Shown in pieces: positions 1 to 64,000 of a stretch of 64,000 nucleotides of DNA. Source of the DNA: a virus (lineage: Duplodnaviria; Caudoviricetes). The stretch covers positions 1 through 64,000 of IMG/VR virus record IMGVR_UViG_3300029288_000143. One strand, 5' to 3'. A program made the position numbers and the translations under genes. Numbering within the stretch: position 1 is the stretch's first letter; every line of letters begins with the position of its first letter. The notes beneath the pieces are model-generated. The model was not told the origin of the DNA, made no database searches, and saw only the letters and a list, made by a program, of their open reading frames with translations.

Positions 1-137
1 GTAGTGCATCCGTCAGACTAGACCAAGGCCATGGGGACTTGGGCAGTCGGATTAAATCTAAAAGACGTGTTTGTAACAAAACACCAAACTTTTAGGAACT
101 ATCAGACCACGAAGTAGAGGAAGGTTTCGTTCCCGTA

Positions 138-413
138 GTGTTGAGGTTCTCTCCTGGTGTTATTTCAGACGTTCAGGAAGACACAACCGGAACTCAGGAT
201 GCAGGTGCGCCCGCGTTTTTCACTACTGAAACTATAGAACCTGCAGAATTAGAACTGTACGTCGGCCAAGCCTGGCAGGCTGTAGAAAATGTTGATGAAT
301 ATGAGTTACGCGAAACTATTTTGATGAACTCCCCGCGCGAGCAAGAAGAATACGACGGTGGAGTACAGGAATTAATTTTACTAGATGAAGATATGTTGCT
401 GCCACCATTGTAA
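138..413 (+). CDS. acidic hypothetical protein (start uncertain)
   Basis: ORF ends 9 nt before terL with E/D-rich composition; GTG start has no clear RBS. Confidence 0.5.
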   Translation: MLRFSPGVISDVQEDTTGTQDAGAPAFFTTETIEPAELELYVGQAWQAVENVDEYELRETILMNSPREQEEYDGGVQELILLDEDMLLPPL

Positions 414-422
414 AATAAGGAA

Positions 423-2471
423 ATGACTGAACTACAAGACAAAGAAGCCAAAGTTCGCGCGGAATTACCTGATCCCGTAGCGTTGATTCAACAAGCTATT
501 TCGGCAGACTTAGATTCGTCTGTGTTCAACGAACAGCAGTTTCCGACTGCGCCGAATGTCATCGAATGGTGCAGAGGAACAGAGTGGCTTAATTCATCCA
601 CAGATCTATTCCCCAAACAAGTAGAAGTTTTGGCTCGTTTTTTTGAAGACGTATGCTATCAATGTAGCGATGTAGATTACATACATAATGTACCAGTCGA
701 TGCGAATATTGGAGACGTTTTAGACAGATTTACATTACTTAATCGTGGTGTATGCCCACAGTGCGGGCGCAACAGAACTGAAATATTGGACGAATGGATC
801 AAGGACTCTCGCTACGGCAAATTTCATAATTGGGACGCCTCTGTAGTTCCGCGCCCTGTTCCGCCCAATGAGTTTACTGGTATTTGGGGGCAACGCTCAG
901 GCAAATCCATAACAGTAGCCGCGTTTATTTTTCCGTATTTGTTACATAGATGGCTGGCGCTGCCTAATCTTTGTCGTTACTACCGAATGCCCAGTACAGT
1001 GGTACTGGAAGCTGCGTTCGTCTCACCGACGTTGAGACAAATAAACCAGCACATTTGGATGCCGTTTCGGAATGCATTTGATAATTCTCCGTGGTTCCGC
1101 AACATGGTGGATTATCTGAAAGATGAGTCTAACCGCACAGGGCTGCAGCTTTACCATGCGCAGCAAACATTTATTATTTTTCCAGGCAAACGTTTGGCAG
1201 TCCACATACTCGCGGCCAATTCATCAACATTACGTGGCGGAACCAGGGTCATGGGCGCCGTCGATGAGGCGGGCTGGTTTTCTGCGTCAGAGGACGGCAA
1301 AGTGACCAAGGGAGCCAGAGACGGCGTAGAAGTATTTACTTCACTGAACAATTCGTTGCGTACTGTCAGAACCAGGGCGGAAAAGCGTAGAGCTACAGAT
1401 TTTGACGCCATTGACGGTTATATGGTAAACATCTCTTCACCGTCTAGTATTTCAGACCCCATCGAACAACGAGCCGCAGTTGCGCCTAAATCGTTCCGCA
1501 TGTTCTTCACGCGATACGCTACATGGGAAGTAAACAAAGACGAAGATGAAACTCTCATTCGAGAGGAGTTTGCCGGAAATCCGCTGAAGTTCAAGCGCGA
1601 TTTTTGTGCGCAGCCTCCGAGAGCGTCGCACCCATATTTTGAAAATGACGCCATTCTCAAAGACATTGTAGCACCCAACCAAAATAAACTGTTTGAGTAT
1701 GAAATTAAAACCGAAGAGGCCGTAGCGGGCAAAGTTCTGAGGCCCTGTATCACGAAGCACATGAATGATTCCGTGATCCCACGTATTTTAGCTGTAGATA
1801 ATGGAGAGAAAAAGAATTCATTTGGTCTGTGTGTTGCCAGGTATTACCCAGAGCAAGAGGGCGTGCTGTTCGAGGAATTTGTTGAAGTTTCACCTTACCC
1901 TGATATACCTATAGACCTGGCGTGGTGTTATAACGAGTTCATTGTACCGCTGGTCAAAACCTACCGGTTCCAGCACGTGGTTTATGACCGCTGGGAATCT
2001 GGATACGCGGTGGCGGACCTCCGAAGCAACCACAACGTCGATGCTCAGCGTTATAGCTCGATGTGGCCAGACTTCGCTTCGTTCCGCGATGGTCTCCTGG
2101 GCACGCGCATCTGGCTACCGCAGCCGGAATGCGATCCCATGGACCTTTTGAAAATGCAAACTTTTCAGGAGCGCGCCAAGTATCCCAGAGCACACTTTCA
2201 AGCGCAGCTCCTGACAGTAAACGAATTTGGCAAAAGATTGGAAAAACCTGATCAGGGTAACGATGACCTTTTCCGCACTGCAGTTTTGGCTTATAGATTT
2301 ATTACCAAATACAAAGATCTGTACCGCCACAATGTAGTTGAAGGCCCCAAATTCGATCAAGACCGCCCCGTGGCCATGTTCTTCGGAAGAAGTCAACGCC
2401 AAGTATCAGGGGCTTCGGGCTCGCGAATAGGTGTAGGTTCCGGGCGGCTGTTGCGCTCGCGTAGTTTTTAG
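423..2471 (+). CDS. terL: terminase large subunit
   Basis: Walker A GQRSGKS, Walker B VDEAGWF, motif III NISSP, RNase H-like nuclease LAVDNG...DDL; RBS AAGGA; first gene of the head module. Confidence 0.92.
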   Translation: MTELQDKEAKVRAELPDPVALIQQAISADLDSSVFNEQQFPTAPNVIEWCRGTEWLNSSTDLFPKQVEVLARFFEDVCYQCSDVDYIHNVPVDANIGDVLDRFTLLNRGVCPQCGRNRTEILDEWIKDSRYGKFHNWDASVVPRPVPPNEFTGIWGQRSGKSITVAAFIFPYLLHRWLALPNLCRYYRMPSTVVLEAAFVSPTLRQINQHIWMPFRNAFDNSPWFRNMVDYLKDESNRTGLQLYHAQQTFIIFPGKRLAVHILAANSSTLRGGTRVMGAVDEAGWFSASEDGKVTKGARDGVEVFTSLNNSLRTVRTRAEKRRATDFDAIDGYMVNISSPSSISDPIEQRAAVAPKSFRMFFTRYATWEVNKDEDETLIREEFAGNPLKFKRDFCAQPPRASHPYFENDAILKDIVAPNQNKLFEYEIKTEEAVAGKVLRPCITKHMNDSVIPRILAVDNGEKKNSFGLCVARYYPEQEGVLFEEFVEVSPYPDIPIDLAWCYNEFIVPLVKTYRFQHVVYDRWESGYAVADLRSNHNVDAQRYSSMWPDFASFRDGLLGTRIWLPQPECDPMDLLKMQTFQERAKYPRAHFQAQLLTVNEFGKRLEKPDQGNDDLFRTAVLAYRFITKYKDLYRHNVVEGPKFDQDRPVAMFFGRSQRQVSGASGSRIGVGSGRLLRSRSF

Positions 2472-2479
2472 AGGAAGCC

Positions 2480-2794
2480 ATGTCACTTTACGCTAACATT
2501 CGTCAAGCCGCTGTCTCCAACAATAAATCTATTTCGGACGAGGCTGTGTATCGGATTGCTGGTACACTAAAGCTTGCTTACGATCAGGACGTTCCTCTTT
2601 CCGCAATTCTGCGTGAAATCGCTAGTCACGTTGAAGTCACTGCCGCGACGGAAAAAGTCAGTGCTACAGAAGCTATTGCCACGGCGCTGGAGCACGGAAC
2701 TTGTCCCCGGTGCAGTCGACTGATGTCGGAAATTAAACTTGCGGACAACACGCCGTCAAAATACTGTACTGGCTGTCGAATTGCGTTGTGGTAG
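2480..2794 (+). CDS. small protein with C-terminal Zn finger
   Basis: CPRC...YCTGC; RBS GAGGA. Confidence 0.75.
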   Translation: MSLYANIRQAAVSNNKSISDEAVYRIAGTLKLAYDQDVPLSAILREIASHVEVTAATEKVSATEAIATALEHGTCPRCSRLMSEIKLADNTPSKYCTGCRIALW

Positions 2795-2831
2795 ATCGGT
2801 AAAACAGCAAAAACAGTAGATTTGAGGCCTG

Positions 2832-5108
2832 ATGTTTAACTCACCAAAATATAATTTCTCGTCTGGGTTATTTCGGCCTGAGCCCAGAACTGCAGCTTTC
2901 GGGCGACAGCACCGCAAAGCTAGCCTGGATATGGCTGGCAATATGGTGGGGGCCGGTGGCGGGCAGAGACAGATCTATTCCCCGCTATACGAGCGTGCTG
3001 AAGCTCCTACTCTCGTTGAAGAATATCTTCCTACCGATACTAGAACGCAGAACAAGCTATTCAGAAATATTCTAGCGTACGATGCAATTGCCGGCACCAC
3101 AACGGAGTACTGGTGCTCGATGGCGTTTGGGGATGAAATTTTCCTTAGTGGCATTGAAGATAATGCCATCATGCACCTGTACGAAGACGCATTGTCGGCC
3201 TCTGGTGTCGTCCCACTTATGCCTTTGATGCTGAGTGAATACCTCACAATTGGCCGACTATTTTACTTTATGATGCCGAATCCAGGTACTGGTTATTGGC
3301 AAGGCACTAAAATTCTAGATCCAGACTACGTGCGCTTGGTGGCACCGCGACTGCCTGGGCTCGACCCCATCATGGACTGGCAAGCCAGCACCGATGACCA
3401 GGCTTGGGCCACGATGAACGATCCGCGCGCCGCTCTGCAGCGCAGCCTCATCGAACCGAAAATCGTCAAAGCCATGGCGGGCGGTACGACAATTCCTCTG
3501 GACCCAATTAATTCGTTATTTCTACCGCGAAAGGTTCATGCCGTTGACGACAACGGTATGTCGTATCTCTGCCGTATTTTGCCTTTCAAGATTTACGAAA
3601 AAGCAATTCTCGATGCTTCAATCCAAGGCGCTAGACGTCGTGCGGGCCCGGTTTGGTGGGCGACAGTACCCAACGACTACAAGGCCGAACAGATTGAACA
3701 AATCATTGAGCAATTGTTTGCTGCCGAGGAAGACCCCGTTGGCGGTAAAGTTGCTTTCCGCGAAGGGGTAAATATCCAGCTTCTCGGGACTAAAGATGAC
3801 GTCATCAAGCTCGGCGATGACTGGGACTTCCTCTTCAAAGCCAAAATGGCAGCATTAGGTATTTCTTCGGCCTTCCTGGAAGGCGATACCAATTACAATA
3901 CCCTGGAAACGATTCTTTCGTCTTTCCTGGAAAAGCTACGTGGTGTTCGCGCTCTGTTTACCCGAAAAATTATTCAGGAAAAGATTTTCCGCACGCTGGC
4001 GCAGCAGCACGGGCATGTGCGACGTAGCAAAGCCGAACTCAGCCACCGGATTCGTATTTCACGGAATAGAATTCCCAACGACTCAGACCTGATTCTACCT
4101 AAGATCGAGTGGGACAAATCTCTTGAGCCCAGAGCAGACAAAGATTATTGGGATATGCTGACTTCTCTGGAGGAGAAGGGTTTCCCAATTCAGATGCGCA
4201 AGTGGGCACAAGCTGCAGGTTACGATATCAAAGAAGCTCTGCAAAATCAATCAGCAGAATTGCAGGATCGCGCGAAGATTTACGCGTACAAGCGCGCATT
4301 GATCGAGCAGGCGGAAGCTGCTGGATTTGACGGCAAGGGGCAATACCTGGGAGGCGAAGGTGGAGGTGGCGGGGAAACGGGTGGATTTGGAGATTTAGGC
4401 GGAGGGGAAGAAACTGGTATGCCGGAATTGGGCGGGGAAGAAGAGGCTCCGGGCCTTGGAGGCGGCGAAGCCGGCGGAGCAGAAATGCCTGCGCTTTCCA
4501 TGGAAGAAGAGACTTCTGCCGCACCACCTGCGCCACCCGCGGGTGGGGGTGAAGGCGCAGCTGCAGGGCCCGGTGGGGAAGGCGGCGGAGCAGCAGCCGA
4601 ACTGCGCAAACCGCGGTTTACCGTCAAGCAGCCAGCAACACAATACCGCAAGGGTTCTATTTATTCCAAGCCGGTGGATTTAGAAGCGTTACTCGCTAAG
4701 ATTCCAATCTGGGAATCTGGGCTTACGGTTGGGTTACCGAGACGGCGTGTTGCGCAGTTACTCGATGAAATGACGCGGCGAGATCCACGTGATCGGCGCG
4801 GACCAGAGTTTTACCGTTGGGCACGACGAGAACAGCTCTCGACCTTGCAGGCCGACATTGTCGAATACTGCGCGGCGCGCGTTGGGATTGTAGAATTTCC
4901 AGAGATGGCCAGCGATTCAGTCGCCGTGCTGGCCAAAATGTTAGTTAAACAGGCCGATATTACTGGATTGACTCCAGCTTTGGACGAAGAACTGGACGTT
5001 GTTGGGCGTATGACCGAGACTGATCCGCTCAGTACGGCTATTGGCTCAAGCAAATTGACGTCACATTCCCTTCCCGATAGCAAACTCCTCACCGGACTGA
5101 CTGAATAA
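2832..5108 (+). CDS. portal protein with Gly/Glu-rich linker and C-terminal extension
   Basis: position after terL; size; portal-like features (LPFKIYEK...GARRRAGP, helical core, KMAALGISSAFLEGDTNYN). Confidence 0.75.
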   Translation: MFNSPKYNFSSGLFRPEPRTAAFGRQHRKASLDMAGNMVGAGGGQRQIYSPLYERAEAPTLVEEYLPTDTRTQNKLFRNILAYDAIAGTTTEYWCSMAFGDEIFLSGIEDNAIMHLYEDALSASGVVPLMPLMLSEYLTIGRLFYFMMPNPGTGYWQGTKILDPDYVRLVAPRLPGLDPIMDWQASTDDQAWATMNDPRAALQRSLIEPKIVKAMAGGTTIPLDPINSLFLPRKVHAVDDNGMSYLCRILPFKIYEKAILDASIQGARRRAGPVWWATVPNDYKAEQIEQIIEQLFAAEEDPVGGKVAFREGVNIQLLGTKDDVIKLGDDWDFLFKAKMAALGISSAFLEGDTNYNTLETILSSFLEKLRGVRALFTRKIIQEKIFRTLAQQHGHVRRSKAELSHRIRISRNRIPNDSDLILPKIEWDKSLEPRADKDYWDMLTSLEEKGFPIQMRKWAQAAGYDIKEALQNQSAELQDRAKIYAYKRALIEQAEAAGFDGKGQYLGGEGGGGGETGGFGDLGGGEETGMPELGGEEEAPGLGGGEAGGAEMPALSMEEETSAAPPAPPAGGGEGAAAGPGGEGGGAAAELRKPRFTVKQPATQYRKGSIYSKPVDLEALLAKIPIWESGLTVGLPRRRVAQLLDEMTRRDPRDRRGPEFYRWARREQLSTLQADIVEYCAARVGIVEFPEMASDSVAVLAKMLVKQADITGLTPALDEELDVVGRMTETDPLSTAIGSSKLTSHSLPDSKLLTGLTE

Positions 5109-5497
5109 TGCAAAAGCTAGTCTATCGTGGTCATTTCTATCGTTTGGCCGAAGGCGAAGACGTTACAGCGGCCGAAGAAATAGATTGGCATGAGCATGTT
5201 AATTCCATCATGCGGGCCATCCGGGCCAAACTCGGAGCGCCAGGCGAAGAAAATCGCGGCGCCGTGAAACTCGATGAAGCTTCGCTAAAGATGGTTGCAC
5301 CGACGGGTGAACCGGAGCTTGGATACGAAATCCATGGCGATATCATTACCGAGCTGCCGGTTGATGTAGATCTGTACGGTGGACCGCCGTACAGATTTGA
5401 AGCCATTATCCCACCGGCTAAAGAAGTCGCAGAAAAACAAAAAAGCAACGAAAACGTTTTTTCTTCCATCCTGATCAAAGGCGGCGACCGCGAATAA
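5108..5497 (+). CDS. hypothetical protein with N-terminal hairpin tag (KLVYRGHFYRLA)
   Basis: TAATG coupling to portal; tag shared with many ORFs. Confidence 0.8.
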   Translation: MQKLVYRGHFYRLAEGEDVTAAEEIDWHEHVNSIMRAIRAKLGAPGEENRGAVKLDEASLKMVAPTGEPELGYEIHGDIITELPVDVDLYGGPPYRFEAIIPPAKEVAEKQKSNENVFSSILIKGGDRE

Positions 5498-5503
5498 TTA
5501 TTT

Positions 5504-5521
5504 CACGTTAATCTCTAGGTG
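5504..5521 (+). promoter_or_regulatory. candidate phage late promoter
   Basis: CACGTTA-atctc-TAGGTG, intergenic; motif recurs about 12 times upstream of + strand genes. Confidence 0.5.
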
Positions 5522-5550
5522 GAATCAAAGCGCTTTATGCTGGTGTTGCT

Positions 5551-5937
5551 ATGTGTGCAAATTGGAGCTACGTTTGGCAAACTTCTCAGTATCCCACGAG
5601 TAATTGTGGTCCTAGCATTTGTATGCCTGTGAATAATGCCTCGTGCGGCTCCGGTGCTGGTCAAGACATCTTAGCTAACGTCGATACATCAATTACAACG
5701 ACGGCACAAGCCGTAGCGCACTACGGCGAACAACTTCGCCGCCGGCGTGGTGTTCAATTCTGCACCACAACCTATAACGCCGGCCAATATAATTGGGAAA
5801 TGCCTGATGCCACTGTAGCGATCACTGGCGGCGGGTCGTATCCCATGACGGTTTCGTATGTACAGGGTGCGGATTCAGGTTCATCTATTTTTCAAGATGT
5901 CGAACAAGCCATTGAATGGCTAGTTCGCAAATTGTAA
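5551..5937 (+). CDS. hypothetical protein
   Basis: 128-aa ORF filling the gap in the head cluster. Confidence 0.6.
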   Translation: MCANWSYVWQTSQYPTSNCGPSICMPVNNASCGSGAGQDILANVDTSITTTAQAVAHYGEQLRRRRGVQFCTTTYNAGQYNWEMPDATVAITGGGSYPMTVSYVQGADSGSSIFQDVEQAIEWLVRKL

Positions 5938-6003
5938 GCACCACACCTCACTGATATTAACTTGCAAGTGTGGTCACAAAATCTGTCGTATTAGGAGTTT
6001 ACC

Positions 6004-7323
6004 ATGGCGATCAAGAGTCAAAGTCTTCGTAACAGTCTAGCGCGTCTCCGCATGGCCGAAATCCCCGAGACCGAGATCCTAGATCTCGATGCTCCTGGTG
6101 CTGATACCAGTGAACTCGTCATTCTCGACGAGGAACCTGGCGATGCGCTAGCACCCGAGGTCTCCCCTGCCGGTATACCCGAGGTAGTGGTTGATGGTCA
6201 GCCCATGTGCCCGTGCGCAGGTGGCGAGGTTGAGGGTTCCCCAGCGGATGTGGTCGAGGACGCTGCCGAAGACAAGGCGGAAGACGCTGCCGAGAGTGAT
6301 GAGGACAAGGCCGAGCGCGAAGCCGCAGTGCGCCTAGCTCAGTTCCGCGAGATGCGCGCTATGCGTCGGCAGGCAGCTCAGACTACTGCGGCTGCCCCTG
6401 CTGAAGCTCCTGCGGCAGAAGTTGCGCCAGTAACGGCTCCTGAGCCGAAGACTGCCGAGTCTAAGCCTGAGGAAAAAGAGGAAGAGAAGGCTGAGGAAAA
6501 GGAAGAGGATAAGGGTATGGAGAAAGACGCTGCTGTGACCTGGGCGCCGCTCATGACTCCCGAGGATATGCAGACCCGGGACGGTCGCATTGCTCTCGAC
6601 ATGACGCTCCGTGGCGCCGATACCGCCACTCCGTATTACGTCATGTGGCTGGATGGGCATCCCTTCGGTGAGCTGCACCTCGCTGATGGCAACACCGAGG
6701 AAGATCTCCACGACGTATTCGTTAGCGATACCTTCGTGAATGGCGTGCGCGAGACCGTGGCGGCTTGCGGTCCGGCCAATACCTTCGAGACTCTCCGGGT
6801 GCGTTATTACGCCGCTGAGACCAAGGAGAACGAGGCTGTGCGCAAGGCGAAGGCGGAGATCGCCGGCCACGCTGACGCTGCTTATAAAGCACGTGCGGCT
6901 GCCCTGAAGGGTAATCTCATGGTCACGCTGCACCTCGCCATGGAGGCGTCGCGCAAGAATTTCATCCTCGAGAATCCTCTCAAGGACTCTCTCGTGGAGA
7001 ATATGCGCAAAGCCGGTATGTCGGAGCGCGTGGCGATTGACATCATCGAGGACGCGTTCGTGAAGTCCGGTGGTGAATACCTCAAGGCCATGGTGAACCA
7101 GGCGGACGAGTGGTTGGGTTGGGAGCCCGAGGCACTCCGCCAGATCGAGAACACCGTGACGAAGATGGCTTATGTCCATCCTCTCGACATGGCTCCTCTA
7201 GTTGAGGAAGATATTCCCTCCAAGCCAGTATTCGAGCGCGCGGCTGCGGTTTCCACCGATCCGAGCCTCGATGCTGACACTGATGCTGCCCTCCGCGTAG
7301 TTCGCGCTCGCAAGCGCCGTTAG
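6004..7323 (+). CDS. scaffold/core-like head protein
   Basis: strong RBS AGGAG; acidic low-complexity N-half, helical C-half; codon style like the MCP; directly upstream of the protease. Confidence 0.5.
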   Translation: MAIKSQSLRNSLARLRMAEIPETEILDLDAPGADTSELVILDEEPGDALAPEVSPAGIPEVVVDGQPMCPCAGGEVEGSPADVVEDAAEDKAEDAAESDEDKAEREAAVRLAQFREMRAMRRQAAQTTAAAPAEAPAAEVAPVTAPEPKTAESKPEEKEEEKAEEKEEDKGMEKDAAVTWAPLMTPEDMQTRDGRIALDMTLRGADTATPYYVMWLDGHPFGELHLADGNTEEDLHDVFVSDTFVNGVRETVAACGPANTFETLRVRYYAAETKENEAVRKAKAEIAGHADAAYKARAAALKGNLMVTLHLAMEASRKNFILENPLKDSLVENMRKAGMSERVAIDIIEDAFVKSGGEYLKAMVNQADEWLGWEPEALRQIENTVTKMAYVHPLDMAPLVEEDIPSKPVFERAAAVSTDPSLDADTDAALRVVRARKRR

Positions 7324-7329
7324 TCCACA

Positions 7330-7359
7330 GGGCGGGCGGGAGATGTCTCCCGCCCGCCC
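7330..7359 (+). terminator. GC-rich hairpin (terminator or RNA stabiliser)
   Basis: gggcgggcgggag / ctcccgcccgccc inverted repeat 6 nt after the stop; poor U-tail. Confidence 0.5.
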
Positions 7360-7378
7360 ATCTTGTACGACTAAGCAA

Positions 7379-8155
7379 ATGTCAAAAATTCATCCTATAG
7401 TTTCCTACGGCCCTGGAATACACGTCGGGGATTATATGTTGGCGACTTCGGTCGACAACAAACCCCTGGCCATTGAAGGGCACAAGCTAGAAAAAATCCA
7501 GCGCAACGGCAAGTTCGTGGTTGCCGGGGCCGGACTAGACGCCTGTGCCTGCGGCGTTTTGGCAATTGATTGGTTACCTTTCTGCAGCGAAAAATATCAC
7601 ATTTCCAGCAAAATTGATGACTACGTTATTGTAGAAGTCCCCATCGTCGTCGAGACTTATCCAAACCGTAATCTTGACGCATTTCCTTACGAAGAACTAA
7701 CGGCCTGGTCGACACAAGCTGGACGACCGCGCTTTCAGACTTTCGTGGGAAAACCTGTTCACCAAGACCATAAAAATCAAGATGACACCAAAGCCAAAGG
7801 TGTCATTTTCGACGCTTCGTTGCGTCAATATCAGGGGCGCTGGCACGTTGTAATTCTCAAGGGATTCGATCGGTCCAAAGATCCGCGCCTAGCAGAACTA
7901 GTCCAGAAGAAAAACCGCATTGGCCACTCCATGGGGAGTCTGGTCCAGCGCACAGAATGTAGCTTGCCGTGGTGCAGATATATAGGCGATGGCATTACTA
8001 CGTGCGAGCACATTCGTAAGGGTTCGGGTAAGGGGGATGTGGTCAGGGGGCATTTGGTATACGAATTACTCAGAGATTTCGACTATGTCGAATCCTCTTC
8101 AGTTGAAGACCCGGCCTATTGTGTCGCGCTTAGCGACTCAGTCTGGCAGCCTTAG
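7379..8155 (+). CDS. prohead maturation protease (HK97/assemblin fold)
   Basis: TFVGKPVHQDH, KGVIFDAS, HSMG, CSLPWC..CEH, ESSSVEDPA pattern typical of large-phage prohead proteases; ATG 7379 preferred because 7343 lies inside the hairpin. Confidence 0.75.
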   Translation: MSKIHPIVSYGPGIHVGDYMLATSVDNKPLAIEGHKLEKIQRNGKFVVAGAGLDACACGVLAIDWLPFCSEKYHISSKIDDYVIVEVPIVVETYPNRNLDAFPYEELTAWSTQAGRPRFQTFVGKPVHQDHKNQDDTKAKGVIFDASLRQYQGRWHVVILKGFDRSKDPRLAELVQKKNRIGHSMGSLVQRTECSLPWCRYIGDGITTCEHIRKGSGKGDVVRGHLVYELLRDFDYVESSSVEDPAYCVALSDSVWQP

Positions 8156-8163
8156 GAGATAAA

Positions 8164-8907
8164 ATGTTTAATCTTACCCCCGAGCAAGAAGCCTATATCG
8201 TCGAGCAGTACGGGCCAGAACTTCTGGACCAGCCGATACAGGAGATCATTGATCTCCTGGACGCCGAGTACAGTTATTTGGTCTCGGATGAGCAAGACGC
8301 GCTATCGCCCGACGTCATGGTTAAAACTGAGATGCTCGGCGGCATCATCGCAACGCTGCAAAAACCGGCACCCGCCATGCCCGTAGCCGCTGGTCTTGCT
8401 AAGGCTAGAATTCAGCTCAAAGCCAAGCTGGCTCAGATCAGCCGCGTTGCCAGTGCTGCCGCGCAGCAGCGTGTCGCCGCCGTGAAGCCCACAGGCGTAC
8501 GAGCGCGCACTCGACTTGCGCGTGAAACCGTTGCTGGTACTCCAGCAATCAAGCAGGCCCAGCGTAAAGAAGTGCTCCTTGCCAAGGTGGCAGAGCGTCG
8601 AAGCTCTTTGCAAGACGAACAAATCGCAGATCTGAAGCTTCATGTTTCTGCCAAACTTGCCGCGCGAGAGCGCGTTGCCGCAGCTCGCGCTGTTGAGGCT
8701 GCGCTTACGGACGCCAGCGAGGAAACTCAGGTCGAGACTCCGGTAGTTGAGACTCCGGTACAGGTAGAAGCGAGCGCTACTCCGCGGTTTATCAAGAAAA
8801 ACGGTCAGATTTTTGAAATTGATGTCGAAGCCACGGCGAAACTTCGGGCTGCCCAGGCGCCGAAATTCATCAAGCTGGCGGGCAAGCTTTTCCAGCGCGA
8901 AGATTAG
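8164..8907 (+). CDS. head-associated protein with two C-terminal hairpin tags
   Basis: FIKKNGQIFEI and FIKLAGKLFQR at the C-terminus; RBS AGGAG. Confidence 0.8.
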   Translation: MFNLTPEQEAYIVEQYGPELLDQPIQEIIDLLDAEYSYLVSDEQDALSPDVMVKTEMLGGIIATLQKPAPAMPVAAGLAKARIQLKAKLAQISRVASAAAQQRVAAVKPTGVRARTRLARETVAGTPAIKQAQRKEVLLAKVAERRSSLQDEQIADLKLHVSAKLAARERVAAARAVEAALTDASEETQVETPVVETPVQVEASATPRFIKKNGQIFEIDVEATAKLRAAQAPKFIKLAGKLFQRED

Positions 8908-8940
8908 TCCCAAATTCTCAAAACATTAAGGAATTAGCTC

Positions 8941-9294
8941 ATGCCTAATTCGACAAAAGATCAAGAATTACAAAGAGTTGGGGCTAAAAAGAAGTACGTT
9001 GAACGGTTTGACCGCTACGACCGCGCTTCCATTGCCAAATGGCTCGCGAGTGTAGTGGATAAAGCGGCGCAGGATCAAGAAGACGCGCAAGACCTAATTG
9101 ATGAAATCGCGGACAGCGACGACCCGCGCGCCGGCCAGAATTTCTCCAAGCTGCTCAAAGACCATATCGCAAATCAGAACCACATCATGACCTGGGCTTT
9201 GGATAAATTAGAGCGCATCGACGAGCTTGCCAAGAAACCAACGCCGGAGTCAAAATCTGAAACTGCAGCTACTCCAGTAGCTCCTGCAATTTAA
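8941..9294 (+). CDS. helical hypothetical protein
   Basis: RBS AAGGA; head cluster. Confidence 0.75.
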   Translation: MPNSTKDQELQRVGAKKKYVERFDRYDRASIAKWLASVVDKAAQDQEDAQDLIDEIADSDDPRAGQNFSKLLKDHIANQNHIMTWALDKLERIDELAKKPTPESKSETAATPVAPAI

Positions 9295-9315
9295 TTTCAG
9301 CCGTAGAGGTTTTAT

Positions 9316-10035
9316 ATGACAAAACTAGCTGATCGCGTTGCTCAGTTTACCAAGCGACTTGCAGATTTGGATGTAGATCTACAGGCTCAAGTTGCAGATT
9401 CAGTCGCCGACCCCATTGAAACCATGCCGGACCCGGAACCCGTGGAATCCGTGCAGCTCGGTGCAGTGTCGCCAGCGCTCCGTGGACAAATGGGAAATGC
9501 TCTGGCCGACGTGTTCGATAATTTCGGGCCCGAGATTTACAATGGCGTCGTGCTTGCGATCAAGGAAGCGCTCAAGTCTGCTTTCGAGGAAGGCTCGAAC
9601 CAAATCGAGTCGGCCGTCGAAGAGGAGCTTGGTGCCCGGGGCATCAAAGCCGCGCAGAAGCATTTCCGCAATTGGATGACCGAACTCACAGCAGTCATTA
9701 CCCAGCAAGGTCTATCCGACGCTGCTATCTCGGCTGCTGATGAAGCTTCGACGTTGGCGGCGGAATTCGCGAGCGAGAAGTCCGTGTCCGAGGCGCCAGA
9801 TCTCCCCGGGCTCGAAGACATCGAAAACGTTCCCCTTGAGGACGTCGAAGTCGTGGAAGAGCAGCCTGCAGAGACTGAAGAAGCCGCTGCTCCGGCATTC
9901 GAGAACACTGAGGCGGAAGGCGAAGCCGGTGGGGAAGCTGGTGGAGAAGTACCGCTCGAAGCTATTCCGGCCGTCGGTGCTGGTTTCCCGCAACCCCACA
10001 TTACGCGCCGGACGCCCAAGACGTTCAAACGCTAA
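9316..10035 (+). CDS. acidic helical hypothetical protein
   Basis: RBS GAGGT; E/A-rich. Confidence 0.75.
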   Translation: MTKLADRVAQFTKRLADLDVDLQAQVADSVADPIETMPDPEPVESVQLGAVSPALRGQMGNALADVFDNFGPEIYNGVVLAIKEALKSAFEEGSNQIESAVEEELGARGIKAAQKHFRNWMTELTAVITQQGLSDAAISAADEASTLAAEFASEKSVSEAPDLPGLEDIENVPLEDVEVVEEQPAETEEAAAPAFENTEAEGEAGGEAGGEVPLEAIPAVGAGFPQPHITRRTPKTFKR

Positions 10036-10045
10036 GGAAAGCACC

Positions 10046-10318
10046 ATGACACCTAAATTTATTCGCGTTGCTGGGAAATTATACCGCAAGGCCGAGGGCC
10101 TCGAAGATATCGAAGCCGCACTCAATGCCGTCGTGAAGGCCAAGAGCGTGCTCCAGGGCCTCGGAATTGATTTCTCCGACCTCGTGCAGGCAGAGAAAAC
10201 TCTCAAAGCAGAAGCTCCGAAACCCAGCACGCAAAAGATTGATGCCGCGGTAAAGCCGGCGCCAGAATTAATTCGCGTCGCCGGCAAACTCTATCGCAAA
10301 GTACCAACCCCAGCCTAA
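10046..10318 (+). CDS. 90-aa protein with a hairpin tag at both ends
   Basis: RBS AAGGA before ATG 10046; FIRVAGKLYRKA...LIRVAGKLYRKV. Confidence 0.8.
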   Translation: MTPKFIRVAGKLYRKAEGLEDIEAALNAVVKAKSVLQGLGIDFSDLVQAEKTLKAEAPKPSTQKIDAAVKPAPELIRVAGKLYRKVPTPA

Positions 10319-10590
10319 TGTCACTATTTGCCAACAATTTCCTGGTAAAGCAAATCGAAGCGGAAGTCTTGCGAGATCATCTCGCAGACTTCGAATTAAT
10401 TTCTGGCGTGGCCAGGCGGCACTTCGATTTGATTCCAGGCATTGAATTGGCAAAACTAATTTCCGAACTCACGCAGGACCAGTACAAGTTATTTGACCGC
10501 TGGTTCTCTGAGCAGCCGCGCTATAATTTTGCCGTCGCCGTGCGAACCGCTCTGGCACTTTGCGTGGCGATCAAGTTGATCGAGAAATAA
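10318..10590 (+). CDS. hypothetical protein
   Basis: TAATG coupling. Confidence 0.65.
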   Translation: MSLFANNFLVKQIEAEVLRDHLADFELISGVARRHFDLIPGIELAKLISELTQDQYKLFDRWFSEQPRYNFAVAVRTALALCVAIKLIEK

Positions 10591-10591
10591 A

Positions 10592-11077
10592 TTGGATTTG
10601 CTAACCCTAGCCCACGCCTTAGCCGTCTGGCCTGAACGCGGCCCAGTCAGTCCAGGTGTAGCGCAGGAGTTTCCAGAAATTAATCCCTGGGCTTCCCGTG
10701 CAGTGCTCTACGGAGCAGAAATGCACGTTGCTTACCCGTTGGCACCTTCTATATATCCCAGATATTTCGATAAGCCGGTTGTCAAGCAGCACAAGCCTAC
10801 AGGACCATCTCGATCTTCTGCTCTGGTAATTCGTCCCGGTTCTACTTTGCCTGTAACTCTAAATGGGCATCAGGCCACGGCAAACGTTGACTCCGCGCGC
10901 CGTATTCAGTATTCGGGCAAATACACGCATTTGAAATTGACCCTAATCGTCAACACTGAAAAATTACCCCTGACACTGCAAAACGAAACCAAATGTGCGT
11001 GCCTGTACTGTGGTACAGAGCCCCGGGGAAATGATTTCACGTGCCGTTCATGCGGCTCTCCGTTACCGGATTGCTAA
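10592..11077 (+). CDS. hypothetical protein with C-terminal Zn ribbon
   Basis: CLYCG...CRSCG; TTG start. Confidence 0.6.
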   Translation: MDLLTLAHALAVWPERGPVSPGVAQEFPEINPWASRAVLYGAEMHVAYPLAPSIYPRYFDKPVVKQHKPTGPSRSSALVIRPGSTLPVTLNGHQATANVDSARRIQYSGKYTHLKLTLIVNTEKLPLTLQNETKCACLYCGTEPRGNDFTCRSCGSPLPDC

Positions 11078-11083
11078 TTATTC

Positions 11084-11356
11084 ATGCGTAACACGATTAA
11101 ATATCTTGGTGTCGAATATGTGAGAGTCGCCGAAGCGCAAGACGCTTTGAGCACCGCACTGCAGCAGCTTAAAAATGCTAGAGAACAACTCAAGCACGCT
11201 ACCGGTGATTATGGCAATAAGGCAACGTTGGCCAAAGCAATCGCTAGTGCTGATTCTTGGATCGAGGCGGCGAGAAATAAAATTAAACAGCACGTCAAAC
11301 AAATGCAAGAACCGCACATCGCCTCGGCAGAACTAGATAATATAGCCGACGAGTAA
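11084..11356 (+). CDS. small coiled-coil protein with N-terminal tag (TIKYLGVEYVRVA)
   Basis: tag variant followed by an amphipathic helix. Confidence 0.7.
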   Translation: MRNTIKYLGVEYVRVAEAQDALSTALQQLKNAREQLKHATGDYGNKATLAKAIASADSWIEAARNKIKQHVKQMQEPHIASAELDNIADE

Positions 11357-11402
11357 ATCTCAGGTACTCGACCCGCGGCAATGAATTAAATAGTTTCGAT
11401 TC

Positions 11403-11421
11403 CACCTTAATTTTTGGTTAG
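11403..11421 (+). promoter_or_regulatory. candidate phage late promoter
   Basis: CACCTTA-N9-TAG upstream of decoration gene 1. Confidence 0.5.
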
Positions 11422-11540
11422 AGTCAGTTTTGATACCAAGAAACTGGTTTGTGGTATTTCCGGAGTACCGGAATTCATTAGCGCAAACTGCATTTTCAGC
11501 ATTCGGCTGAAAATGCGTAAAAATTCCGCAGGAGGATAAA

Positions 11541-12344
11541 ATGGCCCTACAGCCCACTATGTCTCGTCAATCCAAGCTCGATATGACCCGTTCTTATTTC
11601 CAGCGTCGTGAGGAATTCGCTCTCACGGCCGCGACCAACCTCGTCGAGGAAGGCCAGCTCGCCGCTATGGGCGGGACTGTGGGGCGCGAAGTCACGACCA
11701 CTGGCGGTCTCGCGGTGACTGAGGTTCCCGCAGGCGTAATGCTTCTCGGTTACATCGATGCCAATACTTTCTCTTACTGCGAAAGCGGCACCGTACCGGC
11801 TTCTCTGTCCTACACCTTGAAGTTCAACAATCTCGTAGTCAATCCCTACACTACGCCGCTTGTTGACGCCTTCGTGGCGATCAATTCCACCGGGCTCGAG
11901 ATTCCAGTGGTTGCCCCGGCTCCCGCAAACGGCCAAGTTAGCATCGCGGGCGCCACAGGCGTCATGACGTTTGCCGCACTTCAGGCCGGTGGCGCGCTTT
12001 CGATGGTCGGCGTAGTATTCACCGTGCGGTATCGCTGGACACTTACGACTGTACAGGCGCGAGAGATCGTGCGTCAGTCAGCGATCGGTCGTGGCTCTGA
12101 AGGTACTTACCGCAAAGCCATCGTAGGTCGCGGCGACGGTTGCCGTTGCTTCACTACGACTTATGATGCTGATGGTGTGTGGGAGCTAAATCGTCAGGAC
12201 GGCGCTGCTGGTTCTCCGGTGCTCGGGGCTGGTGGTGTATGGACGACCTTCACGAATAACAACAACGGAACTCCGTTCGGGCGCGTTGTATCTCTCCCGA
12301 GTGTGAACGATCCATACCTCGGTATGGAATTCACGACTCCCTAA
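11541..12344 (+). CDS. capsid decoration/cement-like protein, paralogue 1
   Basis: RBS AGGAGG; located just before the MCP; paralogous to 12571..13365. Confidence 0.6.
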   Translation: MALQPTMSRQSKLDMTRSYFQRREEFALTAATNLVEEGQLAAMGGTVGREVTTTGGLAVTEVPAGVMLLGYIDANTFSYCESGTVPASLSYTLKFNNLVVNPYTTPLVDAFVAINSTGLEIPVVAPAPANGQVSIAGATGVMTFAALQAGGALSMVGVVFTVRYRWTLTTVQAREIVRQSAIGRGSEGTYRKAIVGRGDGCRCFTTTYDADGVWELNRQDGAAGSPVLGAGGVWTTFTNNNNGTPFGRVVSLPSVNDPYLGMEFTTP

Positions 12345-12362
12345 CGGCAATTAGTTAATTGC

Positions 12363-12395
12363 AGCCCGCTGGAAATAATTTCCAGCGGGCTTTTT
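12363..12395 (+). terminator. intrinsic terminator
   Basis: agcccgctggaaa-taa-tttccagcgggct followed by a T run. Confidence 0.85.
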
Positions 12396-12437
12396 ATTTG
12401 CCGGAAGCACAAATTTAATTACTGGTTATCTATTTTT

Positions 12438-12456
12438 CACGTTACACTTTATTAGA
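12438..12456 (+). promoter_or_regulatory. candidate phage late promoter
   Basis: CACGTTA-cacttt-TATTAG upstream of decoration gene 2 and the MCP. Confidence 0.55.
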
Positions 12457-12570
12457 CCACCATAGAATCACAACATTAATCGTCTTAATCGAATTACACG
12501 GTACCATTAGGTACTGAATAAATTTCTGGCGAAAGTCAGGAAAAATTAAACATCGTTTTAGGAGGCCAAA

Positions 12571-13365
12571 ATGGCTATTCAGCCGGGCGCAAGCCTGCAA
12601 AGCAAGTATGATCAGACCCGCAGTTATTTCCAGCGGCGAGAGGAATACGCTCTCACTGCTGCCACCGTCCTCGTGGAGGAAGGCCAGCTAGCGGTTCGTG
12701 CTGGGACTTCTCTCACGACCGTAACGACTTCAACCGGTGCTGCGCTTGAGATGCCGGTCGGCGTAATGCTTCTTGGGGAAATTGACGCCAATACTTTTAC
12801 TTGGGTCGAGACTTTCACGATCCCTAACGCGGCAATTCCGACCTTCACACTCAAGTACAACAACCTCGCGCCGTCGAACTACACGCTCGGTCTCGCTGAT
12901 AACAGCGACATCTATGTGTACGACAACACCGCTGCCGGTCAGATGGCGCAGGCCAACCCGGCTCCCGCGGACAATCAGTTCTCTTGCACGGCCGCAACTG
13001 GCGTGCTGCGTTTCCACATCAACGACATTGGTCACTCTGTGACCGCGCGTTACCGGTGGACCCTCACGACTCCGCAGTCACGCGAGATCGTACGCCAGTC
13101 GGCTGTGGGCCGCGGGTCAGAAAATACTTATCGCAAGGTAATTATCGGCCGCGGTAACAACTGCCGAATTTACACTACGATGTACAGCCCGCAGGCACTC
13201 TGGACTCTGAATCTTCAGAGTGGTCTCCTGAACTCCCCGGCGCTGGGCGCGGGTGGCATTTGGTCGACCGTGACCCAGTCGACCACCGGCGTGCCATTTG
13301 GCCGTGTAATTCAGCTACCGAGTCTCAATGATCCCTACCTGGGCATTGAGTACACGACTCCTTAA
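12571..13365 (+). CDS. capsid decoration/cement-like protein, paralogue 2
   Basis: shares TRSYFQRREE.ALTAAT.LVEEGQLA, YRWTLTT.Q.REIVRQSA.GRGSE and PFGRV..LPS.NDPYLG.E.TTP with paralogue 1. Confidence 0.6.
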   Translation: MAIQPGASLQSKYDQTRSYFQRREEYALTAATVLVEEGQLAVRAGTSLTTVTTSTGAALEMPVGVMLLGEIDANTFTWVETFTIPNAAIPTFTLKYNNLAPSNYTLGLADNSDIYVYDNTAAGQMAQANPAPADNQFSCTAATGVLRFHINDIGHSVTARYRWTLTTPQSREIVRQSAVGRGSENTYRKVIIGRGNNCRIYTTMYSPQALWTLNLQSGLLNSPALGAGGIWSTVTQSTTGVPFGRVIQLPSLNDPYLGIEYTTP

Positions 13366-13405
13366 CTAACGGTTTAAACCGCTGATTTTTAGAAAGGATT
13401 CAATC

Positions 13406-14521
13406 ATGTCTATTTATCGCAACAAGATCGTGAACCGGCAGGGCGAGGACGTTGCTCAGCAGCCCCGACTTGCTACTCGCAGTAACGGTACCGTGGAGCG
13501 CACCGCGGCTCCGCTCGTCAACGCCAAGGGCGAGTACAACGCCTTCGATCAGAAGGATCTCAAGAACATCCTCATGACCCTGGCGAACCAGGTCGAGTCC
13601 GGCGAGATGCAGCGCGTGACTGCCGTCGACGAGGATGCGGCTTCCCGCCTCGTGACTGCTGCTCTGACCGAGCGCAACGCTGACCTCCGCGGCGGTGCCT
13701 TCGAGCGCGTCGGCCAGGTCGTCACGGACATGATTTCTGAAACGATGGGCCGCCAGTCGTTCTCAGATAAGATCTTCGCCCGCATGGACGCCAAAGAGGG
13801 CGTGGGCTTTGTGCCGCCCGTGAAGGTCGATCAGATGGACGTTGTTGCTTGGCACTTGACCGCCAACGGCCAGGTTGCCGAGTCTCTCGTCAATCCCAAG
13901 TTCATCTACCCCGAGGGTTATTGGCTCCAGACTCTAGTGTACGTTGAAGAGCAGGATCTGTATTTCGCAGGTTCCAGCTTCCTCGAGCAGAAGCACCAGC
14001 GTGGTCTCGAGGCCATGCTCGTCCGCCAGGACAACGTGGCCAAGTTCCTCCTCGACGCCGCTGCCCCCGTGGCCAACGACGTCGTGACGTTCGGTACCTT
14101 CACCCCGACCGTCGCGGGTATTCTCCGTGATCAGGTGTGGCGTTGGAGTCTGACCCCCACCACGATGCTCCTCGCTGTCGACCTCCAGCGGGACATTCTG
14201 TCTGATGACGACTGGCACAACGTTTATTCGCCAATTCAGAAGCACGTCCTCTTTGAAGAGGGGAAATTCGGCGAGATCTACGGGATGGAAGTGTTCACCG
14301 ACGGTTTCCGTTACCCGACCCTGCGCGTCCTAGACCCAGGCGAAGTGTACTTCCTGTCGGCCCCCACGACCCTCGGCGTGCACATTCCTCTCATTCCTCT
14401 GTACAGCGAGCCCGTAAATCGGCACTTCGAAGGCATCCCCAAGAAGGGCTGGTTCGTCGCTTCCTACCAGGCTACCGTCGTGGCCAACAGCAAGGGCGTG
14501 TCCAAGGGCATCAAGGTCTAA
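13406..14521 (+). CDS. major capsid protein (HK97 fold)
   Basis: 371 aa; strongly biased high-expression codons; RBS AAGGA; C-terminal ...KGWFVASYQATVVANSKGVSKG; followed by a hairpin. Confidence 0.8.
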   Translation: MSIYRNKIVNRQGEDVAQQPRLATRSNGTVERTAAPLVNAKGEYNAFDQKDLKNILMTLANQVESGEMQRVTAVDEDAASRLVTAALTERNADLRGGAFERVGQVVTDMISETMGRQSFSDKIFARMDAKEGVGFVPPVKVDQMDVVAWHLTANGQVAESLVNPKFIYPEGYWLQTLVYVEEQDLYFAGSSFLEQKHQRGLEAMLVRQDNVAKFLLDAAAPVANDVVTFGTFTPTVAGILRDQVWRWSLTPTTMLLAVDLQRDILSDDDWHNVYSPIQKHVLFEEGKFGEIYGMEVFTDGFRYPTLRVLDPGEVYFLSAPTTLGVHIPLIPLYSEPVNRHFEGIPKKGWFVASYQATVVANSKGVSKGIKV

Positions 14522-14560
14522 CTTCTCCTAACTCTCCTTCCTAATTTCTTCTGATTACCA

Positions 14561-14588
14561 GGAAGCCCGATTTTGCGATCGGGCTTCC
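14561..14588 (+). terminator. hairpin after MCP
   Basis: ggaagcccgat-tttgcg-atcgggcttcc. Confidence 0.65.
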
Positions 14589-14618
14589 GCATAATTGGGC
14601 GAAATTCTTCAGGTTATT

Positions 14619-17600
14619 ATGAAAAATTTAGACTGGACTCCTGATACCGCGGAACAAGCCGGCGAGGCCATCGGCATCGCTTGGGATACAGCGGAATTTA
14701 CACCGGAAGATTTGCTTCAGGGTATGAATGTCGAGCTTGAGCACTGTTCAGACCCAGATACCGAAGTAATTACTTGTAATTCTGAAGATACTGCTCGAAT
14801 CGCTTGGGCACACCTTAAAGAATCGTCCGCATATTATCGCAATCTAGCTAAAATGGAACAAAGCTTTAAAGAAGCCTCCGCCAGAACGGCCGCCGAGCTT
14901 GAACCCGAGGACTTGGCTAAAGCGCGCGGTCTAGAAAAAACTCGTCCTGTAGTTGACCCCTATGAAATTCGTGCGCGCGAAATTCTTAAAGAGCAAGGCA
15001 ACGAGCAGCCGACAAAAAAAGAACTCGATGCAGCCTACGATTTAGCCTCACGTGAAGGGCGAAAGCCCGGCGCGGCACCGGCCCCAGAAGCCGCGTCCGA
15101 GCCAGTTAAAATCAAGCGCGGAAAAAAGGTCTATAAGGCGCCCAAGCAAAAAGCTGAAGAGCCCAAGCCCGACAAGCAAGAGTTCATCGCGGCTTTCCTG
15201 GCCGATTATGACCATAGGCGCAAGTCTTTTATCATTGATAGTCTGAATGCGCTACGCGCTGATAAATCTATTTCTAAAGAGCAGCGCGTTCAAGTAGGTA
15301 AAACTATCGCGGCCATGCAGCCCGAAGCTCTGGCGGCGTTTGCTTATTCTAAAGCACTTGCTGATTTTGAGACCAAAGCAAAAACTAAGGCACAAGAATC
15401 GGCTTTTCACACCAAAGTAAAACAATACCTCAAAGCGCAGGGTATCGAAGACTATACGCAAGAGCAATGGAGCGCGGCAGTTTCTGCGATCATCGCCCAA
15501 GAGCGCAAAGAAGCCAAAGAACTAGAGAACACCAATATAGAAAAAGGCACCAAGCATCTGCAAGAGAAGAAGGAAACTGTAGACCCAGAAGACGAACAAA
15601 ATGATCAACAGGTTGCGGAGTTCACGCAGCCGCTAGTCACGTCTGCGGTCAGTCAAATCAAGTCTTTTGTCAAAAATCCAAAGGCGGAAGTCTGGACACA
15701 GTATCCTGGTGCAGATAAAACCCGGTGCTTCGTTTTAGATGTGTTGGTTCCTCGCGGTGAGCGCTACGCTGCACGCGTAGGTAATTATCTCAATATACCG
15801 GCTGATGTTGTGCTCGGTGCAATAGAATCATCCGGCGCAGCGTATAAAGAATACATTACATACATCTCAGAGTTTAATACAGAACTCACCCAGGCTTTAA
15901 CTGCAGCGTTTGAGGCTGAATTACCAAAGCTAGCACCGTACATAGATTTGGGTTTAGACAAAAAAGACACAGCGGATGCCGCCGACGATAAAAAAGCTAA
16001 ACCGAAGATTAAATCCGATGTCCCCACACTTGACACCAAGCTCATAGGCTGGGAGCTGGAGATATTTGATACTGTAGCGTTTGGGGAATCTATTTCTGAC
16101 GCACCCGAAGGTTTGCTTTTGGTTGCTACAATCGAAGAATCGTATATCGCCCATTGGTCCGCTGTGGACAAAGCGGCAATCAAAATTCTGCATACAGACA
16201 TTCCTAAAACAGTTAAAAATCCAGGTAAGTGGCCTGATTGGGCAAAAACTGACAAATGGTTCGACGTCAGCACCGAGATGGCAGAACCCAGCGAAGCCGT
16301 GGTCGTGGCACAGCTTGCGAAGTACGCTGGCGGAAATGATTCCTACAGTCTAAGCGCTAGTTCGGCGCTCAAGCTCAAGCGTGATTCTGGTTCACCAGCG
16401 TACACTAAATATTTTGCTAAAAAGTTCGAAAATTTAAAGACTAAACCAGAAAAGACCGATACTCCGGTCATTGCGACAGAGATTTTCCGTGATTATTTAG
16501 AATTACCCGAATCAGATCCGCTACAGTCGCTAGCCGAAGCCATCGTTATGGAAAAAATGGGAGATATAGCGGAGCATCAGACAGCCAGAATACAAGATCA
16601 AGGATATACAGATTGGATGGTCCTGGTATACGATTCAGTCAAGCAGACTGTGATTCCTGACGCGCCCAAAGGTCTATTGCTTTTAGGTATTATTTCCAAA
16701 AAAGATAAAGAACAGCACACTCAGGCGTTGGCACGACGCAAAGCCATTATCAATAGTGCGCAGGCTACAGGGGCACAGCAGCTTGAACTTTTTGGGCCCA
16801 ATGCGGGGCGCGGTGAAGGCCAAGGTGTGGCTGAGTTTACCAAAAAGGCCGAGGCTGAACTAGGACTTTCCGAGGATGAAGCCGATCTATGGCGCCAGTA
16901 TTTCATTGTATCGTTGAAGCAAACTCAGCACACTCACGTGAAACCTATGCCGCGCAAACCAAAAAAATTCAAAACTGAAACAGGCAAGCAAGTGACTATG
17001 AAGCCCGACGAATCTGAATTCGCTGAAGATATTTCACAAATTGGTAAATCGGACGTCGAAACCTACGACCAGCGTTACAGCAGCGTGAAGACGGCGGTGG
17101 TTAAGGACTGCAAAGAAAAAGACCTGGATGATCGCCCCAAGGCCGAGCAAAAAGTTTGCCTCTACAGCGAAGAGGGCAAGCTGCTCGGCCGGCATCCCAC
17201 GGAAGAATCGGCGGAAAAGCAACGCCGCAAGGTCGAGATGGAAAAGCACTCGGCCTACTTCAAAGTCAATCCTCTGGCTTTCGTTTCGGCAGACGAAATT
17301 TCTGATTACTACGAAGAGCAACATCTCCGGATGGCCTATGGGTTCTATGACGCAGACCAAGCGCAAAGGGCCCAAGCCAAAGTAACGGCAATCTGGAAAA
17401 TGCGCAAAGCTCGAGTTGGCGCAGAGTTGACCTATACCAAGCAAAACGGCAACGAAGTAGAATTCATCGGTACGGTGGACAGCGCGCGAACGTACCGAGG
17501 TACGGCTGGGCTGGATCCGGTAGCCATCACTTCCATCAATCCCTTTGAAGAATACGCCCAAGGCAAAATTGGCAACGACACGGCTGCACTGACCGCCGCA

Positions 17601-18344
17601 CTGCAGTCTTGGCACGGAACGCAAACTAAAGTCGCTTCGAAAGGCAAAACCATGCTTAAAGTTAAAGCTTCAGCTCTTCTTCGCATTGCGGAACTCATTG
17701 AGGTCGATGCCCCGAGTAAAGAACAGATTCGTGCCGCTGGGCTCAAGTGGCTCGCCGAGGCAGTAAAACCACGACAGCGCACTGCGGCAGATCTAACTCC
17801 TCGCGTTGAGATGATGGACGCGCTGGAAGATCTAGGTATTGTGGTGAAGAACTTCCAGGACGAAGGCAAATTTGTCGGCATGGTTAAAGATATCGGTAAT
17901 GCCTTTGCCGCACAAAAAGACGCCATGGGTCTAAAACTGTGGAACGCGCTCAAGGCGGAGCTTTCGGCGCAGCTACGCGGAATGGCTGAAGATATTGGTT
18001 CAGGTGCTTCCGAGCAAGAAGGCTTCGCTGAGGCGCTAGGTGAAGCCATTAAAACCGCAGAAGGCAAAGTTCAGGCTTTCTTAGGCAAAGCCCAAGCCCA
18101 GCCCAGCGGAGTTGCAACAGCAGAAGTCAAGACCGCACTGAACGCTCCAGTATTCGCGCCACCGCAGGACCCCACCACAGAACTGCAGAGTAAGCTAGCA
18201 TATATCCTCAATACCATCGAAGACTACATTGCGCAATATGCAGGCGATGCCGCCAAACTCATGGAAGTAAAAGGCGCGCTGGTTCGCGCTTGTGCTTCAG
18301 CCTATATTGATTTGAATTCACCGCGCGCCGCAGCCAAGAAATAA
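14619..18344 (+). CDS. large multidomain head-associated protein with N-terminal DUF5661-like domain
   Basis: GMNVELEH...IAWAHLKESSAYYRNLAKME; internal VCLYSEEGKLLGRHPT..A..Q..VEM module; ATG 14619 with AGGT RBS (ORF track starts at TTG 14595). Confidence 0.7.
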   Translation: MKNLDWTPDTAEQAGEAIGIAWDTAEFTPEDLLQGMNVELEHCSDPDTEVITCNSEDTARIAWAHLKESSAYYRNLAKMEQSFKEASARTAAELEPEDLAKARGLEKTRPVVDPYEIRAREILKEQGNEQPTKKELDAAYDLASREGRKPGAAPAPEAASEPVKIKRGKKVYKAPKQKAEEPKPDKQEFIAAFLADYDHRRKSFIIDSLNALRADKSISKEQRVQVGKTIAAMQPEALAAFAYSKALADFETKAKTKAQESAFHTKVKQYLKAQGIEDYTQEQWSAAVSAIIAQERKEAKELENTNIEKGTKHLQEKKETVDPEDEQNDQQVAEFTQPLVTSAVSQIKSFVKNPKAEVWTQYPGADKTRCFVLDVLVPRGERYAARVGNYLNIPADVVLGAIESSGAAYKEYITYISEFNTELTQALTAAFEAELPKLAPYIDLGLDKKDTADAADDKKAKPKIKSDVPTLDTKLIGWELEIFDTVAFGESISDAPEGLLLVATIEESYIAHWSAVDKAAIKILHTDIPKTVKNPGKWPDWAKTDKWFDVSTEMAEPSEAVVVAQLAKYAGGNDSYSLSASSALKLKRDSGSPAYTKYFAKKFENLKTKPEKTDTPVIATEIFRDYLELPESDPLQSLAEAIVMEKMGDIAEHQTARIQDQGYTDWMVLVYDSVKQTVIPDAPKGLLLLGIISKKDKEQHTQALARRKAIINSAQATGAQQLELFGPNAGRGEGQGVAEFTKKAEAELGLSEDEADLWRQYFIVSLKQTQHTHVKPMPRKPKKFKTETGKQVTMKPDESEFAEDISQIGKSDVETYDQRYSSVKTAVVKDCKEKDLDDRPKAEQKVCLYSEEGKLLGRHPTEESAEKQRRKVEMEKHSAYFKVNPLAFVSADEISDYYEEQHLRMAYGFYDADQAQRAQAKVTAIWKMRKARVGAELTYTKQNGNEVEFIGTVDSARTYRGTAGLDPVAITSINPFEEYAQGKIGNDTAALTAALQSWHGTQTKVASKGKTMLKVKASALLRIAELIEVDAPSKEQIRAAGLKWLAEAVKPRQRTAADLTPRVEMMDALEDLGIVVKNFQDEGKFVGMVKDIGNAFAAQKDAMGLKLWNALKAELSAQLRGMAEDIGSGASEQEGFAEALGEAIKTAEGKVQAFLGKAQAQPSGVATAEVKTALNAPVFAPPQDPTTELQSKLAYILNTIEDYIAQYAGDAAKLMEVKGALVRACASAYIDLNSPRAAAKK

Positions 18345-18355
18345 TAGAGGTTTCC

Positions 18356-18781
18356 ATGACACGCCAAGCTGGACTAGAAGCAGTTATCGATCTCTCGGAT
18401 GAGATCTCCGACCTCGCCGATCTCGTCGCCGACGTAGCTTCAGCGATTAATTACAATTCGGCCAAGGCTGAGCTATTTGCCGTCATGCTCCTCGACGCCA
18501 TCGCGGAGTCCGCGCAGGACAGCCAAGTCGACACTTTCATGGGTGTACCGAATGGTGTTCCTGGTGTGCCGCCGGCTCCCGGGGCACCTGCCGATATGAT
18601 GCTCGAGGCGCCCGCGCCCATGACGGATATGCCCGGGGCACCGCCCGTGGACATGGGTCTGGGTTTGGGCGGTCCTGCGGAAGCTGAATTGGGAGGAGCG
18701 CCTGTACCAGCTGAATTGGGAGATACGCCCGGCCCAGACGACGAAATCGTCGATGTCGATGAAGCCGACGTCGAGTTCTAG
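18356..18781 (+). CDS. acidic Pro/Gly-rich protein
   Basis: RBS GAGGT. Confidence 0.7.
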   Translation: MTRQAGLEAVIDLSDEISDLADLVADVASAINYNSAKAELFAVMLLDAIAESAQDSQVDTFMGVPNGVPGVPPAPGAPADMMLEAPAPMTDMPGAPPVDMGLGLGGPAEAELGGAPVPAELGDTPGPDDEIVDVDEADVEF

Positions 18782-18984
18782 TGCCGCTCGCGAGATTCAT
18801 TGTAGCGTGGTGCTGTGCGGCGGAGCTGCCCGACCGCAATGCAGTCATGAAATACTGTACTTCCACCTTGGCTACGCTGCGTGACGTTCGGCATCATGGC
18901 CTCGCTGTAGAAGTCAGAGAAGCGATCAAGAAAGGTCGCGAGCGCTACATAAAAGATTTCATTAAGGACCTGTCGTGCCGGTAG
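18781..18984 (+). CDS. small hypothetical protein
   Basis: TAGTG coupling. Confidence 0.5.
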   Translation: MPLARFIVAWCCAAELPDRNAVMKYCTSTLATLRDVRHHGLAVEVREAIKKGRERYIKDFIKDLSCR

Positions 18985-19571
18985 ACCTGGATTCAGCAAC
19001 GTTCCTGCAAATCGGCGAGCCCGTTGGCACTCCTGAGGGGCCCGGCGTCGTCGTGGACATCGCGCTGAATCTAGCGAACTATGGCGGCGAATTGCAGATC
19101 GATCCGCCTGCCATTTCAGTAAAACTCGATTCAGGCAAAACCATACAGGCATGTCTCTGCAGCTTGGACTTCGGAGATCCAGACATCAATGCTGAAATTA
19201 GTCGAGAATTTGACCGTCTGTGGCCGCCCGTTGAATCCGTTCCAGAAGCTGGACTAGAGAGAACTGCCATCTCGCCTCGATACGATACAACGGTGTTGCT
19301 CGGCGAAACTCTAGAAGAGTTCGCGCCGGACGTTGCAGCCAAGGCAGCGGGTTTGGGTCTCGTGGACGCGATCAAAATCTACGATAAAGTCTATGCACCG
19401 CTAACGCGCGATCGACGTCCCGGTGAAGAGGTCATGCGCCTCGTTGAGCTGGAAAAGTATTTGGTTATTGAAATGAATTCGATTCCCACCCACTATCGCG
19501 ACACCATCGACACCTGGCTGATGCGGCAGTTTGAATTAAATGTCCGCTGGGTCGCTGTGCTACCCGCCTGA
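18975..19571 (+). CDS. hypothetical protein
   Basis: 198-aa ORF; RBS AAGGA, GTG start. Confidence 0.65.
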   Translation: MPVDLDSATFLQIGEPVGTPEGPGVVVDIALNLANYGGELQIDPPAISVKLDSGKTIQACLCSLDFGDPDINAEISREFDRLWPPVESVPEAGLERTAISPRYDTTVLLGETLEEFAPDVAAKAAGLGLVDAIKIYDKVYAPLTRDRRPGEEVMRLVELEKYLVIEMNSIPTHYRDTIDTWLMRQFELNVRWVAVLPA

Positions 19572-19582
19572 TTCTTTTCTTC

Positions 19583-19600
19583 CACGTTAATTTATAGTAG
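19583..19600 (+). promoter_or_regulatory. candidate phage late promoter
   Basis: CACGTTA-attta-TAGTAG. Confidence 0.6.
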
Positions 19601-19630
19601 TCCAAAACTCCTGCGAGTTGAGTTATCCCT

Positions 19631-20389
19631 ATGCCCAAACCCGGCGCGGTTATTACAAGCATTCCCGGCTATGACGTCGGTTCCGGCGCCATTGTGTTGT
19701 CGTGGCGCAATAGTATTGCAAAACTATGGCTTCAAGATAAACAAAAAGTCGTAAGACTCAAGATTCCCGAGTCTATCGTCCCGAAAATCGAAGACTTTTC
19801 GCTCAGGGCGGCGCCGTCCATAATCGATCAATCCGTTGAACAGCGACCAGATCAAATCACAGGGCTACCGAGTTTCTGGGGACCCCGAGACCCCAACTAC
19901 CCATCGAGCCTCACGGATGTGTCATATAGACCACAACAATGGTGGAACCGCATGGTGGGGAGATGGGCCAAATTATTGAATAATTCCGCTGAGTTGCAGC
20001 GCCGAATCGCTTCTCTGAAAGGTGCAGAAATGCTAAATCCACAGTCAAAACCGCAGCGTATCATGCACCTGGAACTCTGGACACCGGAGATGGAAAAGGA
20101 CGCTGAGCTGGATAAAGAGACTTTGGTCAAGCTCACCCAGGAATGTTGGGATGAGTACGAGCACCTCCGAACCCGAAGTCACCCCAGATTCGGCCGAGGC
20201 TGGAATACCCGGATTGCGGAATTCCTGGTATTTTTCATCGCCGAGAATGAGCTTACCCGAGAAGAGCGCTGCTGCTTCCTAGAATTCATGAAGACCATCG
20301 GGCTGATTCAGGAAAATGATTGCATTGAGGTCAAGACGCTGATGTCGCAGTACCTGCCCGAGGCTATGCGGATCGAAATTCAGAAGTAA
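19631..20389 (+). CDS. hypothetical protein
   Basis: 252-aa ORF. Confidence 0.7.
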   Translation: MPKPGAVITSIPGYDVGSGAIVLSWRNSIAKLWLQDKQKVVRLKIPESIVPKIEDFSLRAAPSIIDQSVEQRPDQITGLPSFWGPRDPNYPSSLTDVSYRPQQWWNRMVGRWAKLLNNSAELQRRIASLKGAEMLNPQSKPQRIMHLELWTPEMEKDAELDKETLVKLTQECWDEYEHLRTRSHPRFGRGWNTRIAEFLVFFIAENELTREERCCFLEFMKTIGLIQENDCIEVKTLMSQYLPEAMRIEIQK

Positions 20390-21807
20390 TGTTGTACCGC
20401 GGCCATCTATATCGTCTGGCTGGGTTAAGCGCCGCACCACGCAGCGCTGCGCCCAAGCTAGACCCCAAAGATAAGAAACTCACAGACGAGGATAAGAAAC
20501 CTGTACTCGAAGCATGGCAGCCCCTGACGGACAAGCTCCTGGCACAGTATGAAATTAGACCCAACGGGCCCATAGTGGTTACGCAGGAAGCCGATGGGTA
20601 CGATTTAATCTATAGTATTGACCAGGTGTTCAATTCTCCAGCGTTCATTCGATTCGACGTCTCGACGGCCAAGAAAGCCATTCAAGAAATCCAGGTCCGG
20701 CTCATGTGCTCGCCGCCGCATTCATTCGTCGCGGCGCAACCGGCTCATGTCAAAGACCTCATGATGGCATTGAAGACAATTTCAAAGTGCCAGAAGCGAT
20801 CTGGTACATTCACGCCTCTCGACGAGAACGCCGCACAAAAGGAAGCCGAGGATTACGTCGAGAACACCATTATGTTCCTGGTGAACGCAGGCGTGGAAAT
20901 AGATTTCACCAAGCAAGATGATGTCGTCGCGGCACTGGAAAAAGCCGACCTCGATGAAGGCGAAAAAGCCGCCGCGCAAGCCGCTGTTAAACAATGGGAC
21001 CGCGACGAATATACAGCTTTTGTGAAGTTACTCCAGCAGCAAGCCGGGGAAATCATCAGTGTCCGGGAATCCATTTACAAGAAAGTCGCTGAGCTGACTC
21101 GGCACGAAGCCTTCGCCGTTAGCCCAGAAACCGTCAGAATCGAAGGCTACCATAACGGCGCCGCGGTCATTGGATTAGACGTACCTTGGCCCACCGTTCT
21201 GGAACTCACGGGACGCGGCGAAAACCTCAAACTCGTGAACTTCGCCACGACTATCTGCAGTGTGATTGTGAATTCCGGGCCCAATGAAAACTTAGCCAAA
21301 GCGCTTCTCACTGCGCAAGTGGATTTGATTCTCGCGGGCGACCGTGCGGCCAACCCGAGTCTCAGCAAGCCCACGACCGATAAGCTCAATTGGACCGACG
21401 AGCAAGTCCAGGAGTTCTTGAAGACGGGCGTTGGCTTGTTGGCACACAGGGTGGATTTGAAACAGCCACGCAACAACGACCTCACGAGCGTCGTCGTGGA
21501 CAATAAAGTAATTGAATCGTATGAAAAGGGACCGGAGAATCAAATCGAAAGAAACGCAAAAGAATATCGTGCTAGCGTTCAGCGGCAGCTAAATAGTAGA
21601 AAGCCGGCCTACTGGTTTACATATTATGAAAACGATAATAAAGTAGAAGTTCACGCTACTGGAAACGGTAAAATCGTCAAAACTTTCCAAAATATTCCGC
21701 ATCGATTCGACTATGATCTGGATAAACTCCCCATGGAGACAGCGCAACGACCAGATCAAGAGAAGCCGCAAAAGAAAAGAAGCGTGAGAACTCGCGCCAG
21801 ACAGTAA
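20389..21807 (+). CDS. hypothetical protein with N-terminal tag (MLYRGHLYRLA)
   Basis: TAATG coupling; tag. Confidence 0.8.
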   Translation: MLYRGHLYRLAGLSAAPRSAAPKLDPKDKKLTDEDKKPVLEAWQPLTDKLLAQYEIRPNGPIVVTQEADGYDLIYSIDQVFNSPAFIRFDVSTAKKAIQEIQVRLMCSPPHSFVAAQPAHVKDLMMALKTISKCQKRSGTFTPLDENAAQKEAEDYVENTIMFLVNAGVEIDFTKQDDVVAALEKADLDEGEKAAAQAAVKQWDRDEYTAFVKLLQQQAGEIISVRESIYKKVAELTRHEAFAVSPETVRIEGYHNGAAVIGLDVPWPTVLELTGRGENLKLVNFATTICSVIVNSGPNENLAKALLTAQVDLILAGDRAANPSLSKPTTDKLNWTDEQVQEFLKTGVGLLAHRVDLKQPRNNDLTSVVVDNKVIESYEKGPENQIERNAKEYRASVQRQLNSRKPAYWFTYYENDNKVEVHATGNGKIVKTFQNIPHRFDYDLDKLPMETAQRPDQEKPQKKRSVRTRARQ

Positions 21808-21816
21808 AACATCTGC

Positions 21817-23019
21817 ATGAAAATTACACCGGAAATCATGGCGGAGTGCAAGCATTACCCAGATGGTACTATAGGTGTACGAAATCGTAGCGGCAGAATG
21901 ATAAAGTATGAATGCTGCGCGTCCTGTGCTGGGTGCGGCGAACCATTTTTATCTGAACATTTCTACAAAAACGGACAGCGCGTTTTTAACACGTATTGCT
22001 CTGTTTCTTGTAGAAGTAAAAATATGGTTCTTTCCGACGAAACACACCACAAAATGGTGGTGTCGCATCTCGGTAAACCTGTTTCACCAGAAACGCGTAG
22101 GAAGTTAAGCGCAGCGTCTCGTGGTAGACCAATGCCCCTGCACGTGTCGGCTGTATTGCACTCACCAGAGGCCAAACTAAAAGCCAGAGCAGGGCGAGAC
22201 GCCCACGTGGCACTGCATGGTGGAAATTTAAAACCAGCACAGCATGCTGCTAAACACAACCACTACCGACACTATATAAATAAAGCGGCAAACCGCGGTT
22301 TGATTTTTGAACTGACTAAAGATGAATTCTTAGACATAACATCTAAGCCTTGTCATTACTGCGGTGTAGCATCCAGCATCACAGTTAAAAATCATGCTTG
22401 CTGCACCACAGATGGTTTTTATGTCTGCAATGGCGTAGATCGCGTGGATTCAAGCAAAGGATATACGCTGGATAACGTGGTTCCGTGCTGCACCCAGTGT
22501 AACATAGCAAAGTTAAATAAAAATATCGCTGAGTTTTTAATTTGGGTACTGAAAACGGATTTGTTTTTACGTAATAAACCCACTAGTTTAACTTATTTCG
22601 GAGACATCATTGAGGCACAGCAGAGCGTTATGCGCGTTGTATTTGGTGAGCATAAGCGTAGGCGTAAGCACGGCAGTAAAGATTATATAGTCAGCACGCT
22701 GAGCATAATTGATTTTGCACGCCTAATAAGAACGCAATGCTTCTACTGCGGTGGAGGGTTATCTAACGCGCGTGCACGCACTTACGGGCGTAACAGAAAA
22801 CGTCCGGCTGATGGTGTAGTGCTGGAATACAATGGTTTGGACAGAATAGACCCCGATGGTGGCTATACCCTGGAAAATGTGGTTCCGTGTTGTGCAACGT
22901 GCAATAGAGCTAAATTAGATTACTCACAGGACGAATTCTATACCTGGGTAACACGCGTAGCCAACCACATTAGAAATACGCCAGAACTGTTTGATTTGGT
23001 CTCGTCCCATCTTTGTTAG
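21817..23019 (+). CDS. free-standing HNH endonuclease with two His-Cys nuclease domains and a NUMOD3-like segment
   Basis: CHYCG..NGVDRVDSSKGYTLDNVVPCCTQCN and CFYCG..NGLDRIDPDGGYTLENVVPCCATCN; SPETRRKLSAA; locally AT-rich. Confidence 0.85.
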   Translation: MKITPEIMAECKHYPDGTIGVRNRSGRMIKYECCASCAGCGEPFLSEHFYKNGQRVFNTYCSVSCRSKNMVLSDETHHKMVVSHLGKPVSPETRRKLSAASRGRPMPLHVSAVLHSPEAKLKARAGRDAHVALHGGNLKPAQHAAKHNHYRHYINKAANRGLIFELTKDEFLDITSKPCHYCGVASSITVKNHACCTTDGFYVCNGVDRVDSSKGYTLDNVVPCCTQCNIAKLNKNIAEFLIWVLKTDLFLRNKPTSLTYFGDIIEAQQSVMRVVFGEHKRRRKHGSKDYIVSTLSIIDFARLIRTQCFYCGGGLSNARARTYGRNRKRPADGVVLEYNGLDRIDPDGGYTLENVVPCCATCNRAKLDYSQDEFYTWVTRVANHIRNTPELFDLVSSHLC

Positions 23020-23043
23020 TTTGCCGAACTTCAGGAGCCCAGA

Positions 23044-24546
23044 ATGCTCAAAGAGACAATCATTTCGAGAAATTCGCTGGGTGCAACTCAGCTCACGCAT
23101 AACATTGTAGCCAATACTTATGGCAGCGCTCCGACACTTGCAACGGATGGTTTCTACATCCGCTGCGCGGCGTCTCGCAACTACGATGCCTATGAGGCAT
23201 TGTTCAGTTTCGACGGTACCGCTACCATCCTGACCAAGGCCGTCGTGAGGCCGTGGTTTTGGGTGCCGGACCACGATCCCGGCGCGGCTGGCGGCACCTG
23301 GCTGGCCGGCAAGTTCATGGAGAACATTTCAACGGGCGCTGGTAGCACTGATGTATTTGCTGCGGTCAGGAGAATCAATAGCGTCCCGGTAGCGGCTACC
23401 CGCTGCTATCTCCAGGTCGTCAGTGTTGTGGGGTTCATTCCCGTTGACCTATACATGACGGTCATGGGGATTGAAGGTATTGTTGCCGAAGTCGACATGA
23501 CGGATGTCTCGGTTGAATTGGACGTCGGGGACGTCTCGGTTATGGCACCGTTCACTCAGGCAACCCATACTACGCCCGTATCGTTCACGGCGGCATTCGC
23601 GACTGCAAACACGATTCTCTGTGCTTCGGCGCCGTTCGTGATCGATGAGGCTAACTGCCGGGTAGTATTTGTGTTGTACCGACACGTCGGTGACCTGTGG
23701 TCGGCCCCGTTGGTCAATGGCATTGGCGGCGTATCACTGACAGCCGCCGCCAACGTCATCACGCTGGCCGGTACTGCTGGGGCCCCGCTGCTCGCAGGTG
23801 ATGAACTGTGGGTTGGGGTGCAGCAGCGCCCAGTGTCGGGTGGTGGGGGCGGCGCAGCCGGTGGCGGCGACGCTATTTACACTTCCCCAAACGATTTCTC
23901 GGTTACGTTTTTGGCGCCTACGCAGTTGACCCTCACGGGACTGTCGTACACCCCGACGTTGGGACAATTCGTTTCGGTGTACTATGTTGACGTGGCCGGT
24001 ATGGCCAAGACTCTAACGCCCGACACCAACGCGTTCGCCTGGAATTCAGGGACCGGAATTCTGACCGTCACGTCCGCTACTTTTGCGGCAACTGATTCAT
24101 ACCGCGTTATGGTATTCGGCCCCGACAAATCTCTGGACCTCGCCAGTAACTCAAAACGAACAGCAGAAATTAGCCCCGCAAATCTCTACGCCACTACCGA
24201 ACCCCTGGTGGACGCCACTAACGTTGGAGCCGGAACCGTATATTACCCGAGCGACACGGGTGGTGATATGTTAGGTTACGGTGGATTGTGCCTACAGATG
24301 GTTACAAGTGGAGGTGTTACGACGACCGTAGAAGTGACGAACGACACGGCCGCGGTCCCTGACTGGCTGGACATCACGTTGGCGGGCGACGATCTGTGTC
24401 TGCGGTCATGGGCTGCCAGCTATGTAGATCGATCCACCATGGTGGACTTCGACAATCTGAACGTCCGGGCATTTCGCATCAAGTCAATAACGGCCGATGC
24501 GTCCAACGCTGTCCAGTACAACATCCGTCGCAAGGCCGTCAGCTAA
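23044..24546 (+). CDS. beta-rich virion structural/fibre protein
   Basis: T/V/A/G-rich beta-strand pattern, GGGGAAGG linker; RBS AGGAG. Confidence 0.6.
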   Translation: MLKETIISRNSLGATQLTHNIVANTYGSAPTLATDGFYIRCAASRNYDAYEALFSFDGTATILTKAVVRPWFWVPDHDPGAAGGTWLAGKFMENISTGAGSTDVFAAVRRINSVPVAATRCYLQVVSVVGFIPVDLYMTVMGIEGIVAEVDMTDVSVELDVGDVSVMAPFTQATHTTPVSFTAAFATANTILCASAPFVIDEANCRVVFVLYRHVGDLWSAPLVNGIGGVSLTAAANVITLAGTAGAPLLAGDELWVGVQQRPVSGGGGGAAGGGDAIYTSPNDFSVTFLAPTQLTLTGLSYTPTLGQFVSVYYVDVAGMAKTLTPDTNAFAWNSGTGILTVTSATFAATDSYRVMVFGPDKSLDLASNSKRTAEISPANLYATTEPLVDATNVGAGTVYYPSDTGGDMLGYGGLCLQMVTSGGVTTTVEVTNDTAAVPDWLDITLAGDDLCLRSWAASYVDRSTMVDFDNLNVRAFRIKSITADASNAVQYNIRRKAVS

Positions 24547-24556
24547 TAGGTGCAGC

Positions 24557-24838
24557 ATGATTCTTTACCCGAAAAACTACGTTGAGAAGCCGTCGACCGA
24601 GAAGCCAGCGCAGGACAGCAAACCGGCTATTCTGCTCATCAAGGCCTTGGCAGATAAAGATGCCGTGACTTACGAGGAAGCCGTCAAGGCCGTGATGGTG
24701 GCGGAGAAACAGGCAGGCCGTTATTGGACCAACGATGAGGTCTGCGAGATGGTCAAGGCCGTGGATAATGAGTGGCACGGCGACGGGAAACCAGCGGCCG
24801 TGGAAATGCTGGTCGAAGACAAAGGAAAAGTGAAATAA
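24557..24838 (+). CDS. hypothetical protein
   Basis: ATG 24557 with AGGT RBS, within track ORF 24497..24838. Confidence 0.6.
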   Translation: MILYPKNYVEKPSTEKPAQDSKPAILLIKALADKDAVTYEEAVKAVMVAEKQAGRYWTNDEVCEMVKAVDNEWHGDGKPAAVEMLVEDKGKVK

Positions 24839-25239
24839 TGCGCCCCTGCACGTCTTTGCTACGTAATAAAGAAGTCACGCTGGATCTCACGCAGGCCGCT
24901 GCCCCCACAACCTATGATGCCCTGACGGCCACCGGCGACGTCATGATCATGGGCATAAACGCGTACGTCCAAACTGCTGGTGGCGGCGATCTGACGTCTG
25001 TCTCGATCCAGACTAATCAAACCACACCATTGGTACTGCTGACCGCCGGCCAAGGCGCGGTGGCCAATCTACTGGCCCAGAGCCACCCGACCTCCACCAT
25101 GCAGACTTTGGTGGCGCCTTGGACGTTGCGGTCGGGCCAGAAGGTGCAGTACACCTTGACGGCCGCAGGTGGGGCCCACACGGGCTCCATGCGACTATTC
25201 TGCTCCTATATGCCAATTAGTCCCGGAGCTACTTTGTAG
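24838..25239 (+). CDS. small beta-sandwich virion protein
   Basis: TAATG coupling; beta-rich. Confidence 0.6.
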   Translation: MRPCTSLLRNKEVTLDLTQAAAPTTYDALTATGDVMIMGINAYVQTAGGGDLTSVSIQTNQTTPLVLLTAGQGAVANLLAQSHPTSTMQTLVAPWTLRSGQKVQYTLTAAGGAHTGSMRLFCSYMPISPGATL

Positions 25240-25253
25240 AGTAGAGGTGCGGC

Positions 25254-25850
25254 ATGATTGGTGCAATGTTCCCGGGTTGGGAAGATCTTCGAATCACAGC
25301 TTTTGAACCAAATAGCGGGGCCGATGCTCCGCAGTTGATTCAGTTTCCTGCTGCCACGACCTACGCGCCTCAGGTTTGGAGATTCCAGAACGTGGGGTCG
25401 GTGAATTTCTTGAACGCCGTGTCCCAGATGAGCCATGGTGTTGACCTGACGCAACCGGCTTACCTGCATCTACATCTCAGCAACGACGCCATCATGGTGG
25501 AAGGCGCCATCATTGGGCTGTTTGTCGCGTTGAATGTTTGCACCATTGGTGGGGTCTGGGGAACCGAAGAGATCTACTGGTGCAGCTATACGGTGCCGGC
25601 CGGCGGCATCGCGGCCAAGACGCACATCAAAACACCAGATGTTCCAATTTCGGCCGCACTACAGGCCAAGATGGGCAATAGTTCGGCCATTTTGATCAGT
25701 GTGTTTCGGGACAAAGATACTGTGGTCGCGACCCAGAACGCCGGGGCCGTGACCGAGACCCTGAATGACGAAGTCTGGTTCTTGGAATGCGACTTCCACT
25801 TCTTCAAGTACCGAGGCGGTAGCCAGAATCATGCGGCTCCGTTTGCTTAG
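25254..25850 (+). CDS. beta-rich virion protein
   Basis: RBS GAGGT. Confidence 0.65.
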   Translation: MIGAMFPGWEDLRITAFEPNSGADAPQLIQFPAATTYAPQVWRFQNVGSVNFLNAVSQMSHGVDLTQPAYLHLHLSNDAIMVEGAIIGLFVALNVCTIGGVWGTEEIYWCSYTVPAGGIAAKTHIKTPDVPISAALQAKMGNSSAILISVFRDKDTVVATQNAGAVTETLNDEVWFLECDFHFFKYRGGSQNHAAPFA

Positions 25851-25908
25851 TAGTTTGTCCGCAGTGCAAATTAGACTAAATGATCAGTAGACAATATAAA
25901 GGTGACGC

Positions 25909-27141
25909 ATGTTGATAACACCTACATCGGAAAAAATGAGGGGCTTGGTCGACCTTATTGATCTGACCGACCCCGTCGCGATAGCGCAAAGGGGCGGCAC
26001 CGTCACGGGAGCGCTGCAATTTGATGCTGTGAAAGGGGCCTACCTGGATGGCGTCAACGACTACGTCCGATATCCTGTCGGTACCCAGGTGTTCGGGGCT
26101 CCGGGTGTCTGGTCAGTAGTAATTGAGTGTACTCCGGGGTTTGAAGCCAATGACGCCGGCATACATTATTTTATATATGGATCAGCTACATCGCGTTTGT
26201 ACCACTCGGCAGGCAATCTGCTCTTCCGCATGGGGACTACATTTTATATAACTGCTGCGTATGCGGCATATGCGGCATATTGGAAAACAAACCAACGCAA
26301 CGTAATCGTGTATACGGCAATAAACGGAAGTCCAAAGCTTTACCTAAACGGCAATCTTGTTGTTACGACAAACATACAGGTAACCGCAGAAAATTTATCT
26401 TCATTGTATGTTGGATCTGACAATAGCGGATCCGGCAAGTTCCTCGGACATATCCATAGTATCAAATTCTTCAAGGGCACCGTTGCGGCCGATCTCCTGA
26501 CCGCCGGGGAGGCGGCCTCATTTTACGACCGGTCGACTTACACGTTTCGCAGTCGCGCAATCTGCTGCCTGCCCATGGGCGCAGAACAGCACGATCCGGT
26601 CAATAATCTCGTTCGTGACACCAGTGGACGGGGCAACCACTTCACCTTGGGCGACGGCACCGCGGCAACCAAACCGACCAAGTTGGCGACCCGGGGCTAT
26701 AGTTTTGACGGTGGGGATTATCTAAAAGCAAACTACAACATCATAAATGGAACCCCGTGGACAGCCTGTATGTTGGTGTCTATCACAGGTTCTAACTATT
26801 TGTTTGGTGCATATACTGGCGCGGCAGAAGTAAGGGTGAATAAGGCAATAGGAACGCCTGCTGTGCTTTTCACCACATTGGGTGCTGGCGACGTTTACAC
26901 ATACGACAACAAAATATCTACTAACGCAACCACAATAGTTAATGACCGGGCTTTGTCATTTATTACATTTAGTGACACCGACTGTGCATACTCGTCTGTA
27001 GTGAACATCATGAGTCGGTATAACAATTCGGGTCCAGCAACAGGGAACGTATATTATTTTTCACTATACCCGTTTGTTCTGACCTATCTACAACGATTCG
27101 ACGAATATCAATATGCCTTGCAAAACCTGGGGAAAATCTAA
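25909..27141 (+). CDS. LamG/concanavalin A-like receptor-binding protein (two domains)
   Basis: LDGVNDYV, KLYLNG, YVGS..FLGHIHSIK, RDTSGRGNH, GYSFDGGDY. Confidence 0.75.
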   Translation: MLITPTSEKMRGLVDLIDLTDPVAIAQRGGTVTGALQFDAVKGAYLDGVNDYVRYPVGTQVFGAPGVWSVVIECTPGFEANDAGIHYFIYGSATSRLYHSAGNLLFRMGTTFYITAAYAAYAAYWKTNQRNVIVYTAINGSPKLYLNGNLVVTTNIQVTAENLSSLYVGSDNSGSGKFLGHIHSIKFFKGTVAADLLTAGEAASFYDRSTYTFRSRAICCLPMGAEQHDPVNNLVRDTSGRGNHFTLGDGTAATKPTKLATRGYSFDGGDYLKANYNIINGTPWTACMLVSITGSNYLFGAYTGAAEVRVNKAIGTPAVLFTTLGAGDVYTYDNKISTNATTIVNDRALSFITFSDTDCAYSSVVNIMSRYNNSGPATGNVYYFSLYPFVLTYLQRFDEYQYALQNLGKI

Positions 27142-29097
27142 ATGTCTAACGTGATCACCTTGCTCCGGGCCGAGGGTTCCCTGGTAGGGTATTTCGACTT
27201 TAGGTCCGGCACCATTCAGGATTGGTCGGGCCGGGGAAATCACGGGACGTTTACCTCAACACCCTACTTCACTCGTGACGGTTTGGATTTTGGGACCGGA
27301 AACTCCCGGTACGTTAATGTTCCTGACAGTGACAACCTGCGATTGACGACCGGGTGTCTCGTGGGATTCGCGGCCGGGGGTGGTATTAGGCAAGTAGCCA
27401 ATGCGGCGTTTGTGTTCAAACGAGCCGCAACAATTGAATATAGCCTTAATTTAACTGCATTGGCTATCGTCACCGACGGCACGGTTGGAACGAATATCAC
27501 CTATACGCTTCCTTCCAATACCAAATACGTTGCGGCCAACATCACCAACGGCGCTAAATCAAACTTCTATGTCAATGGTCTTTACATTGGTGACAGTTCC
27601 AGCAACCTGACGCTGACCCCCTCGAATCAGGCCGTGAGGCTGGGAAATTTCGTCGATACCGTGACCAAGGTATCGGCTGTCCTGATTATCAACCGACCCT
27701 TGACCGCCACAGAACATTCCGCGCTGTTCAGTGAGCTTTCGGCCGCCACTTGGCCTGCCCTGACCCGTTGCATCAGCTATGTCGACACAAAGCCCCGGGT
27801 TCCGGATACTGGATTAGTGGCGGCATGGGATTTCGGGGCCCTGCAGAACGGCAAGGTTGTGGATCTGACGGGTCATGGTTATGACGCCACGGCCTTTGGT
27901 GTCGTGACGGAGCAGACCCCCTGGGGCCGCGGTGTCCGGGGCAACGGGACCAGCTCCTACCTGCAGACCGGAAACGTCGACCTCAGCACCACCGATAAGG
28001 TCACGGTCGTGATGGTCGCGAAACCCCGAGATCTTGCTGTGTCGGCTGCAATGGTTGAGTTGTCGACCGGTTTTCCATCAGCCACTGATGGTCTTGCCCT
28101 GTACGGTGGGTCCAGCAACGTGAACGCCGGTTTGCGTGGCAATACCGGAACTTGCCTTGCTTCTACTGCCGCCATGACCTCCGGTGTGCCGTTGATGATC
28201 GTGGGTGTATTTGATAAATCGCTGGCCACTAACGAGTGCACCGTTTACCTCAATGGATTTGATGCCACGGCTACCCGGACCGACCTCAACAATACCAATT
28301 TGTTTGGAAACAAACCATTCTATTTCTTGGCCCGTGGAGGAGCCTCGCTGTTCTCGAATGCCTGGTTGAAAAGCTGTGCTGTCTACAACCGTGCCTTTAC
28401 GGCCGCAGAAGTCCGGGCCACCTGGGATGCCAGCGGCCTGAAGTCTGCCGGCTGGTCCACAGACTTTGGGGTTCCCGTGAGTGTTGCGGCGCGGGGCGGA
28501 ACCGCGGGCCAGCAACTCGAAACCACAGATTTCAAGTTCCTGACCTCGACACCTCGGTATAGTGTCGCGACATCGACTATTTCCGGCACGGTCGTCAAAA
28601 CGATCTCGTGTTCGACCGCTGGTCCTTTGTTCCTGGGTTCTCCGTCCCTGGGCCAGACCCCCACAGAAGCAGCCTATGGTCAGTGGAGTTGTTGGTTCAA
28701 TAAGTCGGCCGGTGGGGTAATCGATTGGATGCCGGTCGCCAGTGACAAGATTGCGCCGGCAACCGCCGGGAACAACGGCTACCTGCTCCGCATTGATGCC
28801 AGTGAAAAAGTTTGGTTCTATAAGAACAATGGCGTGACCTTGACGCAACTATTTGCCACGGGCAATGACTACATCGTAGCATCGACTTGGTACGGCTTGA
28901 GATTGGCCCGCAGTTATGCTGGCGCCTGGACCTTGCAGATCATCGGCGGGGCTTTCACGGGCTGGACCACTGTCGGAGGCGCCACCAACAACGACTATGT
29001 TGTGTCGGGTTACCAAATCTGGGATGTAGATTCGAGTGATTTGCTGAGTATCGGAAGTTGTTGCGGGAAATATCAGTACAGGAAATCAATAGCGTGA
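27142..29097 (+). CDS. multi-LamG receptor-binding protein
   Basis: DWSGRGNHG, FYVNG, IINRPLTA, GLVAAWDF, VDLTGHGYD, VYLNG, VYNRAFTA. Confidence 0.8.
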   Translation: MSNVITLLRAEGSLVGYFDFRSGTIQDWSGRGNHGTFTSTPYFTRDGLDFGTGNSRYVNVPDSDNLRLTTGCLVGFAAGGGIRQVANAAFVFKRAATIEYSLNLTALAIVTDGTVGTNITYTLPSNTKYVAANITNGAKSNFYVNGLYIGDSSSNLTLTPSNQAVRLGNFVDTVTKVSAVLIINRPLTATEHSALFSELSAATWPALTRCISYVDTKPRVPDTGLVAAWDFGALQNGKVVDLTGHGYDATAFGVVTEQTPWGRGVRGNGTSSYLQTGNVDLSTTDKVTVVMVAKPRDLAVSAAMVELSTGFPSATDGLALYGGSSNVNAGLRGNTGTCLASTAAMTSGVPLMIVGVFDKSLATNECTVYLNGFDATATRTDLNNTNLFGNKPFYFLARGGASLFSNAWLKSCAVYNRAFTAAEVRATWDASGLKSAGWSTDFGVPVSVAARGGTAGQQLETTDFKFLTSTPRYSVATSTISGTVVKTISCSTAGPLFLGSPSLGQTPTEAAYGQWSCWFNKSAGGVIDWMPVASDKIAPATAGNNGYLLRIDASEKVWFYKNNGVTLTQLFATGNDYIVASTWYGLRLARSYAGAWTLQIIGGAFTGWTTVGGATNNDYVVSGYQIWDVDSSDLLSIGSCCGKYQYRKSIA

Positions 29098-29133
29098 TGT
29101 CGAAACATCAATACTGGACCGCGAGGAACCAAC

Positions 29134-29574
29134 ATGGCGTTCACATATAATTCCGGCCTGTTCCTCTTGGCCGACGAAACCACGGGCGTACGATGGAATG
29201 ACCCGGCTGCTGTATTCCACATGGCGCTCGTGACGGCCGCGTATGTATTTGACCCCACCCATACTGTTTACGGGGACCTAAGTGCGGAGATTACAAACAT
29301 ATCTTATGTCGCGGGTGGTAATGCCATCACTACTCGCACATGTATAAAAGACAATATAAATGATCGCATAATCTTTGATGGTGATGACGTAACCTACGTC
29401 GCGTTGGCCGCTGGTGACCTTCCGGCAGCCGGCGTGATCTATTTAAATTCCGTCGGACAGCCCAAAACCCTCGTCAGTTATAATGCCATCACGGTGCCGA
29501 TCATGCCGAGCGGTGGAGCGTTCACCATCATGGCAAATGCCACTACAGGGTATTTTATTATCTCAAATCTGTAG
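29134..29574 (+). CDS. tail/fibre-associated structural protein
   Basis: ALVT..Y.FD..H.V..DL..EI...SY.AGG pattern common in fibre loci. Confidence 0.6.
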   Translation: MAFTYNSGLFLLADETTGVRWNDPAAVFHMALVTAAYVFDPTHTVYGDLSAEITNISYVAGGNAITTRTCIKDNINDRIIFDGDDVTYVALAAGDLPAAGVIYLNSVGQPKTLVSYNAITVPIMPSGGAFTIMANATTGYFIISNL

Positions 29575-29580
29575 TGCAGT

Positions 29581-30129
29581 ATGGCCGATTATGCCCTGAC
29601 GGATCTCAGTTGGTACCGCTATCTGCAGGACGTCCAGGCTCCGGTTTCTTCTGCTTCGGCCAACGCCGAGGCTCAAGATGTTACCGTTCAGGTCGACCTG
29701 TCGGTTCTGGTTTCTTCTGCTTCGGCCAATGCCGAGGCCCAGAACGTCACGGTCACAGGTGGGGCACCGCCGGTTGTCAATCGTCGTGTCTTGGTCGCGA
29801 CGGCCTCGGCCAATTGGTCGGCGCAGAGCGTCACGGCAGTCGAGCAGGGCTACTGGGTCACGACCTTCTGGGCTGCGGTCCAGACCACCACGGACCTGGC
29901 CAGCATCGAGAACATCGCGTCCACGTCTCTACAGGGCGCAGGAGTTTTCAGCACCGACTTGGCGTCGTGGAGCAGCAGTACTGACCTTATGTCTGCCGCG
30001 GGCGACGACATCACGTTGACCTTGGGATTGCCGGCCAGAACTGATTTTTGGTCGTCAGCCCTGCACGAAACTGAGTTCCTCGGTTTGGCCATCAGGACCG
30101 ACTTCTTCTCCACCCCAACCCCGCTGTAA
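29581..30129 (+). CDS. fibre-associated protein with internal repeats
   Basis: VSSASANAEAQ.VTV twice plus a degenerate third copy. Confidence 0.65.
   Translation: MADYALTDLSWYRYLQDVQAPVSSASANAEAQDVTVQVDLSVLVSSASANAEAQNVTVTGGAPPVVNRRVLVATASANWSAQSVTAVEQGYWVTTFWAAVQTTTDLASIENIASTSLQGAGVFSTDLASWSSSTDLMSAAGDDITLTLGLPARTDFWSSALHETEFLGLAIRTDFFSTPTPL
29641..29760 (+). repeat. intragenic direct repeat (~50 bp, two copies)
   Basis: ggtttcttctgcttcggccaa(c/t)gccgaggc repeated. Confidence 0.8.
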
Positions 30130-30139
30130 AATGTGAAAC

Positions 30140-30493
30140 ATGGCCTATGCAACGTCCATCACGATGTATCGAAATCGCAACCACACCGTCAGGGTAACGG
30201 TGGACCTCACGACCTTGGTGTCGATCCAGAACGCCACCGTGCGGTTTTCAGTTCGGCGCGGGGCCGTGACGGAAAACGGCGCCATCGTGATCAACAAAAC
30301 AAATCTTCCCAGTATTGTGCTGGGTGCTGAAGTCATCTTGCCCGACACCGTCGAGTTCTACCTGCAGCCCAGCGATACCTCAGGGTTGACAGCAGGAAAT
30401 TACACGGCTGACGCGACCATCACGACGACGCTCGGTACCTTCCAACTCTTGGCGCCCTTGGCCCTGACGCTCATGGAGCCCGTGACACCGTAA
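30140..30493 (+). CDS. BppU N-terminal-like Ig domain protein
   Basis: ITMYRNRNH.V.VTV...ATVRFSVRR...L.PSDT.GL.AG.Y..D..IT. Confidence 0.6.
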   Translation: MAYATSITMYRNRNHTVRVTVDLTTLVSIQNATVRFSVRRGAVTENGAIVINKTNLPSIVLGAEVILPDTVEFYLQPSDTSGLTAGNYTADATITTTLGTFQLLAPLALTLMEPVTP

Positions 30494-31599
30494 TGGCCGA
30501 TTTCAACGATCTCGACCTGACGCAATACACCCCGGCAGAATCGGATGACATCCGCGAAGCCGATTTGGATTTGGTACTGCTCATGATGTCGAGTGACGCC
30601 GACGCGCCTGGGCAGATTAATATGGACAACATCACGACCGGAACCGATCTGGGGTCTGACATGGCTGTTTGGGCTACTCTGCGTAATCGAGTTTTGACCG
30701 ATGCCGTCAGCACGACCAACCGCGCCTGTCAATTCCTGGCGTTTGTTGATGAGCATTTGGTCACGACGGCCGGCTGGACTCGTGTCGGTAGTGGTGGCGG
30801 AACTGCCAGTGGTCTCTACGGATGGGGCGCCGCAAAGGTCCTGCCGGCCTTTGCGGCTTCCCCTGGGTTAATGAAAACCCTGGCCTGGGGCCTCTATCAG
30901 AACGCCAGTGGTGCTCAGGTACTGTTCAGCCTGTCAACCGCCTACTGTAAGATCCAACTGGCCCCTCAAGGCGGGTTTGCCGCCGGGGCGTCCGATGAAG
31001 ACACACTGCCAACGGCACCGGCCGAAAATCTCGTCCTGACTACCACCACGACTTACACGAATGTGGGCGCTAATCTCAATCAAGTGTTCACGTTTGCCTA
31101 TACTGCGGACCATAATTCATTTATATTTTTCGGCAAATTTGGCGCCGTCGACAACCTTGCGTATGCGATCGTGAAACTTGAGGATTACAAAACCGGCGAT
31201 ACCCGACCTTACTGGGCCTATTGCAATGCCAGGTCTGACGCCGATAATTGGTCATTACTGTTGATGTCATCCACGCCCATAACCGACAGCATGATCGGCT
31301 GGCACCCCACGACCGGCAAACAGGTCTACTCGATCTTGAACCCCGTGACCAACTCAGCCGATGTGTTTCTGAACATGCCGGTTGACCCAGTCAGCGGATA
31401 CCACCAAAAACTAGAATGTTTGCTGGGCTGTACGACCGCGGGCTCAATTCACTTGCGTGGCAAGATACCCGGAGTCTACCGAGTGTCCAGCGCCTTGGCA
31501 ACCGGCGACAAGCTCAGCCTGTCCGGCGGCGTGTATGAGCAGGTGGTGATCGGTGATTATGCGGTTCCGTGGATGAGTTCCGACGCGATGACGTGGTAA
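30493..31599 (+). CDS. virion structural protein
   Basis: TAATG coupling; beta-rich; fibre block. Confidence 0.65.
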   Translation: MADFNDLDLTQYTPAESDDIREADLDLVLLMMSSDADAPGQINMDNITTGTDLGSDMAVWATLRNRVLTDAVSTTNRACQFLAFVDEHLVTTAGWTRVGSGGGTASGLYGWGAAKVLPAFAASPGLMKTLAWGLYQNASGAQVLFSLSTAYCKIQLAPQGGFAAGASDEDTLPTAPAENLVLTTTTTYTNVGANLNQVFTFAYTADHNSFIFFGKFGAVDNLAYAIVKLEDYKTGDTRPYWAYCNARSDADNWSLLLMSSTPITDSMIGWHPTTGKQVYSILNPVTNSADVFLNMPVDPVSGYHQKLECLLGCTTAGSIHLRGKIPGVYRVSSALATGDKLSLSGGVYEQVVIGDYAVPWMSSDAMTW

Positions 31600-31603
31600 T
31601 ATC

Positions 31604-32347
31604 ATGACCAGATATTTAGTCTACCGAAATGCTGTTTATCGCATCGCTTCCATGCCGTTGCAAGTTTTGCAGTTGGGCCCTGGCCAGAAATTCGATCCTG
31701 ATTTCAAGACTTCCTGCACGCCTCCTTGGCAGGTTAACCCCTTCAATTACAAGCCGCTGTGCAGCAGCGGTAATCAACAACCGCTCTGGACCTCATCATA
31801 CGACTACGAGGCAAAAAGTACTGAATGGCTAAGGTACTGCGCTCGCGGCTATGAAGACGACATTGGGGAACAGGCCGTCATTTTTGAAGTGTCACCGTCT
31901 GCACGTGTGATGCATATTTTGAACGAAGACGACTTTGAAACAGCTTTAGGTCTATATCCTGGTGAGCCTTCCAACGACATGAAACGCATGGGAATGGGCC
32001 GACCTTTAGATTGGAACGCTGTCGCGCAGGAGTACGATGGATTTCATGTAGGGCGCGAAGCAATTTCTACTTCAGAACTTCGGGAGTGGAGCGTCGAATC
32101 GACCGTATGGTTTAACCCGAAAGTCTTGACGGTAAAGCAAATAGTTGACATCCAACATTACTGTGACGCCGCTGGACACGGTCGTAGTTTGTCCCCACAA
32201 GAGCGTAAAGACATCAAGCAACAAAAAGAACAAACAGAAGAGTCTTTCGGGGAAAAACTTGACCAGTGGCTCGAGCACAGGACTGGGCCACAACCACAGC
32301 CGCCCCATGACCAGTACAGGTTCCGTTACGAAATACCCCGGCCATAG
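31604..32347 (+). CDS. tagged protein, possible ADP-ribosyltransferase-like fold
   Basis: N-terminal tag YLVYRNAVYRIA; core KP..LWTS..W.RYC..LDW..V.QEYDGFH..WSVESTVWFN. Confidence 0.55.
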   Translation: MTRYLVYRNAVYRIASMPLQVLQLGPGQKFDPDFKTSCTPPWQVNPFNYKPLCSSGNQQPLWTSSYDYEAKSTEWLRYCARGYEDDIGEQAVIFEVSPSARVMHILNEDDFETALGLYPGEPSNDMKRMGMGRPLDWNAVAQEYDGFHVGREAISTSELREWSVESTVWFNPKVLTVKQIVDIQHYCDAAGHGRSLSPQERKDIKQQKEQTEESFGEKLDQWLEHRTGPQPQPPHDQYRFRYEIPRP

Positions 32348-32363
32348 CAGCAAGGAAAATTCA

Positions 32364-33420
32364 ATGCCGACAAAACTGCAATACCGTGGTCATGTTTACC
32401 GGCAAGCCAACCCCTGAATGGTGGGGACAGGACCAAGATCATCACTACACGCAGCCCGCAGATCCCGAGACTGAAATCCCGGTGGCAGATCTGCTGCGGG
32501 AATTCGACGAGATGATCGAGATCGCGTGCCGAGACGGCACCTGGAATGTTGATCCATATCTCTTCGGCATGGCCAATGGCATGATTTTCATGCGGTCAAT
32601 AGTCAGCGGCGAAGAACCTCAGTATTTGGAGGCGCCGGCCGAGTGGTCGGGCGAGTCCAGTGGGGTAGAGGCAGAATCGGATAAGCGTTCACTTGCGCGG
32701 GGTGAAACTACACGTTACGTTACCCGTGACTATCTTCGCCAATATGTAGAGTCTACCGGTGTCGATTTGGACGACATAAAGCGTCATTATGGCCTCGGAC
32801 AACATTCGGCCAGTGCCCAGTACCGACGGGGTTTTGTCGACGGGCAGGATTTCGGGCATGCTATTTTAGACGACGCGGCCCAACTTGAGCATGGTACCAC
32901 AGCACTACAACGTGATGTCGACCGATTAGGCTGGGACGGGGCCGTTGAGCACCAGCAAGATTTAGGCGACGCGGCCCAGCAACGTCTGGACCCCAATGCC
33001 ATCAGCAAAACCATGTGGCAAATGGGCGTGCGGGATGCCAAACTGCTCGGCCCAGGGCTTATAACAGTCGAAGAGGCGAAAGCTAGGGCGGCCAGAAGTG
33101 TCGCCAGCACTAAACAAGAAATATTGGCAACCCTGACCTCCAAGTTTAATTTCGGCGAACCCAACGAATTTGACACACAAATCAGCACCGAAGCGGCCTA
33201 CGCGCAGGAGCAGGACGCCATGGTGGCGTGGACAGCAGTCCGGCAGTACATCGATTCCGTGCTGCGGCAGCTCCTTCCCGTCACCACGACCGAAACAGAT
33301 TTCGGCATGGCCCAAACCATCCTTGGTCTCATTGAGGTGGCGTCACATGTCGGTCGTGTGCGTTGCCGATGCTCAGATCCTTGGCGACTGCATGTCGGCA
33401 TCACGACGCTCGCCAAATAG
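32364..33420 (+). CDS. tag mini-ORF (32364..32417) joined to a 344-aa ORF by a +1 shift at CCC-TGA, or a single-base error
   Basis: RBS AAGGA-ATG; MPTKLQYRGHVYRQANP-stop; +1 frame open from 32386 to 33420. Confidence 0.65.
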
Positions 33421-33442
33421 TCTGCCACACACCTGCTTTGCC

Positions 33443-33556
33443 ATGTCGTACTCCTCAGATCCAAACGATCGACTGAGAAATATTTTAGCAATAATTTTAT
33501 TGCTTTACCTAGTTTATTGGTTCTGGAGTTACTTCCCGAAGCACCAATCACGTTAA
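33443..33556 (+). CDS. small single-TM membrane peptide
   Basis: MSYSSDPNDRLRNILAIILLLYLVYWFWSYFPKHQSR. Confidence 0.5.
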   Translation: MSYSSDPNDRLRNILAIILLLYLVYWFWSYFPKHQSR

Positions 33557-33677
33557 TTTTGGGTATACGACGAGTACACGAAACAATTCGGGCAAGCAGA
33601 TCCCACGGCTCCGCTGGTCAAATACCTTCAGACTCTCAAATCGTTCGAGAAGTAACAACTGCAGCACACTTTTCCGC

Positions 33678-33706
33678 TTGACATTCCCACCGTTCCCTGC
33701 TATGTT
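33678..33706 (+). promoter_or_regulatory. sigma70-type promoter, leaderless transcript
   Basis: TTGACA-17-TATGTT, TGn extension, ATG 7 nt after the -10 box. Confidence 0.75.
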
Positions 33707-33712
33707 GCTAGT

Positions 33713-34186
33713 ATGCCAGCCAAATCCTACTACGCATTTGCCTTTGGCAAAGCCGATTTCGAAAACAATATTTTAGTTCCTCTGAGTGCTGCGTTCCGTC
33801 ATTTCTGCATGGCAGAATGGTGTAAAGCGCTCGGCACTACACACAAGTTTTTCGATCACTGGTCGGCAGAAGTCGACAATCTCACCGACACTTACCTGGA
33901 AGCTGTCGTGCAGCCAACGACGCTGCAGCCGGCTGGCAGAATTAAAGTTTATCTCCGCGTAGTTGCCCGGCTGCGCGATCAAGACGAGCACTTGCAGAAC
34001 CTGGCGTTCCAGCACTATTGCAAGTCATTTCCAGAACAGCATCCGAAAACTACACGGCTGCCCAAAGTCGTGATCGACGCATTCTGGCACGACATCCATC
34101 TCCGCACCAAAGCTGCACTCGTCGACACCCGGCAGACAGGGCGCATTTGGCTATTCGAGTCTGTTTTCAGCCCGATTTCCGCTTGA
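33713..34186 (+). CDS. helical protein, paralogue A (weakly DUF29-like)
   Basis: paralogous to 34218..34697. Confidence 0.75.
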   Translation: MPAKSYYAFAFGKADFENNILVPLSAAFRHFCMAEWCKALGTTHKFFDHWSAEVDNLTDTYLEAVVQPTTLQPAGRIKVYLRVVARLRDQDEHLQNLAFQHYCKSFPEQHPKTTRLPKVVIDAFWHDIHLRTKAALVDTRQTGRIWLFESVFSPISA

Positions 34187-34211
34187 CATTCCCACCGTTC
34201 TCTGCTACTCT
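34183..34211 (+). promoter_or_regulatory. sigma70-type promoter, leaderless (near copy of 33678)
   Basis: TTGACA-17-TACTCT, ATG 7 nt downstream. Confidence 0.75.
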
Positions 34212-34217
34212 GGCTAT

Positions 34218-34697
34218 ATGACTACTGTATGCCGTATTGGCTTCGCATTCTCAAAAACTGAACTCGAGAACCAGATGTTGGTCCCGCTGCGCGCCGCATT
34301 CCGCCACTATTGTTTGGTCGCGTGGTGTCGGCTACAGGGCACCACATATCAGTACTACGACCACTGGCAGGCGGAGGTTGTGAATCTTACTGCAGCGTTT
34401 TTCGATGCGCTGACGACGCCTTCAACACTTAAACCTGCCGGTAGAATTAGAGCATACGAGCACGTCGTCGCAGGAATCCGAGATAATACGATTGTGTTCG
34501 AGGAAGCAGCACGCGACCACTATTTGGACGCCTTTCCCGAGCAAGAAGACAAGATTAAGAACAAGCGTTTGGACAAAGCTACATTGGATAAATTCTGGAT
34601 TTTATTGAACGCGCGTGCGAAAAAGAACCTCGTCGCGAACAAACTCGTGGGCAAACGCTGGCAGTTCGAATCAGTTTTTGGTCCTATCGACGCTTAG
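34218..34697 (+). CDS. helical protein, paralogue B
   Basis: shared LVPL.AAFRH.C...WC...GTT....DHW.AEV.NLT, L.PAGRI, W.FESVF.PI.A. Confidence 0.75.
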   Translation: MTTVCRIGFAFSKTELENQMLVPLRAAFRHYCLVAWCRLQGTTYQYYDHWQAEVVNLTAAFFDALTTPSTLKPAGRIRAYEHVVAGIRDNTIVFEEAARDHYLDAFPEQEDKIKNKRLDKATLDKFWILLNARAKKNLVANKLVGKRWQFESVFGPIDA

Positions 34698-34802
34698 TTT
34701 CTTGCTAGCCGATTTTTCCTACCCTACAACCACGCCACTTTCCCACGTCTCCTGCATAAAAATGGCTCCGGCTGCCCTTTTCCCGTGACACAGCAGTAAA
34801 AG

Positions 34803-34820
34803 CACGTTATACTTTAGTAA
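34803..34820 (+). promoter_or_regulatory. candidate phage late promoter
   Basis: CACGTTA-tactt-TAGTAA. Confidence 0.5.
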
Positions 34821-34838
34821 CCACCGCGGTGATTCCCC

Positions 34839-36428
34839 GTGGTTACTACCAAAGGACGCCTCATGCTGTGGAATAAAGCCAAGTTTGATTTCGCCGTCAC
34901 GACGCTTAAATCCCATACTTCCATTGAAAGCGTCTGCGCCATTCTTTCCAAGAGGTGGAGAGAAACCATCTCACCAAACGCACTGCGCCGCGCGTTTCGC
35001 CGCGAAAAGCTCAAGCAGCCCCAGAGCTACTTGAAAAACGAAAAGTCCTTGGGACCTGAATGCCAGGGCAAGGTTGCGAAAAAGAATTTTGTTGTCTGGG
35101 ATGCCGGCGTAATCAAAACTACAATCGAAGTGTTGAAGCGCCACGGCACATTGGCACCGGCTTGTGCGGAATTAGCCGAATTGTTCAAGCTACCGGTGAA
35201 CAAATACTCCATGGCGCGGGGCTTCCAGCGCCTGGGGCTAAAGCCTCCAGCGAGTTTCTTAGATCCGCACAAAAACATTGAAGCTCGGCACGAACAAGCC
35301 CGCCGAGCCGGAAATGCGTTCGCCCGAAACGTCGAGGCGAAGAAACTGGGGACCAGAGCGGGGATCGGGAAGATTGAGATGCCGGAGTGGACCCTTGGTG
35401 AAGACGAAGAAGGCCGAGCGGTTAAGCCGCCAAAAATTGGCTTAAACCTAGACGAAGGGCAACGCCGATTATTCCTAAGCACAGTACAACGAGGGCCTAG
35501 AACGATCAATGAACTAGCAGACCAGTTTGACGTTTCGCCCAAAACCATTAGAAGTATTTTTGAATCACTACAAGGTCAAGGGTATACACTAGCCCTAGAG
35601 CACGATCAGGTTATAAGTTTTAACTCTAACGCAGAAAACAGCATAGAAAACGCGAAAGAAATTCCAGACTACGCCGGAGAGGACGGAGTTTTCTGTTTCG
35701 GCGCTGTGGCTGATACACATTTTGGCTCCAAATATTGTGACGAGCAAGCGTTTAAAGATTACGTTGATTACGCCTACTCACTAGGTGTTAGAACTATACT
35801 GCACGCAGGCGACTTGATGACTGGTTTGCTTAACCACCACGGTATGTCATACGAGGTAAAATTATTAGGTTTTGACGAGCAGGTAGAGCATACCCTCAAC
35901 TCTCTACCGCAGAGAGAAAGTCTATCTTATTGGTATATTATCGGGAACCACGAGCAAAATTCCTGGGCAAAATCAATAGGTTACTCGCCTGGACGCGCCT
36001 TAGAGCGCCGCGCCCGCGAGCTAGGACGCACCGATATACACTATATAGGTGATATACAAGGCAGAGTGGTATTCGGACAAGAAGAACAAGCTATTAAGGT
36101 CGAGCTGGCGCACCCCAAAGTCAGCGGAAGCACATATGCAATTTCATATCCGGTACAAAAATGGGTAGAACGCATGCCTGGAGGGGCAAAGCCGCATATA
36201 CTTTTGTCAGGCCATCTTCACAACTACTCTATCATAAATACACGAAATGTAGTTTGTATCCAGCCAGGGTGCTTTGAGCATTCCACTCCATACACTAAAG
36301 AAATGGGCTTGCACCCCGCCGTTGGAGGAGTTATTGTTTGGGCTAAGCGAGACGGCGTAAACTTATGGCTTCGTAGTGAGTGGGTAGCAACCCGCACCAA
36401 ACCTGTAGACTGGACCCAGATCGAATGA
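34839..36428 (+). CDS. HTH-fused calcineurin-like metallophosphoesterase
   Basis: ADTH, AGD, GNHE, AHP, SGHLH all intact; wHTH TINELADQFDVSPKTIRS upstream. Confidence 0.85.
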   Translation: MVTTKGRLMLWNKAKFDFAVTTLKSHTSIESVCAILSKRWRETISPNALRRAFRREKLKQPQSYLKNEKSLGPECQGKVAKKNFVVWDAGVIKTTIEVLKRHGTLAPACAELAELFKLPVNKYSMARGFQRLGLKPPASFLDPHKNIEARHEQARRAGNAFARNVEAKKLGTRAGIGKIEMPEWTLGEDEEGRAVKPPKIGLNLDEGQRRLFLSTVQRGPRTINELADQFDVSPKTIRSIFESLQGQGYTLALEHDQVISFNSNAENSIENAKEIPDYAGEDGVFCFGAVADTHFGSKYCDEQAFKDYVDYAYSLGVRTILHAGDLMTGLLNHHGMSYEVKLLGFDEQVEHTLNSLPQRESLSYWYIIGNHEQNSWAKSIGYSPGRALERRARELGRTDIHYIGDIQGRVVFGQEEQAIKVELAHPKVSGSTYAISYPVQKWVERMPGGAKPHILLSGHLHNYSIINTRNVVCIQPGCFEHSTPYTKEMGLHPAVGGVIVWAKRDGVNLWLRSEWVATRTKPVDWTQIE

Positions 36429-36442
36429 CTCGCGGGTGACTT

Positions 36443-37201
36443 ATGTTGCTTTCGGGCGTGTACAAGATTCAAAATACAGTTAATGGCAAACAGTACATAG
36501 GTAGTTCTGTGAATATACGAGAACGCTGGCAAGACCACGAAAGAAACCTGCGTGCCGGTACGCACGCTAACGCCAGGCTGCAACACGCCTGGAATAAATA
36601 TGGGGCAGACGCGTTTATATTTTCTATCATAGAGCTAGTCTCTCCAACCAAAGATGCTTTAATTGCACGCGAGCAAGCGTGGATAGATTTGCACAATACT
36701 GCTCATCGGGATGTTGGGTACAATATAAGTCCGACGGCAGGATCTTCTCTGGGCACCAAATTTTCTGCGGAAACTTGTGCGCGCATGAGTAAAGCACAAA
36801 AGGGCAAAGTGCTCACGGAAGAGCACAAAAGAAAGATAGGCGCAGCGGCAAAAGGCAGAAAAGCGTCGGACGAAACTAAAATAAAGATTGGAAACGGTAG
36901 TCGAGGCAGAAAGCACACAGAGGAATGTAAAGCTAGAATCGGAGCTGCGTCCGCTGCTTGGACACGTGGGCCTGTATCGGACGAGACGCGCGCCAAACAA
37001 AGTGTAACGCGAAGAGCGAAACGATTGGGACATGGCGCCTCTAATGGCAGGGCAAAATTAACAGAAGAACAAGTGATTGAGATCCGCAGACTTTACGCCA
37101 CACGCGAATACACCAACGTTCAAATAGCGCAGCTTTTTGGCGTGTGCAAATCCACCATAGGCAGGATAGTACAGGGTAAACACTGGATTTTTGTAGCTTA
37201 A
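36443..37201 (+). CDS. GIY-YIG homing endonuclease (Seg-like) with NUMOD3 repeats and C-terminal HTH
   Basis: SGVYKIQN..NGKQYIGSS..R; GYN; SAETCARMS, TEEHKRKIG, SDETKIKIG; AKLTEEQVIEIR. Confidence 0.9.
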   Translation: MLLSGVYKIQNTVNGKQYIGSSVNIRERWQDHERNLRAGTHANARLQHAWNKYGADAFIFSIIELVSPTKDALIAREQAWIDLHNTAHRDVGYNISPTAGSSLGTKFSAETCARMSKAQKGKVLTEEHKRKIGAAAKGRKASDETKIKIGNGSRGRKHTEECKARIGAASAAWTRGPVSDETRAKQSVTRRAKRLGHGASNGRAKLTEEQVIEIRRLYATREYTNVQIAQLFGVCKSTIGRIVQGKHWIFVA

Positions 37202-37351
37202 AATTGTGCGGTATTAATTAATGCACGCTGGCAAGATAAAGTATCGAATTCTTTCATTCATAATTTAAACTTTTATGCCTTCCTTTTGTGCTCCATGCCA
37301 GTAAATTTTGTAAAACAATAGGGAAGAATTTACCTGCTTCCACGGTAGACT

Positions 37352-37705
37352 ATGCTCGTCGACCTCCTCCACGACTTATTCCTAGATCTTGACGATATGG
37401 AATTTTTCCTTGACGCCTATTCCAATGACTACGAAGAGACGCTAGCTAAAATAGAACTATGTGAAACTACACGCGAATTAATTTATTTACTTCAGCGCTA
37501 TCCTGTTTTGGTCGTAGCGTGCATTGCACACCTCGAAGTAATTCTAGCGCGACCCTACGATGAAACCGCGCAAGATCTTCCTTGTCTTGTGCTCCTCCAT
37601 GTGCTATATAAAGTGCAGAGCGCAGCGCTGGAGCCTGCAGTAAAACTGTTTGTAGGAAAACAACACCGCCACGCTGACCGCTTTATCGCCGATCTCGGCT
37701 ATTGA
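37352..37705 (+). CDS. hypothetical protein
   Basis: 117-aa ORF. Confidence 0.65.
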   Translation: MLVDLLHDLFLDLDDMEFFLDAYSNDYEETLAKIELCETTRELIYLLQRYPVLVVACIAHLEVILARPYDETAQDLPCLVLLHVLYKVQSAALEPAVKLFVGKQHRHADRFIADLGY

Positions 37706-37712
37706 GGTAAAC

Positions 37713-38063
37713 TTGGATTTCATCAAGCTGGCAAACGAGATCGGCGAACTCGTACAAGAGAAGAACCAAGTCTACGGCGATTCGTTCGCGCGTGCTGGTG
37801 AAATTCTGAAAATTCTATACCCCAGGGGTATTGAACCTTCGCAGTACAGAGATGTCCTGGCTATCACGCGCATCCTGGACAAGTTGTTTCGCATCGCTAC
37901 AGCTCGTGATGCCCTGGGCGAATCCCCGTACCGAGATCTCATGGGCTACGCCCTCTTGGGTCTCGCGAACGCCGAAGCAAAACAAGAGACAACCACACCT
38001 GCGGAACAATTTAAACGCGACCTTGCCGACGTAAGACAGCAACGTAAAAAGCCCGCCATTTAG
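37713..38063 (+). CDS. DUF1599/nucleotide-modification-associated domain-like helical protein
   Basis: EKNQVYGDSF...RILDKLFRI...E...RDLMGYA; RBS GAGGT, TTG start. Confidence 0.65.
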   Translation: MDFIKLANEIGELVQEKNQVYGDSFARAGEILKILYPRGIEPSQYRDVLAITRILDKLFRIATARDALGESPYRDLMGYALLGLANAEAKQETTTPAEQFKRDLADVRQQRKKPAI

Positions 38064-38121
38064 CTGTTTTGACCACTTTTATACCTACCTGAAAAAATCG
38101 ACATTCCCGATTAATTTTTTC

Positions 38122-38150
38122 TTGACTTCATAAATAATCTGTTCTATAGT
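38122..38150 (+). promoter_or_regulatory. sigma70-type promoter
   Basis: TTGACT-17-TATAGT. Confidence 0.75.
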
Positions 38151-38193
38151 GACGTCATACACAATTCGCGCGCTTTTCTGCGCTTGGAGCATC

Positions 38194-39081
38194 ATGCCGT
38201 TATCCGACGTCACCAAACAGGACTTTCTACAACGCAACATAATTGATAATCCCGGACTCAAACGCTATATTGGTTCGTTGGCCAAGCAGCGCTTGCGTTT
38301 CGTCTGGGGCAACGACCGGGCTATCGAGCGCGAGGACATCGAAGCCGAACTCATGCTCAAGGCTGTGGAGGCCGCGAGGAAATGCGAGGCCAAAGGGATC
38401 GATGGCCGACACTGTACCAATACTCTGAGAGTCGCGGTAACGAATCACAGCTTGAATCTAGCGACACGCTTCGGGTCAAAGGCACGCAACCCCCTGACGC
38501 GTGTCAGTAAGGCCGACAAATTCCGAACTGCCTGGTGGACAGATTTGGAAGCGAATTCAGTAATTCAGGTCATGGTCTCGACTCACCCCCGCCACCGCAA
38601 AAATAAATACATCCTGACGTGCAATACTAATTCTGGCCTACAGCAGTATTGCCACGTGAACCGCCTTTTCGATACTGAAGAAGATGCACGCAAAAGTCTA
38701 AAACGCTATCGCGTCTTAGGCGATGGCAAGCGCAAAGCCGTCGTAGATCTCACTGTCGATATGGACGATTTCCAGCCCACAACCAAATCATTTGATCTCC
38801 CGACCTCGCAGGATGGCGAAACTACTTTGTACAATTTCGTCGGCGGCAAAAAAGACAAAAGCACCGAAATAGAATTAAACAAAATACGCAATCCGAAAAC
38901 CCGTGCTTGTTGCGCTCTGGCGCTGGGTTGTGGGGACTACGAGACCTTCCGGGTTTGGGCACAGCAGCACGGCTGCGATATCGGAACTACCACGTATCGT
39001 GAATTCCTACGGCTCGCCATGGAGTTCTGCGGGGTGGAAAAAGAAGATCTAGAGCGTGCCTTGACCAAATTCCGCCAGTAG
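38194..39081 (+). CDS. phage sigma-factor-like protein
   Basis: region-2-like EREDIEAELMLKAVEAARK..TLRVAVTNHSLNL; region-3.2-like SFDLPTSQDGETTLYNFV; GGAG RBS before ATG 38194. Confidence 0.6.
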   Translation: MPLSDVTKQDFLQRNIIDNPGLKRYIGSLAKQRLRFVWGNDRAIEREDIEAELMLKAVEAARKCEAKGIDGRHCTNTLRVAVTNHSLNLATRFGSKARNPLTRVSKADKFRTAWWTDLEANSVIQVMVSTHPRHRKNKYILTCNTNSGLQQYCHVNRLFDTEEDARKSLKRYRVLGDGKRKAVVDLTVDMDDFQPTTKSFDLPTSQDGETTLYNFVGGKKDKSTEIELNKIRNPKTRACCALALGCGDYETFRVWAQQHGCDIGTTTYREFLRLAMEFCGVEKEDLERALTKFRQ

Positions 39082-39084
39082 CGC

Positions 39085-39113
39085 TTGACTTTCACCCGTC
39101 TGTACAGTAAACT
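39085..39113 (+). promoter_or_regulatory. sigma70-type promoter
   Basis: TTGACT-17-TAAACT. Confidence 0.7.
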
Positions 39114-39134
39114 CCTACTATTGCAGTAGGAGCA

Positions 39135-39722
39135 GTGATGCCAAATAATTCTTTCTGGTCTAACGAACTAGTACAAACCGGCCCAGACACCTGGGAGGTC
39201 CGCTACGGCAAACACCAAGGCCAGCGGCAAAAGGTCTCCGCAGCCAGAAACAGGGAGGCCGGCGTCAAACCCGCGCAGCACAACCGCGTCAGGGTATACA
39301 AGTATTTCCTGGACCGTAGACACAAAACCATTACAGACGCCCAGGGTAATGTAGTAGCACGGCGCGTTACTATTACTCAAGGCAAAAAACTCATGGGGCA
39401 CAAGCAAACGCTCGTACGCTTCATGATGGATGGATTGGAATGGGCCGGGCGTACGGTGCTGGGCGGTAAGAACGCGTTGGTGCTTCGCCCAGGCCGACGG
39501 AAAATTGCCAAGTGCCCATGCGGTAAAACGTTGAAATCGGATAATGCCACAGGGCTCTGCCGTGAGTGCAGGAAAAAAGAAACTCAGAGCAAAAATAAAA
39601 CCTGCACAGAATGCGGCAAGGCCATCAGAGACCAAAATGTGACAGGTCTGTGTGCAAAACATTACCGAGAGTCGAAGCACGCAGCAGAGCAAAAGCGTAA
39701 TTTCAACCCCTTTGCACCGTAA
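39135..39722 (+). CDS. basic protein with two C-terminal Zn-finger repeats
   Basis: CPCGKTLKSDNATGLCREC and CTECGKAIRDQNVTGLCAKH; RBS AGGAG. Confidence 0.75.
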   Translation: MMPNNSFWSNELVQTGPDTWEVRYGKHQGQRQKVSAARNREAGVKPAQHNRVRVYKYFLDRRHKTITDAQGNVVARRVTITQGKKLMGHKQTLVRFMMDGLEWAGRTVLGGKNALVLRPGRRKIAKCPCGKTLKSDNATGLCRECRKKETQSKNKTCTECGKAIRDQNVTGLCAKHYRESKHAAEQKRNFNPFAP

Positions 39723-39730
39723 CGAATTTT

Positions 39731-39748
39731 CACCTTAAATTGTAATAG
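39731..39748 (+). promoter_or_regulatory. candidate phage late promoter
   Basis: CACCTTA-aattg-TAATAG. Confidence 0.6.
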
Positions 39749-39781
39749 CGGCTTTCCGCCCACCAGGGCGAAGCCCTGCTT

Positions 39782-40765
39782 ATGATCCAAACTCGACCCT
39801 CCCCACAATTTATTCGTATCGACCCCATGAGCGAAACTGCGCTCTCAGGGCTCGCGGAGCGCGACATCACGCGCTACCTCGAGGTCGTGAAGCTCACGTT
39901 GCAGCGCTTCATGGAAGAGTGTCTGGGCAAGGAAGGTCAGTTCCGGGAATTCTTCGACCGCTTCGCCAGTTTCACCACGGGTTTCATCGTAAATGAAACT
40001 CTGGACCGAGACCCCAATAAGCGGCATCTACAAATAGCCAGATATTTCGACGACATTCAAGAGCGCCCGCCACAGATTTTCATCCAGGACAATGGGTATA
40101 ATTACCAGCCGTCCGGCTTAGGCGGAATTGACGATGGCTGGAATATGCGGAATGAACGCGGGCAACAAGTAATTCGTGTTGCAGACGTAGTGACGATCCC
40201 CTGCCAGATTACCTGCGCCGCGTTGTCTGAGCAGGACATCAACAACATGGCGGCATTTATTTCTGCGGCTTTCGGACAGTTTCAGCAGGAGATCTGCAAA
40301 TATATCCTGAAGCCCAAGCCAAATCCGGACCGTCCTGCACACTGGGAAGTACGCCTACCCTTCACGTTCAAAGTCAGTCCCAAGAAACATGAATCTCTGC
40401 ACGAGGACACTCGGCAACAACTCTGGTCCGTGACGGCCGACATGGACGTAGTGTTTGAAAACTCCGTCTACATGATCTACGCGAACCAACCCAAACTCGA
40501 GTTCACGGAAGGCACTCTGGGCGTTTCCGTGCCGTCAACTATCCGGTTGGGCCAGAACGTTCCCATTAACCTGACGAAACATCCCCCACGCTTCACCGTT
40601 TATACTGATGATCCGCGCGTAGCTGTGGTGCACAAAACCAATTTGACTTTCTCGCTGCAGCCCAGACGCCCCGGCACCTGCACGTTGTTCGTCACCGCAG
40701 AAGATGGTGGGTCCAAAGGTCCCAGGATATTTTTCCAGCAGACCATTACGGTGGTTTCCAGATAA
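39782..40765 (+). CDS. tail completion/neck-like protein with C-terminal Ig-like domain
   Basis: position before the sheath; beta-rich; VYTDDPRVAVV..PRRPGTCTL. Confidence 0.5.
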   Translation: MIQTRPSPQFIRIDPMSETALSGLAERDITRYLEVVKLTLQRFMEECLGKEGQFREFFDRFASFTTGFIVNETLDRDPNKRHLQIARYFDDIQERPPQIFIQDNGYNYQPSGLGGIDDGWNMRNERGQQVIRVADVVTIPCQITCAALSEQDINNMAAFISAAFGQFQQEICKYILKPKPNPDRPAHWEVRLPFTFKVSPKKHESLHEDTRQQLWSVTADMDVVFENSVYMIYANQPKLEFTEGTLGVSVPSTIRLGQNVPINLTKHPPRFTVYTDDPRVAVVHKTNLTFSLQPRRPGTCTLFVTAEDGGSKGPRIFFQQTITVVSR

Positions 40766-40767
40766 TC

Positions 40768-41058
40768 ATGGATACAGATTTACAGAAAGAATATGGAGTT
40801 CTGTACACCAAAGTACTAGATATTTTGTACACAGCGGATTTAGCACAAACCCACAGTCCAGATCCAAATGAATACTGGCCAGAAGTCGGTGAAATAATTC
40901 CTCGACTGCACCTGTGCGGATCTCCGGAAGAAGTCCATAGTCTAGTCTATCGAGTTTTTTGCCAATTATTTAGCGATAAAATAGCTGGAGATTTTGATCG
41001 TTATCGTGCCCCGGCAGAACGAATTTTTGAAGCGTACATTTTATATCAGCCTGTCTAG
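40768..41058 (+). CDS. DUF1871-like helical protein
   Basis: NEY.PEVGEII.RL.....EEV..LVY.VF..LF. Confidence 0.5.
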   Translation: MDTDLQKEYGVLYTKVLDILYTADLAQTHSPDPNEYWPEVGEIIPRLHLCGSPEEVHSLVYRVFCQLFSDKIAGDFDRYRAPAERIFEAYILYQPV

Positions 41059-41064
41059 TAAATT

Positions 41065-41082
41065 CACGTTAATATCTATTAG
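41065..41082 (+). promoter_or_regulatory. candidate phage late promoter
   Basis: CACGTTA-atatc-TATTAG upstream of the sheath. Confidence 0.6.
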
Positions 41083-41148
41083 CAATTAGCTTCCTTTTGG
41101 GTGCAGTCAATAATTGCGCCCGATTTCTTGTAGTTTAAGGAGTTCAAC

Positions 41149-44100
41149 ATGGCAATCGGCGATATCCGGCTTACCAATTCGCGTTATGTGCGTCCCGGCG
41201 CTTACATTGGATTTGTGCCGCAGCCGTCCCCAGTTTCCCCGACGGGAAACCCACGCTATCCCTGCATCGTGGGCCGTGGGTCGCGCCTCGCACGGGTTAA
41301 CGCCGAGCAGCACGTGCGTGCTCGCGTGTACGGTGAGCAGCTCACATTCACGTCTACGGCGCCGTACATCGCGTACCTGGACAATAACGCCAATCCCGAC
41401 AAGGGTTTGACGCAGGTTTACGACTCCTCGGGGCGTCCTGTGCCTTCCGACAAGTGGGCGTTCCTGGTGAATCTCTCGGCCTCGGGTTACTACAACCGCG
41501 TGCAGATTGATTCCACGACGTTCAACAAAAACGTCACGTATTACGTGGAATACCAGTCGGTAGACCGCGGCGTGCTCGACGAGATGATGTTCGACGGTGT
41601 TCGCGAGATGCTGCTCGTCGGCGATGCCGAGGGGCAGAATAAGTACGTAGAGTTCACGGACTATCGTGTGGTCACGTCGCTCGTGGGCTCCACCGTGGAC
41701 CCGGACGCCTGCACGGCGGACACAGATAATACGTTCTACGCTAGCACCATCGTGCCGGCTGCACTAGTACCCGCTCCTGCTCCTGGCGCGGGTTCTGTCG
41801 CGCTAAACGCGGCCACCAATTACATTGGTGGGTATAACCGCAAATATGTGCTAGAGTGTGTGGCCGTCAACGGTGGTGTTTCAGCAGACTTTAGTCTAAC
41901 TGTAACCAACTACTCCGGCGGTAACGCGCAGACGCCAAACGTGCCGTACGTCCCGGCAGCTACTACTTCTATTTTCCGGCGTATTTTCGCAGACCCGGCC
42001 ACAGCGTTCTCGTTGTCCAACCCCGCGAGTGTTGGTGTGCTGTCTGGTTATCTGACCACCAACCCGCTTCCCAATTTCTTTGGGTCCGACGGAATCGTAC
42101 TGGACATCGACGCGGCATTTATTGGCGGTGACGTAGGCATTACTTGGACTTGGATGGCGTATGGACCGGGCAAAGTTGAATTTGCTTCGGCACATGACAA
42201 TACTAACCAATACTCGACTGTTCTAGACCCGGTGGAGCTTGGTGATATTGACCCTGCACTAGCGGCCACCGCACAAACGTCGGGGGGTAAAATCACTGTT
42301 CATGCCGACACCGATTTTTCTGATACTTTGGACCGTAGCTATTTCCTGCACTGCAGCGCATCCGGCGGTGCGGTGCCTAATCGTACGGCCACCATCACTT
42401 GGGCAGGGTACAAGGAACTTCCGTACACCACCGGCTCCATCGGTCTCGTAGAGGGTACTCCGGCTTCGTACCAGCGGGTGCTGCTGGAAAACGGAATCTA
42501 TCTGACGTTTGCATTCGGAACGTCACACAACCTGGTGGACACTACCAACGTGCTAGCTTCGCCGGCCGCGTCTACACTTTCTAGTGCTATCACGCTGGCC
42601 AATGAAATCCGTACTGAATACGGCGAGCACGACAATAACACCGGTGGTGCTTGGCATGTCGCGGGCTCTGGAGCGCACCAAATCGTGGCTGCGGCTTCAG
42701 CAGACCTCGCGACTCTGCGGACACTTGCGCTGGATATCCAGACCAAGTACTCGGCGCACCTCGCTGACACAACTGAGCACGTCGTCGTTGATGCCATCTG
42801 GACTCTCGATACTGATCTGACCATCACGGCAGCGTCGGACCTGGCTGCGCTGGTCAATTTCCTGAACGATGTGCGTACCAAGTATACTCGGCACGGCGTA
42901 GCCAACGGATTTGACCTGGCAGACACCTGGCGCGTTGATGCCAAGGCAGCGCGGCGTGAGTTTACGGGTAAAGACGACCGTACCGTTACCCTGACGTTCA
43001 GCGCTCCTGTGGCCGCGACGTCCGTGACCGCAACGTACACGTCGTCCACTCTCGAGGGCGGTTGGGCCACCGAAACCATTTCGGATTACAGCGACCCCTG
43101 GTTTGATCTCCCGGACAACATCCGGCTCATGGTCCGAAACCTTCAGGGTTTCACTTCGAACCCTGGCCCACCGCTGATTCCTAACACGCACGAGCGCTAT
43201 GCGGCCAATGACGTCTTCACGTTCGCGACGCTCAACCACGATGAGATTGACTGGTCACTGGTAAATCGTGCGTCCGAGACCACGGATTCCTCAGATATTC
43301 GACAGGATACTCTCGGGACCATTACCGGTACTCCGCTGTATTTCTACCTCGTACTGCAGGAGACCCCAGAAACCGTGCTCAGGGTGAAGGACGCCGCTAC
43401 CCTGCTGCCCATTTCTTACACCTGGATTTCTGATACTCCGTACATCGCATTTGCCTCCGATCCTACAGTCGATGTCATCGTGGATTACGAGTACCGCGGC
43501 AACGAGCCGGACCCCGGTAATGCTTACTACATTACGGCGAACCGTATCCGTATCGACTCGGGCTCTGAGAATGAGTACGAGATCCCGCGGCGCTTCCTGA
43601 ATCATGATGCTTCTCGTCTGGGTCTGTACCCCGCGGAGACCAATAACCATCTCTGGCTCGGCAGCGAGACCATGTGGGATGCCCGTCCGTTCGGGATTTA
43701 CTGTGTGCAGGTCAAGAGCGCAGCTGGCGACGATACCTTCACGACCACGGACTATCGACGGGGTATCGATGCGACCGAGACCTCCAATGCCATCACGGAC
43801 GTAATTCCGCTGTCTCACTTCGCGGTTATTCCGTATGCCAAAACCTCGATCGAGAATATGAACAACCCCTTCGAGGCGAAAGAGCGCCTCCTGTGGGTCG
43901 GTGCGCAGGTTGGAACTCAGGTGGGTGACGAATCGACAGCCAATACCCTGGTGTATTACGCGCGTCGCACTCTTCAGTGTAGCCCAAGCTCTCCCGGCAA
44001 GGGCAACATCATTCTGATTGGTAACAACGAAGCTACCCGGACCTACGCCCTGGAAGACGGTTCAGCGACTACCGTGACGCTCGACGGTTCGTACATCGCG

Positions 44101-44679
44101 GCGTACACCGCGGCTTTGGTAGCGTCGTTCCTGAACCCCAGCGACACCATCGGACGCAAATCGGTGTCTTCATTCGACACCATCACAACGTTCAACGAGA
44201 AGGAATTGGTCCTTCTGGGTCAGGCTTCCATCACGTCGCTGGATTCTATCGGTACTGGTATTTATCAGTACGTGGAGTCTGTGACCGTCGATACCACGGA
44301 ACTCGCGCTGAACGAGATTTCGGCTCGTACTCAGGCACACTACGTCGTGAAGTACGTGCGGCAGAAGATGGACGAGACCCTGACGTATCTCGTTCCTCCT
44401 TCTCCTCTGGCCGGTGTTGCGATCATCACGAACCAGCTGGTGCTCTGCCTCAGCGGGCTCGTAGCGAGCGGCGTGATTGCGCCGTACGGCAGCGACACGA
44501 ATCCTCCGACGATCCGGCAGATTAATCCGGACCAGGATGTGTACGTGTTCGCGGATGAGATCGAGAAGACGAAGTATCACTTCTGGTATTACTTTAATGC
44601 CAGGTACCCGATCAAGCGCCTCTTCGGTCTCTACAGTGTTGATACCAAGTTCTGGCAGACCCAGTCTGCTGGTCAGTAA
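41149..44679 (+). CDS. contractile tail sheath protein with large insertion
   Basis: N-terminal YVRPGAY; C-terminal sheath core (DGSYIAA, EISAR, YNARYPIKRL); 1176 aa; AGGAG RBS. Confidence 0.85.
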   Translation: MAIGDIRLTNSRYVRPGAYIGFVPQPSPVSPTGNPRYPCIVGRGSRLARVNAEQHVRARVYGEQLTFTSTAPYIAYLDNNANPDKGLTQVYDSSGRPVPSDKWAFLVNLSASGYYNRVQIDSTTFNKNVTYYVEYQSVDRGVLDEMMFDGVREMLLVGDAEGQNKYVEFTDYRVVTSLVGSTVDPDACTADTDNTFYASTIVPAALVPAPAPGAGSVALNAATNYIGGYNRKYVLECVAVNGGVSADFSLTVTNYSGGNAQTPNVPYVPAATTSIFRRIFADPATAFSLSNPASVGVLSGYLTTNPLPNFFGSDGIVLDIDAAFIGGDVGITWTWMAYGPGKVEFASAHDNTNQYSTVLDPVELGDIDPALAATAQTSGGKITVHADTDFSDTLDRSYFLHCSASGGAVPNRTATITWAGYKELPYTTGSIGLVEGTPASYQRVLLENGIYLTFAFGTSHNLVDTTNVLASPAASTLSSAITLANEIRTEYGEHDNNTGGAWHVAGSGAHQIVAAASADLATLRTLALDIQTKYSAHLADTTEHVVVDAIWTLDTDLTITAASDLAALVNFLNDVRTKYTRHGVANGFDLADTWRVDAKAARREFTGKDDRTVTLTFSAPVAATSVTATYTSSTLEGGWATETISDYSDPWFDLPDNIRLMVRNLQGFTSNPGPPLIPNTHERYAANDVFTFATLNHDEIDWSLVNRASETTDSSDIRQDTLGTITGTPLYFYLVLQETPETVLRVKDAATLLPISYTWISDTPYIAFASDPTVDVIVDYEYRGNEPDPGNAYYITANRIRIDSGSENEYEIPRRFLNHDASRLGLYPAETNNHLWLGSETMWDARPFGIYCVQVKSAAGDDTFTTTDYRRGIDATETSNAITDVIPLSHFAVIPYAKTSIENMNNPFEAKERLLWVGAQVGTQVGDESTANTLVYYARRTLQCSPSSPGKGNIILIGNNEATRTYALEDGSATTVTLDGSYIAAYTAALVASFLNPSDTIGRKSVSSFDTITTFNEKELVLLGQASITSLDSIGTGIYQYVESVTVDTTELALNEISARTQAHYVVKYVRQKMDETLTYLVPPSPLAGVAIITNQLVLCLSGLVASGVIAPYGSDTNPPTIRQINPDQDVYVFADEIEKTKYHFWYYFNARYPIKRLFGLYSVDTKFWQTQSAGQ

Positions 44680-44685
44680 CTAAGG

Positions 44686-44730
44686 GCGCCGGGTCCACGC
44701 TTAACTATATGTGGACCCGGCGCAATTTTT
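44686..44730 (+). terminator. intrinsic terminator after sheath
   Basis: gcgccgggtccac / gtggacccggcgc followed by aattttt. Confidence 0.75.
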
Positions 44731-44731
44731 C

Positions 44732-45145
44732 ATGATTCTAGAAGTCAGTGCCGAGTATGATGCCGCCACGGACGTCGCGCAAGTCGCAACGATTGTGCAA
44801 ACTGACGCCGGAGTATCAGCAGCAGACCAGGTCGAATCCGGAGTAGTGGAATTACTTCAAGGTTCAGCTGCACAGTACAGCGCGGCGTTTAATTATCGTG
44901 ACGTCGTGTTGATCGAAAACGACGGGCAGTATTCTGACGTTGGGCGTTTTTATACTTTTGTGCTCCATCCTAATATGCAAAAGCATATGACAGCTCGGTG
45001 CACAGTGACGCTAAATAATGGAGATACGGCGACCCGAGTCGTTCCTGTAAATTATCGTTATGTGGGATCGACAATGCCGACATTGAATCCTCTGTTCGGC
45101 GGTGTTGAGAATTACGATTTCGAACAAACCCCAGACAAGCCGTAG
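44732..45145 (+). CDS. hypothetical tail-region protein
   Basis: ATG 44732 (track GTG 44711 lies inside the hairpin). Confidence 0.6.
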   Translation: MILEVSAEYDAATDVAQVATIVQTDAGVSAADQVESGVVELLQGSAAQYSAAFNYRDVVLIENDGQYSDVGRFYTFVLHPNMQKHMTARCTVTLNNGDTATRVVPVNYRYVGSTMPTLNPLFGGVENYDFEQTPDKP

Positions 45146-45151
45146 GTCCAT

Positions 45152-45583
45152 ATGTTATACCCATGCAGAATTGATTGGCCAGCCAATATCACAGCGGGCG
45201 ATGAGTACACGTTTGTCGTTGAAGACACGGCGCTGGCAAACGCCAATGCGATTTACGAGCCGGTGCTCAGAGTTTATAATTTCGGGACTGAAACGTTAGA
45301 TCTCACGATTACCCACAAGCTAGACCTGGGTACTGGCGATGACCCACTACACAACGGTATCTTTGAAATGGATGTCGTCGTGACGATCATTCCAACCGGT
45401 ACTTACGTGGACTTCACTTTCGGCGGTCTGCATCTCGCTACTGATACCGTTTTGGCCGTTACCCACACCGTTGAAGTCGCGAATGCCTCGGGGTCCACGC
45501 AGCTCATGCATGCCGTACTTTACGGCAAAGCCGAACTCGAAGCTCAGCTTCCAGCGTCTGCGGCGATTATTCGCAACGCTTAA
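45152..45583 (+). CDS. beta-sandwich tail-region protein
   Basis: beta-rich. Confidence 0.65.
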   Translation: MLYPCRIDWPANITAGDEYTFVVEDTALANANAIYEPVLRVYNFGTETLDLTITHKLDLGTGDDPLHNGIFEMDVVVTIIPTGTYVDFTFGGLHLATDTVLAVTHTVEVANASGSTQLMHAVLYGKAELEAQLPASAAIIRNA

Positions 45584-45592
45584 AGGCACGAC

Positions 45593-46270
45593 ATGATCCG
45601 CATTAGAAACATTTCACGAACTCCCACGGCACCCGGAAACCGCATAGGTTTCAAGATTAAAGGCATCGGGACTTCCGGCATGCACGCGGGTTATCTCGAT
45701 CTGGAGCCGCAGCAGCAAGTGGAACTCCCGCGTCTTGCCATGAAGGACTGGCCGTTTTCTGCCAAGCAAGCCCTGGCGGAATACGTGGCCCATGGTCTCG
45801 TGGAAGTCGCGGAAGTCGATTCCGTGCATCTATATAAAGACAAGGGACACGACCTCGCCTATTCCCCCGATTACATTCTGGCCGAAGCTGGTGCCAATAT
45901 GCTCACGGCGTCCATCACAGCAGCCATAGATTTCACTGCACAATTCAATCAGCATGCCGCGAGCACGGCGATACACACTGCAGCAGCGGTCCAAATTACG
46001 CATGCAGTGCCTACGACCACTCTAGCGAGTCTTCAGAATTGGCTAGTTAACGCGGGTGGCGCGCAGCTAGTATTCGTTGCGCACCTAGCCGATGCTGCCG
46101 CGCATTCTACTTTGGATAATTCCAACGCCATCGCTTCGATCGCGCCGGTGTCTATCCCCGCAGCGGCAGCTGCGGTCGTAGAACTCATGCGTGCGTACAC
46201 CGCGCACAAAGAATGGTTTTTAGAATCTACCGCGGCCGTGCTCAACGTTCCCGGCATCCTGACTTACTAA
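45593..46270 (+). CDS. tail-region protein with His-containing helical repeats
   Basis: FTAQFNQH, VFVAHLAD, LMRAYTAH; similar to the sheath insertion. Confidence 0.65.
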   Translation: MIRIRNISRTPTAPGNRIGFKIKGIGTSGMHAGYLDLEPQQQVELPRLAMKDWPFSAKQALAEYVAHGLVEVAEVDSVHLYKDKGHDLAYSPDYILAEAGANMLTASITAAIDFTAQFNQHAASTAIHTAAAVQITHAVPTTTLASLQNWLVNAGGAQLVFVAHLADAAAHSTLDNSNAIASIAPVSIPAAAAAVVELMRAYTAHKEWFLESTAAVLNVPGILTY

Positions 46271-46307
46271 CGTTGTCGGGCGCGGCCTGACAAAGAAAAG
46301 GTGATCC

Positions 46308-46841
46308 ATGGCACTAGATTACGCAAAATATGCATCTAACTCCGTCGGCGTCGTGACCGAGCCGCTCAATTATACTCACCCGCAAGCCCCGACTGAGAAA
46401 ACCTACCACGGCATCGCAATTTCGATCAACGGTGCCGTTGTGGGCCGCGTCCAGTCATGGAACAATAAGGGCGGTAAAACTCGTGAGGCTTCTCACGTTT
46501 ACGAACTAAACAACCGTACCTTCGGGCGCCCCGTCGATGTTGTGCCTGGCGTGGCCAAAGGGTACACTATTGCGGCTTCTGCGCTTGAATTATGGGGCAA
46601 GGAGATCGAATTTATCCTTGGATCTTCAACACGTTACATCGATCTCGTGAGCCAAACGGCTCCGTTCACCGCCGAGGAATTCTGGCACCGCGGCTCTAAC
46701 CCTTATGAAACGTGGACGTACCTTGGCTGCTGGATGACTGATATGGATCAATCCGAATTCAAATCGGACGGTGATGCTAAAGTTACGACCAACGTGAACT
46801 TTACGTATACCGCTAGAATGCACATTCAGCATTCTATCTAG
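46308..46841 (+). CDS. tail tube protein
   Basis: 177 aa after the sheath; IAISINGAVVGRVQSW, YLGCWMTD, TTNVNFTYT. Confidence 0.75.
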   Translation: MALDYAKYASNSVGVVTEPLNYTHPQAPTEKTYHGIAISINGAVVGRVQSWNNKGGKTREASHVYELNNRTFGRPVDVVPGVAKGYTIAASALELWGKEIEFILGSSTRYIDLVSQTAPFTAEEFWHRGSNPYETWTYLGCWMTDMDQSEFKSDGDAKVTTNVNFTYTARMHIQHSI

Positions 46842-46897
46842 ATTTTGGTAAATACCTAAATTCTTTGTTGTAAAACGTCCTCCGTCAGGAGGATACG

Positions 46898-47701
46898 ATG
46901 CCGACATTTGCACGCATTGATGCCAAGAGTGCTACTGTTTCCCACCACCTCCGGGCCGCGCGCCAAGTAATTCTCAATTCCCTTCCTCGTCCGTCCGATC
47001 GTGCAGTAAACAAAGTATTGGAAAGGCTCACGCAGGCATATCAAACTTTGCCGCTGCACAGGCTTACCCTTTTGATGCAGGTTATTGAAACAGCCCCGAG
47101 GATTAAACGCGCGGAATCGATGCGAAATGTTTATCAGCAACTGGACAACATTTTGCTGGATTTGGGACACTGTACAAAAACACCAGATCAAGACGACGCC
47201 ATTTTAGCGTTCATGAAAGCAGTTTCTACCAAGGGGTGGAAAACTCAGGAATTGAATGAACGCGAGACGCAACAAGATGGATTCAAACAGTCACAAGACT
47301 ACATCGATACTATTGCCGTCGACGCAGACGAACTCCTGCAAACTGAATTCGGCGTAATCTCGGTTCCCATTGTGCTATTGCAAGGATATTCTATTCCCAA
47401 GCAGGCACTGAACGATTGGTCGCAAGAACCTTATAATTTAGACATCGCGGTCGTGTTTGGCCGCTACATCACGCTTTCACCGGTTCCATGTATTGGAATT
47501 GCTAAAAAATTAGTCGAAATTCATCGGGATAAAGAAACTATCGTCGACATGACAAAATTCTTCCGGATGGCTCGGGAGCTTAAAGCTGAAATGCCAATTC
47601 CATTTCCGCGTCTGGTTGGTGGACATTATTACTGTCCGGTGTGGACAGAACGAGACGAAGCTCGACGATTTTTGAGACAGTGGGATTTGTTATTGAGATA
47701 A
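46898..47701 (+). CDS. hypothetical protein
   Basis: RBS AGGAGG. Confidence 0.7.
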   Translation: MPTFARIDAKSATVSHHLRAARQVILNSLPRPSDRAVNKVLERLTQAYQTLPLHRLTLLMQVIETAPRIKRAESMRNVYQQLDNILLDLGHCTKTPDQDDAILAFMKAVSTKGWKTQELNERETQQDGFKQSQDYIDTIAVDADELLQTEFGVISVPIVLLQGYSIPKQALNDWSQEPYNLDIAVVFGRYITLSPVPCIGIAKKLVEIHRDKETIVDMTKFFRMARELKAEMPIPFPRLVGGHYYCPVWTERDEARRFLRQWDLLLR

Positions 47702-47732
47702 CTGTAAAACCCAACCTCACTTTGAGGTCCCA

Positions 47733-48827
47733 ATGCCCACACAAAAAACCGGAATGACTCCTCCCCAAAATCCTGCTGCGCCGACGACCCCTGTGCCAAC
47801 CCAGGAAGTGTCGCAGCAAGCGCCCACGCTGCAGCCTGGACAGTCGATGACTATCGGTGGGCGCGAGATGACGAGGATGTCGGTGCTCGGCGCAGTGAAC
47901 GAGCACATGCAGACAACGGGCAAAGATCTATTCGGCAACCCCGCTGGAGGAGGCGTTAGTCCAGACGCCGCACAATTCGCGGCAGACGCAGCGCAACTGG
48001 GACTGAACGTTACGGCTGAGCCACAGCGCAGACCAGATCTGCCAGTACGTCAGGTGCCACGACAAGAGGACGCTGATGTCGTTCGTCCGCCGGAAAAAGA
48101 TGAAAACCCGAACGAATTGGTCAATATTATTTCCGACCAGATCAACATGGCGCATCGGTCAGGAAATGAAGATCTGGCTAATGAATTACGGGAAACTTTG
48201 AATAAACTCCTGGGCACGCAACAGTCACTCAAAAAAGTGCACAGGGCCAAAAAAGAGAACGCTATTCTGTCCAGGTTGAAGGCCGACCTAGGTATTCAGA
48301 AAATCAAACCCGTGTCAGTGGATTGGGGCGGGTACAAATGGCACTTTGCTCCAGCCCCCGCAGCCATGGACCGTTGGCTCGTCGCGATGGCAGCGACTGA
48401 TGGTGCCAACATGTATTCCGTCCTCAAGGTCGCGATTTCCCTGGTAGGGATTGATGGCGAACCCGTATGGAAGGTCCTGGGCATCGAGCTAGAAGCAGAT
48501 TACCGCCAGGATGGCAGTGACAAAACTGTGCGTGTGCCGCTGTACACGCGTCTTTGCCCGTCGTGTGGCAATAATGTCGGCTTTGAGACTGATACGTGTC
48601 AGCAGTGCGGAACACTGCTCGACGTATTTTCCATGCCGCTGCCTCTACGGCTCCGGTGTGCGGATGCGGTGAACCAGTTTTTCCAGAATGATTTCGGTCC
48701 GTACGAGCAACTGGTCGATTTGTACGATTTGCTCAATAAAGCAATGCCAGACCGAATTAAAAACCACAACGATATCTACCCTTTTCTGAAAGTATCCCAG
48801 CCGCAGCCGCAGCCGACCCTTACTTAG
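47733..48827 (+). CDS. tail assembly chaperone (G-like) with Zn ribbon
   Basis: between tube and tape measure; CPSCG..CQQCG; slippery heptamer near the 3' end. Confidence 0.7.
   Translation: MPTQKTGMTPPQNPAAPTTPVPTQEVSQQAPTLQPGQSMTIGGREMTRMSVLGAVNEHMQTTGKDLFGNPAGGGVSPDAAQFAADAAQLGLNVTAEPQRRPDLPVRQVPRQEDADVVRPPEKDENPNELVNIISDQINMAHRSGNEDLANELRETLNKLLGTQQSLKKVHRAKKENAILSRLKADLGIQKIKPVSVDWGGYKWHFAPAPAAMDRWLVAMAATDGANMYSVLKVAISLVGIDGEPVWKVLGIELEADYRQDGSDKTVRVPLYTRLCPSCGNNVGFETDTCQQCGTLLDVFSMPLPLRLRCADAVNQFFQNDFGPYEQLVDLYDLLNKAMPDRIKNHNDIYPFLKVSQPQPQPTLT
48779..48785 (+). other. programmed -1 frameshift site C-CCT-TTT
   Basis: X-XXY-YYZ in frame with the chaperone; -1 frame open from 48761 to 49267. 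Confidence 0.75.
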
Positions 48828-49267
48828 CAATTTGGGGTCGTGTTTGTGCTAGGTTGAGGCTTTCGCCGCTGGAAGAGCGCGCGAAGCAGTTGTACTACAA
48901 TCCCACGGCTTTGCTGTGGACCGATTGGAATTGTGGGCAGGAAAACGATGCAACGTTTGATCGCCTAGGTGATATGCTGGGCGTGCGCTGGACCCGGGAA
49001 CAAGTCGAACAGGTTTTCAACAGTCGTACGGACCCCCGGCAAAAGCTGGAAACTATTTCGATCCCACTGACATTTGTAATTCAGCCTGAGTTCCAAGAGG
49101 CTGTCAAAAGTATGTTTGGTTCTAAGTTCGGTATTGACCCGCCTGAATGGGCCAAGACTGCAACGGTGGTTGAAGGTTGGGATATCCCTCGCGATCAATT
49201 CATGCATTTGGCTCGCGGTGCTTCCGTGGCGATCCCTGTGGAGCAAATGCGACAGCGTAAGCACTAG
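48782..49267 (+). CDS. T segment of the frameshifted chaperone (GT-like)
   Basis: FSESIPAAAAADPYLAIWGRVCARLRLSPLEE...; track TTG start at 48854 lacks a good RBS. Confidence 0.7.
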   Translation, partial: FSESIPAAAAADPYLAIWGRVCARLRLSPLEERAKQLYYNPTALLWTDWNCGQENDATFDRLGDMLGVRWTREQVEQVFNSRTDPRQKLETISIPLTFVIQPEFQEAVKSMFGSKFGIDPPEWAKTATVVEGWDIPRDQFMHLARGASVAIPVEQMRQRKH

Positions 49268-49275
49268 GTGAAGTC

Positions 49276-51978
49276 ATGACGGTATTGGGCGGCACTCCTC
49301 CAGGCGGAACTGGCAGCGGTAAAGGCGGAAACCCGCCTGCAACCCCGTCTAACATCAATCTTGCTAGCAGCACGGCGTCGATTAATGCCGAAACCGAAGC
49401 CTTGCTGCCCAATACCAAAGCACTAGATCAAAACGAGGGTGCACGTGAACGCTTAGGGCGACTACAGAAACAAAAGATACCCGAAACGTTCCTGGAATAT
49501 TTAAAACGCGAAACAGAAGAACTTCAAAAAGCCACCGTGGCCATGGGGCAGTATCGTCAATATGTCGGTCAAAGCTTTGAAGCGGTCAAAGGCTTCATGA
49601 CCGAAATGCAGAACATGAATTCGTTGACTGCAATTTACACGAGAACCTTGAACCAGCTCGAGCACAGCACACAAACCTATACGTCGTCCATGCAGGCCAA
49701 TACGGACAACATGGGGCAGGCAACAGAACAAGCCGATAGATTCTTTGAGGGTACCAGGGCAGCAGCAGCAGAAGCAGAAAATCTAGCTGCTACGTATAAA
49801 ATGTCCTCGGAGGAAATCAACGCAGCGAGTCGCACGGCGCAGAAAATGTTCGCAACCCAACTCGGGGCCATGGACGACGTGGGCCAGGGCATGAAAGACC
49901 TGCAGAAGAATTCAATAGTACTGGGTCGCTATCTTGGCGTTGATCAAAAAGAAGTCATGGAATCTTGGCGCGAACGTATGGAAGCGTCGAACATGACTTT
50001 GGAAGACGCGCAGCAAGAAACCGCGATGCTCACGAAGGTCACGGACCAGTACACCAAGGAATTGACCTCGCTGAGCGGCGAGATGCTCAAGACGGCTAAA
50101 ATCGGCAAAAAAGAGATGTTCGAGGCGACCAAGGCCATCAACAATGAGTTTAAAATCGGGGTGCCGAATGTCGTCGCGTATACTAACGCCATGGCCAAAA
50201 TGGCCGTGCAGGCAGCTAAATTCGGTGGAACAAAAAATGAGCAAAAAGATGCCATGGAAGGCGTGCTTCGACTAGGCAAGTCGCTCACAACGGTGAAGGG
50301 CGAATTCGGGCTCATGGGTATGCTGGCGTCTGAAAAACTATACGCCCAGTTTAAGACGGCACCAGAAACTTTGTCCAAAGGTCTACGTGAGCGCTTCAGT
50401 GCACGCGCCAGCATGATGGAGGGGGCACCCGACATCATGAAACGCCAGTACGCGATGGAAACTGCTGGAGGGAGTAAAGAATTTACGCGCTTGGCTTTCG
50501 CTGAGTTAGCTGCAAAAGGTAGCGGAAATGTAGATCAATTAGCTGCACAAATACAAGAAGTTGCTGGTGGTTCGGCCATAACAGCGCGTATGCTCGCCAG
50601 TGCAACTTTGTCTAAGGATGAAAAGTCTTTCGACAAAGCATTCAGCGAGCTAGAAGAATCTAACAAAACTGAAGCACAAAAACAGCTCGATAAAGTGGAA
50701 GAGACCGTTAAAAACGGAGCGAAAACCAATACACTGCTGGGTAATGTCGTAAGTGAACTACAAAAAATTCAAAAATACATGATGTATATGGCCGTAGGAA
50801 GCCCCATATTGTCTGCACTTGCCGGACCATTGGCTGGTAAGCTGCTCGGGGGTGTACTAGGTTTAGGCACTAAAGTCCTTGCAGGCGGCGCAGTGACCAG
50901 CGCAACTTCAACGACAGCAGCCGGAACCATTGTAACGGGCGGCAGTACTGCTGCGGCTACGGGTGCCGGCGCGCTCGCAGCGATCAAGGCGGCTGCCGCG
51001 GCTGCGGCGGTCCCTGCTGCGCTGGCCGCAGGTGCTGCAGCTGTGGGCTATGTTGGGTATAAAGCGTTCAAGGCTCACGAAGGCGATAAGGAAGACGAAG
51101 CGTCGGGCAGAAGAGCGCGTGGCGGGGCTAAATTCTCGAAATGGTTGACAGGGCAGGATTCCGTAGATCTAAACAATGTCGTTATGAATATGTCGTGGGA
51201 GGAATTAGCCAACAGGAAAAAAATGATCGTTGAGCTTAAAAAGGACGTAACTAGGCTAAAAAGTCTGGGCGACAAGATGACGGAAGTAGACAAAAAAGAG
51301 CTAGAACTACGTGAGGAAAAGCTCGCTAAAATACAGAAATCTATCAAAGCCATTACCGACGCCGAGGCGAAAGAAAAAGCGTTCACCGACCAAGAGCTTA
51401 ATGCACGCCATGAAGCCACTGTGGCAGAAACCGTGAAGCGCGGTTTTGCCAATCTGGACGTTAGAGGCGGCACTCAAGGTATGGTGGCATCTTTCCTTTC
51501 TGGTCAAGGCCAAGATGTCATGCGCGGCGACTTTGCAGGTAATATCGCTGCGGCACTCGAGGGAAGCGAAGGCAAAGCGCTCAAGGAAAAGCTCGGTGAG
51601 GTTGGATTTAAAGAGTTTACAACGGCGTTAAACAAAGAAACTATGATTAAACAGATGGGTATAGCGACATACGCCGAAGAGGCAAGAGTGCGTCGAGGCA
51701 GTAATACGCAAATAGCAGAAGAATGGGGCAAACGCGGGCGTGGTGCGGCGTCCACCATCATAGGGTTCACAGACGAAGAGCGTAAAGCCGTAAACAAGGG
51801 AACCAAATTGAGCATTTCGGCTGCCGCGGGAGATGACGGCAGCATTGCAATTCCCACAGTCGACGCCAACGGCACCATGACGATAGCTATGCCGTCGCAG
51901 TTCTTGAGAATAAACGGTAATGCGATGTCGACACAAATGTCAGATCTGCAGAACACCAACAGCAAGCCCGGTCTGTAA
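49276..51978 (+). CDS. tape measure protein
   Basis: 900 aa helical; A/G-rich hydrophobic stretch; follows the chaperone. Confidence 0.85.
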   Translation: MTVLGGTPPGGTGSGKGGNPPATPSNINLASSTASINAETEALLPNTKALDQNEGARERLGRLQKQKIPETFLEYLKRETEELQKATVAMGQYRQYVGQSFEAVKGFMTEMQNMNSLTAIYTRTLNQLEHSTQTYTSSMQANTDNMGQATEQADRFFEGTRAAAAEAENLAATYKMSSEEINAASRTAQKMFATQLGAMDDVGQGMKDLQKNSIVLGRYLGVDQKEVMESWRERMEASNMTLEDAQQETAMLTKVTDQYTKELTSLSGEMLKTAKIGKKEMFEATKAINNEFKIGVPNVVAYTNAMAKMAVQAAKFGGTKNEQKDAMEGVLRLGKSLTTVKGEFGLMGMLASEKLYAQFKTAPETLSKGLRERFSARASMMEGAPDIMKRQYAMETAGGSKEFTRLAFAELAAKGSGNVDQLAAQIQEVAGGSAITARMLASATLSKDEKSFDKAFSELEESNKTEAQKQLDKVEETVKNGAKTNTLLGNVVSELQKIQKYMMYMAVGSPILSALAGPLAGKLLGGVLGLGTKVLAGGAVTSATSTTAAGTIVTGGSTAAATGAGALAAIKAAAAAAAVPAALAAGAAAVGYVGYKAFKAHEGDKEDEASGRRARGGAKFSKWLTGQDSVDLNNVVMNMSWEELANRKKMIVELKKDVTRLKSLGDKMTEVDKKELELREEKLAKIQKSIKAITDAEAKEKAFTDQELNARHEATVAETVKRGFANLDVRGGTQGMVASFLSGQGQDVMRGDFAGNIAAALEGSEGKALKEKLGEVGFKEFTTALNKETMIKQMGIATYAEEARVRRGSNTQIAEEWGKRGRGAASTIIGFTDEERKAVNKGTKLSISAAAGDDGSIAIPTVDANGTMTIAMPSQFLRINGNAMSTQMSDLQNTNSKPGL

Positions 51979-52001
51979 AACCGTTTCAGAAAGGATTTCA
52001 C

Positions 52002-52229
52002 ATGTCACAAAAACTTCGTAAGTGCATTCAACTCGGTAAAGTGGTGGTTCGTAATCGGACTTCCGGCGAAGTCATTGTGTATTACCCACTGCCAGACGGC
52101 TCGCCAGCGACTGCCACCATTTCCCCCGGTGGAAGTATGGAACTAGCGCCCAAGTTCACCACGCCGGCCATGTTGATGAAATCCAACCTGGAAGAGCTGG
52201 CCCGCAAAGGCCACGTGACTTTCATATAA
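52002..52229 (+). CDS. small hypothetical protein
   Basis: RBS AAGGA. Confidence 0.7.
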   Translation: MSQKLRKCIQLGKVVVRNRTSGEVIVYYPLPDGSPATATISPGGSMELAPKFTTPAMLMKSNLEELARKGHVTFI

Positions 52230-53110
52230 TGCAATGTCACATCCATGACAATGTTCCCGCCAGTGCAGATTTATTAGTCATTCACCACATTAAACCGCAA
52301 GCATTCGGCGGGCAAGACATACCTGAAAACCGTGTGATGCTGTGCGCATCATGTCACGACGTTCTGCATAAAGCAGAACATAAATTATCCAAAGGAAAGA
52401 CCGGAGAAGCACTAGATATTATCGATCGCTTTTTACCGAATCAGACTGCCAGGCAACAGCGTCTCCGTGCACTGATGAATTCTGTGGCCTCGGCGCGTAA
52501 GGCTTGGAAGACCAAGTCGAATGTTGTTCCGGAGGCTCAGGGTAAAGTTGACGACACTGTAATCGTACAGCTAAATCTTCCGATTTGGTTACACCATAGG
52601 CTAAAAACAACCGCGCAAGATCAACAGGTTGGGTTGTACAAGCTCTGCCTCCGGGTGCTGGAGCAATATGTCGTCAAGCAAGACATGCCAACCTTGGACC
52701 CGGCTATACCCGCGGCTCCGGCACCAGAAGTAAAGTTCATCGCACCGAAGCCAAATAAAATAATCCAGATCTGGAATGTTTTGGATAAAGCCGACGCCAT
52801 GGAACTCGAAACACGAATGTTGTCCGCGGGATCGAAAGAGCGCTATTGCGAGATCATGCAAAAGGCACTCAAGCTATCCCCGTTGCCCCGCCACTTAGAA
52901 GATAAAGATTTTAGTCTGGACGACGCGTTCGGGCTGCTGACATGTGTGTTCGACAAACTTAAAAAAGCGCAAATGCGCGGAGTCGACGAACTATACTGCG
53001 GTGTACTTTTGCTGGCGCTCAAGGGTTACCCCGTTACTTTACAAATCCAGGCAGAAGCTCAGCACTATAAAACAACAAAATGGTTATTGCATTTATTTCC
53101 TGCTGCGTAA
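52229..53110 (+). CDS. HNH domain fused to a ribbon-helix-helix-like domain
   Basis: IHHIKPQAFGGQD..EN.VMLCASCHD.LH; VQLNLPIWLHHRLKTTA...LYKLCLRVLEQYV. Confidence 0.65.
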   Translation: MQCHIHDNVPASADLLVIHHIKPQAFGGQDIPENRVMLCASCHDVLHKAEHKLSKGKTGEALDIIDRFLPNQTARQQRLRALMNSVASARKAWKTKSNVVPEAQGKVDDTVIVQLNLPIWLHHRLKTTAQDQQVGLYKLCLRVLEQYVVKQDMPTLDPAIPAAPAPEVKFIAPKPNKIIQIWNVLDKADAMELETRMLSAGSKERYCEIMQKALKLSPLPRHLEDKDFSLDDAFGLLTCVFDKLKKAQMRGVDELYCGVLLLALKGYPVTLQIQAEAQHYKTTKWLLHLFPAA

Positions 53111-53112
53111 AT

Positions 53113-53130
53113 CACCTTAAAGTTTAGTAG
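53113..53130 (+). promoter_or_regulatory. candidate phage late promoter
   Basis: CACCTTA-aagtt-TAGTAG. Confidence 0.6.
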
Positions 53131-53143
53131 TTTGGAGGTCTCG

Positions 53144-53515
53144 ATGGATACTTTTGTCTTTCGCGATGCTGTATATCGGCGTGTAATAGTTTCCCGTACG
53201 GCGGCTAGTGCCATGCAGGAGCTGCAGAGCGTTCCTCGAGATCTCACCGAGGAACAATTCGATGGCCTGTTGTGGCCGCTCGCAGAGAAGATGGTGCAGC
53301 AGTGTAGCACCAAAGATAAAGGGCCGACTACACGCGAGTGGTGCGTGTACTCTGGCGACAACCAGCAGGGCCTACAAAGCATGCATCTTGACCGGCAAGA
53401 CGCCGTAGATCATGCTTTTATGTGGTTGCAACGCTATTTCTTGACTGGCCTTCGTGGTAACCCAAAAATCAAGAATTTCGATACTTTCCTGCAAGAATAC
53501 GTGAAAAATCACTAG
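53144..53515 (+). CDS. tagged hypothetical protein (TFVFRDAVYRRV)
   Basis: RBS GGAGG before ATG 53144. Confidence 0.75.
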   Translation: MDTFVFRDAVYRRVIVSRTAASAMQELQSVPRDLTEEQFDGLLWPLAEKMVQQCSTKDKGPTTREWCVYSGDNQQGLQSMHLDRQDAVDHAFMWLQRYFLTGLRGNPKIKNFDTFLQEYVKNH

Positions 53516-53541
53516 CTTCGATCTTTCCCGCCCCTTTCTGC

Positions 53542-53570
53542 TTGACTTCCTCCGAATAACTGAATATAGT
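53542..53570 (+). promoter_or_regulatory. sigma70-type promoter
   Basis: TTGACT-17-TATAGT. Confidence 0.75.
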
Positions 53571-53578
53571 GGGTGCTG

Positions 53579-53636
53579 TTGCGCTGCCGGCGGATCCATT
53601 AATTTTGCCGCTGAATACCGGCCGCCGGCAGCGCAA
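53579..53636 (+). other. 15-bp perfect inverted repeat in the 5' leader
   Basis: ttgcgctgccggcgg ... ccgccggcagcgcaa. Confidence 0.8.
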
Positions 53637-53659
53637 TGCCTACAACCGAAAGGAAACCA

Positions 53660-53989
53660 ATGTCCCTAATCATCGATCCAACTGCACAAAATGACACACC
53701 TTCTCCTGCTTCGGAACCAGAACAAACCCCAAACGCTGATGGAATGATGACCCCAGTCATCATGCTGTTCTGTCCCAGATGCCATGCACAGGCCGCCATG
53801 GAAGTCAGGCCTATGATGCTACTGCTTAGGTCCGATGGTGTCTTGGTAGTGGAGGAGAAGGAAGGTGAGGAGATCATCGGCCAGGCATTTGTCGTCGGGA
53901 TGTCGCAGCCGCAGGCCAAGTGCCCGCAGTGTTCTTCGGGTGGAATCATCGTGCCGAACGGCGGCATGCCGCCGAATCTGAAGTTATAA
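53660..53989 (+). CDS. Zn-ribbon protein
   Basis: CPRC...CPQC; RBS AAAGGA before ATG 53660. Confidence 0.7.
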   Translation: MSLIIDPTAQNDTPSPASEPEQTPNADGMMTPVIMLFCPRCHAQAAMEVRPMMLLLRSDGVLVVEEKEGEEIIGQAFVVGMSQPQAKCPQCSSGGIIVPNGGMPPNLKL

Positions 53990-54126
53990 CCTCTCGGATT
54001 GGTTGGTGTAGTCCTAATAATTACAGACACTTACATTTATTGTAAAAACACCTTATCTGTATTGACTGGCACGGTAACATTTACCGTGACCATAAACCAC
54101 GGACAGGTGTCCGCGAGAGGTTTGTA

Positions 54127-54888
54127 ATGTATTTGATTTTTTCTTTGCTCCTGCTCATTCAGCAGGACACGCCAGTGACGGTTTCGGCAGGAGCCCGCGG
54201 GTTTGTTCCAAGCCTGGTGGCTTCCTCGCGTCCTCCCAGTAAGGCCGACATCGTCAAATCCATTGAAGCTCTCAAAGCGAAAGGGGTTCCAGTTTCTCCC
54301 GAAAAAGTAAGCAAATATGCGGACGCAATTCTAACCGCGTCGCGCCAGCACAGCATCGATCCATATTTGCTCGTGGCCATCGCCCGCGTAGAAAGTAATT
54401 TTACGGCAGCAGTGCGTAAAGATATCCGCTGCTCTTTGCCTCGTCAAGGTTTCTGTTCCCAAGACTGTGGCGTTACCCAGCAAAACTTTTCCGGTGCACC
54501 GAAGTGGGTTAAATTTCGGTGTGCTCAAGTGCAGAAAGATTATAAAGAATCGTTCATGCTTGCGGCCGAGGAACTCGCCAAGCACACGGAATGGTGTCGA
54601 GAGAAAATTCACCTCGACAGAGTGCCCGAACGCTGCATACTTAATCGGTACAACGGCGGGCCTATGTACCGAAAGGAAGAACAGTGCAAGCGTCTGTACA
54701 GCCAATGCTCGGCATTGCCCGAGGACCGAAAGCAAAAGTGCCTGTTTGGTCGGCGGCGCTGCATGATTATCGCAACGTACTGGACACGAGTTCTGTGCTT
54801 CCACCAAGCAGCGCGCACCGCAACTACACCTACGCGCGACTGCCGGTGGTGCTGGAGCGTCGACTCCATCGATAAACATTTTGAGTAA
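54127..54888 (+). CDS. SLT-family lytic transglycosylase with signal peptide, Cys-rich
   Basis: IDPYLLVAIARVESNF, GVTQ, YNGGP; N-terminal hydrophobic MYLIFSLLLL. Confidence 0.8.
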   Translation: MYLIFSLLLLIQQDTPVTVSAGARGFVPSLVASSRPPSKADIVKSIEALKAKGVPVSPEKVSKYADAILTASRQHSIDPYLLVAIARVESNFTAAVRKDIRCSLPRQGFCSQDCGVTQQNFSGAPKWVKFRCAQVQKDYKESFMLAAEELAKHTEWCREKIHLDRVPERCILNRYNGGPMYRKEEQCKRLYSQCSALPEDRKQKCLFGRRRCMIIATYWTRVLCFHQAARTATTPTRDCRWCWSVDSIDKHFE

Positions 54889-54938
54889 GGTGAAGAGTTT
54901 TATCTTAGCCTAATTTCTTACGTAAAGGTATGATTTCC

Positions 54939-55091
54939 ATGGAAAATTCACCAGAAAATAAGCAGCAGACAGCAGACTCTGCACCACCGCTGCCGGTCAA
55001 AACGGCTGGCCCGGTGTGTCAGCTTGGCTTGCTACCTCCGCCTCCCCCATCACCCTGCATAGAGCATCTCTATTTCGACTGCGATTTCTAG
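54939..55091 (+). CDS. 50-aa Pro/Cys-rich peptide (not in ORF track)
   Basis: RBS AAAGGT; MENSPENKQQTADSAPPLPVKTAGPVCQLGLLPPPPPSPCIEHLYFDCDF. Confidence 0.5.
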   Translation: MENSPENKQQTADSAPPLPVKTAGPVCQLGLLPPPPPSPCIEHLYFDCDF

Positions 55092-55104
55092 CAAAACTTA
55101 ATAG

Positions 55105-55122
55105 CACGTTATCTTTTAGTAG
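55105..55122 (+). promoter_or_regulatory. candidate phage late promoter
   Basis: CACGTTA-tcttt-TAGTAG. Confidence 0.6.
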
Positions 55123-55142
55123 TTCTTACGAAAGGTATAATC

Positions 55143-55697
55143 ATGTCCGTACCTAAATTTATCCGCGTCGCCGGTCAATTATATCGTTTGGCTGAGCCAC
55201 CGCCGCAGTTCACACAGGACAAAGACGAGCTTGGGAAGCTCGAGGCAGATCTCGAGATGGCAGAATCTATTGGCGCTACCGAAAACGCCAAGCAGATTAG
55301 GCAAAAAATTGAACAGCTAAAAACAGCTTTCGCACCCAGAGATAAATATTATGCTGACATGCCCGGCGCGAAGTACGTAATTGCACTTTCTCCCGAAGAA
55401 GAAGAGATTCTATTCCAGATCCATGAGGGACAGGGCGACGCCGTCTATGCAGTCGCGAGCCGCAGTCATAGCGCTGGGTTAACTTGGGTCACTGAGGACG
55501 AACTCTCGACCGTAGTGTCTCGTCTTGCCTGGCTGCTCAGTGACGCGACCATCACAGCGGAGATGTCGGAACAAGAGCAAGAGACTGCCGCCTCGCTTCT
55601 CTATGAACTAGAAAACCTATCGTCCGGCAGCACTGGAATTGAGTATCCTCCTGGTGTCATCCGGGAATTTGATTTGCAGACCCCACCCAGCGCTTAG
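55143..55697 (+). CDS. tagged protein (KFIRVAGQLYRLA)
   Basis: tag; helical hairpin. Confidence 0.8.
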   Translation: MSVPKFIRVAGQLYRLAEPPPQFTQDKDELGKLEADLEMAESIGATENAKQIRQKIEQLKTAFAPRDKYYADMPGAKYVIALSPEEEEILFQIHEGQGDAVYAVASRSHSAGLTWVTEDELSTVVSRLAWLLSDATITAEMSEQEQETAASLLYELENLSSGSTGIEYPPGVIREFDLQTPPSA

Positions 55698-55718
55698 TTT
55701 CATCTGTTTCCTGCTTTC

Positions 55719-55736
55719 TACCTTATATCTAGGTAG
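55719..55736 (+). promoter_or_regulatory. candidate phage late promoter (variant)
   Basis: TACCTTA-tatct-AGGTAG. Confidence 0.45.
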
Positions 55737-55760
55737 ATTTGCGTCTACCGGAGAACCTCC

Positions 55761-57479
55761 ATGCCTGAAATTATTTATCGCGGCCAGCGCTATGTACTCC
55801 ACACGGCAGCCGAAACCTATGCCCCGCCTGCCCCGCCGGCCAATTGGGAAACAAATAAGCAAGAATATATCACCAAAGTCATAGCCGATTTGGAGGCTTT
55901 GGGCGAACGCGTTTATACTTTGGGTATTGAAAGCGACGTTATCGCGGAGCAACCCGGAGATGTCGACGCAGAAGTAACGCAAACCAAAGTAAAACAAGTC
56001 CGGCACGAGCTTAAACTCCAAGAAGCCGCCGGTAATGCCGAAGCTGTGGCTGCTCTCAAGGCGCAACTCGACGCACTGGGAATTAAGAAATCTACCACGG
56101 GTTTGGCATTGGATAACTTGGCCAAGGTAATTGACAATACAATCGCGGCAGTTGAACTCGGAGAGTATCTAATCAAAAACCCCACGGTGCCTGCAAAACG
56201 TGCGGTAAAAATTCCTATTACTGAAGTCGTACCAGAGCTTACTCGTATCGTTGATCAGTGGGAAAAGTTTGCGCTATCGAGTCGGCCGGCGTCCGATGTG
56301 CCCGATCAGCAGCGCAAAAAAGAAGAAGTCCTGGGCTTCCCTAAATTCGTGAAGGTACAGCTTGACTTCATCAATAAACACATTGTAGAAGCTACTGAAT
56401 TAGTCAACCGTGCTGCAGTGACCGAAGGCCAGGATCCCGAGGAAAGCGCACGTATCCAAGCTGCGCAAGCCGCACTTCCTAGTTTTATGTACCGGCTCAA
56501 GGTTGTGAATGAATCCATCGCCAAAGGCAAATATGTAATTTCCAACCGTGTCGACCTGCTGGCTGAGATGGAAGATGCGCGGAAAGCCGCAGAAACTGCT
56601 GGCGACGCAGCACAGGCTGAAGAACTGCAGAAGCGTATCGATTGGGTGCAAGGTACTCAAACAACCGATAAGGACCTGAAAGATCGATACATTAAAGACA
56701 TTGTGAAAGAGTTGTTTACAGAGTTTAAAGCGCACTGGCTGGTGGCCAAGGCGCAAAAGGCTAAAGAAAAAGCCGAAGCTGACGCGAAGGCTAAGGCAGA
56801 TAAGCCCGAAAAAGAAAAGAAACCGAAGGAACCCAAACCCGACAATCTCATGGAGGTAGTAAAAGAACTCCTGGCTACGCTGGAGGATATCAAAAATAAA
56901 CAGCCTATGTTCTTGCAAACCGCAAAAGCGCGCGAGGGTTTCGATAAACTCGTGCAGGACACCATCGCGGTTGGAAAGGCTGTAGACGCTGGCGCCGCTT
57001 CTGTGACGCTGTCGTCTGGGGAATACCCAATCAAAGAGGCCGTGAAGCTGGTGCAAGACGGTATGCGACAGTACCGCAGCATGATGAAGCGAGAGTTTGA
57101 GCCCGGGGCCAGAGCGCAAGAGAAGCAAGTCGGTATGGGCAAGAGTCTGGAAGATCTAGATAAAAAGATTGCGGAGATTGATCAGGCCATTTCTGCGGTT
57201 CGCAGCCAGCAGAGTCGTGCGTCTGCAGGTAGCCTGGAGTTGCTAGAACAAATCAAGCGAAAACCGGATCGTGCAAGCAAACTGCCTTTGATGGCCCGGC
57301 GAGATAAAATAGAGCACGAAGTAGCAGAGCTTACTAAGCAAATCGACACCCTGCGCAAAGAGCGTAGTTCTGTGAGTCTAGCGCGTGACAATCTGCTTAA
57401 AAGCGTACGGCCAGGCCCACAGGCCACACCCGAAGTTACCAAACCAACGGGTCCCATTTACCAGACACCGGAGTTCTAA
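55761..57479 (+). CDS. tagged long coiled-coil protein (EIIYRGQRYVL)
   Basis: GGAG RBS; K/E/A-rich helices. Confidence 0.8.
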   Translation: MPEIIYRGQRYVLHTAAETYAPPAPPANWETNKQEYITKVIADLEALGERVYTLGIESDVIAEQPGDVDAEVTQTKVKQVRHELKLQEAAGNAEAVAALKAQLDALGIKKSTTGLALDNLAKVIDNTIAAVELGEYLIKNPTVPAKRAVKIPITEVVPELTRIVDQWEKFALSSRPASDVPDQQRKKEEVLGFPKFVKVQLDFINKHIVEATELVNRAAVTEGQDPEESARIQAAQAALPSFMYRLKVVNESIAKGKYVISNRVDLLAEMEDARKAAETAGDAAQAEELQKRIDWVQGTQTTDKDLKDRYIKDIVKELFTEFKAHWLVAKAQKAKEKAEADAKAKADKPEKEKKPKEPKPDNLMEVVKELLATLEDIKNKQPMFLQTAKAREGFDKLVQDTIAVGKAVDAGAASVTLSSGEYPIKEAVKLVQDGMRQYRSMMKREFEPGARAQEKQVGMGKSLEDLDKKIAEIDQAISAVRSQQSRASAGSLELLEQIKRKPDRASKLPLMARRDKIEHEVAELTKQIDTLRKERSSVSLARDNLLKSVRPGPQATPEVTKPTGPIYQTPEF

Positions 57480-57482
57480 ACT

Positions 57483-58193
57483 ATGGCCAACGCAGTTAAA
57501 TTCAACGGTGCGCTTTATGTAATTGCAGGCAAACCTGCGGCCGGAACTCCACGTAACACCACTTGGACGAAAAAACAGTTCAAGCACTACACATCACCAG
57601 TTAAAATGCCGGGTGTGCGCACCGACGTCATCCAAGGAGACGAAGCTGCTGTACAAACAGAAATTAATCAGCTTAGGCGGGACATCGCAAAAGCTAAAGC
57701 TAGTTATGACAGCTTACTAGATCAGCGCAATCAGCAGTACGATAAACGAACTATTTCTCTCGAGGCGACGCGCTCGCCGGAGCGTAATCGGCTGATCCGG
57801 GAATCAGAGCAAAAGATACTCGAACTAGATGCAAAACTAGACCGAATGGAAAAAGGCATCGAGCGCCTGATTGAAACACTAAACGAAAAACTAAATGCTC
57901 AGGTTTCCGAGACACCAAGCCCAGCAGATCCAGGAGGTCTCGTGGTCGAATATGACCCCATCAAGGTGCGCAAGCAGCAAGAGCTGCAGCGTGATTTGGC
58001 ACAACTGCAGTCACACAAAGAAAAGCTATTAGCTGTGCAGCAAAAGTTCCTGCGGGATAAGTCTCAGCCGATGAGCGAAACTGCGGATAAACTCATCAAA
58101 AAAGATCTGCTCGACACCGACGACATGATCGCACAAAAGCAGCACATGCTCAGGGCTCTGTCGGCGCCTGCAGACCCAATGCTCAAGGATTAA
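57483..58193 (+). CDS. tagged coiled-coil protein (AVKFNGALYVIA)
   Basis: tag; heptad-rich. Confidence 0.8.
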   Translation: MANAVKFNGALYVIAGKPAAGTPRNTTWTKKQFKHYTSPVKMPGVRTDVIQGDEAAVQTEINQLRRDIAKAKASYDSLLDQRNQQYDKRTISLEATRSPERNRLIRESEQKILELDAKLDRMEKGIERLIETLNEKLNAQVSETPSPADPGGLVVEYDPIKVRKQQELQRDLAQLQSHKEKLLAVQQKFLRDKSQPMSETADKLIKKDLLDTDDMIAQKQHMLRALSAPADPMLKD

Positions 58194-58195
58194 TC

Positions 58196-58933
58196 ATGAC
58201 GCCTAAATATATTCGTGTAGCTGGTAAACTATATCGTGCCTGCCCCTGTACTGAAGTTCCTGCTGCGGAGCATGCAGATGTAGTGCGCGAAGAACTCGAG
58301 ATGCAGGGCTTTTCCGCGGTGCCATGCCAGGAACCCAAGAAAGTGTGTGTAGAGACTCCGCCAGCCCAGCCACAGATTTCGGCTCCACAACGCATTGAAA
58401 CTACACAACGCTCAGCGCCGCAGTTCATTCGAGTACAAGGGCAAGTTTATAAAAAGGCGGCGGCAAATCTTCCTGCTGTTGCTGCTGGAACGCTCAAAGC
58501 GCTGAATCGCGTCAGAATGCAAATTACTGCAATTCTGGGCGAAGCCGATCGCGGGGACGAAGACCGCGCGTCGGACACCGTCTGTATTTCCAATGTTCCA
58601 GGTGAGTTTCAGGTGCTGTCGGCCGATGCGCTGGGTGAGCGCGCACGTGAGGCGCTGGAACTACTGTACAATTCTATCGCGCTGTGGGAGCGCAGCGCTA
58701 CCGTCGCGTTGGCGGAGAATGAGATCATGCAGCACGCGTACGTGCTGCTCAATGACGTGCACGGCGCAGTGTCTGAGGCCGTTGAATCCGGCATTAATGC
58801 GCAGCCTGGATTTTTCTGTGTAGAGCGCGAAAAGTTCTTCGGTCTGGTATCGGATATCTCTGCGTGCATGCAAGCCTTCACGAAGCTAGAGCGGATGTTG
58901 ACCCAGAAATACAGCGTAGCCTCCGTCTCTTAG
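58196..58933 (+). CDS. protein with two tags (YIRVAGKLYRA; FIRVQGQVYKKA)
   Basis: tags at residues ~4-15 and ~77-88. Confidence 0.8.
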   Translation: MTPKYIRVAGKLYRACPCTEVPAAEHADVVREELEMQGFSAVPCQEPKKVCVETPPAQPQISAPQRIETTQRSAPQFIRVQGQVYKKAAANLPAVAAGTLKALNRVRMQITAILGEADRGDEDRASDTVCISNVPGEFQVLSADALGERAREALELLYNSIALWERSATVALAENEIMQHAYVLLNDVHGAVSEAVESGINAQPGFFCVEREKFFGLVSDISACMQAFTKLERMLTQKYSVASVS

Positions 58934-58934
58934 C

Positions 58935-58962
58935 TTGCATTCCTGCCAGTTTCTGCTATAGT
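58935..58962 (+). promoter_or_regulatory. sigma70-type promoter, leaderless
   Basis: TTGCAT-16-TATAGT, TGn, ATG 7 nt downstream. Confidence 0.6.
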
Positions 58963-58968
58963 GTTGAC

Positions 58969-59553
58969 ATGTCACAGCGCCTCCAATTCCGTGGGCACAA
59001 CTACCGCCTGTACACTCCGAAAAGCCAACGCCGTGAATTTCGCATGGCGGTTGCGGGTCTATGGCGCGACGTCACGACAGTAATTCGGTATCTCGCAGAA
59101 AAAGGAATTGATCCAGTAGTTGTCGGCGGCCTCGCCGTGCAACACCACGGCGTAGAGCGTCTGACCGAAGATATCGATATCTTGATCTCCAGAGCTGCAT
59201 ACACGAAGCTCGTTGAGGAAGGCAAGATTAAGTTCGGGCAGCTGAAAATCATCCCCGGCACGGAAATCGATGTGCTGACCGAGGGAAAGGACAACAACCC
59301 CGATCCTGAATTCATTCGAGCCGGAGATTCTAATTTCCCGACGTTTGCCGGTTTGATCTACCTGAAGCTGAAAGCGAACCGACTTAAAGACCGAGGCGAT
59401 GTCGCGGAGCTACTTAAAGCCCACGAGTTCAATATCGAGGAACAGCAGGAAATCCTAACGTTCCTGCCAGAAGAGCTAAAAATTAGATTTTTAGCCATTT
59501 GGGACGAAGCCGGGCAAGAGCACGACAAACGCAAGCAAATGGTGGAAGAATAA
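58969..59553 (+). CDS. nucleotidyltransferase (Pol-beta superfamily, AbiEii/DUF6036-like) with N-terminal tag
   Basis: VVGGLAV..HG..R.TEDIDI; LKLKANRLKDRGDV; tag RLQFRGHNYRL. Confidence 0.8.
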   Translation: MSQRLQFRGHNYRLYTPKSQRREFRMAVAGLWRDVTTVIRYLAEKGIDPVVVGGLAVQHHGVERLTEDIDILISRAAYTKLVEEGKIKFGQLKIIPGTEIDVLTEGKDNNPDPEFIRAGDSNFPTFAGLIYLKLKANRLKDRGDVAELLKAHEFNIEEQQEILTFLPEELKIRFLAIWDEAGQEHDKRKQMVEE

Positions 59554-60212
59554 TGCAACGTGTGTTTTCAACGCTGAACGATCTCATCGCGCAAGGCGTT
59601 ATTACCGATTATGCTCTTGGTGGCTCCGTTGCGTTCATGTTTTACTGCCAGCCGTTCCTGACCAACGACACCGATTTCTTTGTACAAATGCCGGGAAGCG
59701 GACTGCTAGTCTCGCTCTCGCCAATCTACGCTTACGCGGCAGAACATAATTTTCCTCTGGACCATGAGCACATCGTTGTCGATGACGAGCCGGTGCAAAT
59801 CATTCCAGCGCCCTCACCACTCTACGACGAAGCAATCGCTACAGCGCAGCAGCGGACAATCGAAGGACAGAATGTAAAGGTCATGCTGCCGGAATATCTC
59901 GTCTGCACGGCACTGAATGCCGGCCGAATGAAAGATTTCGCAAAAATCGAAAAACTGCTCGAGGAAGCAGAAGTCGATCTGAGTAAACTAAAGGAACTCA
60001 TTACCCGGTTTCAGCTATCTGCGCAGTGGAAGCGCTACCTTGTCGCCATTGGAGTTACTGATCCAGCTTTTCTGCATTTGGCGGAAACAAAAGCAACCTG
60101 GCGCCGTGCACAAGCCGATAAACGGATGGAAGACAAACTACAAGAAATAAAAAAGCTGCGCACCAGAGTCAGCGCAATCCGCTATAGAAACGCACTGTAC
60201 AGACCTGTTTAA
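59553..60212 (+). CDS. second nucleotidyltransferase with C-terminal tag
   Basis: ALGGSVA..FY.QPFLTNDTDFFV; AGRMKD; ends RVSAIRYRNALYRPV; TAATG coupling. Confidence 0.8.
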   Translation: MQRVFSTLNDLIAQGVITDYALGGSVAFMFYCQPFLTNDTDFFVQMPGSGLLVSLSPIYAYAAEHNFPLDHEHIVVDDEPVQIIPAPSPLYDEAIATAQQRTIEGQNVKVMLPEYLVCTALNAGRMKDFAKIEKLLEEAEVDLSKLKELITRFQLSAQWKRYLVAIGVTDPAFLHLAETKATWRRAQADKRMEDKLQEIKKLRTRVSAIRYRNALYRPV

Positions 60213-60295
60213 TTTTTGTCTTGTGAAATTCTACCTTCACGTCCGCTAAACTTGATATTACTGCCCACAAATAAACGAGGCGTAGGCGAAAATTT

Positions 60296-61039
60296 GTGCG
60301 TTTATTGTGCGGAGGCACGAAGCAGCCGCAGTACTGCTGTAAAACGGCAGCACGCCGCCAGTGCGCGGTGCGGAGAACACCGGTGCTTACCAGCGATAAA
60401 ACTGTAGATGGACGTTTGATTACTAGTTTGTCCCCTTGTAGTGAACGCAGAGTTTCTGTCAAATGCGACACGTGTGGCGTGATCAACACCACTAGTTATG
60501 CCAACTACAACCGGGCGCAAAAGACGACGCACAATGGATCCGGGCGAACAACGTGTAGAAAATGTGCAGTAACAAAATCGGCGCTAGCACGCAAAGGCAA
60601 ACCACGCGCACCTAAACCAAAACTGCCGCCAGAACAATTAGGGGCAAACCACAAAAGTTGGCGTGGCGGCAGGTACATCGACGCAAACAATTATGTAATG
60701 GTACACCAGCCAGACAGAAGTAAAGCCAGAACAACCGGCTGGGCGCACTATCGTAAAGAACATATCGTCGTTATGGAACAGCACATAGGCCGACGCCTGT
60801 TGCCCAATGAAACTGTACACCATATAGACGGAAACAAACAAAATAATGTGCTGTCCAATCTGTATTTAGTACACTCGCACGCAGAACACCGCAACGCGCA
60901 CACGTCCCTGCAGCAAATAGGTTATGCGCTCATTAGAACCGGTATGCTTACGTTTGACCTACAAAATGGGCAGTACATCGTGGGCGAAGCGCTTCAGCAC
61001 CTGTTAGACCTTGCTAAAACAACTGAAGGGAACACCTGA
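60296..61039 (+). CDS. HNH homing endonuclease (HNH_3-like), start uncertain
   Basis: NHKSWRGGRYID..YVMV..EHIVVME.HIGRRL.PNETVHHIDGNKQNN.LSNL; CxxC modules. Confidence 0.8.
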   Translation: MRLLCGGTKQPQYCCKTAARRQCAVRRTPVLTSDKTVDGRLITSLSPCSERRVSVKCDTCGVINTTSYANYNRAQKTTHNGSGRTTCRKCAVTKSALARKGKPRAPKPKLPPEQLGANHKSWRGGRYIDANNYVMVHQPDRSKARTTGWAHYRKEHIVVMEQHIGRRLLPNETVHHIDGNKQNNVLSNLYLVHSHAEHRNAHTSLQQIGYALIRTGMLTFDLQNGQYIVGEALQHLLDLAKTTEGNT

Positions 61040-61642
61040 AGCGCAGACAGTATCGAAAATAAATTCGTCGAACACTGGGGAGACTATTGGTCTTAATTGT
61101 TCGACCAGACGCACCAGTGCTTGTCTTATCTCCCAATGTGCTGCTCTTGCGGTTCGCTGCGCTATGATGTGGCGCCACGCGCGGAAGTTTGCCGTAACTA
61201 CGATTTGGTTTTCCATACCAATAGGTAGAAATTGACGTGCGTCTTCCTTCGTTACACCCAAGGCACGAAGCTCTCTGTACGCGCCTAAAGCTTGTGTCAT
61301 TAGCTCTCTGGCACGCGGACTATTTTCAAGGCGAGGTGGGAGTGCGAACTGCGCTGCTTGCTCGTCAACATACCGCGTCGATTCTTGCGAATAAGCCACG
61401 CCTACGCGGTGTCTTACAAGCTCGTGTGTCATACCCCGGCTCACACCGCCGAACAACACGGTAATGCTTCCGTGCTCTAGCACAGACTCATGGCCACGCT
61501 TGATAAGCATAGCGATGAATTTCCGCGCCGTGTAGATTGTAACGGGTTCCTTGTACGATTGGTAGCAAACTCTTCCGGCGCGCTCTACGATTTGCATTTG
61601 GCTTTCAATTTCGGGCGTTGACGTGAGAATTTCTACGCGCAT
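61004..61642 (-). CDS. thyX: flavin-dependent thymidylate synthase
   Basis: AGRVCY, GHESVLEH, VSRGMTHELVRHR, YSQESTRY, ARQFLP, NFRAWRH, AHWEIR. Confidence 0.95.
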   Translation of the reverse strand: MRVEILTSTPEIESQMQIVERAGRVCYQSYKEPVTIYTARKFIAMLIKRGHESVLEHGSITVLFGGVSRGMTHELVRHRVGVAYSQESTRYVDEQAAQFALPPRLENSPRARELMTQALGAYRELRALGVTKEDARQFLPIGMENQIVVTANFRAWRHIIAQRTARAAHWEIRQALVRLVEQLRPIVSPVFDEFIFDTVCASGVPFSCFSKV

Positions 61643-61787
61643 AGTTTTCCTTTTGTTTAGCGGCGTCCCTTCATTTTAGACACATAGCGTTACAGACATA
61701 GCGCCTTTGAAACAAGCAACAGCCTTAATAGATTACGAGTAGATCATGATTTTAATGTTTCCTTCTTGCGGTCTTGCGGTATCCCCT

Positions 61788-61816
61788 TTTGTATCATAAA
61801 CTATAGTAGGTGTCAA
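61788..61816 (-). promoter_or_regulatory. sigma70-type promoter for thyX
   Basis: reverse strand TTGACA-17-TACAAA. Confidence 0.55.
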
Positions 61817-61940
61817 GAACAAAAACAGTACGAGGAACGCGCGGTGTTCAGCACGGCACAAATAAAAATTGTGTCTGTGGAGTCTATAAACACCAGAACC
61901 GTCAAAACGCGCAAAACCGTTAAACTTCTTAGGAGGTACC

Positions 61941-62609
61941 ATGTACTCAGCACAAGCTTCTCGCTTCATAGGTTTTGATACATCGACGTACTGCTCACCC
62001 CAGTATGCCAGAATTCTCTGGGATGCCGGGTACAGGCTGGCGATTCGGTATATTCGGCGGGATAAACACGTCAACGCCGTGCCAGACCTCAATGGCCTGG
62101 TTTCGCTGTCGCTTCAGGAGCGTGACGAACTCCTGAGCATTGGGTTCAAGATTACATGCGTGCAGTTCGCCAAACTCTCGCTCGTGCCATCAACCGCCGA
62201 AGGCACTGCGGCAGCCGAAGCTGGAGTTTACAACGCCAAAGCTTTGGGATTCAAGGCCGGCGACACTATTTGGTACGATTTTGAGTGGTCTACCTCGCAA
62301 AATGCTTCTGCAGTAATGAGTTACATCGACGCCATTGGTAAATACACCGTGGCGAATGGCTTCAAAATGGGGTCCTACGTCGGTCCCAATTGTAGTCTTT
62401 CTGGTGATCAGTGGTATGCGCGGCCCTACTGCACGGCGTACTGGAAATCCGGCGCGATTGTGCCTTGGGTTACGCAACGTGCGTTCCAGCTGATCCAGGG
62501 AGTTCCCATCACTGTCGGCAAGACGAGCACACGGGCCGGCATCAACATTGATCAGGATATCGTGTGTTATGACAACAAAAATGAAATTTTCTCTTGTCTC
62601 GCGGCCTAA
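61941..62609 (+). CDS. DUF1906/Rv2525c-like glycoside hydrolase (peptidoglycan hydrolase)
   Basis: GFDT, GYRLAIRY, LS.QERDELL..G, A.ALG...G.TIWYDFE, G.Y; RBS AGGAGG. Confidence 0.75.
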   Translation: MYSAQASRFIGFDTSTYCSPQYARILWDAGYRLAIRYIRRDKHVNAVPDLNGLVSLSLQERDELLSIGFKITCVQFAKLSLVPSTAEGTAAAEAGVYNAKALGFKAGDTIWYDFEWSTSQNASAVMSYIDAIGKYTVANGFKMGSYVGPNCSLSGDQWYARPYCTAYWKSGAIVPWVTQRAFQLIQGVPITVGKTSTRAGINIDQDIVCYDNKNEIFSCLAA

Positions 62610-62612
62610 CGA

Positions 62613-63203
62613 CTATAGATCCATCACGACGGGCTTCCCGACGACGTTGCCGAACCGATCCATCTGCGTGACGTTCAGCGCTTTGGTCCTGGCATAGTGC
62701 TGCTTCCCATTGCCGTGACTGAAAACATGGAGTCGCGGAGCGCGCTGCCGCACGATTTCCGCCAGGCCGCCGAATTCCGGCGGGCAGTGAGTAATCAAAA
62801 TATCGAGGCCCTCGGGAATGTGGCACCAGCGATGGATCATGTAGTCGTCATGATCGCAAAATGCACCCGCCAGGCTAAACTCTCGACTGAATGACCACGG
62901 AGACCACGGCGTACCGAAAATTTTGAAGCCTTCAACTTCCACGGTTTCGTCGACCAAAACCTTAGCGTTGTAAAGGCGCGAAATTGCCTCGGTCTCGTTG
63001 GCATCGCACCATTCGTCTCGGTCACCGAATACGACGAATTTGTACTTGTGCGGTAGGCGCCCGAGCAACGCGTTGAAACGGTCGACGTCGTAGCGTGTAC
63101 CGAACGTGGAGCTGAAGTCCCCGGTGCAAATCAGTACATCACCATCGGGAACCGACAGCAGGTAGTCTTCGTGGTGGGTGCATCCAATAAAAACGAAGCG
63201 CAT
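62613..63203 (-). CDS. MPPED/239FB-like metallophosphoesterase with degenerate metal ligands
   Basis: VPDGDVL..TGDF, LPHKYK, KIFGTPW, IPEGLDILITHCPP; but GCTH, GDRD, SHGN replace SDTH, GNHE, GHIH; RBS AGGAGG. Confidence 0.8.
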   Translation of the reverse strand: MRFVFIGCTHHEDYLLSVPDGDVLICTGDFSSTFGTRYDVDRFNALLGRLPHKYKFVVFGDRDEWCDANETEAISRLYNAKVLVDETVEVEGFKIFGTPWSPWSFSREFSLAGAFCDHDDYMIHRWCHIPEGLDILITHCPPEFGGLAEIVRQRAPRLHVFSHGNGKQHYARTKALNVTQMDRFGNVVGKPVVMDL

Positions 63204-63220
63204 GGGGACCTCCTGACTAC

Positions 63221-63248
63221 AGTGTAGCAGAAGTGGACAACGCGTCAA
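63221..63248 (-). promoter_or_regulatory. sigma70-type promoter
   Basis: reverse strand TTGACG-16-TACACT, TGn. Confidence 0.65.
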
Positions 63249-63258
63249 GATGCAACTT

Positions 63259-63276
63259 CACCTTAGTTTATAGACA
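63259..63276 (+). promoter_or_regulatory. candidate phage late promoter
   Basis: CACCTTA-gttta-TAGACA. Confidence 0.5.
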
Positions 63277-63285
63277 GGAGACAGC

Positions 63286-64000
63286 ATGACTACACCAAAT
63301 AAAATCCGAGTTCGCGGTGACGTGTACGAACTCGTGAAAAACGTAGCGCCGCTGGCGCAAATGGACCTCGCCGACGAGATGTCCCAAGATATGCGGTTGG
63401 CCCAAAATGAGTTCGTGACGACGGTAGAGAACGTCATCGATGCCGTGGATGAAATCGATCCGCGCGGCCTTGCATCTCCCATCGCCGGAATGGCCGCGCC
63501 AATCGGCAAGATATTCACCAAAGCGCAAGGAATCCTCAAACTATTTCAACACGACAAAATCAGCGTGGAACTCTACAAATTGGAGTACGGTCGTTGGTAC
63601 TTGGTACACGAGCTGGTGCGTGTGGCCTATCACTTTGCGCGCCAAGATTACTACAAGCGAGACAACAAACTAGATATTGACACCGTGGTCAGCGCACTTG
63701 ACTACGACAAAACACTAAAAGAACTGCGGCAAGACCACGAGCGCTATTACGCGGCAGCCGCATCTAAAATACTGCTGCGCTTCATTAAGGCCGGCAGTGA
63801 GGATGACACCCCTGTCGTACAGGATTCGAAAACAAGGCGTGAGCTAGACCTCAGTGCCGTGACGATACAGCGAATTAAGGACACCATTAAGCACGTGCTG
63901 CAGGCTGCACTTGACCTCGGAACCGCCACGGCCGAAACCCTGGACAAATACGACAGCGCTGCTCGGCATCTCGCGGCAGCTACAAATCTGGCTAAAGAAA
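63286..64000 (+). CDS. tagged helical protein, runs off the window (absent from ORF track)
   Basis: RBS AGGAG; MTTPNKIRVRGDVYELV...; no stop before the window end. Confidence 0.75.
   Translation, partial: MTTPNKIRVRGDVYELVKNVAPLAQMDLADEMSQDMRLAQNEFVTTVENVIDAVDEIDPRGLASPIAGMAAPIGKIFTKAQGILKLFQHDKISVELYKLEYGRWYLVHELVRVAYHFARQDYYKRDNKLDIDTVVSALDYDKTLKELRQDHERYYAAAASKILLRFIKAGSEDDTPVVQDSKTRRELDLSAVTIQRIKDTIKHVLQAALDLGTATAETLDKYDSAARHLAAATNLAKE

Follow-up and report, generated by a model that had tools for sequence, protein, structure and literature searches.

Fifteen otherwise unrelated proteins of the uncultured jumbo-phage contig C6 bear the same short peptide tag, mostly at one end of the protein. 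The tag, about 14 to 16 residues long with the consensus P-x-h-I-[RK]-[VYF]-x-[GND]-x-h-Y-[RV]-x-[AV], is a previously undescribed, movable peptide module from one clade of huge phages, and no paper on it was found in the literature. We propose, with a probability of roughly three in four, that it is a portable protein-docking peptide with a phage-encoded partner. All 18 peptides listed in a first-pass annotation of this DNA were present on the + strand, at or beside the coordinates given for them. In the window, the whole 64,000-nucleotide stretch of DNA that was analyzed, the copies are as follows, with the methods that support each.

5114..5149, + strand: N-terminal copy in g5108 (129 aa, gene abutting the portal gene); peptide located, position-weight model and HMM
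8788..8823, + strand: Phe-variant copy close to the C-terminus of scaffold-like g8164, the first of its two; peptide located, position-weight model
8866..8901, + strand: tag copy, Phe variant, 1 residue from the g8164 C-terminus; peptide located, position-weight model
10058..10093, + strand: N-terminal copy in g10046 (90 aa, tag-helix-tag); position-weight model, HMM, degenerate DNA pattern
10268..10303, + strand: tag copy 4 residues from the g10046 C-terminus; position-weight model, HMM, degenerate DNA pattern
11093..11128, + strand: N-terminal copy in g11084 (90 aa, coiled-coil-like); position-weight model, tagged gene at the same position in genome G003
20389..20421, + strand: tag copy at the extreme N-terminus of g20389 (472 aa); position-weight model, tagged counterparts in relatives
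31613..31648, + strand: N-terminal copy in g31604 (247 aa); position-weight model, HMM
32373..32408, + strand: tag copy in a 17-aa mini-ORF (32364-32417, ending CCC TGA); position-weight model, HMM
53150..53185, + strand: N-terminal copy in g53144 (123 aa); position-weight model, HMM
55158..55193, + strand: N-terminal copy in g55143 (184 aa); position-weight model, HMM, degenerate DNA pattern
55767..55802, + strand: N-terminal copy in g55761 (572 aa, coiled-coil-rich); position-weight model, HMM
57492..57527, + strand: N-terminal copy in g57483 (236 aa); position-weight model, HMM
58208..58243, + strand: N-terminal copy in g58196 (245 aa); position-weight model, HMM, degenerate DNA pattern
58424..58459, + strand: second tag copy of g58196, internal (residue 77 of 245); position-weight model, degenerate DNA pattern
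58978..59013, + strand: N-terminal copy in the MenT1-like nucleotidyltransferase g58969 (194 aa); peptide located, family alignment, fold
60174..60209, + strand: C-terminal copy, the final 12 residues of the second nucleotidyltransferase-like protein, g59553; position-weight model
63301..63336, + strand: N-terminal copy in g63286 (299 aa, extending beyond the window end); position-weight model, degenerate DNA pattern

The tag is restricted to the 78-kb contig C6 inside a 1.59-Mb bin. A position-weight model built from the 18 copies gave 18 six-frame matches of at least 15 bits on C6 and three weak matches, at 15.7 to 18.3 bits, in the remaining 1.51 Mb of the assembly. Among called proteins, 13 matches of at least 14 bits fell within the 24,879 aa of C6, versus none in the other 469,213 aa, and reversed and shuffled C6 proteins, scanned as a control, yielded approximately zero. 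With each copy left out of the model in turn, 14 of the 18 scored at least 11 bits. An independent degenerate DNA pattern for one tag sub-type matched eight times in the window against 0.37 expected, a count reached in none of 100 shuffles. The first-pass annotation had proposed an HMM scan of the whole genome and of relatives; a profile HMM recovered 16 C6 copies and only two weak matches elsewhere in the assembly.

Thirteen of the 18 copies are N-terminal, beginning 1 to 7 residues past the ATG, while four lie 0 to 27 residues from a C-terminus and one (58424) is internal. Simple arithmetic, with a chance of about 0.03 per copy, puts the probability of 13 of 18 copies starting in the first seven residues near 1e-16. 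For nine of the 13, an in-frame stop lies no more than 22 codons upstream, so that the tag position in these copies is independent of start-codon choice. The earlier description of the copies as almost always terminal holds for C6, but relatives also show internal and tandem copies. Identity between copies is 0.47, 0.51, and 0.29 by codon position, and the flanking DNA is at the random level, which together indicate conservation of the peptide rather than the DNA and agree with the original suggestion of selection on the peptide rather than a DNA repeat. The earlier description of the copy at 32364 needs correction: it lies in a 17-aa mini-ORF out of frame with its 344-aa body (32386-33420, +1 frame).

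When the tags were masked, the 15 carrier proteins shared no similarity (best E 0.19), as expected from the proposal that the cargo is otherwise unrelated. One MenT-like nucleotidyltransferase family has eight tagged and 11 untagged members, a division that identifies the tag as a movable module; the body common to both groups begins at the same alignment column, and the tagged homologues are on contigs with other tagged genes. The MenT1-like fold found for g58969 agrees with the predicted nucleotidyltransferase cargo, but an ART-like domain, also predicted, was found with neither Pfam nor PHROGs. The first-pass interpretation is partly supported: the tag is a real, portable, peptide-level element on unrelated proteins, and it is conserved in the clade, recurs in the portal-capsid interval, and has effector-like enzymes among its cargo. 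A metagenomic sigma-70 factor carries five tags. The tagged sigma factor could equally point to a DNA- or polymerase-directed role.

Copies of the tag also occur in related viral contigs (four in G001 and seven in G002) and in the complete 350-kb genome G003, where the profile matched 29 times (19 at E <0.01) and tandem arrays occur. In such arrays, two or three tags are spaced approximately 22 residues apart with acidic, Pro-rich linkers between them. No tag was detected in the cultured relatives PaBG, Lu11, Aura, and BcepSauron or in the GenBank phage collection, and the tag defines one clade of uncultured jumbo phages. These four tagless relatives have a homologous capsid protein, and the tag is therefore not required by that capsid family. 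A search of 1.84 billion representatives returned 77 significant proteins, each with two to eight tag matches and usually arranged as N-terminal tandem pairs or with tags at both the N- and C-termini. Significance was reachable only for multi-tag proteins with so short a profile, and the exclusively multi-tag outcome is thus partly an artifact.

The tag is probably a two-stranded beta-hairpin with its conserved hydrophobic and aromatic residues on one face. In an AlphaFold2 model of a nucleotidyltransferase family member, the body had pLDDT >90 and a detached hairpin was placed at residues 4 to 13 with low confidence. A single-sequence fold of g10046 drew helices rather than a hairpin and was uninformative.

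C6, G002, and G003 all have tagged genes in the interval from the portal gene to the capsid gene. The head module of C6 includes the following genes.

2832..5108, + strand: portal protein gene (phrog_16240, E 1e-74)
6004..7323, + strand: g6004, a conserved untagged head-module protein (comparison with relatives)
7343..8155, + strand: prohead maturation protease gene (phrog_18299, E 9e-47)
8164..8907, + strand: g8164, a scaffold-like protein directly 3' of the protease gene (layout and homologue)
13406..14521, + strand: major capsid protein gene (PHROG match and context)
14595..18344, + strand: gene immediately following the capsid gene; its 1249-aa product begins with a DUF5661 domain (domain match)

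The scaffold-like g8164 has an acidic N-terminus, a long Ala/Arg/Lys helical stretch, and two C-terminal tags; its position after the protease is kept, and it bears two tags or, in one related phage's homologue, four. DUF5661 proteins of related phages bear tags as well, as do the G003 orthologue of g20389 and a 443-aa gene of related contig L014 matched to it by synteny. The N-terminal half of g6004 is very acidic, and its C-terminal segment resembles the C-terminus of the PaBG and Lu11 head-module "ATPase," although no Walker motif was found in g6004. We infer that g6004 is a candidate partner of the tag.

The association with the portal-capsid interval and the tags of scaffold-like g8164 make capsid loading the best reading of what docking achieves, with a likelihood that we put at somewhat below even. 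In this model, flexible linkers would join the tag, at times in tandem arrays, to either end of unrelated proteins, all of which would dock on one common partner encoded by the clade. The likeliest partner would be a component of the assembling procapsid, be it the inner face of the capsid or its scaffold or core. Scaffold-like head-module proteins may use the tag to build the core or to attach to it, and accessory proteins that acquire a tag, such as the MenT-like nucleotidyltransferases and the metagenomic sigma factor, would be co-incorporated and could be delivered with the DNA. The two to eight matches per protein fit avidity for a repetitive lattice. We advance only tentatively the fuller proposal that one hairpin label, freely gained, lost, and multiplied, is read by a head-assembly component such that dozens of proteins per genome are co-injected with the DNA, and it is a similarly speculative suggestion that toxin-like nucleotidyltransferases and a sigma factor are the cargo so addressed.

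Several observations count against capsid loading. Eight of the 15 tagged C6 genes lie in an accessory region at 53-64 kb, far from the head genes, and G003 tag clusters at 174-181 kb and 217-220 kb are likewise outside the head module. No protease cleavage motif common to all copies follows the tag in the 13 N-terminal C6 copies, only about four of which are followed by Ala-Glu. Internal and tandem copies are unlike the N-terminal T4 capsid-targeting sequence, relatives with a homologous capsid protein assemble without the tag, and the hairpin is predicted at low confidence only.

It is also conceivable, if unlikely, that the tags bind each other. Hairpins would pair by beta-sheet zippering, multi-tag proteins with disordered acidic linkers would assemble into a condensate or network, for instance an assembly factory or scaffolding core, and single-tag proteins would join it. 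The small tag-helix-tag and tandem-tag proteins do resemble cross-linkers, the arrays of closely spaced tags with acidic, Pro-rich linkers suit such a network, every significant match in the largest search was multi-tagged, and a separate receptor for the tag was not found. The multi-tag outcome is in part the artifact noted above, however, and tag-tag pairing has no supporting observation, the only fold of a two-tag protein having been uninformative. Self-association overlaps with the procapsid-docking explanation if the network is the procapsid core.

We consider it more improbable still that the partner, from phage or host, is unconnected with the capsid. Candidates would be a compartment built by the phage, a hub for replication or transcription, and a chaperone or AAA+ unfoldase to which the tag would signal timing or degradation. 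This would accommodate the majority of tagged genes, which lie outside the head module, and cargoes that include a sigma factor and nucleotidyltransferases acting in the cytoplasm; L014 encodes a ClpP-type protease, and the nearest named motif, DUF4278, is part of a cellular regulator that works via protein binding. For a degradation signal, however, tandem arrays and scaffold-like head-module carriers are unexpected, the assembly binned with C6 is without a clear DUF4278 protein, and a clade-specific tag argues for a phage-encoded partner.

A further proposal, which we find distinctly doubtful, is that the hairpin is a basic ribbon that binds nucleic acid and holds its carriers on the phage genome, with passive packaging alongside the DNA also possible. 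Many of the copies have a net basic charge, their cargoes work on nucleic acids, and the profile weakly matches hairpins of DNA-binding small beta-barrels (Pfam Cren7, with three hits, and DdrB, E 0.87). These PDB and Pfam similarities are at the chance level, however, several copies (8788 and 8866) are neutral, the conserved positions are hydrophobic or aromatic residues and the turn glycine rather than basic residues, and a single 12-residue hairpin is not known to bind DNA autonomously. Although jumbo phages do have diverged paralogue families and some copies (the four "IRVAG" copies) are near enough for recent duplication, it is very improbable that there is no tag but only the conserved N-terminus of one such family or a chance or compositional pattern, a view largely refuted by the undetectable similarity of masked carriers, the enzyme family with both tagged and untagged members, and the shuffled and reversed controls, and opposed also by copies at N-termini, at C-termini, and internally.

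If the tag is an address label read during head assembly, it would explain how huge phages select, among hundreds of proteins, those that travel inside the particle, a question that is open for all jumbo phages other than T4 and the phiKZ group, and it would allow injected, "first-strike" proteins to be predicted from metagenomes by a sequence rule. A 14-residue peptide working at either protein end would also be a compact handle for placing foreign proteins in HK97-fold capsids. Were capsid loading wrong, the tag, with about 29 uses in one genome and tandem arrays, would still be an unusual example, for a bacterial virus, of protein networking built on a motif.

The T4 internal proteins IPI-III carry a capsid targeting sequence that is strictly N-terminal, single-copy, and cut off by the prohead protease at a defined site. 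The present tag is likewise a short, portable, terminal peptide on unrelated proteins of a phage with prohead protease and scaffold-type genes, and the proposed logic, co-assembly with the prohead core followed by delivery with the DNA, is the same. It differs in its C-terminal and internal copies, in the tandem arrays of relatives, and in having neither a consistent cleavage motif nor sequence resemblance to the T4 element. Encapsulin cargo-loading peptides and microcompartment encapsulation peptides are short, sit at the N- or C-terminus on flexible linkers, and direct unrelated enzymes into a protein shell; they are extended or helical, have other consensus sequences and known shell receptors, and encapsulin shells share the HK97 fold with phage capsids. 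The tag resembles them as a terminal peptide on unrelated cargo, attached via a flexible linker, and is distinguished by its probable hairpin and by a consensus that looks different. The coat-binding element of P22 scaffolding protein is a C-terminal helix-turn-helix that does not occur on other proteins. Like that protein, g8164 is elongated and helical, is encoded beside the protease gene, and has a putative binding element at its C-terminal end, but this element is a probable hairpin reused on many proteins.

Polyvalent phage proteins are large and multi-domain and combine several effector domains, whereas the tagged C6 proteins are mostly small and single-domain or orphan; Iyer et al. (2017) describe no such hairpin element (PMC5512222). 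DUF4278 (PF14105) is a cellular, 57-position domain that makes up the N-terminal portion of IF17, a cyanobacterial inactivating factor of glutamine synthetase (PMC6212724). The Pfam model (gathering threshold, 25.3 bits) had no match in tagged proteins at E <=0.1, and a six-frame search of the whole assembly with it at E <=10 found nothing on C6. By sequence, the closest named relative of the tag is the YRG repeat of this domain, whose unit h-x-Y-R-G-x-x-Y corresponds to the YRG sub-type of the tag (5114, 20389, 32373, and 58978), and the DUF4278 protein P0089 was itself recovered by the tag profile, with six matches.

The analysis establishes that a short peptide, probably a beta-hairpin and here called the tag, is a portable module under selection in one clade of phages. 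It occurs in 18 copies on 15 otherwise unrelated proteins encoded by C6, a 78-kb contig (its first 64 kb being the window) of a 23-contig, 1.59-Mb assembly, and all 18 peptides were present in the sequence where the first-pass annotation had placed them. The 12-residue core, scored in six frames with a position-weight model, gave 18 hits of ≥15 bits on C6 against three weak ones in the other 1.51 Mb. Among called proteins at ≥14 bits, there were 13 hits on C6 and none in the rest of the assembly, and reversed or shuffled C6 proteins gave almost none. Fourteen of the 18 copies kept at least 11 bits in leave-one-out scoring. With a profile HMM built on the N-terminal copies, 16 C6 copies were recovered and, elsewhere in the assembly, two weak hits only; a degenerate DNA pattern covering one sub-type matched eight times versus 0.37 expected, a count reached in 0 of 100 shuffles.

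The terminal bias of the tag on C6 was also borne out: 13 copies are N-terminal, starting 1 to 7 residues past the ATG, four lie 0 to 27 residues from the C-terminus, and one is an internal exception. Because an in-frame stop lies ≤22 codons upstream in 9 of the 13, the N-terminal position of these nine is independent of start-codon choice. Pairwise identity among the 18 copies was 0.47, 0.51, and 0.29 at codon positions 1, 2, and 3, and the flanking 36 bases on each side were identical at the random level (0.29 and 0.26), in agreement with the earlier view that the conserved entity is a peptide and not a DNA repeat. An upstream element, TTTAGTAG, had two matches against 1.1 expected and was not significant.

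The extended consensus is P-x-h-I-[RK]-[VYF]-x-[GND]-x-h-Y-[RV]-x-[AV], with the turn Gly and the Tyr each found in ≥90% of 63 copies collected from six contigs. The two-residue turn is often Asn-Gly, Ala-Gly, or Arg-Gly; with the alternating pattern around it, the conserved residues, aliphatic and aromatic, would share one face of the hairpin. N-terminal copies in this larger collection usually start 5 to 8 residues after the Met, and tandem copies are spaced about 20 to 22 residues apart by acidic, Pro-rich linkers. A search of PDB sequences with the tag profile returned nothing significant, and a single-sequence AlphaFold2 model of g10046 (C6 genes are named by start coordinate) was low in confidence, helical, and uninformative.

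Copies of the tag were found in other phages related to C6. Two viral contigs, G001 and G002 (portal 56-57% identical), have four and seven copies, on proteins in which no similarity to those of C6 was detected. Viral contigs were scanned with two sub-alignments, the alignment of all tags being too degenerate for this purpose; YRGH gave no confirmed locus, and IRVAG found L009 and, through it, G003. The G003 genome is complete (350 kb), has terminal repeats, encodes a capsid protein 44% identical to that of C6, and has 29 profile matches (19 at E <0.01). The tag was not found in the cultured relatives PaBG, Aura, Lu11, and BcepSauron, and a three-tag protein and a four-tag scaffold-like protein used as queries against the GenBank phage collection gave chance-level hits only. 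An exhaustive search with the profile of 63 copies against 1.84 billion representative proteins returned 77 proteins at E ≤0.001, every one with two to eight matches; this number is a lower bound, since an 18-position profile reaches significance for multicopy proteins only. About one-quarter of the hits were false friends (13 MucBP adhesins and a few CBM_5_12, SET7_N/MORN, EF-P KOW, and Cren7-like proteins), matched because a profile this short accommodates generic hairpins. Of the other hits, 22 were inspected and all clearly carry the same motif, among them g10046 itself, a four-tag homologue of g8164, a three-tag g10046-like protein, three DUF5661 proteins, and a sigma-70 factor with five tags.

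The proteins that carry the tag share little else. When the tags of the 15 C6 carriers were masked, the best E value in an all-against-all BLASTP comparison was 0.19, as the description of the cargo as otherwise unrelated had implied. Pfam and PHROGs matched almost nothing in them beyond g58969 and g59553, which are nucleotidyltransferase-like as proposed (marginal DUF2204 matches); the coiled coils also named as cargo appeared in these searches as noise, and an ART-like domain was found by neither.

Portability is seen in the family of g58969, whose 19 homologues (39-72% identical) share a body beginning at one and the same alignment column. In eight, the N-terminus carries a tag, with a different sequence variant in each; in 11, the N-termini are unrelated. 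AlphaFold2, given the homologue alignment, modeled the body with confidence (pLDDT >90 from about residue 21) and residues 4-7 and 10-13 as a two-stranded hairpin of low confidence (block means of 47 and 67), tied to the body by coil. The body resembles the tRNA-nucleotidyltransferase toxin MenT1 (Foldseek E of 4e-5, TM of ~0.5). The contigs of these homologues were searched with the DNA pattern and by reading ORFs. On L015, which has a tagged homologue, a 349-aa protein bears the tag at both ends and internally, and a 130-aa protein bears it at the N-terminus; on L014, which likewise has one, the tag is N-terminal in a 443-aa protein and C-terminal in two other proteins. L016, a 6-kb contig with an untagged homologue, had no match to the DNA pattern, which covers one sub-type only. 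A four-tag protein, P0028, and an 864-aa protein of L014 (7395-9989) have in common a conserved Cys-containing segment of about 60 residues (K-G-W-T ... H-K-V ... D-P-G-A-F-C) with no Pfam match. At 32364 on C6, the tag lies in a 17-aa ORF ending AAC CCC TGA, and a 344-aa body with no convincing start codon of its own runs on in the +1 frame to 33420; skipping the T after CCC would bring the two into frame. The alternatives are a +1 frameshift site and an indel error in the run of four C's.

The carriers with a recognizable role belong to the head module, in a window whose genes are nearly all on the + strand:

Terminase and head-module features of the window (strand where recorded; the first six by PHROGs)
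423-2471, large terminase
2832-5108, +, portal
7343-8155, +, prohead protease
11541-12344, virion structural protein (phrog_16710)
12571-13365, paralogue of the virion structural protein
13406-14521, +, major head protein
14595-14870, DUF5661 domain, N-terminus of a 1249-aa protein

Four tagged genes (g5108, g8164, g10046, and g11084) occupy the 8-kb portal-to-capsid interval of C6. In G002, tags directly follow the portal; G003 has some between its portal and capsid genes and another six just downstream. C6 and G003 are syntenic for g5551, g6004, the protease, g9316, g10592, the structural paralogues, the capsid protein, the DUF5661 domain, g18975, g19631, and g20389. The g20389 orthologue of G003 is tagged, and in both genomes the g10592 homologue is followed by a tagged gene. 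In L014, g18975-like and g19631-like genes precede a tagged gene whose place matches that of g20389 by order alone; g20389 itself had no usable match in the ESM Atlas and no similarity to the PaBG protein at the same position. Directly after the protease, g8164 encodes a scaffold-like protein whose N-terminus is acidic; a long helical stretch is rich in Ala, Arg, and Lys, and the C-terminal end carries two tags. The g8164 homologue at the same position in a close relative, L098, has four. A single DUF5661 domain directly follows the capsid gene in C6, G002, and G003, the G003 protein having three tandem tags; the domain was also located at L014:6577-7398, L016:2780-3115, and G003:C1:287021-287233 and is absent from PaBG, Lu11, and BcepSauron. 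DUF5661 is often fused to tags in tag-bearing phages and occurs in some cellular genomes as well (Deinococcus and Methanosarcina controls).

These findings point to a common, phage-encoded partner that binds the tag. Most plausibly, this partner would sit in the procapsid, because the only carriers with a recognizable role are scaffold-like head-module proteins, the head-module association is kept across three phages, and having several copies on one protein fits attachment to a repetitive lattice. Against this reading, tagged genes lie mostly elsewhere in the genome, no partner was found, and relatives without the tag build homologous capsids. On position and charge alone, g6004 is a candidate partner; it is conserved, untagged, and very acidic in its N-terminal half. 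Its identification as a BCS1-like ATPase loader was rejected: it has no Walker motif, and the head-module "ATPase" of PaBG and Lu11 shares a C-terminal helical segment only.

Functionally, the tag comes closest to the T4 capsid-targeting sequence and to the peptides that load encapsulins and microcompartments. The T4 sequence is defined by a strict N-terminal position, a cleavage site, and packaging, whereas the tag is not strictly N-terminal and is followed by no consistent cleavage motif (a further point against the procapsid reading), and its packaging is hypothetical. The first-pass annotation is confirmed and extended in its observation and partly supported in its interpretation of the tag as a capsid-loading or ejection signal; we class the tag as a terminal addressing peptide of putative function. 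The portions available to us of the literature on capsid targeting sequences, jumbo-phage packaging, DUF5661, DUF4278, polyvalent proteins, and jumbo-phage comparison contained no description of the tag. Its nearest named sequence relative is the repeat unit of DUF4278, which is N-terminal in IF17, a GS-inactivating factor of cyanobacteria (PMC6212724); membership in DUF4278 was rejected, as the Pfam model matches no C6 protein, leaving a resemblance to the repeat unit.

Other readings were given less weight than a procapsid partner. Less probably, tags associate with one another and build a multivalent network; that they dock to a hub elsewhere than in the capsid, timed proteolysis included, seems unlikely, and binding to nucleic acid is improbable. 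Origin as diverged paralogues or a chance pattern is effectively excluded by the reversed and shuffled proteins, the DNA-pattern count, the dissimilarity of the masked carriers, and the mixture of tagged and untagged g58969 homologues.

The closest annotated relatives of the C6 capsid protein (~27-31% identity) are those of jumbo myophages, namely PaBG, Lu11, BcepSauron, the vB_PpuM group, and Erwinia jumbo phages; no DNA-level similarity to phage records was found. The bin, G000, is Patescibacteria by rpoB (C1:53402-54553; up to 86% identical to Patescibacteria MAGs) and its 1.59 Mb have a reported completeness of 99%. The jumbo-phage contig C6 may be mis-binned there, and the identity of the bin is not a host assignment.

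Several other features were observed. The tandem phrog_16710 paralogues just upstream of the C6 capsid gene correspond to a single copy in PaBG, Lu11, Aura, and BcepSauron. G003 has a second, distant capsid-protein-like gene (C1:202351-203016), ~80 kb from the main one and 28% identical to residues 150-367 of the C6 capsid protein (E of 7e-20). An HNH/endonuclease VII-like gene between the head and tail regions (21817-23019), a gene for a protein with a GIY-YIG-like N-terminus (36443-37201), and an HNH gene inserted directly after the g8164 homologue of L098 are likely homing endonucleases. Neighboring small paralogues of 157 and 159 aa (33713-34186 and 34218-34697), alike at their N- and C-termini, had no family match. 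The lysis region is probably at this end of the window, where a glycoside-hydrolase-like gene lies at 61941-62609: its Rv2525c_GlyHyd-like homologue in L015 (10627-11304) has as neighbors a lipoprotein-like gene and one for an amidase endolysin.

Follow-up and report, generated by a model that had tools for sequence, protein, structure and literature searches.

Two open reading frames of a tailed phage are the halves of one tag-cargo gene, separated by a single base at a CCC-TGA shifty stop

CCC_UGA is a documented +1 shifty stop that is used by several Listeria phages for their major tail component, and CCC_UAA is used in SPP1 and in the Lactobacillus phage Q54 (PMC3082878). The shift site of the Listeria phage tsh gene is (AAA) CCC_UGA (PMC5009743), and in phage shifts of this type the stop codon itself is the stimulator (PMC5009743, PMC3082878). 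[quoted passage not shown] Half of 19 E. coli genes ending with CCC_UGA shift at more than 1%, and indels compensated by low-level frameshifting are recognised as a class (PMC5009743).

Here, we analyzed a site of this kind in a phage belonging to the Caudoviricetes (IMG/VR virus record IMGVR_UViG_3300029288_000143, positions 1 to 64,000; this stretch of 64,000 nucleotides is hereafter called the window). The window is part of a 78-kb contig, C6, found in a 1.59 Mb bin. C6 is a phage contig encoding a terminase large subunit (423-2471), a portal protein (2832-5108), an HNH endonuclease, and Laminin_G_3 fibre-like proteins. Its portal is approximately 27% identical to those of jumbo phages, e.g., phiRSL1 and Erwinia jumbo phages, and 57% identical to those of two large IMG/VR contigs, L002 and L003. 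The terminase of related phages (L002:5787-9557) comprises 1257 aa versus 682 aa in the window; approximately 500 of its residues (336-842) are without counterpart in the window and may correspond to an intein or an inserted domain.

The first-pass annotation of positions 32,364 to 33,420 had proposed that a ribosome binding site and an ATG at 32364 direct the synthesis of a 17-aa tag that stops at CCC-TGA (32412-32417), and that this tag is joined to its cargo, encoded by a long ORF, only by a +1 shift. The features of the locus are as follows:

31604..32347, plus strand: upstream neighbour, a tagged gene product with N-terminus YLVYRNAVYRIA (tag-family context)
32352..32356, plus strand: Shine-Dalgarno (SD)-like AAGGA, 7 nt 5' of ATG 32364 (sequence and RBS survey of the contig)
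32364..32417, plus strand: frame-0 ORF of 17 codons and TGA, encoding the tag LQYRGHVYRQA and ANP, the first three residues of the ANPxWW motif of the cargo
32386..32394, plus strand: possible own starts of the +1 ORF (GTG 32386, ATG 32392), without SD; the product would be untagged and would lack ANP
32406..32649, plus strand: ANPxWW motif and two-helix DGxWNxDPY..GMANGM domain, spanning the break and widespread in phages (HMMER, alignment, and model)
32411..32414, plus strand: CCCC run with a one-base surplus relative to homologues, which read AAC CCN NNN TGG TGG (codon comparison and tblastn frame switch)
32416..33420, plus strand: continuation of the cargo in the +1 frame, 334 codons and TAG; the fusion product would be 351 aa
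32650..33417, plus strand: orphan C-terminal 250 aa, without homologue in any search and poorly modelled

The short ORF was directly confirmed in the sequence. Its ATG, preceded by the AAGGA at 32352-32356, begins 16 nt downstream of the stop codon of gene 31604-32347, and the peptide encoded in frame 0 is M P T K L Q Y R G H V Y R Q A N P, followed by the TGA at 32415-32417. The last sense codon is CCC (32412-32414), located within the CCCC run at 32411-32414, and with the following TGA-A it forms a potential +1 shifty stop, in which a P-site codon that can re-pair in the +1 frame stands directly before the stop (AAC CCC TGA A, 32409-32418). The +1 frame (CCT GAA TGG TGG ...) is open to the TAG at 33418-33420, 334 codons past the Pro, in agreement with the approximately 335 codons initially described. 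The long ORF had also been described as devoid of a convincing RBS and, indeed, no SD-like sequence was found upstream of GTG 32386 or ATG 32392, either in the sequence or in the RBS survey of the contig. The public protein proposed by the gene caller (P0001) starts at ATG 32392 and comprises 342 aa. An ATG placed directly after the TGA (TGA ATG G) opens another 17-codon ORF in frame 0 (32418-32471), which is probably meaningless, although it is conceivable that it acts as a re-initiation sink. The gene ends the late structural block and is followed by a 290-nt intergenic gap. Right after this gap lie two tandem paralogous ORFs (33713-34186 and 34218-34697, encoding 157 and 159 aa) with similar N-termini and upstream sequences and no family match.

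The tag ORF and the long +1 ORF are the two halves of one gene, and only a +1 frame change at CCC/CCCC-TGA joins them. When CCCT was read as one Pro, the read-through product (P0151, 351 aa) aligned with its homologue P0005 from Met1 to residue 95 with 60% identity and a gapless junction, so that the protein begun in frame 0 continues in the +1 frame, colinear with P0005 over residues 1-95; the proposal that tag and cargo are one protein connected by a +1 change is thus supported. In a tblastn search of the window with the P0005 ORF, the match was distributed over two frames, with the switch located between 32410 and 32426. Three homologues carry the tag fused in frame to the domain, namely P0005 (N-terminus MPRILHYRGHRYRQANPSWWG...), P0002 (MLIYKGSLYQA...LANPSWW), and P0017 (MFAYQGYLYRIANPTWW), and P0005 is a single ORF beginning with the tag followed by RQANPSWWG. 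The contig encoding P0005 (L004) also encodes a portal 55% identical to that of the window, indicating that P0005 comes from a related phage. In this related phage, P0005 (L004:4907-6550), the closest tagged homologue, is encoded 1.4 kb downstream of the portal gene and is composed of the tag, the ANPxWW domain, a YYHGTS stretch, and DUF5662; in the window, a 1249-aa protein (14595-18344) begins with DUF5661.

The motif [RQ]-x-A-N-P-x-W-W is also kept in the untagged homologues P0003 and P0013 and is internal in P0004, P0007, and P0062. In the window, it is split, with ANP in frame 0 and EWW in frame +1. Because the conserved ANPxWW straddles the break, the frame change can be placed at the Pro codon, within the CCCC run, and the break thus interrupts a conserved motif instead of separating two modules. 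QANPEWWG, predicted at the junction, corresponds to QANPSWWG in the homologues, and the junction peptide is now fixed by homology, whether the break is a mutation or a selected device. The tryptic junction peptide of the predicted fusion would begin with QANPEWWGQDQDHH, and the N-terminus of the untagged alternative would be MFTGKPTPEWW. In three larger metagenomic proteins, '...YRQANPxWW' is found internally, directly before the same domain (P0004 residue 206, P0007 residue 294, and P0062 residue 219), and the tag and ANPxWW may travel as one module in some lineages.

The domain that had been recognised in the long ORF proved to be real and widespread: an exhaustive HMMER search returned 730 hits, all on aa 8-95 of the +1 ORF. 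In the structural model, this N-terminal domain had a pLDDT of 89-98 and formed a two-helix unit with an invariant DGxWNxDPY..GMANGM loop; the tag was modelled with low confidence (53-61) and was not placed against the domain. No significant structural match to the domain was found by a PDB profile search or by Foldseek against PDB and BFVD, and the C-terminal part of the cargo had no significant match in the ESM Atlas. In the Brevundimonas phage Delta, the domain is located inside a protein annotated as MazG-like. Pfam and PHROGs gave nothing meaningful when searched with the cargo, with the tagged proteins, or with the initial 60 aa of the tags, and no short-motif family was found for the tag.

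The tag, a hairpin-like sequence of approximately 12 aa, may be carried by either terminus of a protein and recurs in a dozen or more unrelated ORFs. In three further long ORFs of the window (5108, 20389, and 55761), the strict motif YRG[HQ]xY falls within residues 1-10, and no other ORF of the 1.59 Mb bin carries it at its start. A looser motif, h-x-[YFV]-x-[GND]-x-x-Y-R-x-A, is present at the N-terminus of at least 12 ORFs of C6, including 31604, and its rate per candidate start is 3.4-fold lower elsewhere in the bin. N-terminal copies of the tag are carried by the window ORFs 5108, 10046, 11084, 20389, 31604, 53144, 55143, 55761, 57483, 58196, and 58969, and several of them are followed by L/V/K-A-E, reminiscent of prohead-protease sites. 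The tag is also present at the C-terminus of three ORFs (near 10271, 60177, and C6:64147), and one internal copy was found on the contig. Two adjacent ORFs (58969-59553 and 59499-60212), both matching the DUF2204 nucleotidyltransferase family just above the Pfam cutoff, carry the tag at the N-terminus in one case and at the C-terminus in the other. The tag is also found in the relatives L002 and L003, where no homologue of the cargo or of the upstream gene was detected; one tagged L002 protein has a weak PARP-like match. Unrelated proteins of one phage thus share a terminal tag, as in T4-type capsid targeting, and by this analogy the tag would fit a targeting peptide for virion-internal or injected proteins. 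Only in the 32364 copy is the tag separated from its cargo.

The codons at the junction were compared with those of four homologues at the DNA level:

L004 (P0005): AAC CCT TCC TGG TGG
L083 (P0002): AAC CCA AGT TGG TGG
L085 (P0017): AAC CCA ACT TGG TGG
L005 (P0003): AAC CCC AAT TGG TGG
Window: AAC CCC T GAA TGG TGG

The four homologue junctions are all continuous, and the window is longer by exactly one base, at a homopolymer. A DNA-level survey of 74 viral loci containing the domain revealed no other case of a tag or an NPxWW located in a different upstream frame and, among the best 150 of the 730 HMMER hits, an N-terminal truncation at xWW was only observed in the window's own call. Retention of CCC-TGA in homologues, which the first-pass annotation had put forward as a check, was therefore found in none of the four junctions, and neither the site nor the two-frame arrangement is conserved, in a comparison restricted to distant homologues (which differ in their C-termini and are 55-60% identical in the domain). 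None of the collections searched contained a close relative of this phage: the exact DNA pattern of the junction with a variable C run, used to look for a sister genome, gave no hit in viral and metagenome contigs, the cargo alone had no match in viral contigs, and a word-based search of 5.8 billion proteins returned the window's own call only.

We consider it probable that the locus is a real and recent one-base insertion allele of the tag-cargo gene, at most incidentally leaky in the +1 direction at CCC_UGA. The gene would encode one protein of 351 aa composed of an N-terminal YRGHxYR tag, the ANPxWW two-helix domain, and the orphan C-terminal part, and in this phage population an insertion of one base at the Pro17 codon would have changed AAC CCT GAA to AAC CCC TGA A. 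Ribosomes would start at the RBS-associated ATG 32364, synthesize the 17-aa tag peptide, and mostly terminate at the TGA. The full-length tagged protein would only be made when peptidyl-tRNA-Pro slips from CCC to CCU, with the stop codon waiting in the A site. At a bare CCC_UGA, such a slip is expected to be unprogrammed and low-level (approximately 1-2% in E. coli or Salmonella reporters), and we regard the allele as the result of a recent frameshift mutation, slightly leaky, in an accessory gene rather than as a conserved recoding device. That the insertion exists in the phage DNA, is recent, and is accompanied by leak-through is what we infer.

With an extra base in AAC CCT GAA, CCC TGA A arises automatically. 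The gene with the run one base shorter contains 54 homopolymer runs of at least three bases, and the expansion of each of them by one base creates an XXX_stop in four cases and CCC_TGA in one. Under a mutation model, a shifty stop would thus be hit by chance in 2-7% of cases, which is not extreme; moreover, frameshift alleles are most likely to persist at leaky sites. The decay of the downstream frame that would characterize an old pseudogene was not seen. As the +1 frame remains intact over 334 codons, the break must be young or the frame must still be translated; this openness, which reflects either a very recent break or selection through translation, can also be held against the insertion of a single base. 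In the same sense, pheL, which shifts at 15%, has the same geometry, a very short ORF (15 codons) terminated by CCC_UGA_A, and the single break seen in the 78-kb contig coincides with a +1 site that is among the best known in bacteria. In addition, conservation could be compared with distant homologues only.

A +1 shift that evolved as a programmed event appears unlikely, because the prior for N-terminal +1 recoding is low and neither conservation nor an SD-like or structural stimulator was found. In such a case, mostly free tag peptide would be produced, and a set fraction of CCC to CCU re-pairing would give tagged cargo, which would dose the cargo or couple its synthesis to RF2 or tRNA-Pro status in a prfB-like geometry. 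The main point in favour of this possibility is the intact downstream frame. The site also has the canonical form of a shifty stop, with an A after the CCC_UGA like that of pheL, and CCC_UGA and CCC_UAA, which had been invoked as established +1 sites, are both documented as such (PMC3082878, PMC5009743). As tRNA-Pro GGG, CGG, and UGG are all encoded in the bin, re-pairing from CCC to CCU is cognate, with tRNA-Pro(GGG) available. At the (AAA) CCC_UGA site of Listeria phages, nothing but the stop acts as a stimulator (PMC5009743), the four Cs are present in two assemblies, and the start context is strong at ATG 32364 and absent for the +1 ORF.

However, the split was conserved in 0 of 4 homologue junctions and in none of the 74 viral loci, and no SD-like or structural stimulator was detected in the sequence. 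No SD-like element was present 5' of the shift site, the downstream 103 nt did not fold better than shuffled sequences (z = -0.09), and the 141 nt around the site folded worse than shuffled sequences (z = +1.78). CCC represents 28% of the Pro codons on contig C6 and 19% in the bin, and since it is common, no rare-codon effect is to be expected, whereas this codon is rare in Listeria phages. In the known phage cases, structural proteins acquire a C-terminal extension through a shift at the 3' end of their genes; here, by contrast, the product made without a shift would be a 17-aa peptide. Finally, the break cuts the conserved ANPxWW, and one extra base in CCT GAA is sufficient to produce the TGA. 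The programmed nature of the shift, as initially proposed, is thus unsupported. Two other routes to a frame change were considered and rejected: transcriptional slippage, because a 4-base C run is too short, and slippage at the preceding AAC codon, as tRNA-Asn is unable to re-pair on ACC.

An error in the reads or in the consensus, with the phage truly containing three Cs and a continuous 351-aa gene, seems quite improbable, although the break sits in a 4-base homopolymer and all homologues are continuous. The exact four-C protein call is present in four sources, whereas the continuous three-C product was absent from an exact look-up in a collection of 15 billion proteins. The same CCCC was also found at the DNA level in the Logan assembly of run SRR8542065 (L007); for Logan, the reads of public sequencing runs are assembled separately. 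Agreement of two separately built assemblies on four Cs makes an assembler slip at this position unlikely and weakens the case for a read error, although the two assemblies are not independent at the read level if they use the same reads. The Logan contig differs from the window at a single position in 28.3 kb (window 30393-54679), the assemblies being otherwise 100% identical, and long host genes are intact. The rpoB, rpoC, and dnaE genes of the bin are single open frames and C6 contains many long ORFs, indicating that the assembly is not indel-rich. The sole difference between the two assemblies is, however, also a homopolymer length that breaks a gene in one of them. It is located at 30647-30650, with GGGG in the window and GGGGG in Logan (L007:255-259), at codon 52 of a 368-aa late gene (30493-31599), and the extra G splits the Logan version into ORFs of 55 and 312 aa; this difference is due either to polymorphism or heterogeneity in the population or to a homopolymer read error. 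The first-pass annotation had noted that an extra C resulting from a sequencing error would look identical to a shift site: an extra C indeed fits better than a programmed shift, but it looks real at the assembly level, in two assemblies, and does not look like a simple assembler slip.

Synthesis of untagged cargo from ATG 32392 or GTG 32386, perhaps by re-initiation after the TGA and with the 17-codon ORF acting as a leader, is very improbable, for although untagged homologues of the domain exist (P0003 and P0013), approximately half of the genes of this phage have no recognisable SD, and ATG 32392 is 23 nt 5' of the stop, which should be within the range of local ribosome scanning, the conserved ANP of ANPxWW would become PTP, untagged homologues keep ANP and an RBS of their own, no SD precedes either start, and ribosomes elongating from the strong upstream start would occlude an internal one.

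If the break is only a mutation, as we favour, the lesson is one of annotation: the 342-aa call from ATG 32392 is wrong, and the gene encodes a 351-aa tag-cargo protein with a one-base frameshift. It would also provide a natural case of an indel falling on a shifty stop, at which low-level slippage could sustain a small supply of product. We regard it as rather unlikely that CCC-UGA at codon 17 is instead a selected switch, giving mostly free tag and a small RF2- or tRNA-Pro-sensitive fraction of tagged cargo, thereby dosing a virion-targeted or injected protein, the free tag perhaps competing for a docking site. If it were selected, phage +1 recoding would extend from structural C-terminal extensions to the dosing of a tagged, probably delivered protein, and a targeting peptide would, for the first time, be separated from its cargo by a +1 frameshift, in a late phage gene arranged like prfB. 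The function of the tag, which at least 12 proteins carry at their N-terminus in this unstudied lineage with a jumbo-phage-like portal, would then also become more accessible.

The closest described systems are the tsh gene of the Listeria phages PSA, A118, and A500, together with SPP1 and Q54, which share with this locus the same chemistry, i.e., a P-site tRNA-Pro on CCC, a stop codon in the A site, and re-pairing on CCU, in a phage late gene. However, these shifts are conserved among relatives, are located at the 3' end of the gene, extend an abundant functional product, and occur in hosts where CCC is rare, whereas the present site lies at codon 17, is unconserved, gives a non-shift product of only 17 aa, and uses a CCC codon that is common. 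Like the present locus, pheL is a very short ORF ending with the identical CCC_UGAA, and its shift is 'apparently incidental', a by-product that was not selected (PMC3082878). The 15% shifting of pheL needs its own nascent peptide (a penultimate Phe and a residue encoded 10 codons upstream), whereas the tag peptide is unrelated and has a penultimate Asn; conversely, the +1 product of pheL is neither conserved nor functional, whereas the +1 frame here encodes a real protein. In the autoregulatory shift of prfB (RF2; CUU_UGA_C, codon 26), a short 5' ORF also ends with UGA and a whole functional protein is encoded in the +1 frame, but an SD-like stimulator is located 3 nt upstream of the prfB site and prfB is conserved throughout the bacteria; the present locus differs on both counts. 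As a working analogy, the tag would be comparable to the T4 capsid targeting sequence of the internal and injected proteins IPIII and Alt, as a short terminal peptide on unrelated proteins, some of them enzyme-like (nucleotidyltransferase-like and weakly PARP-like) in this phage, but it is also found at the C-terminus and internally. Finally, the G-run mutants of the herpesvirus thymidine kinase ('savior' indel) also have a one-base indel in a viral homopolymer, and they are partially rescued by low-level slippage at the mutated run (PMC5009743), whereas at the phage locus the rescue is putative and the indel is without known selective advantage.
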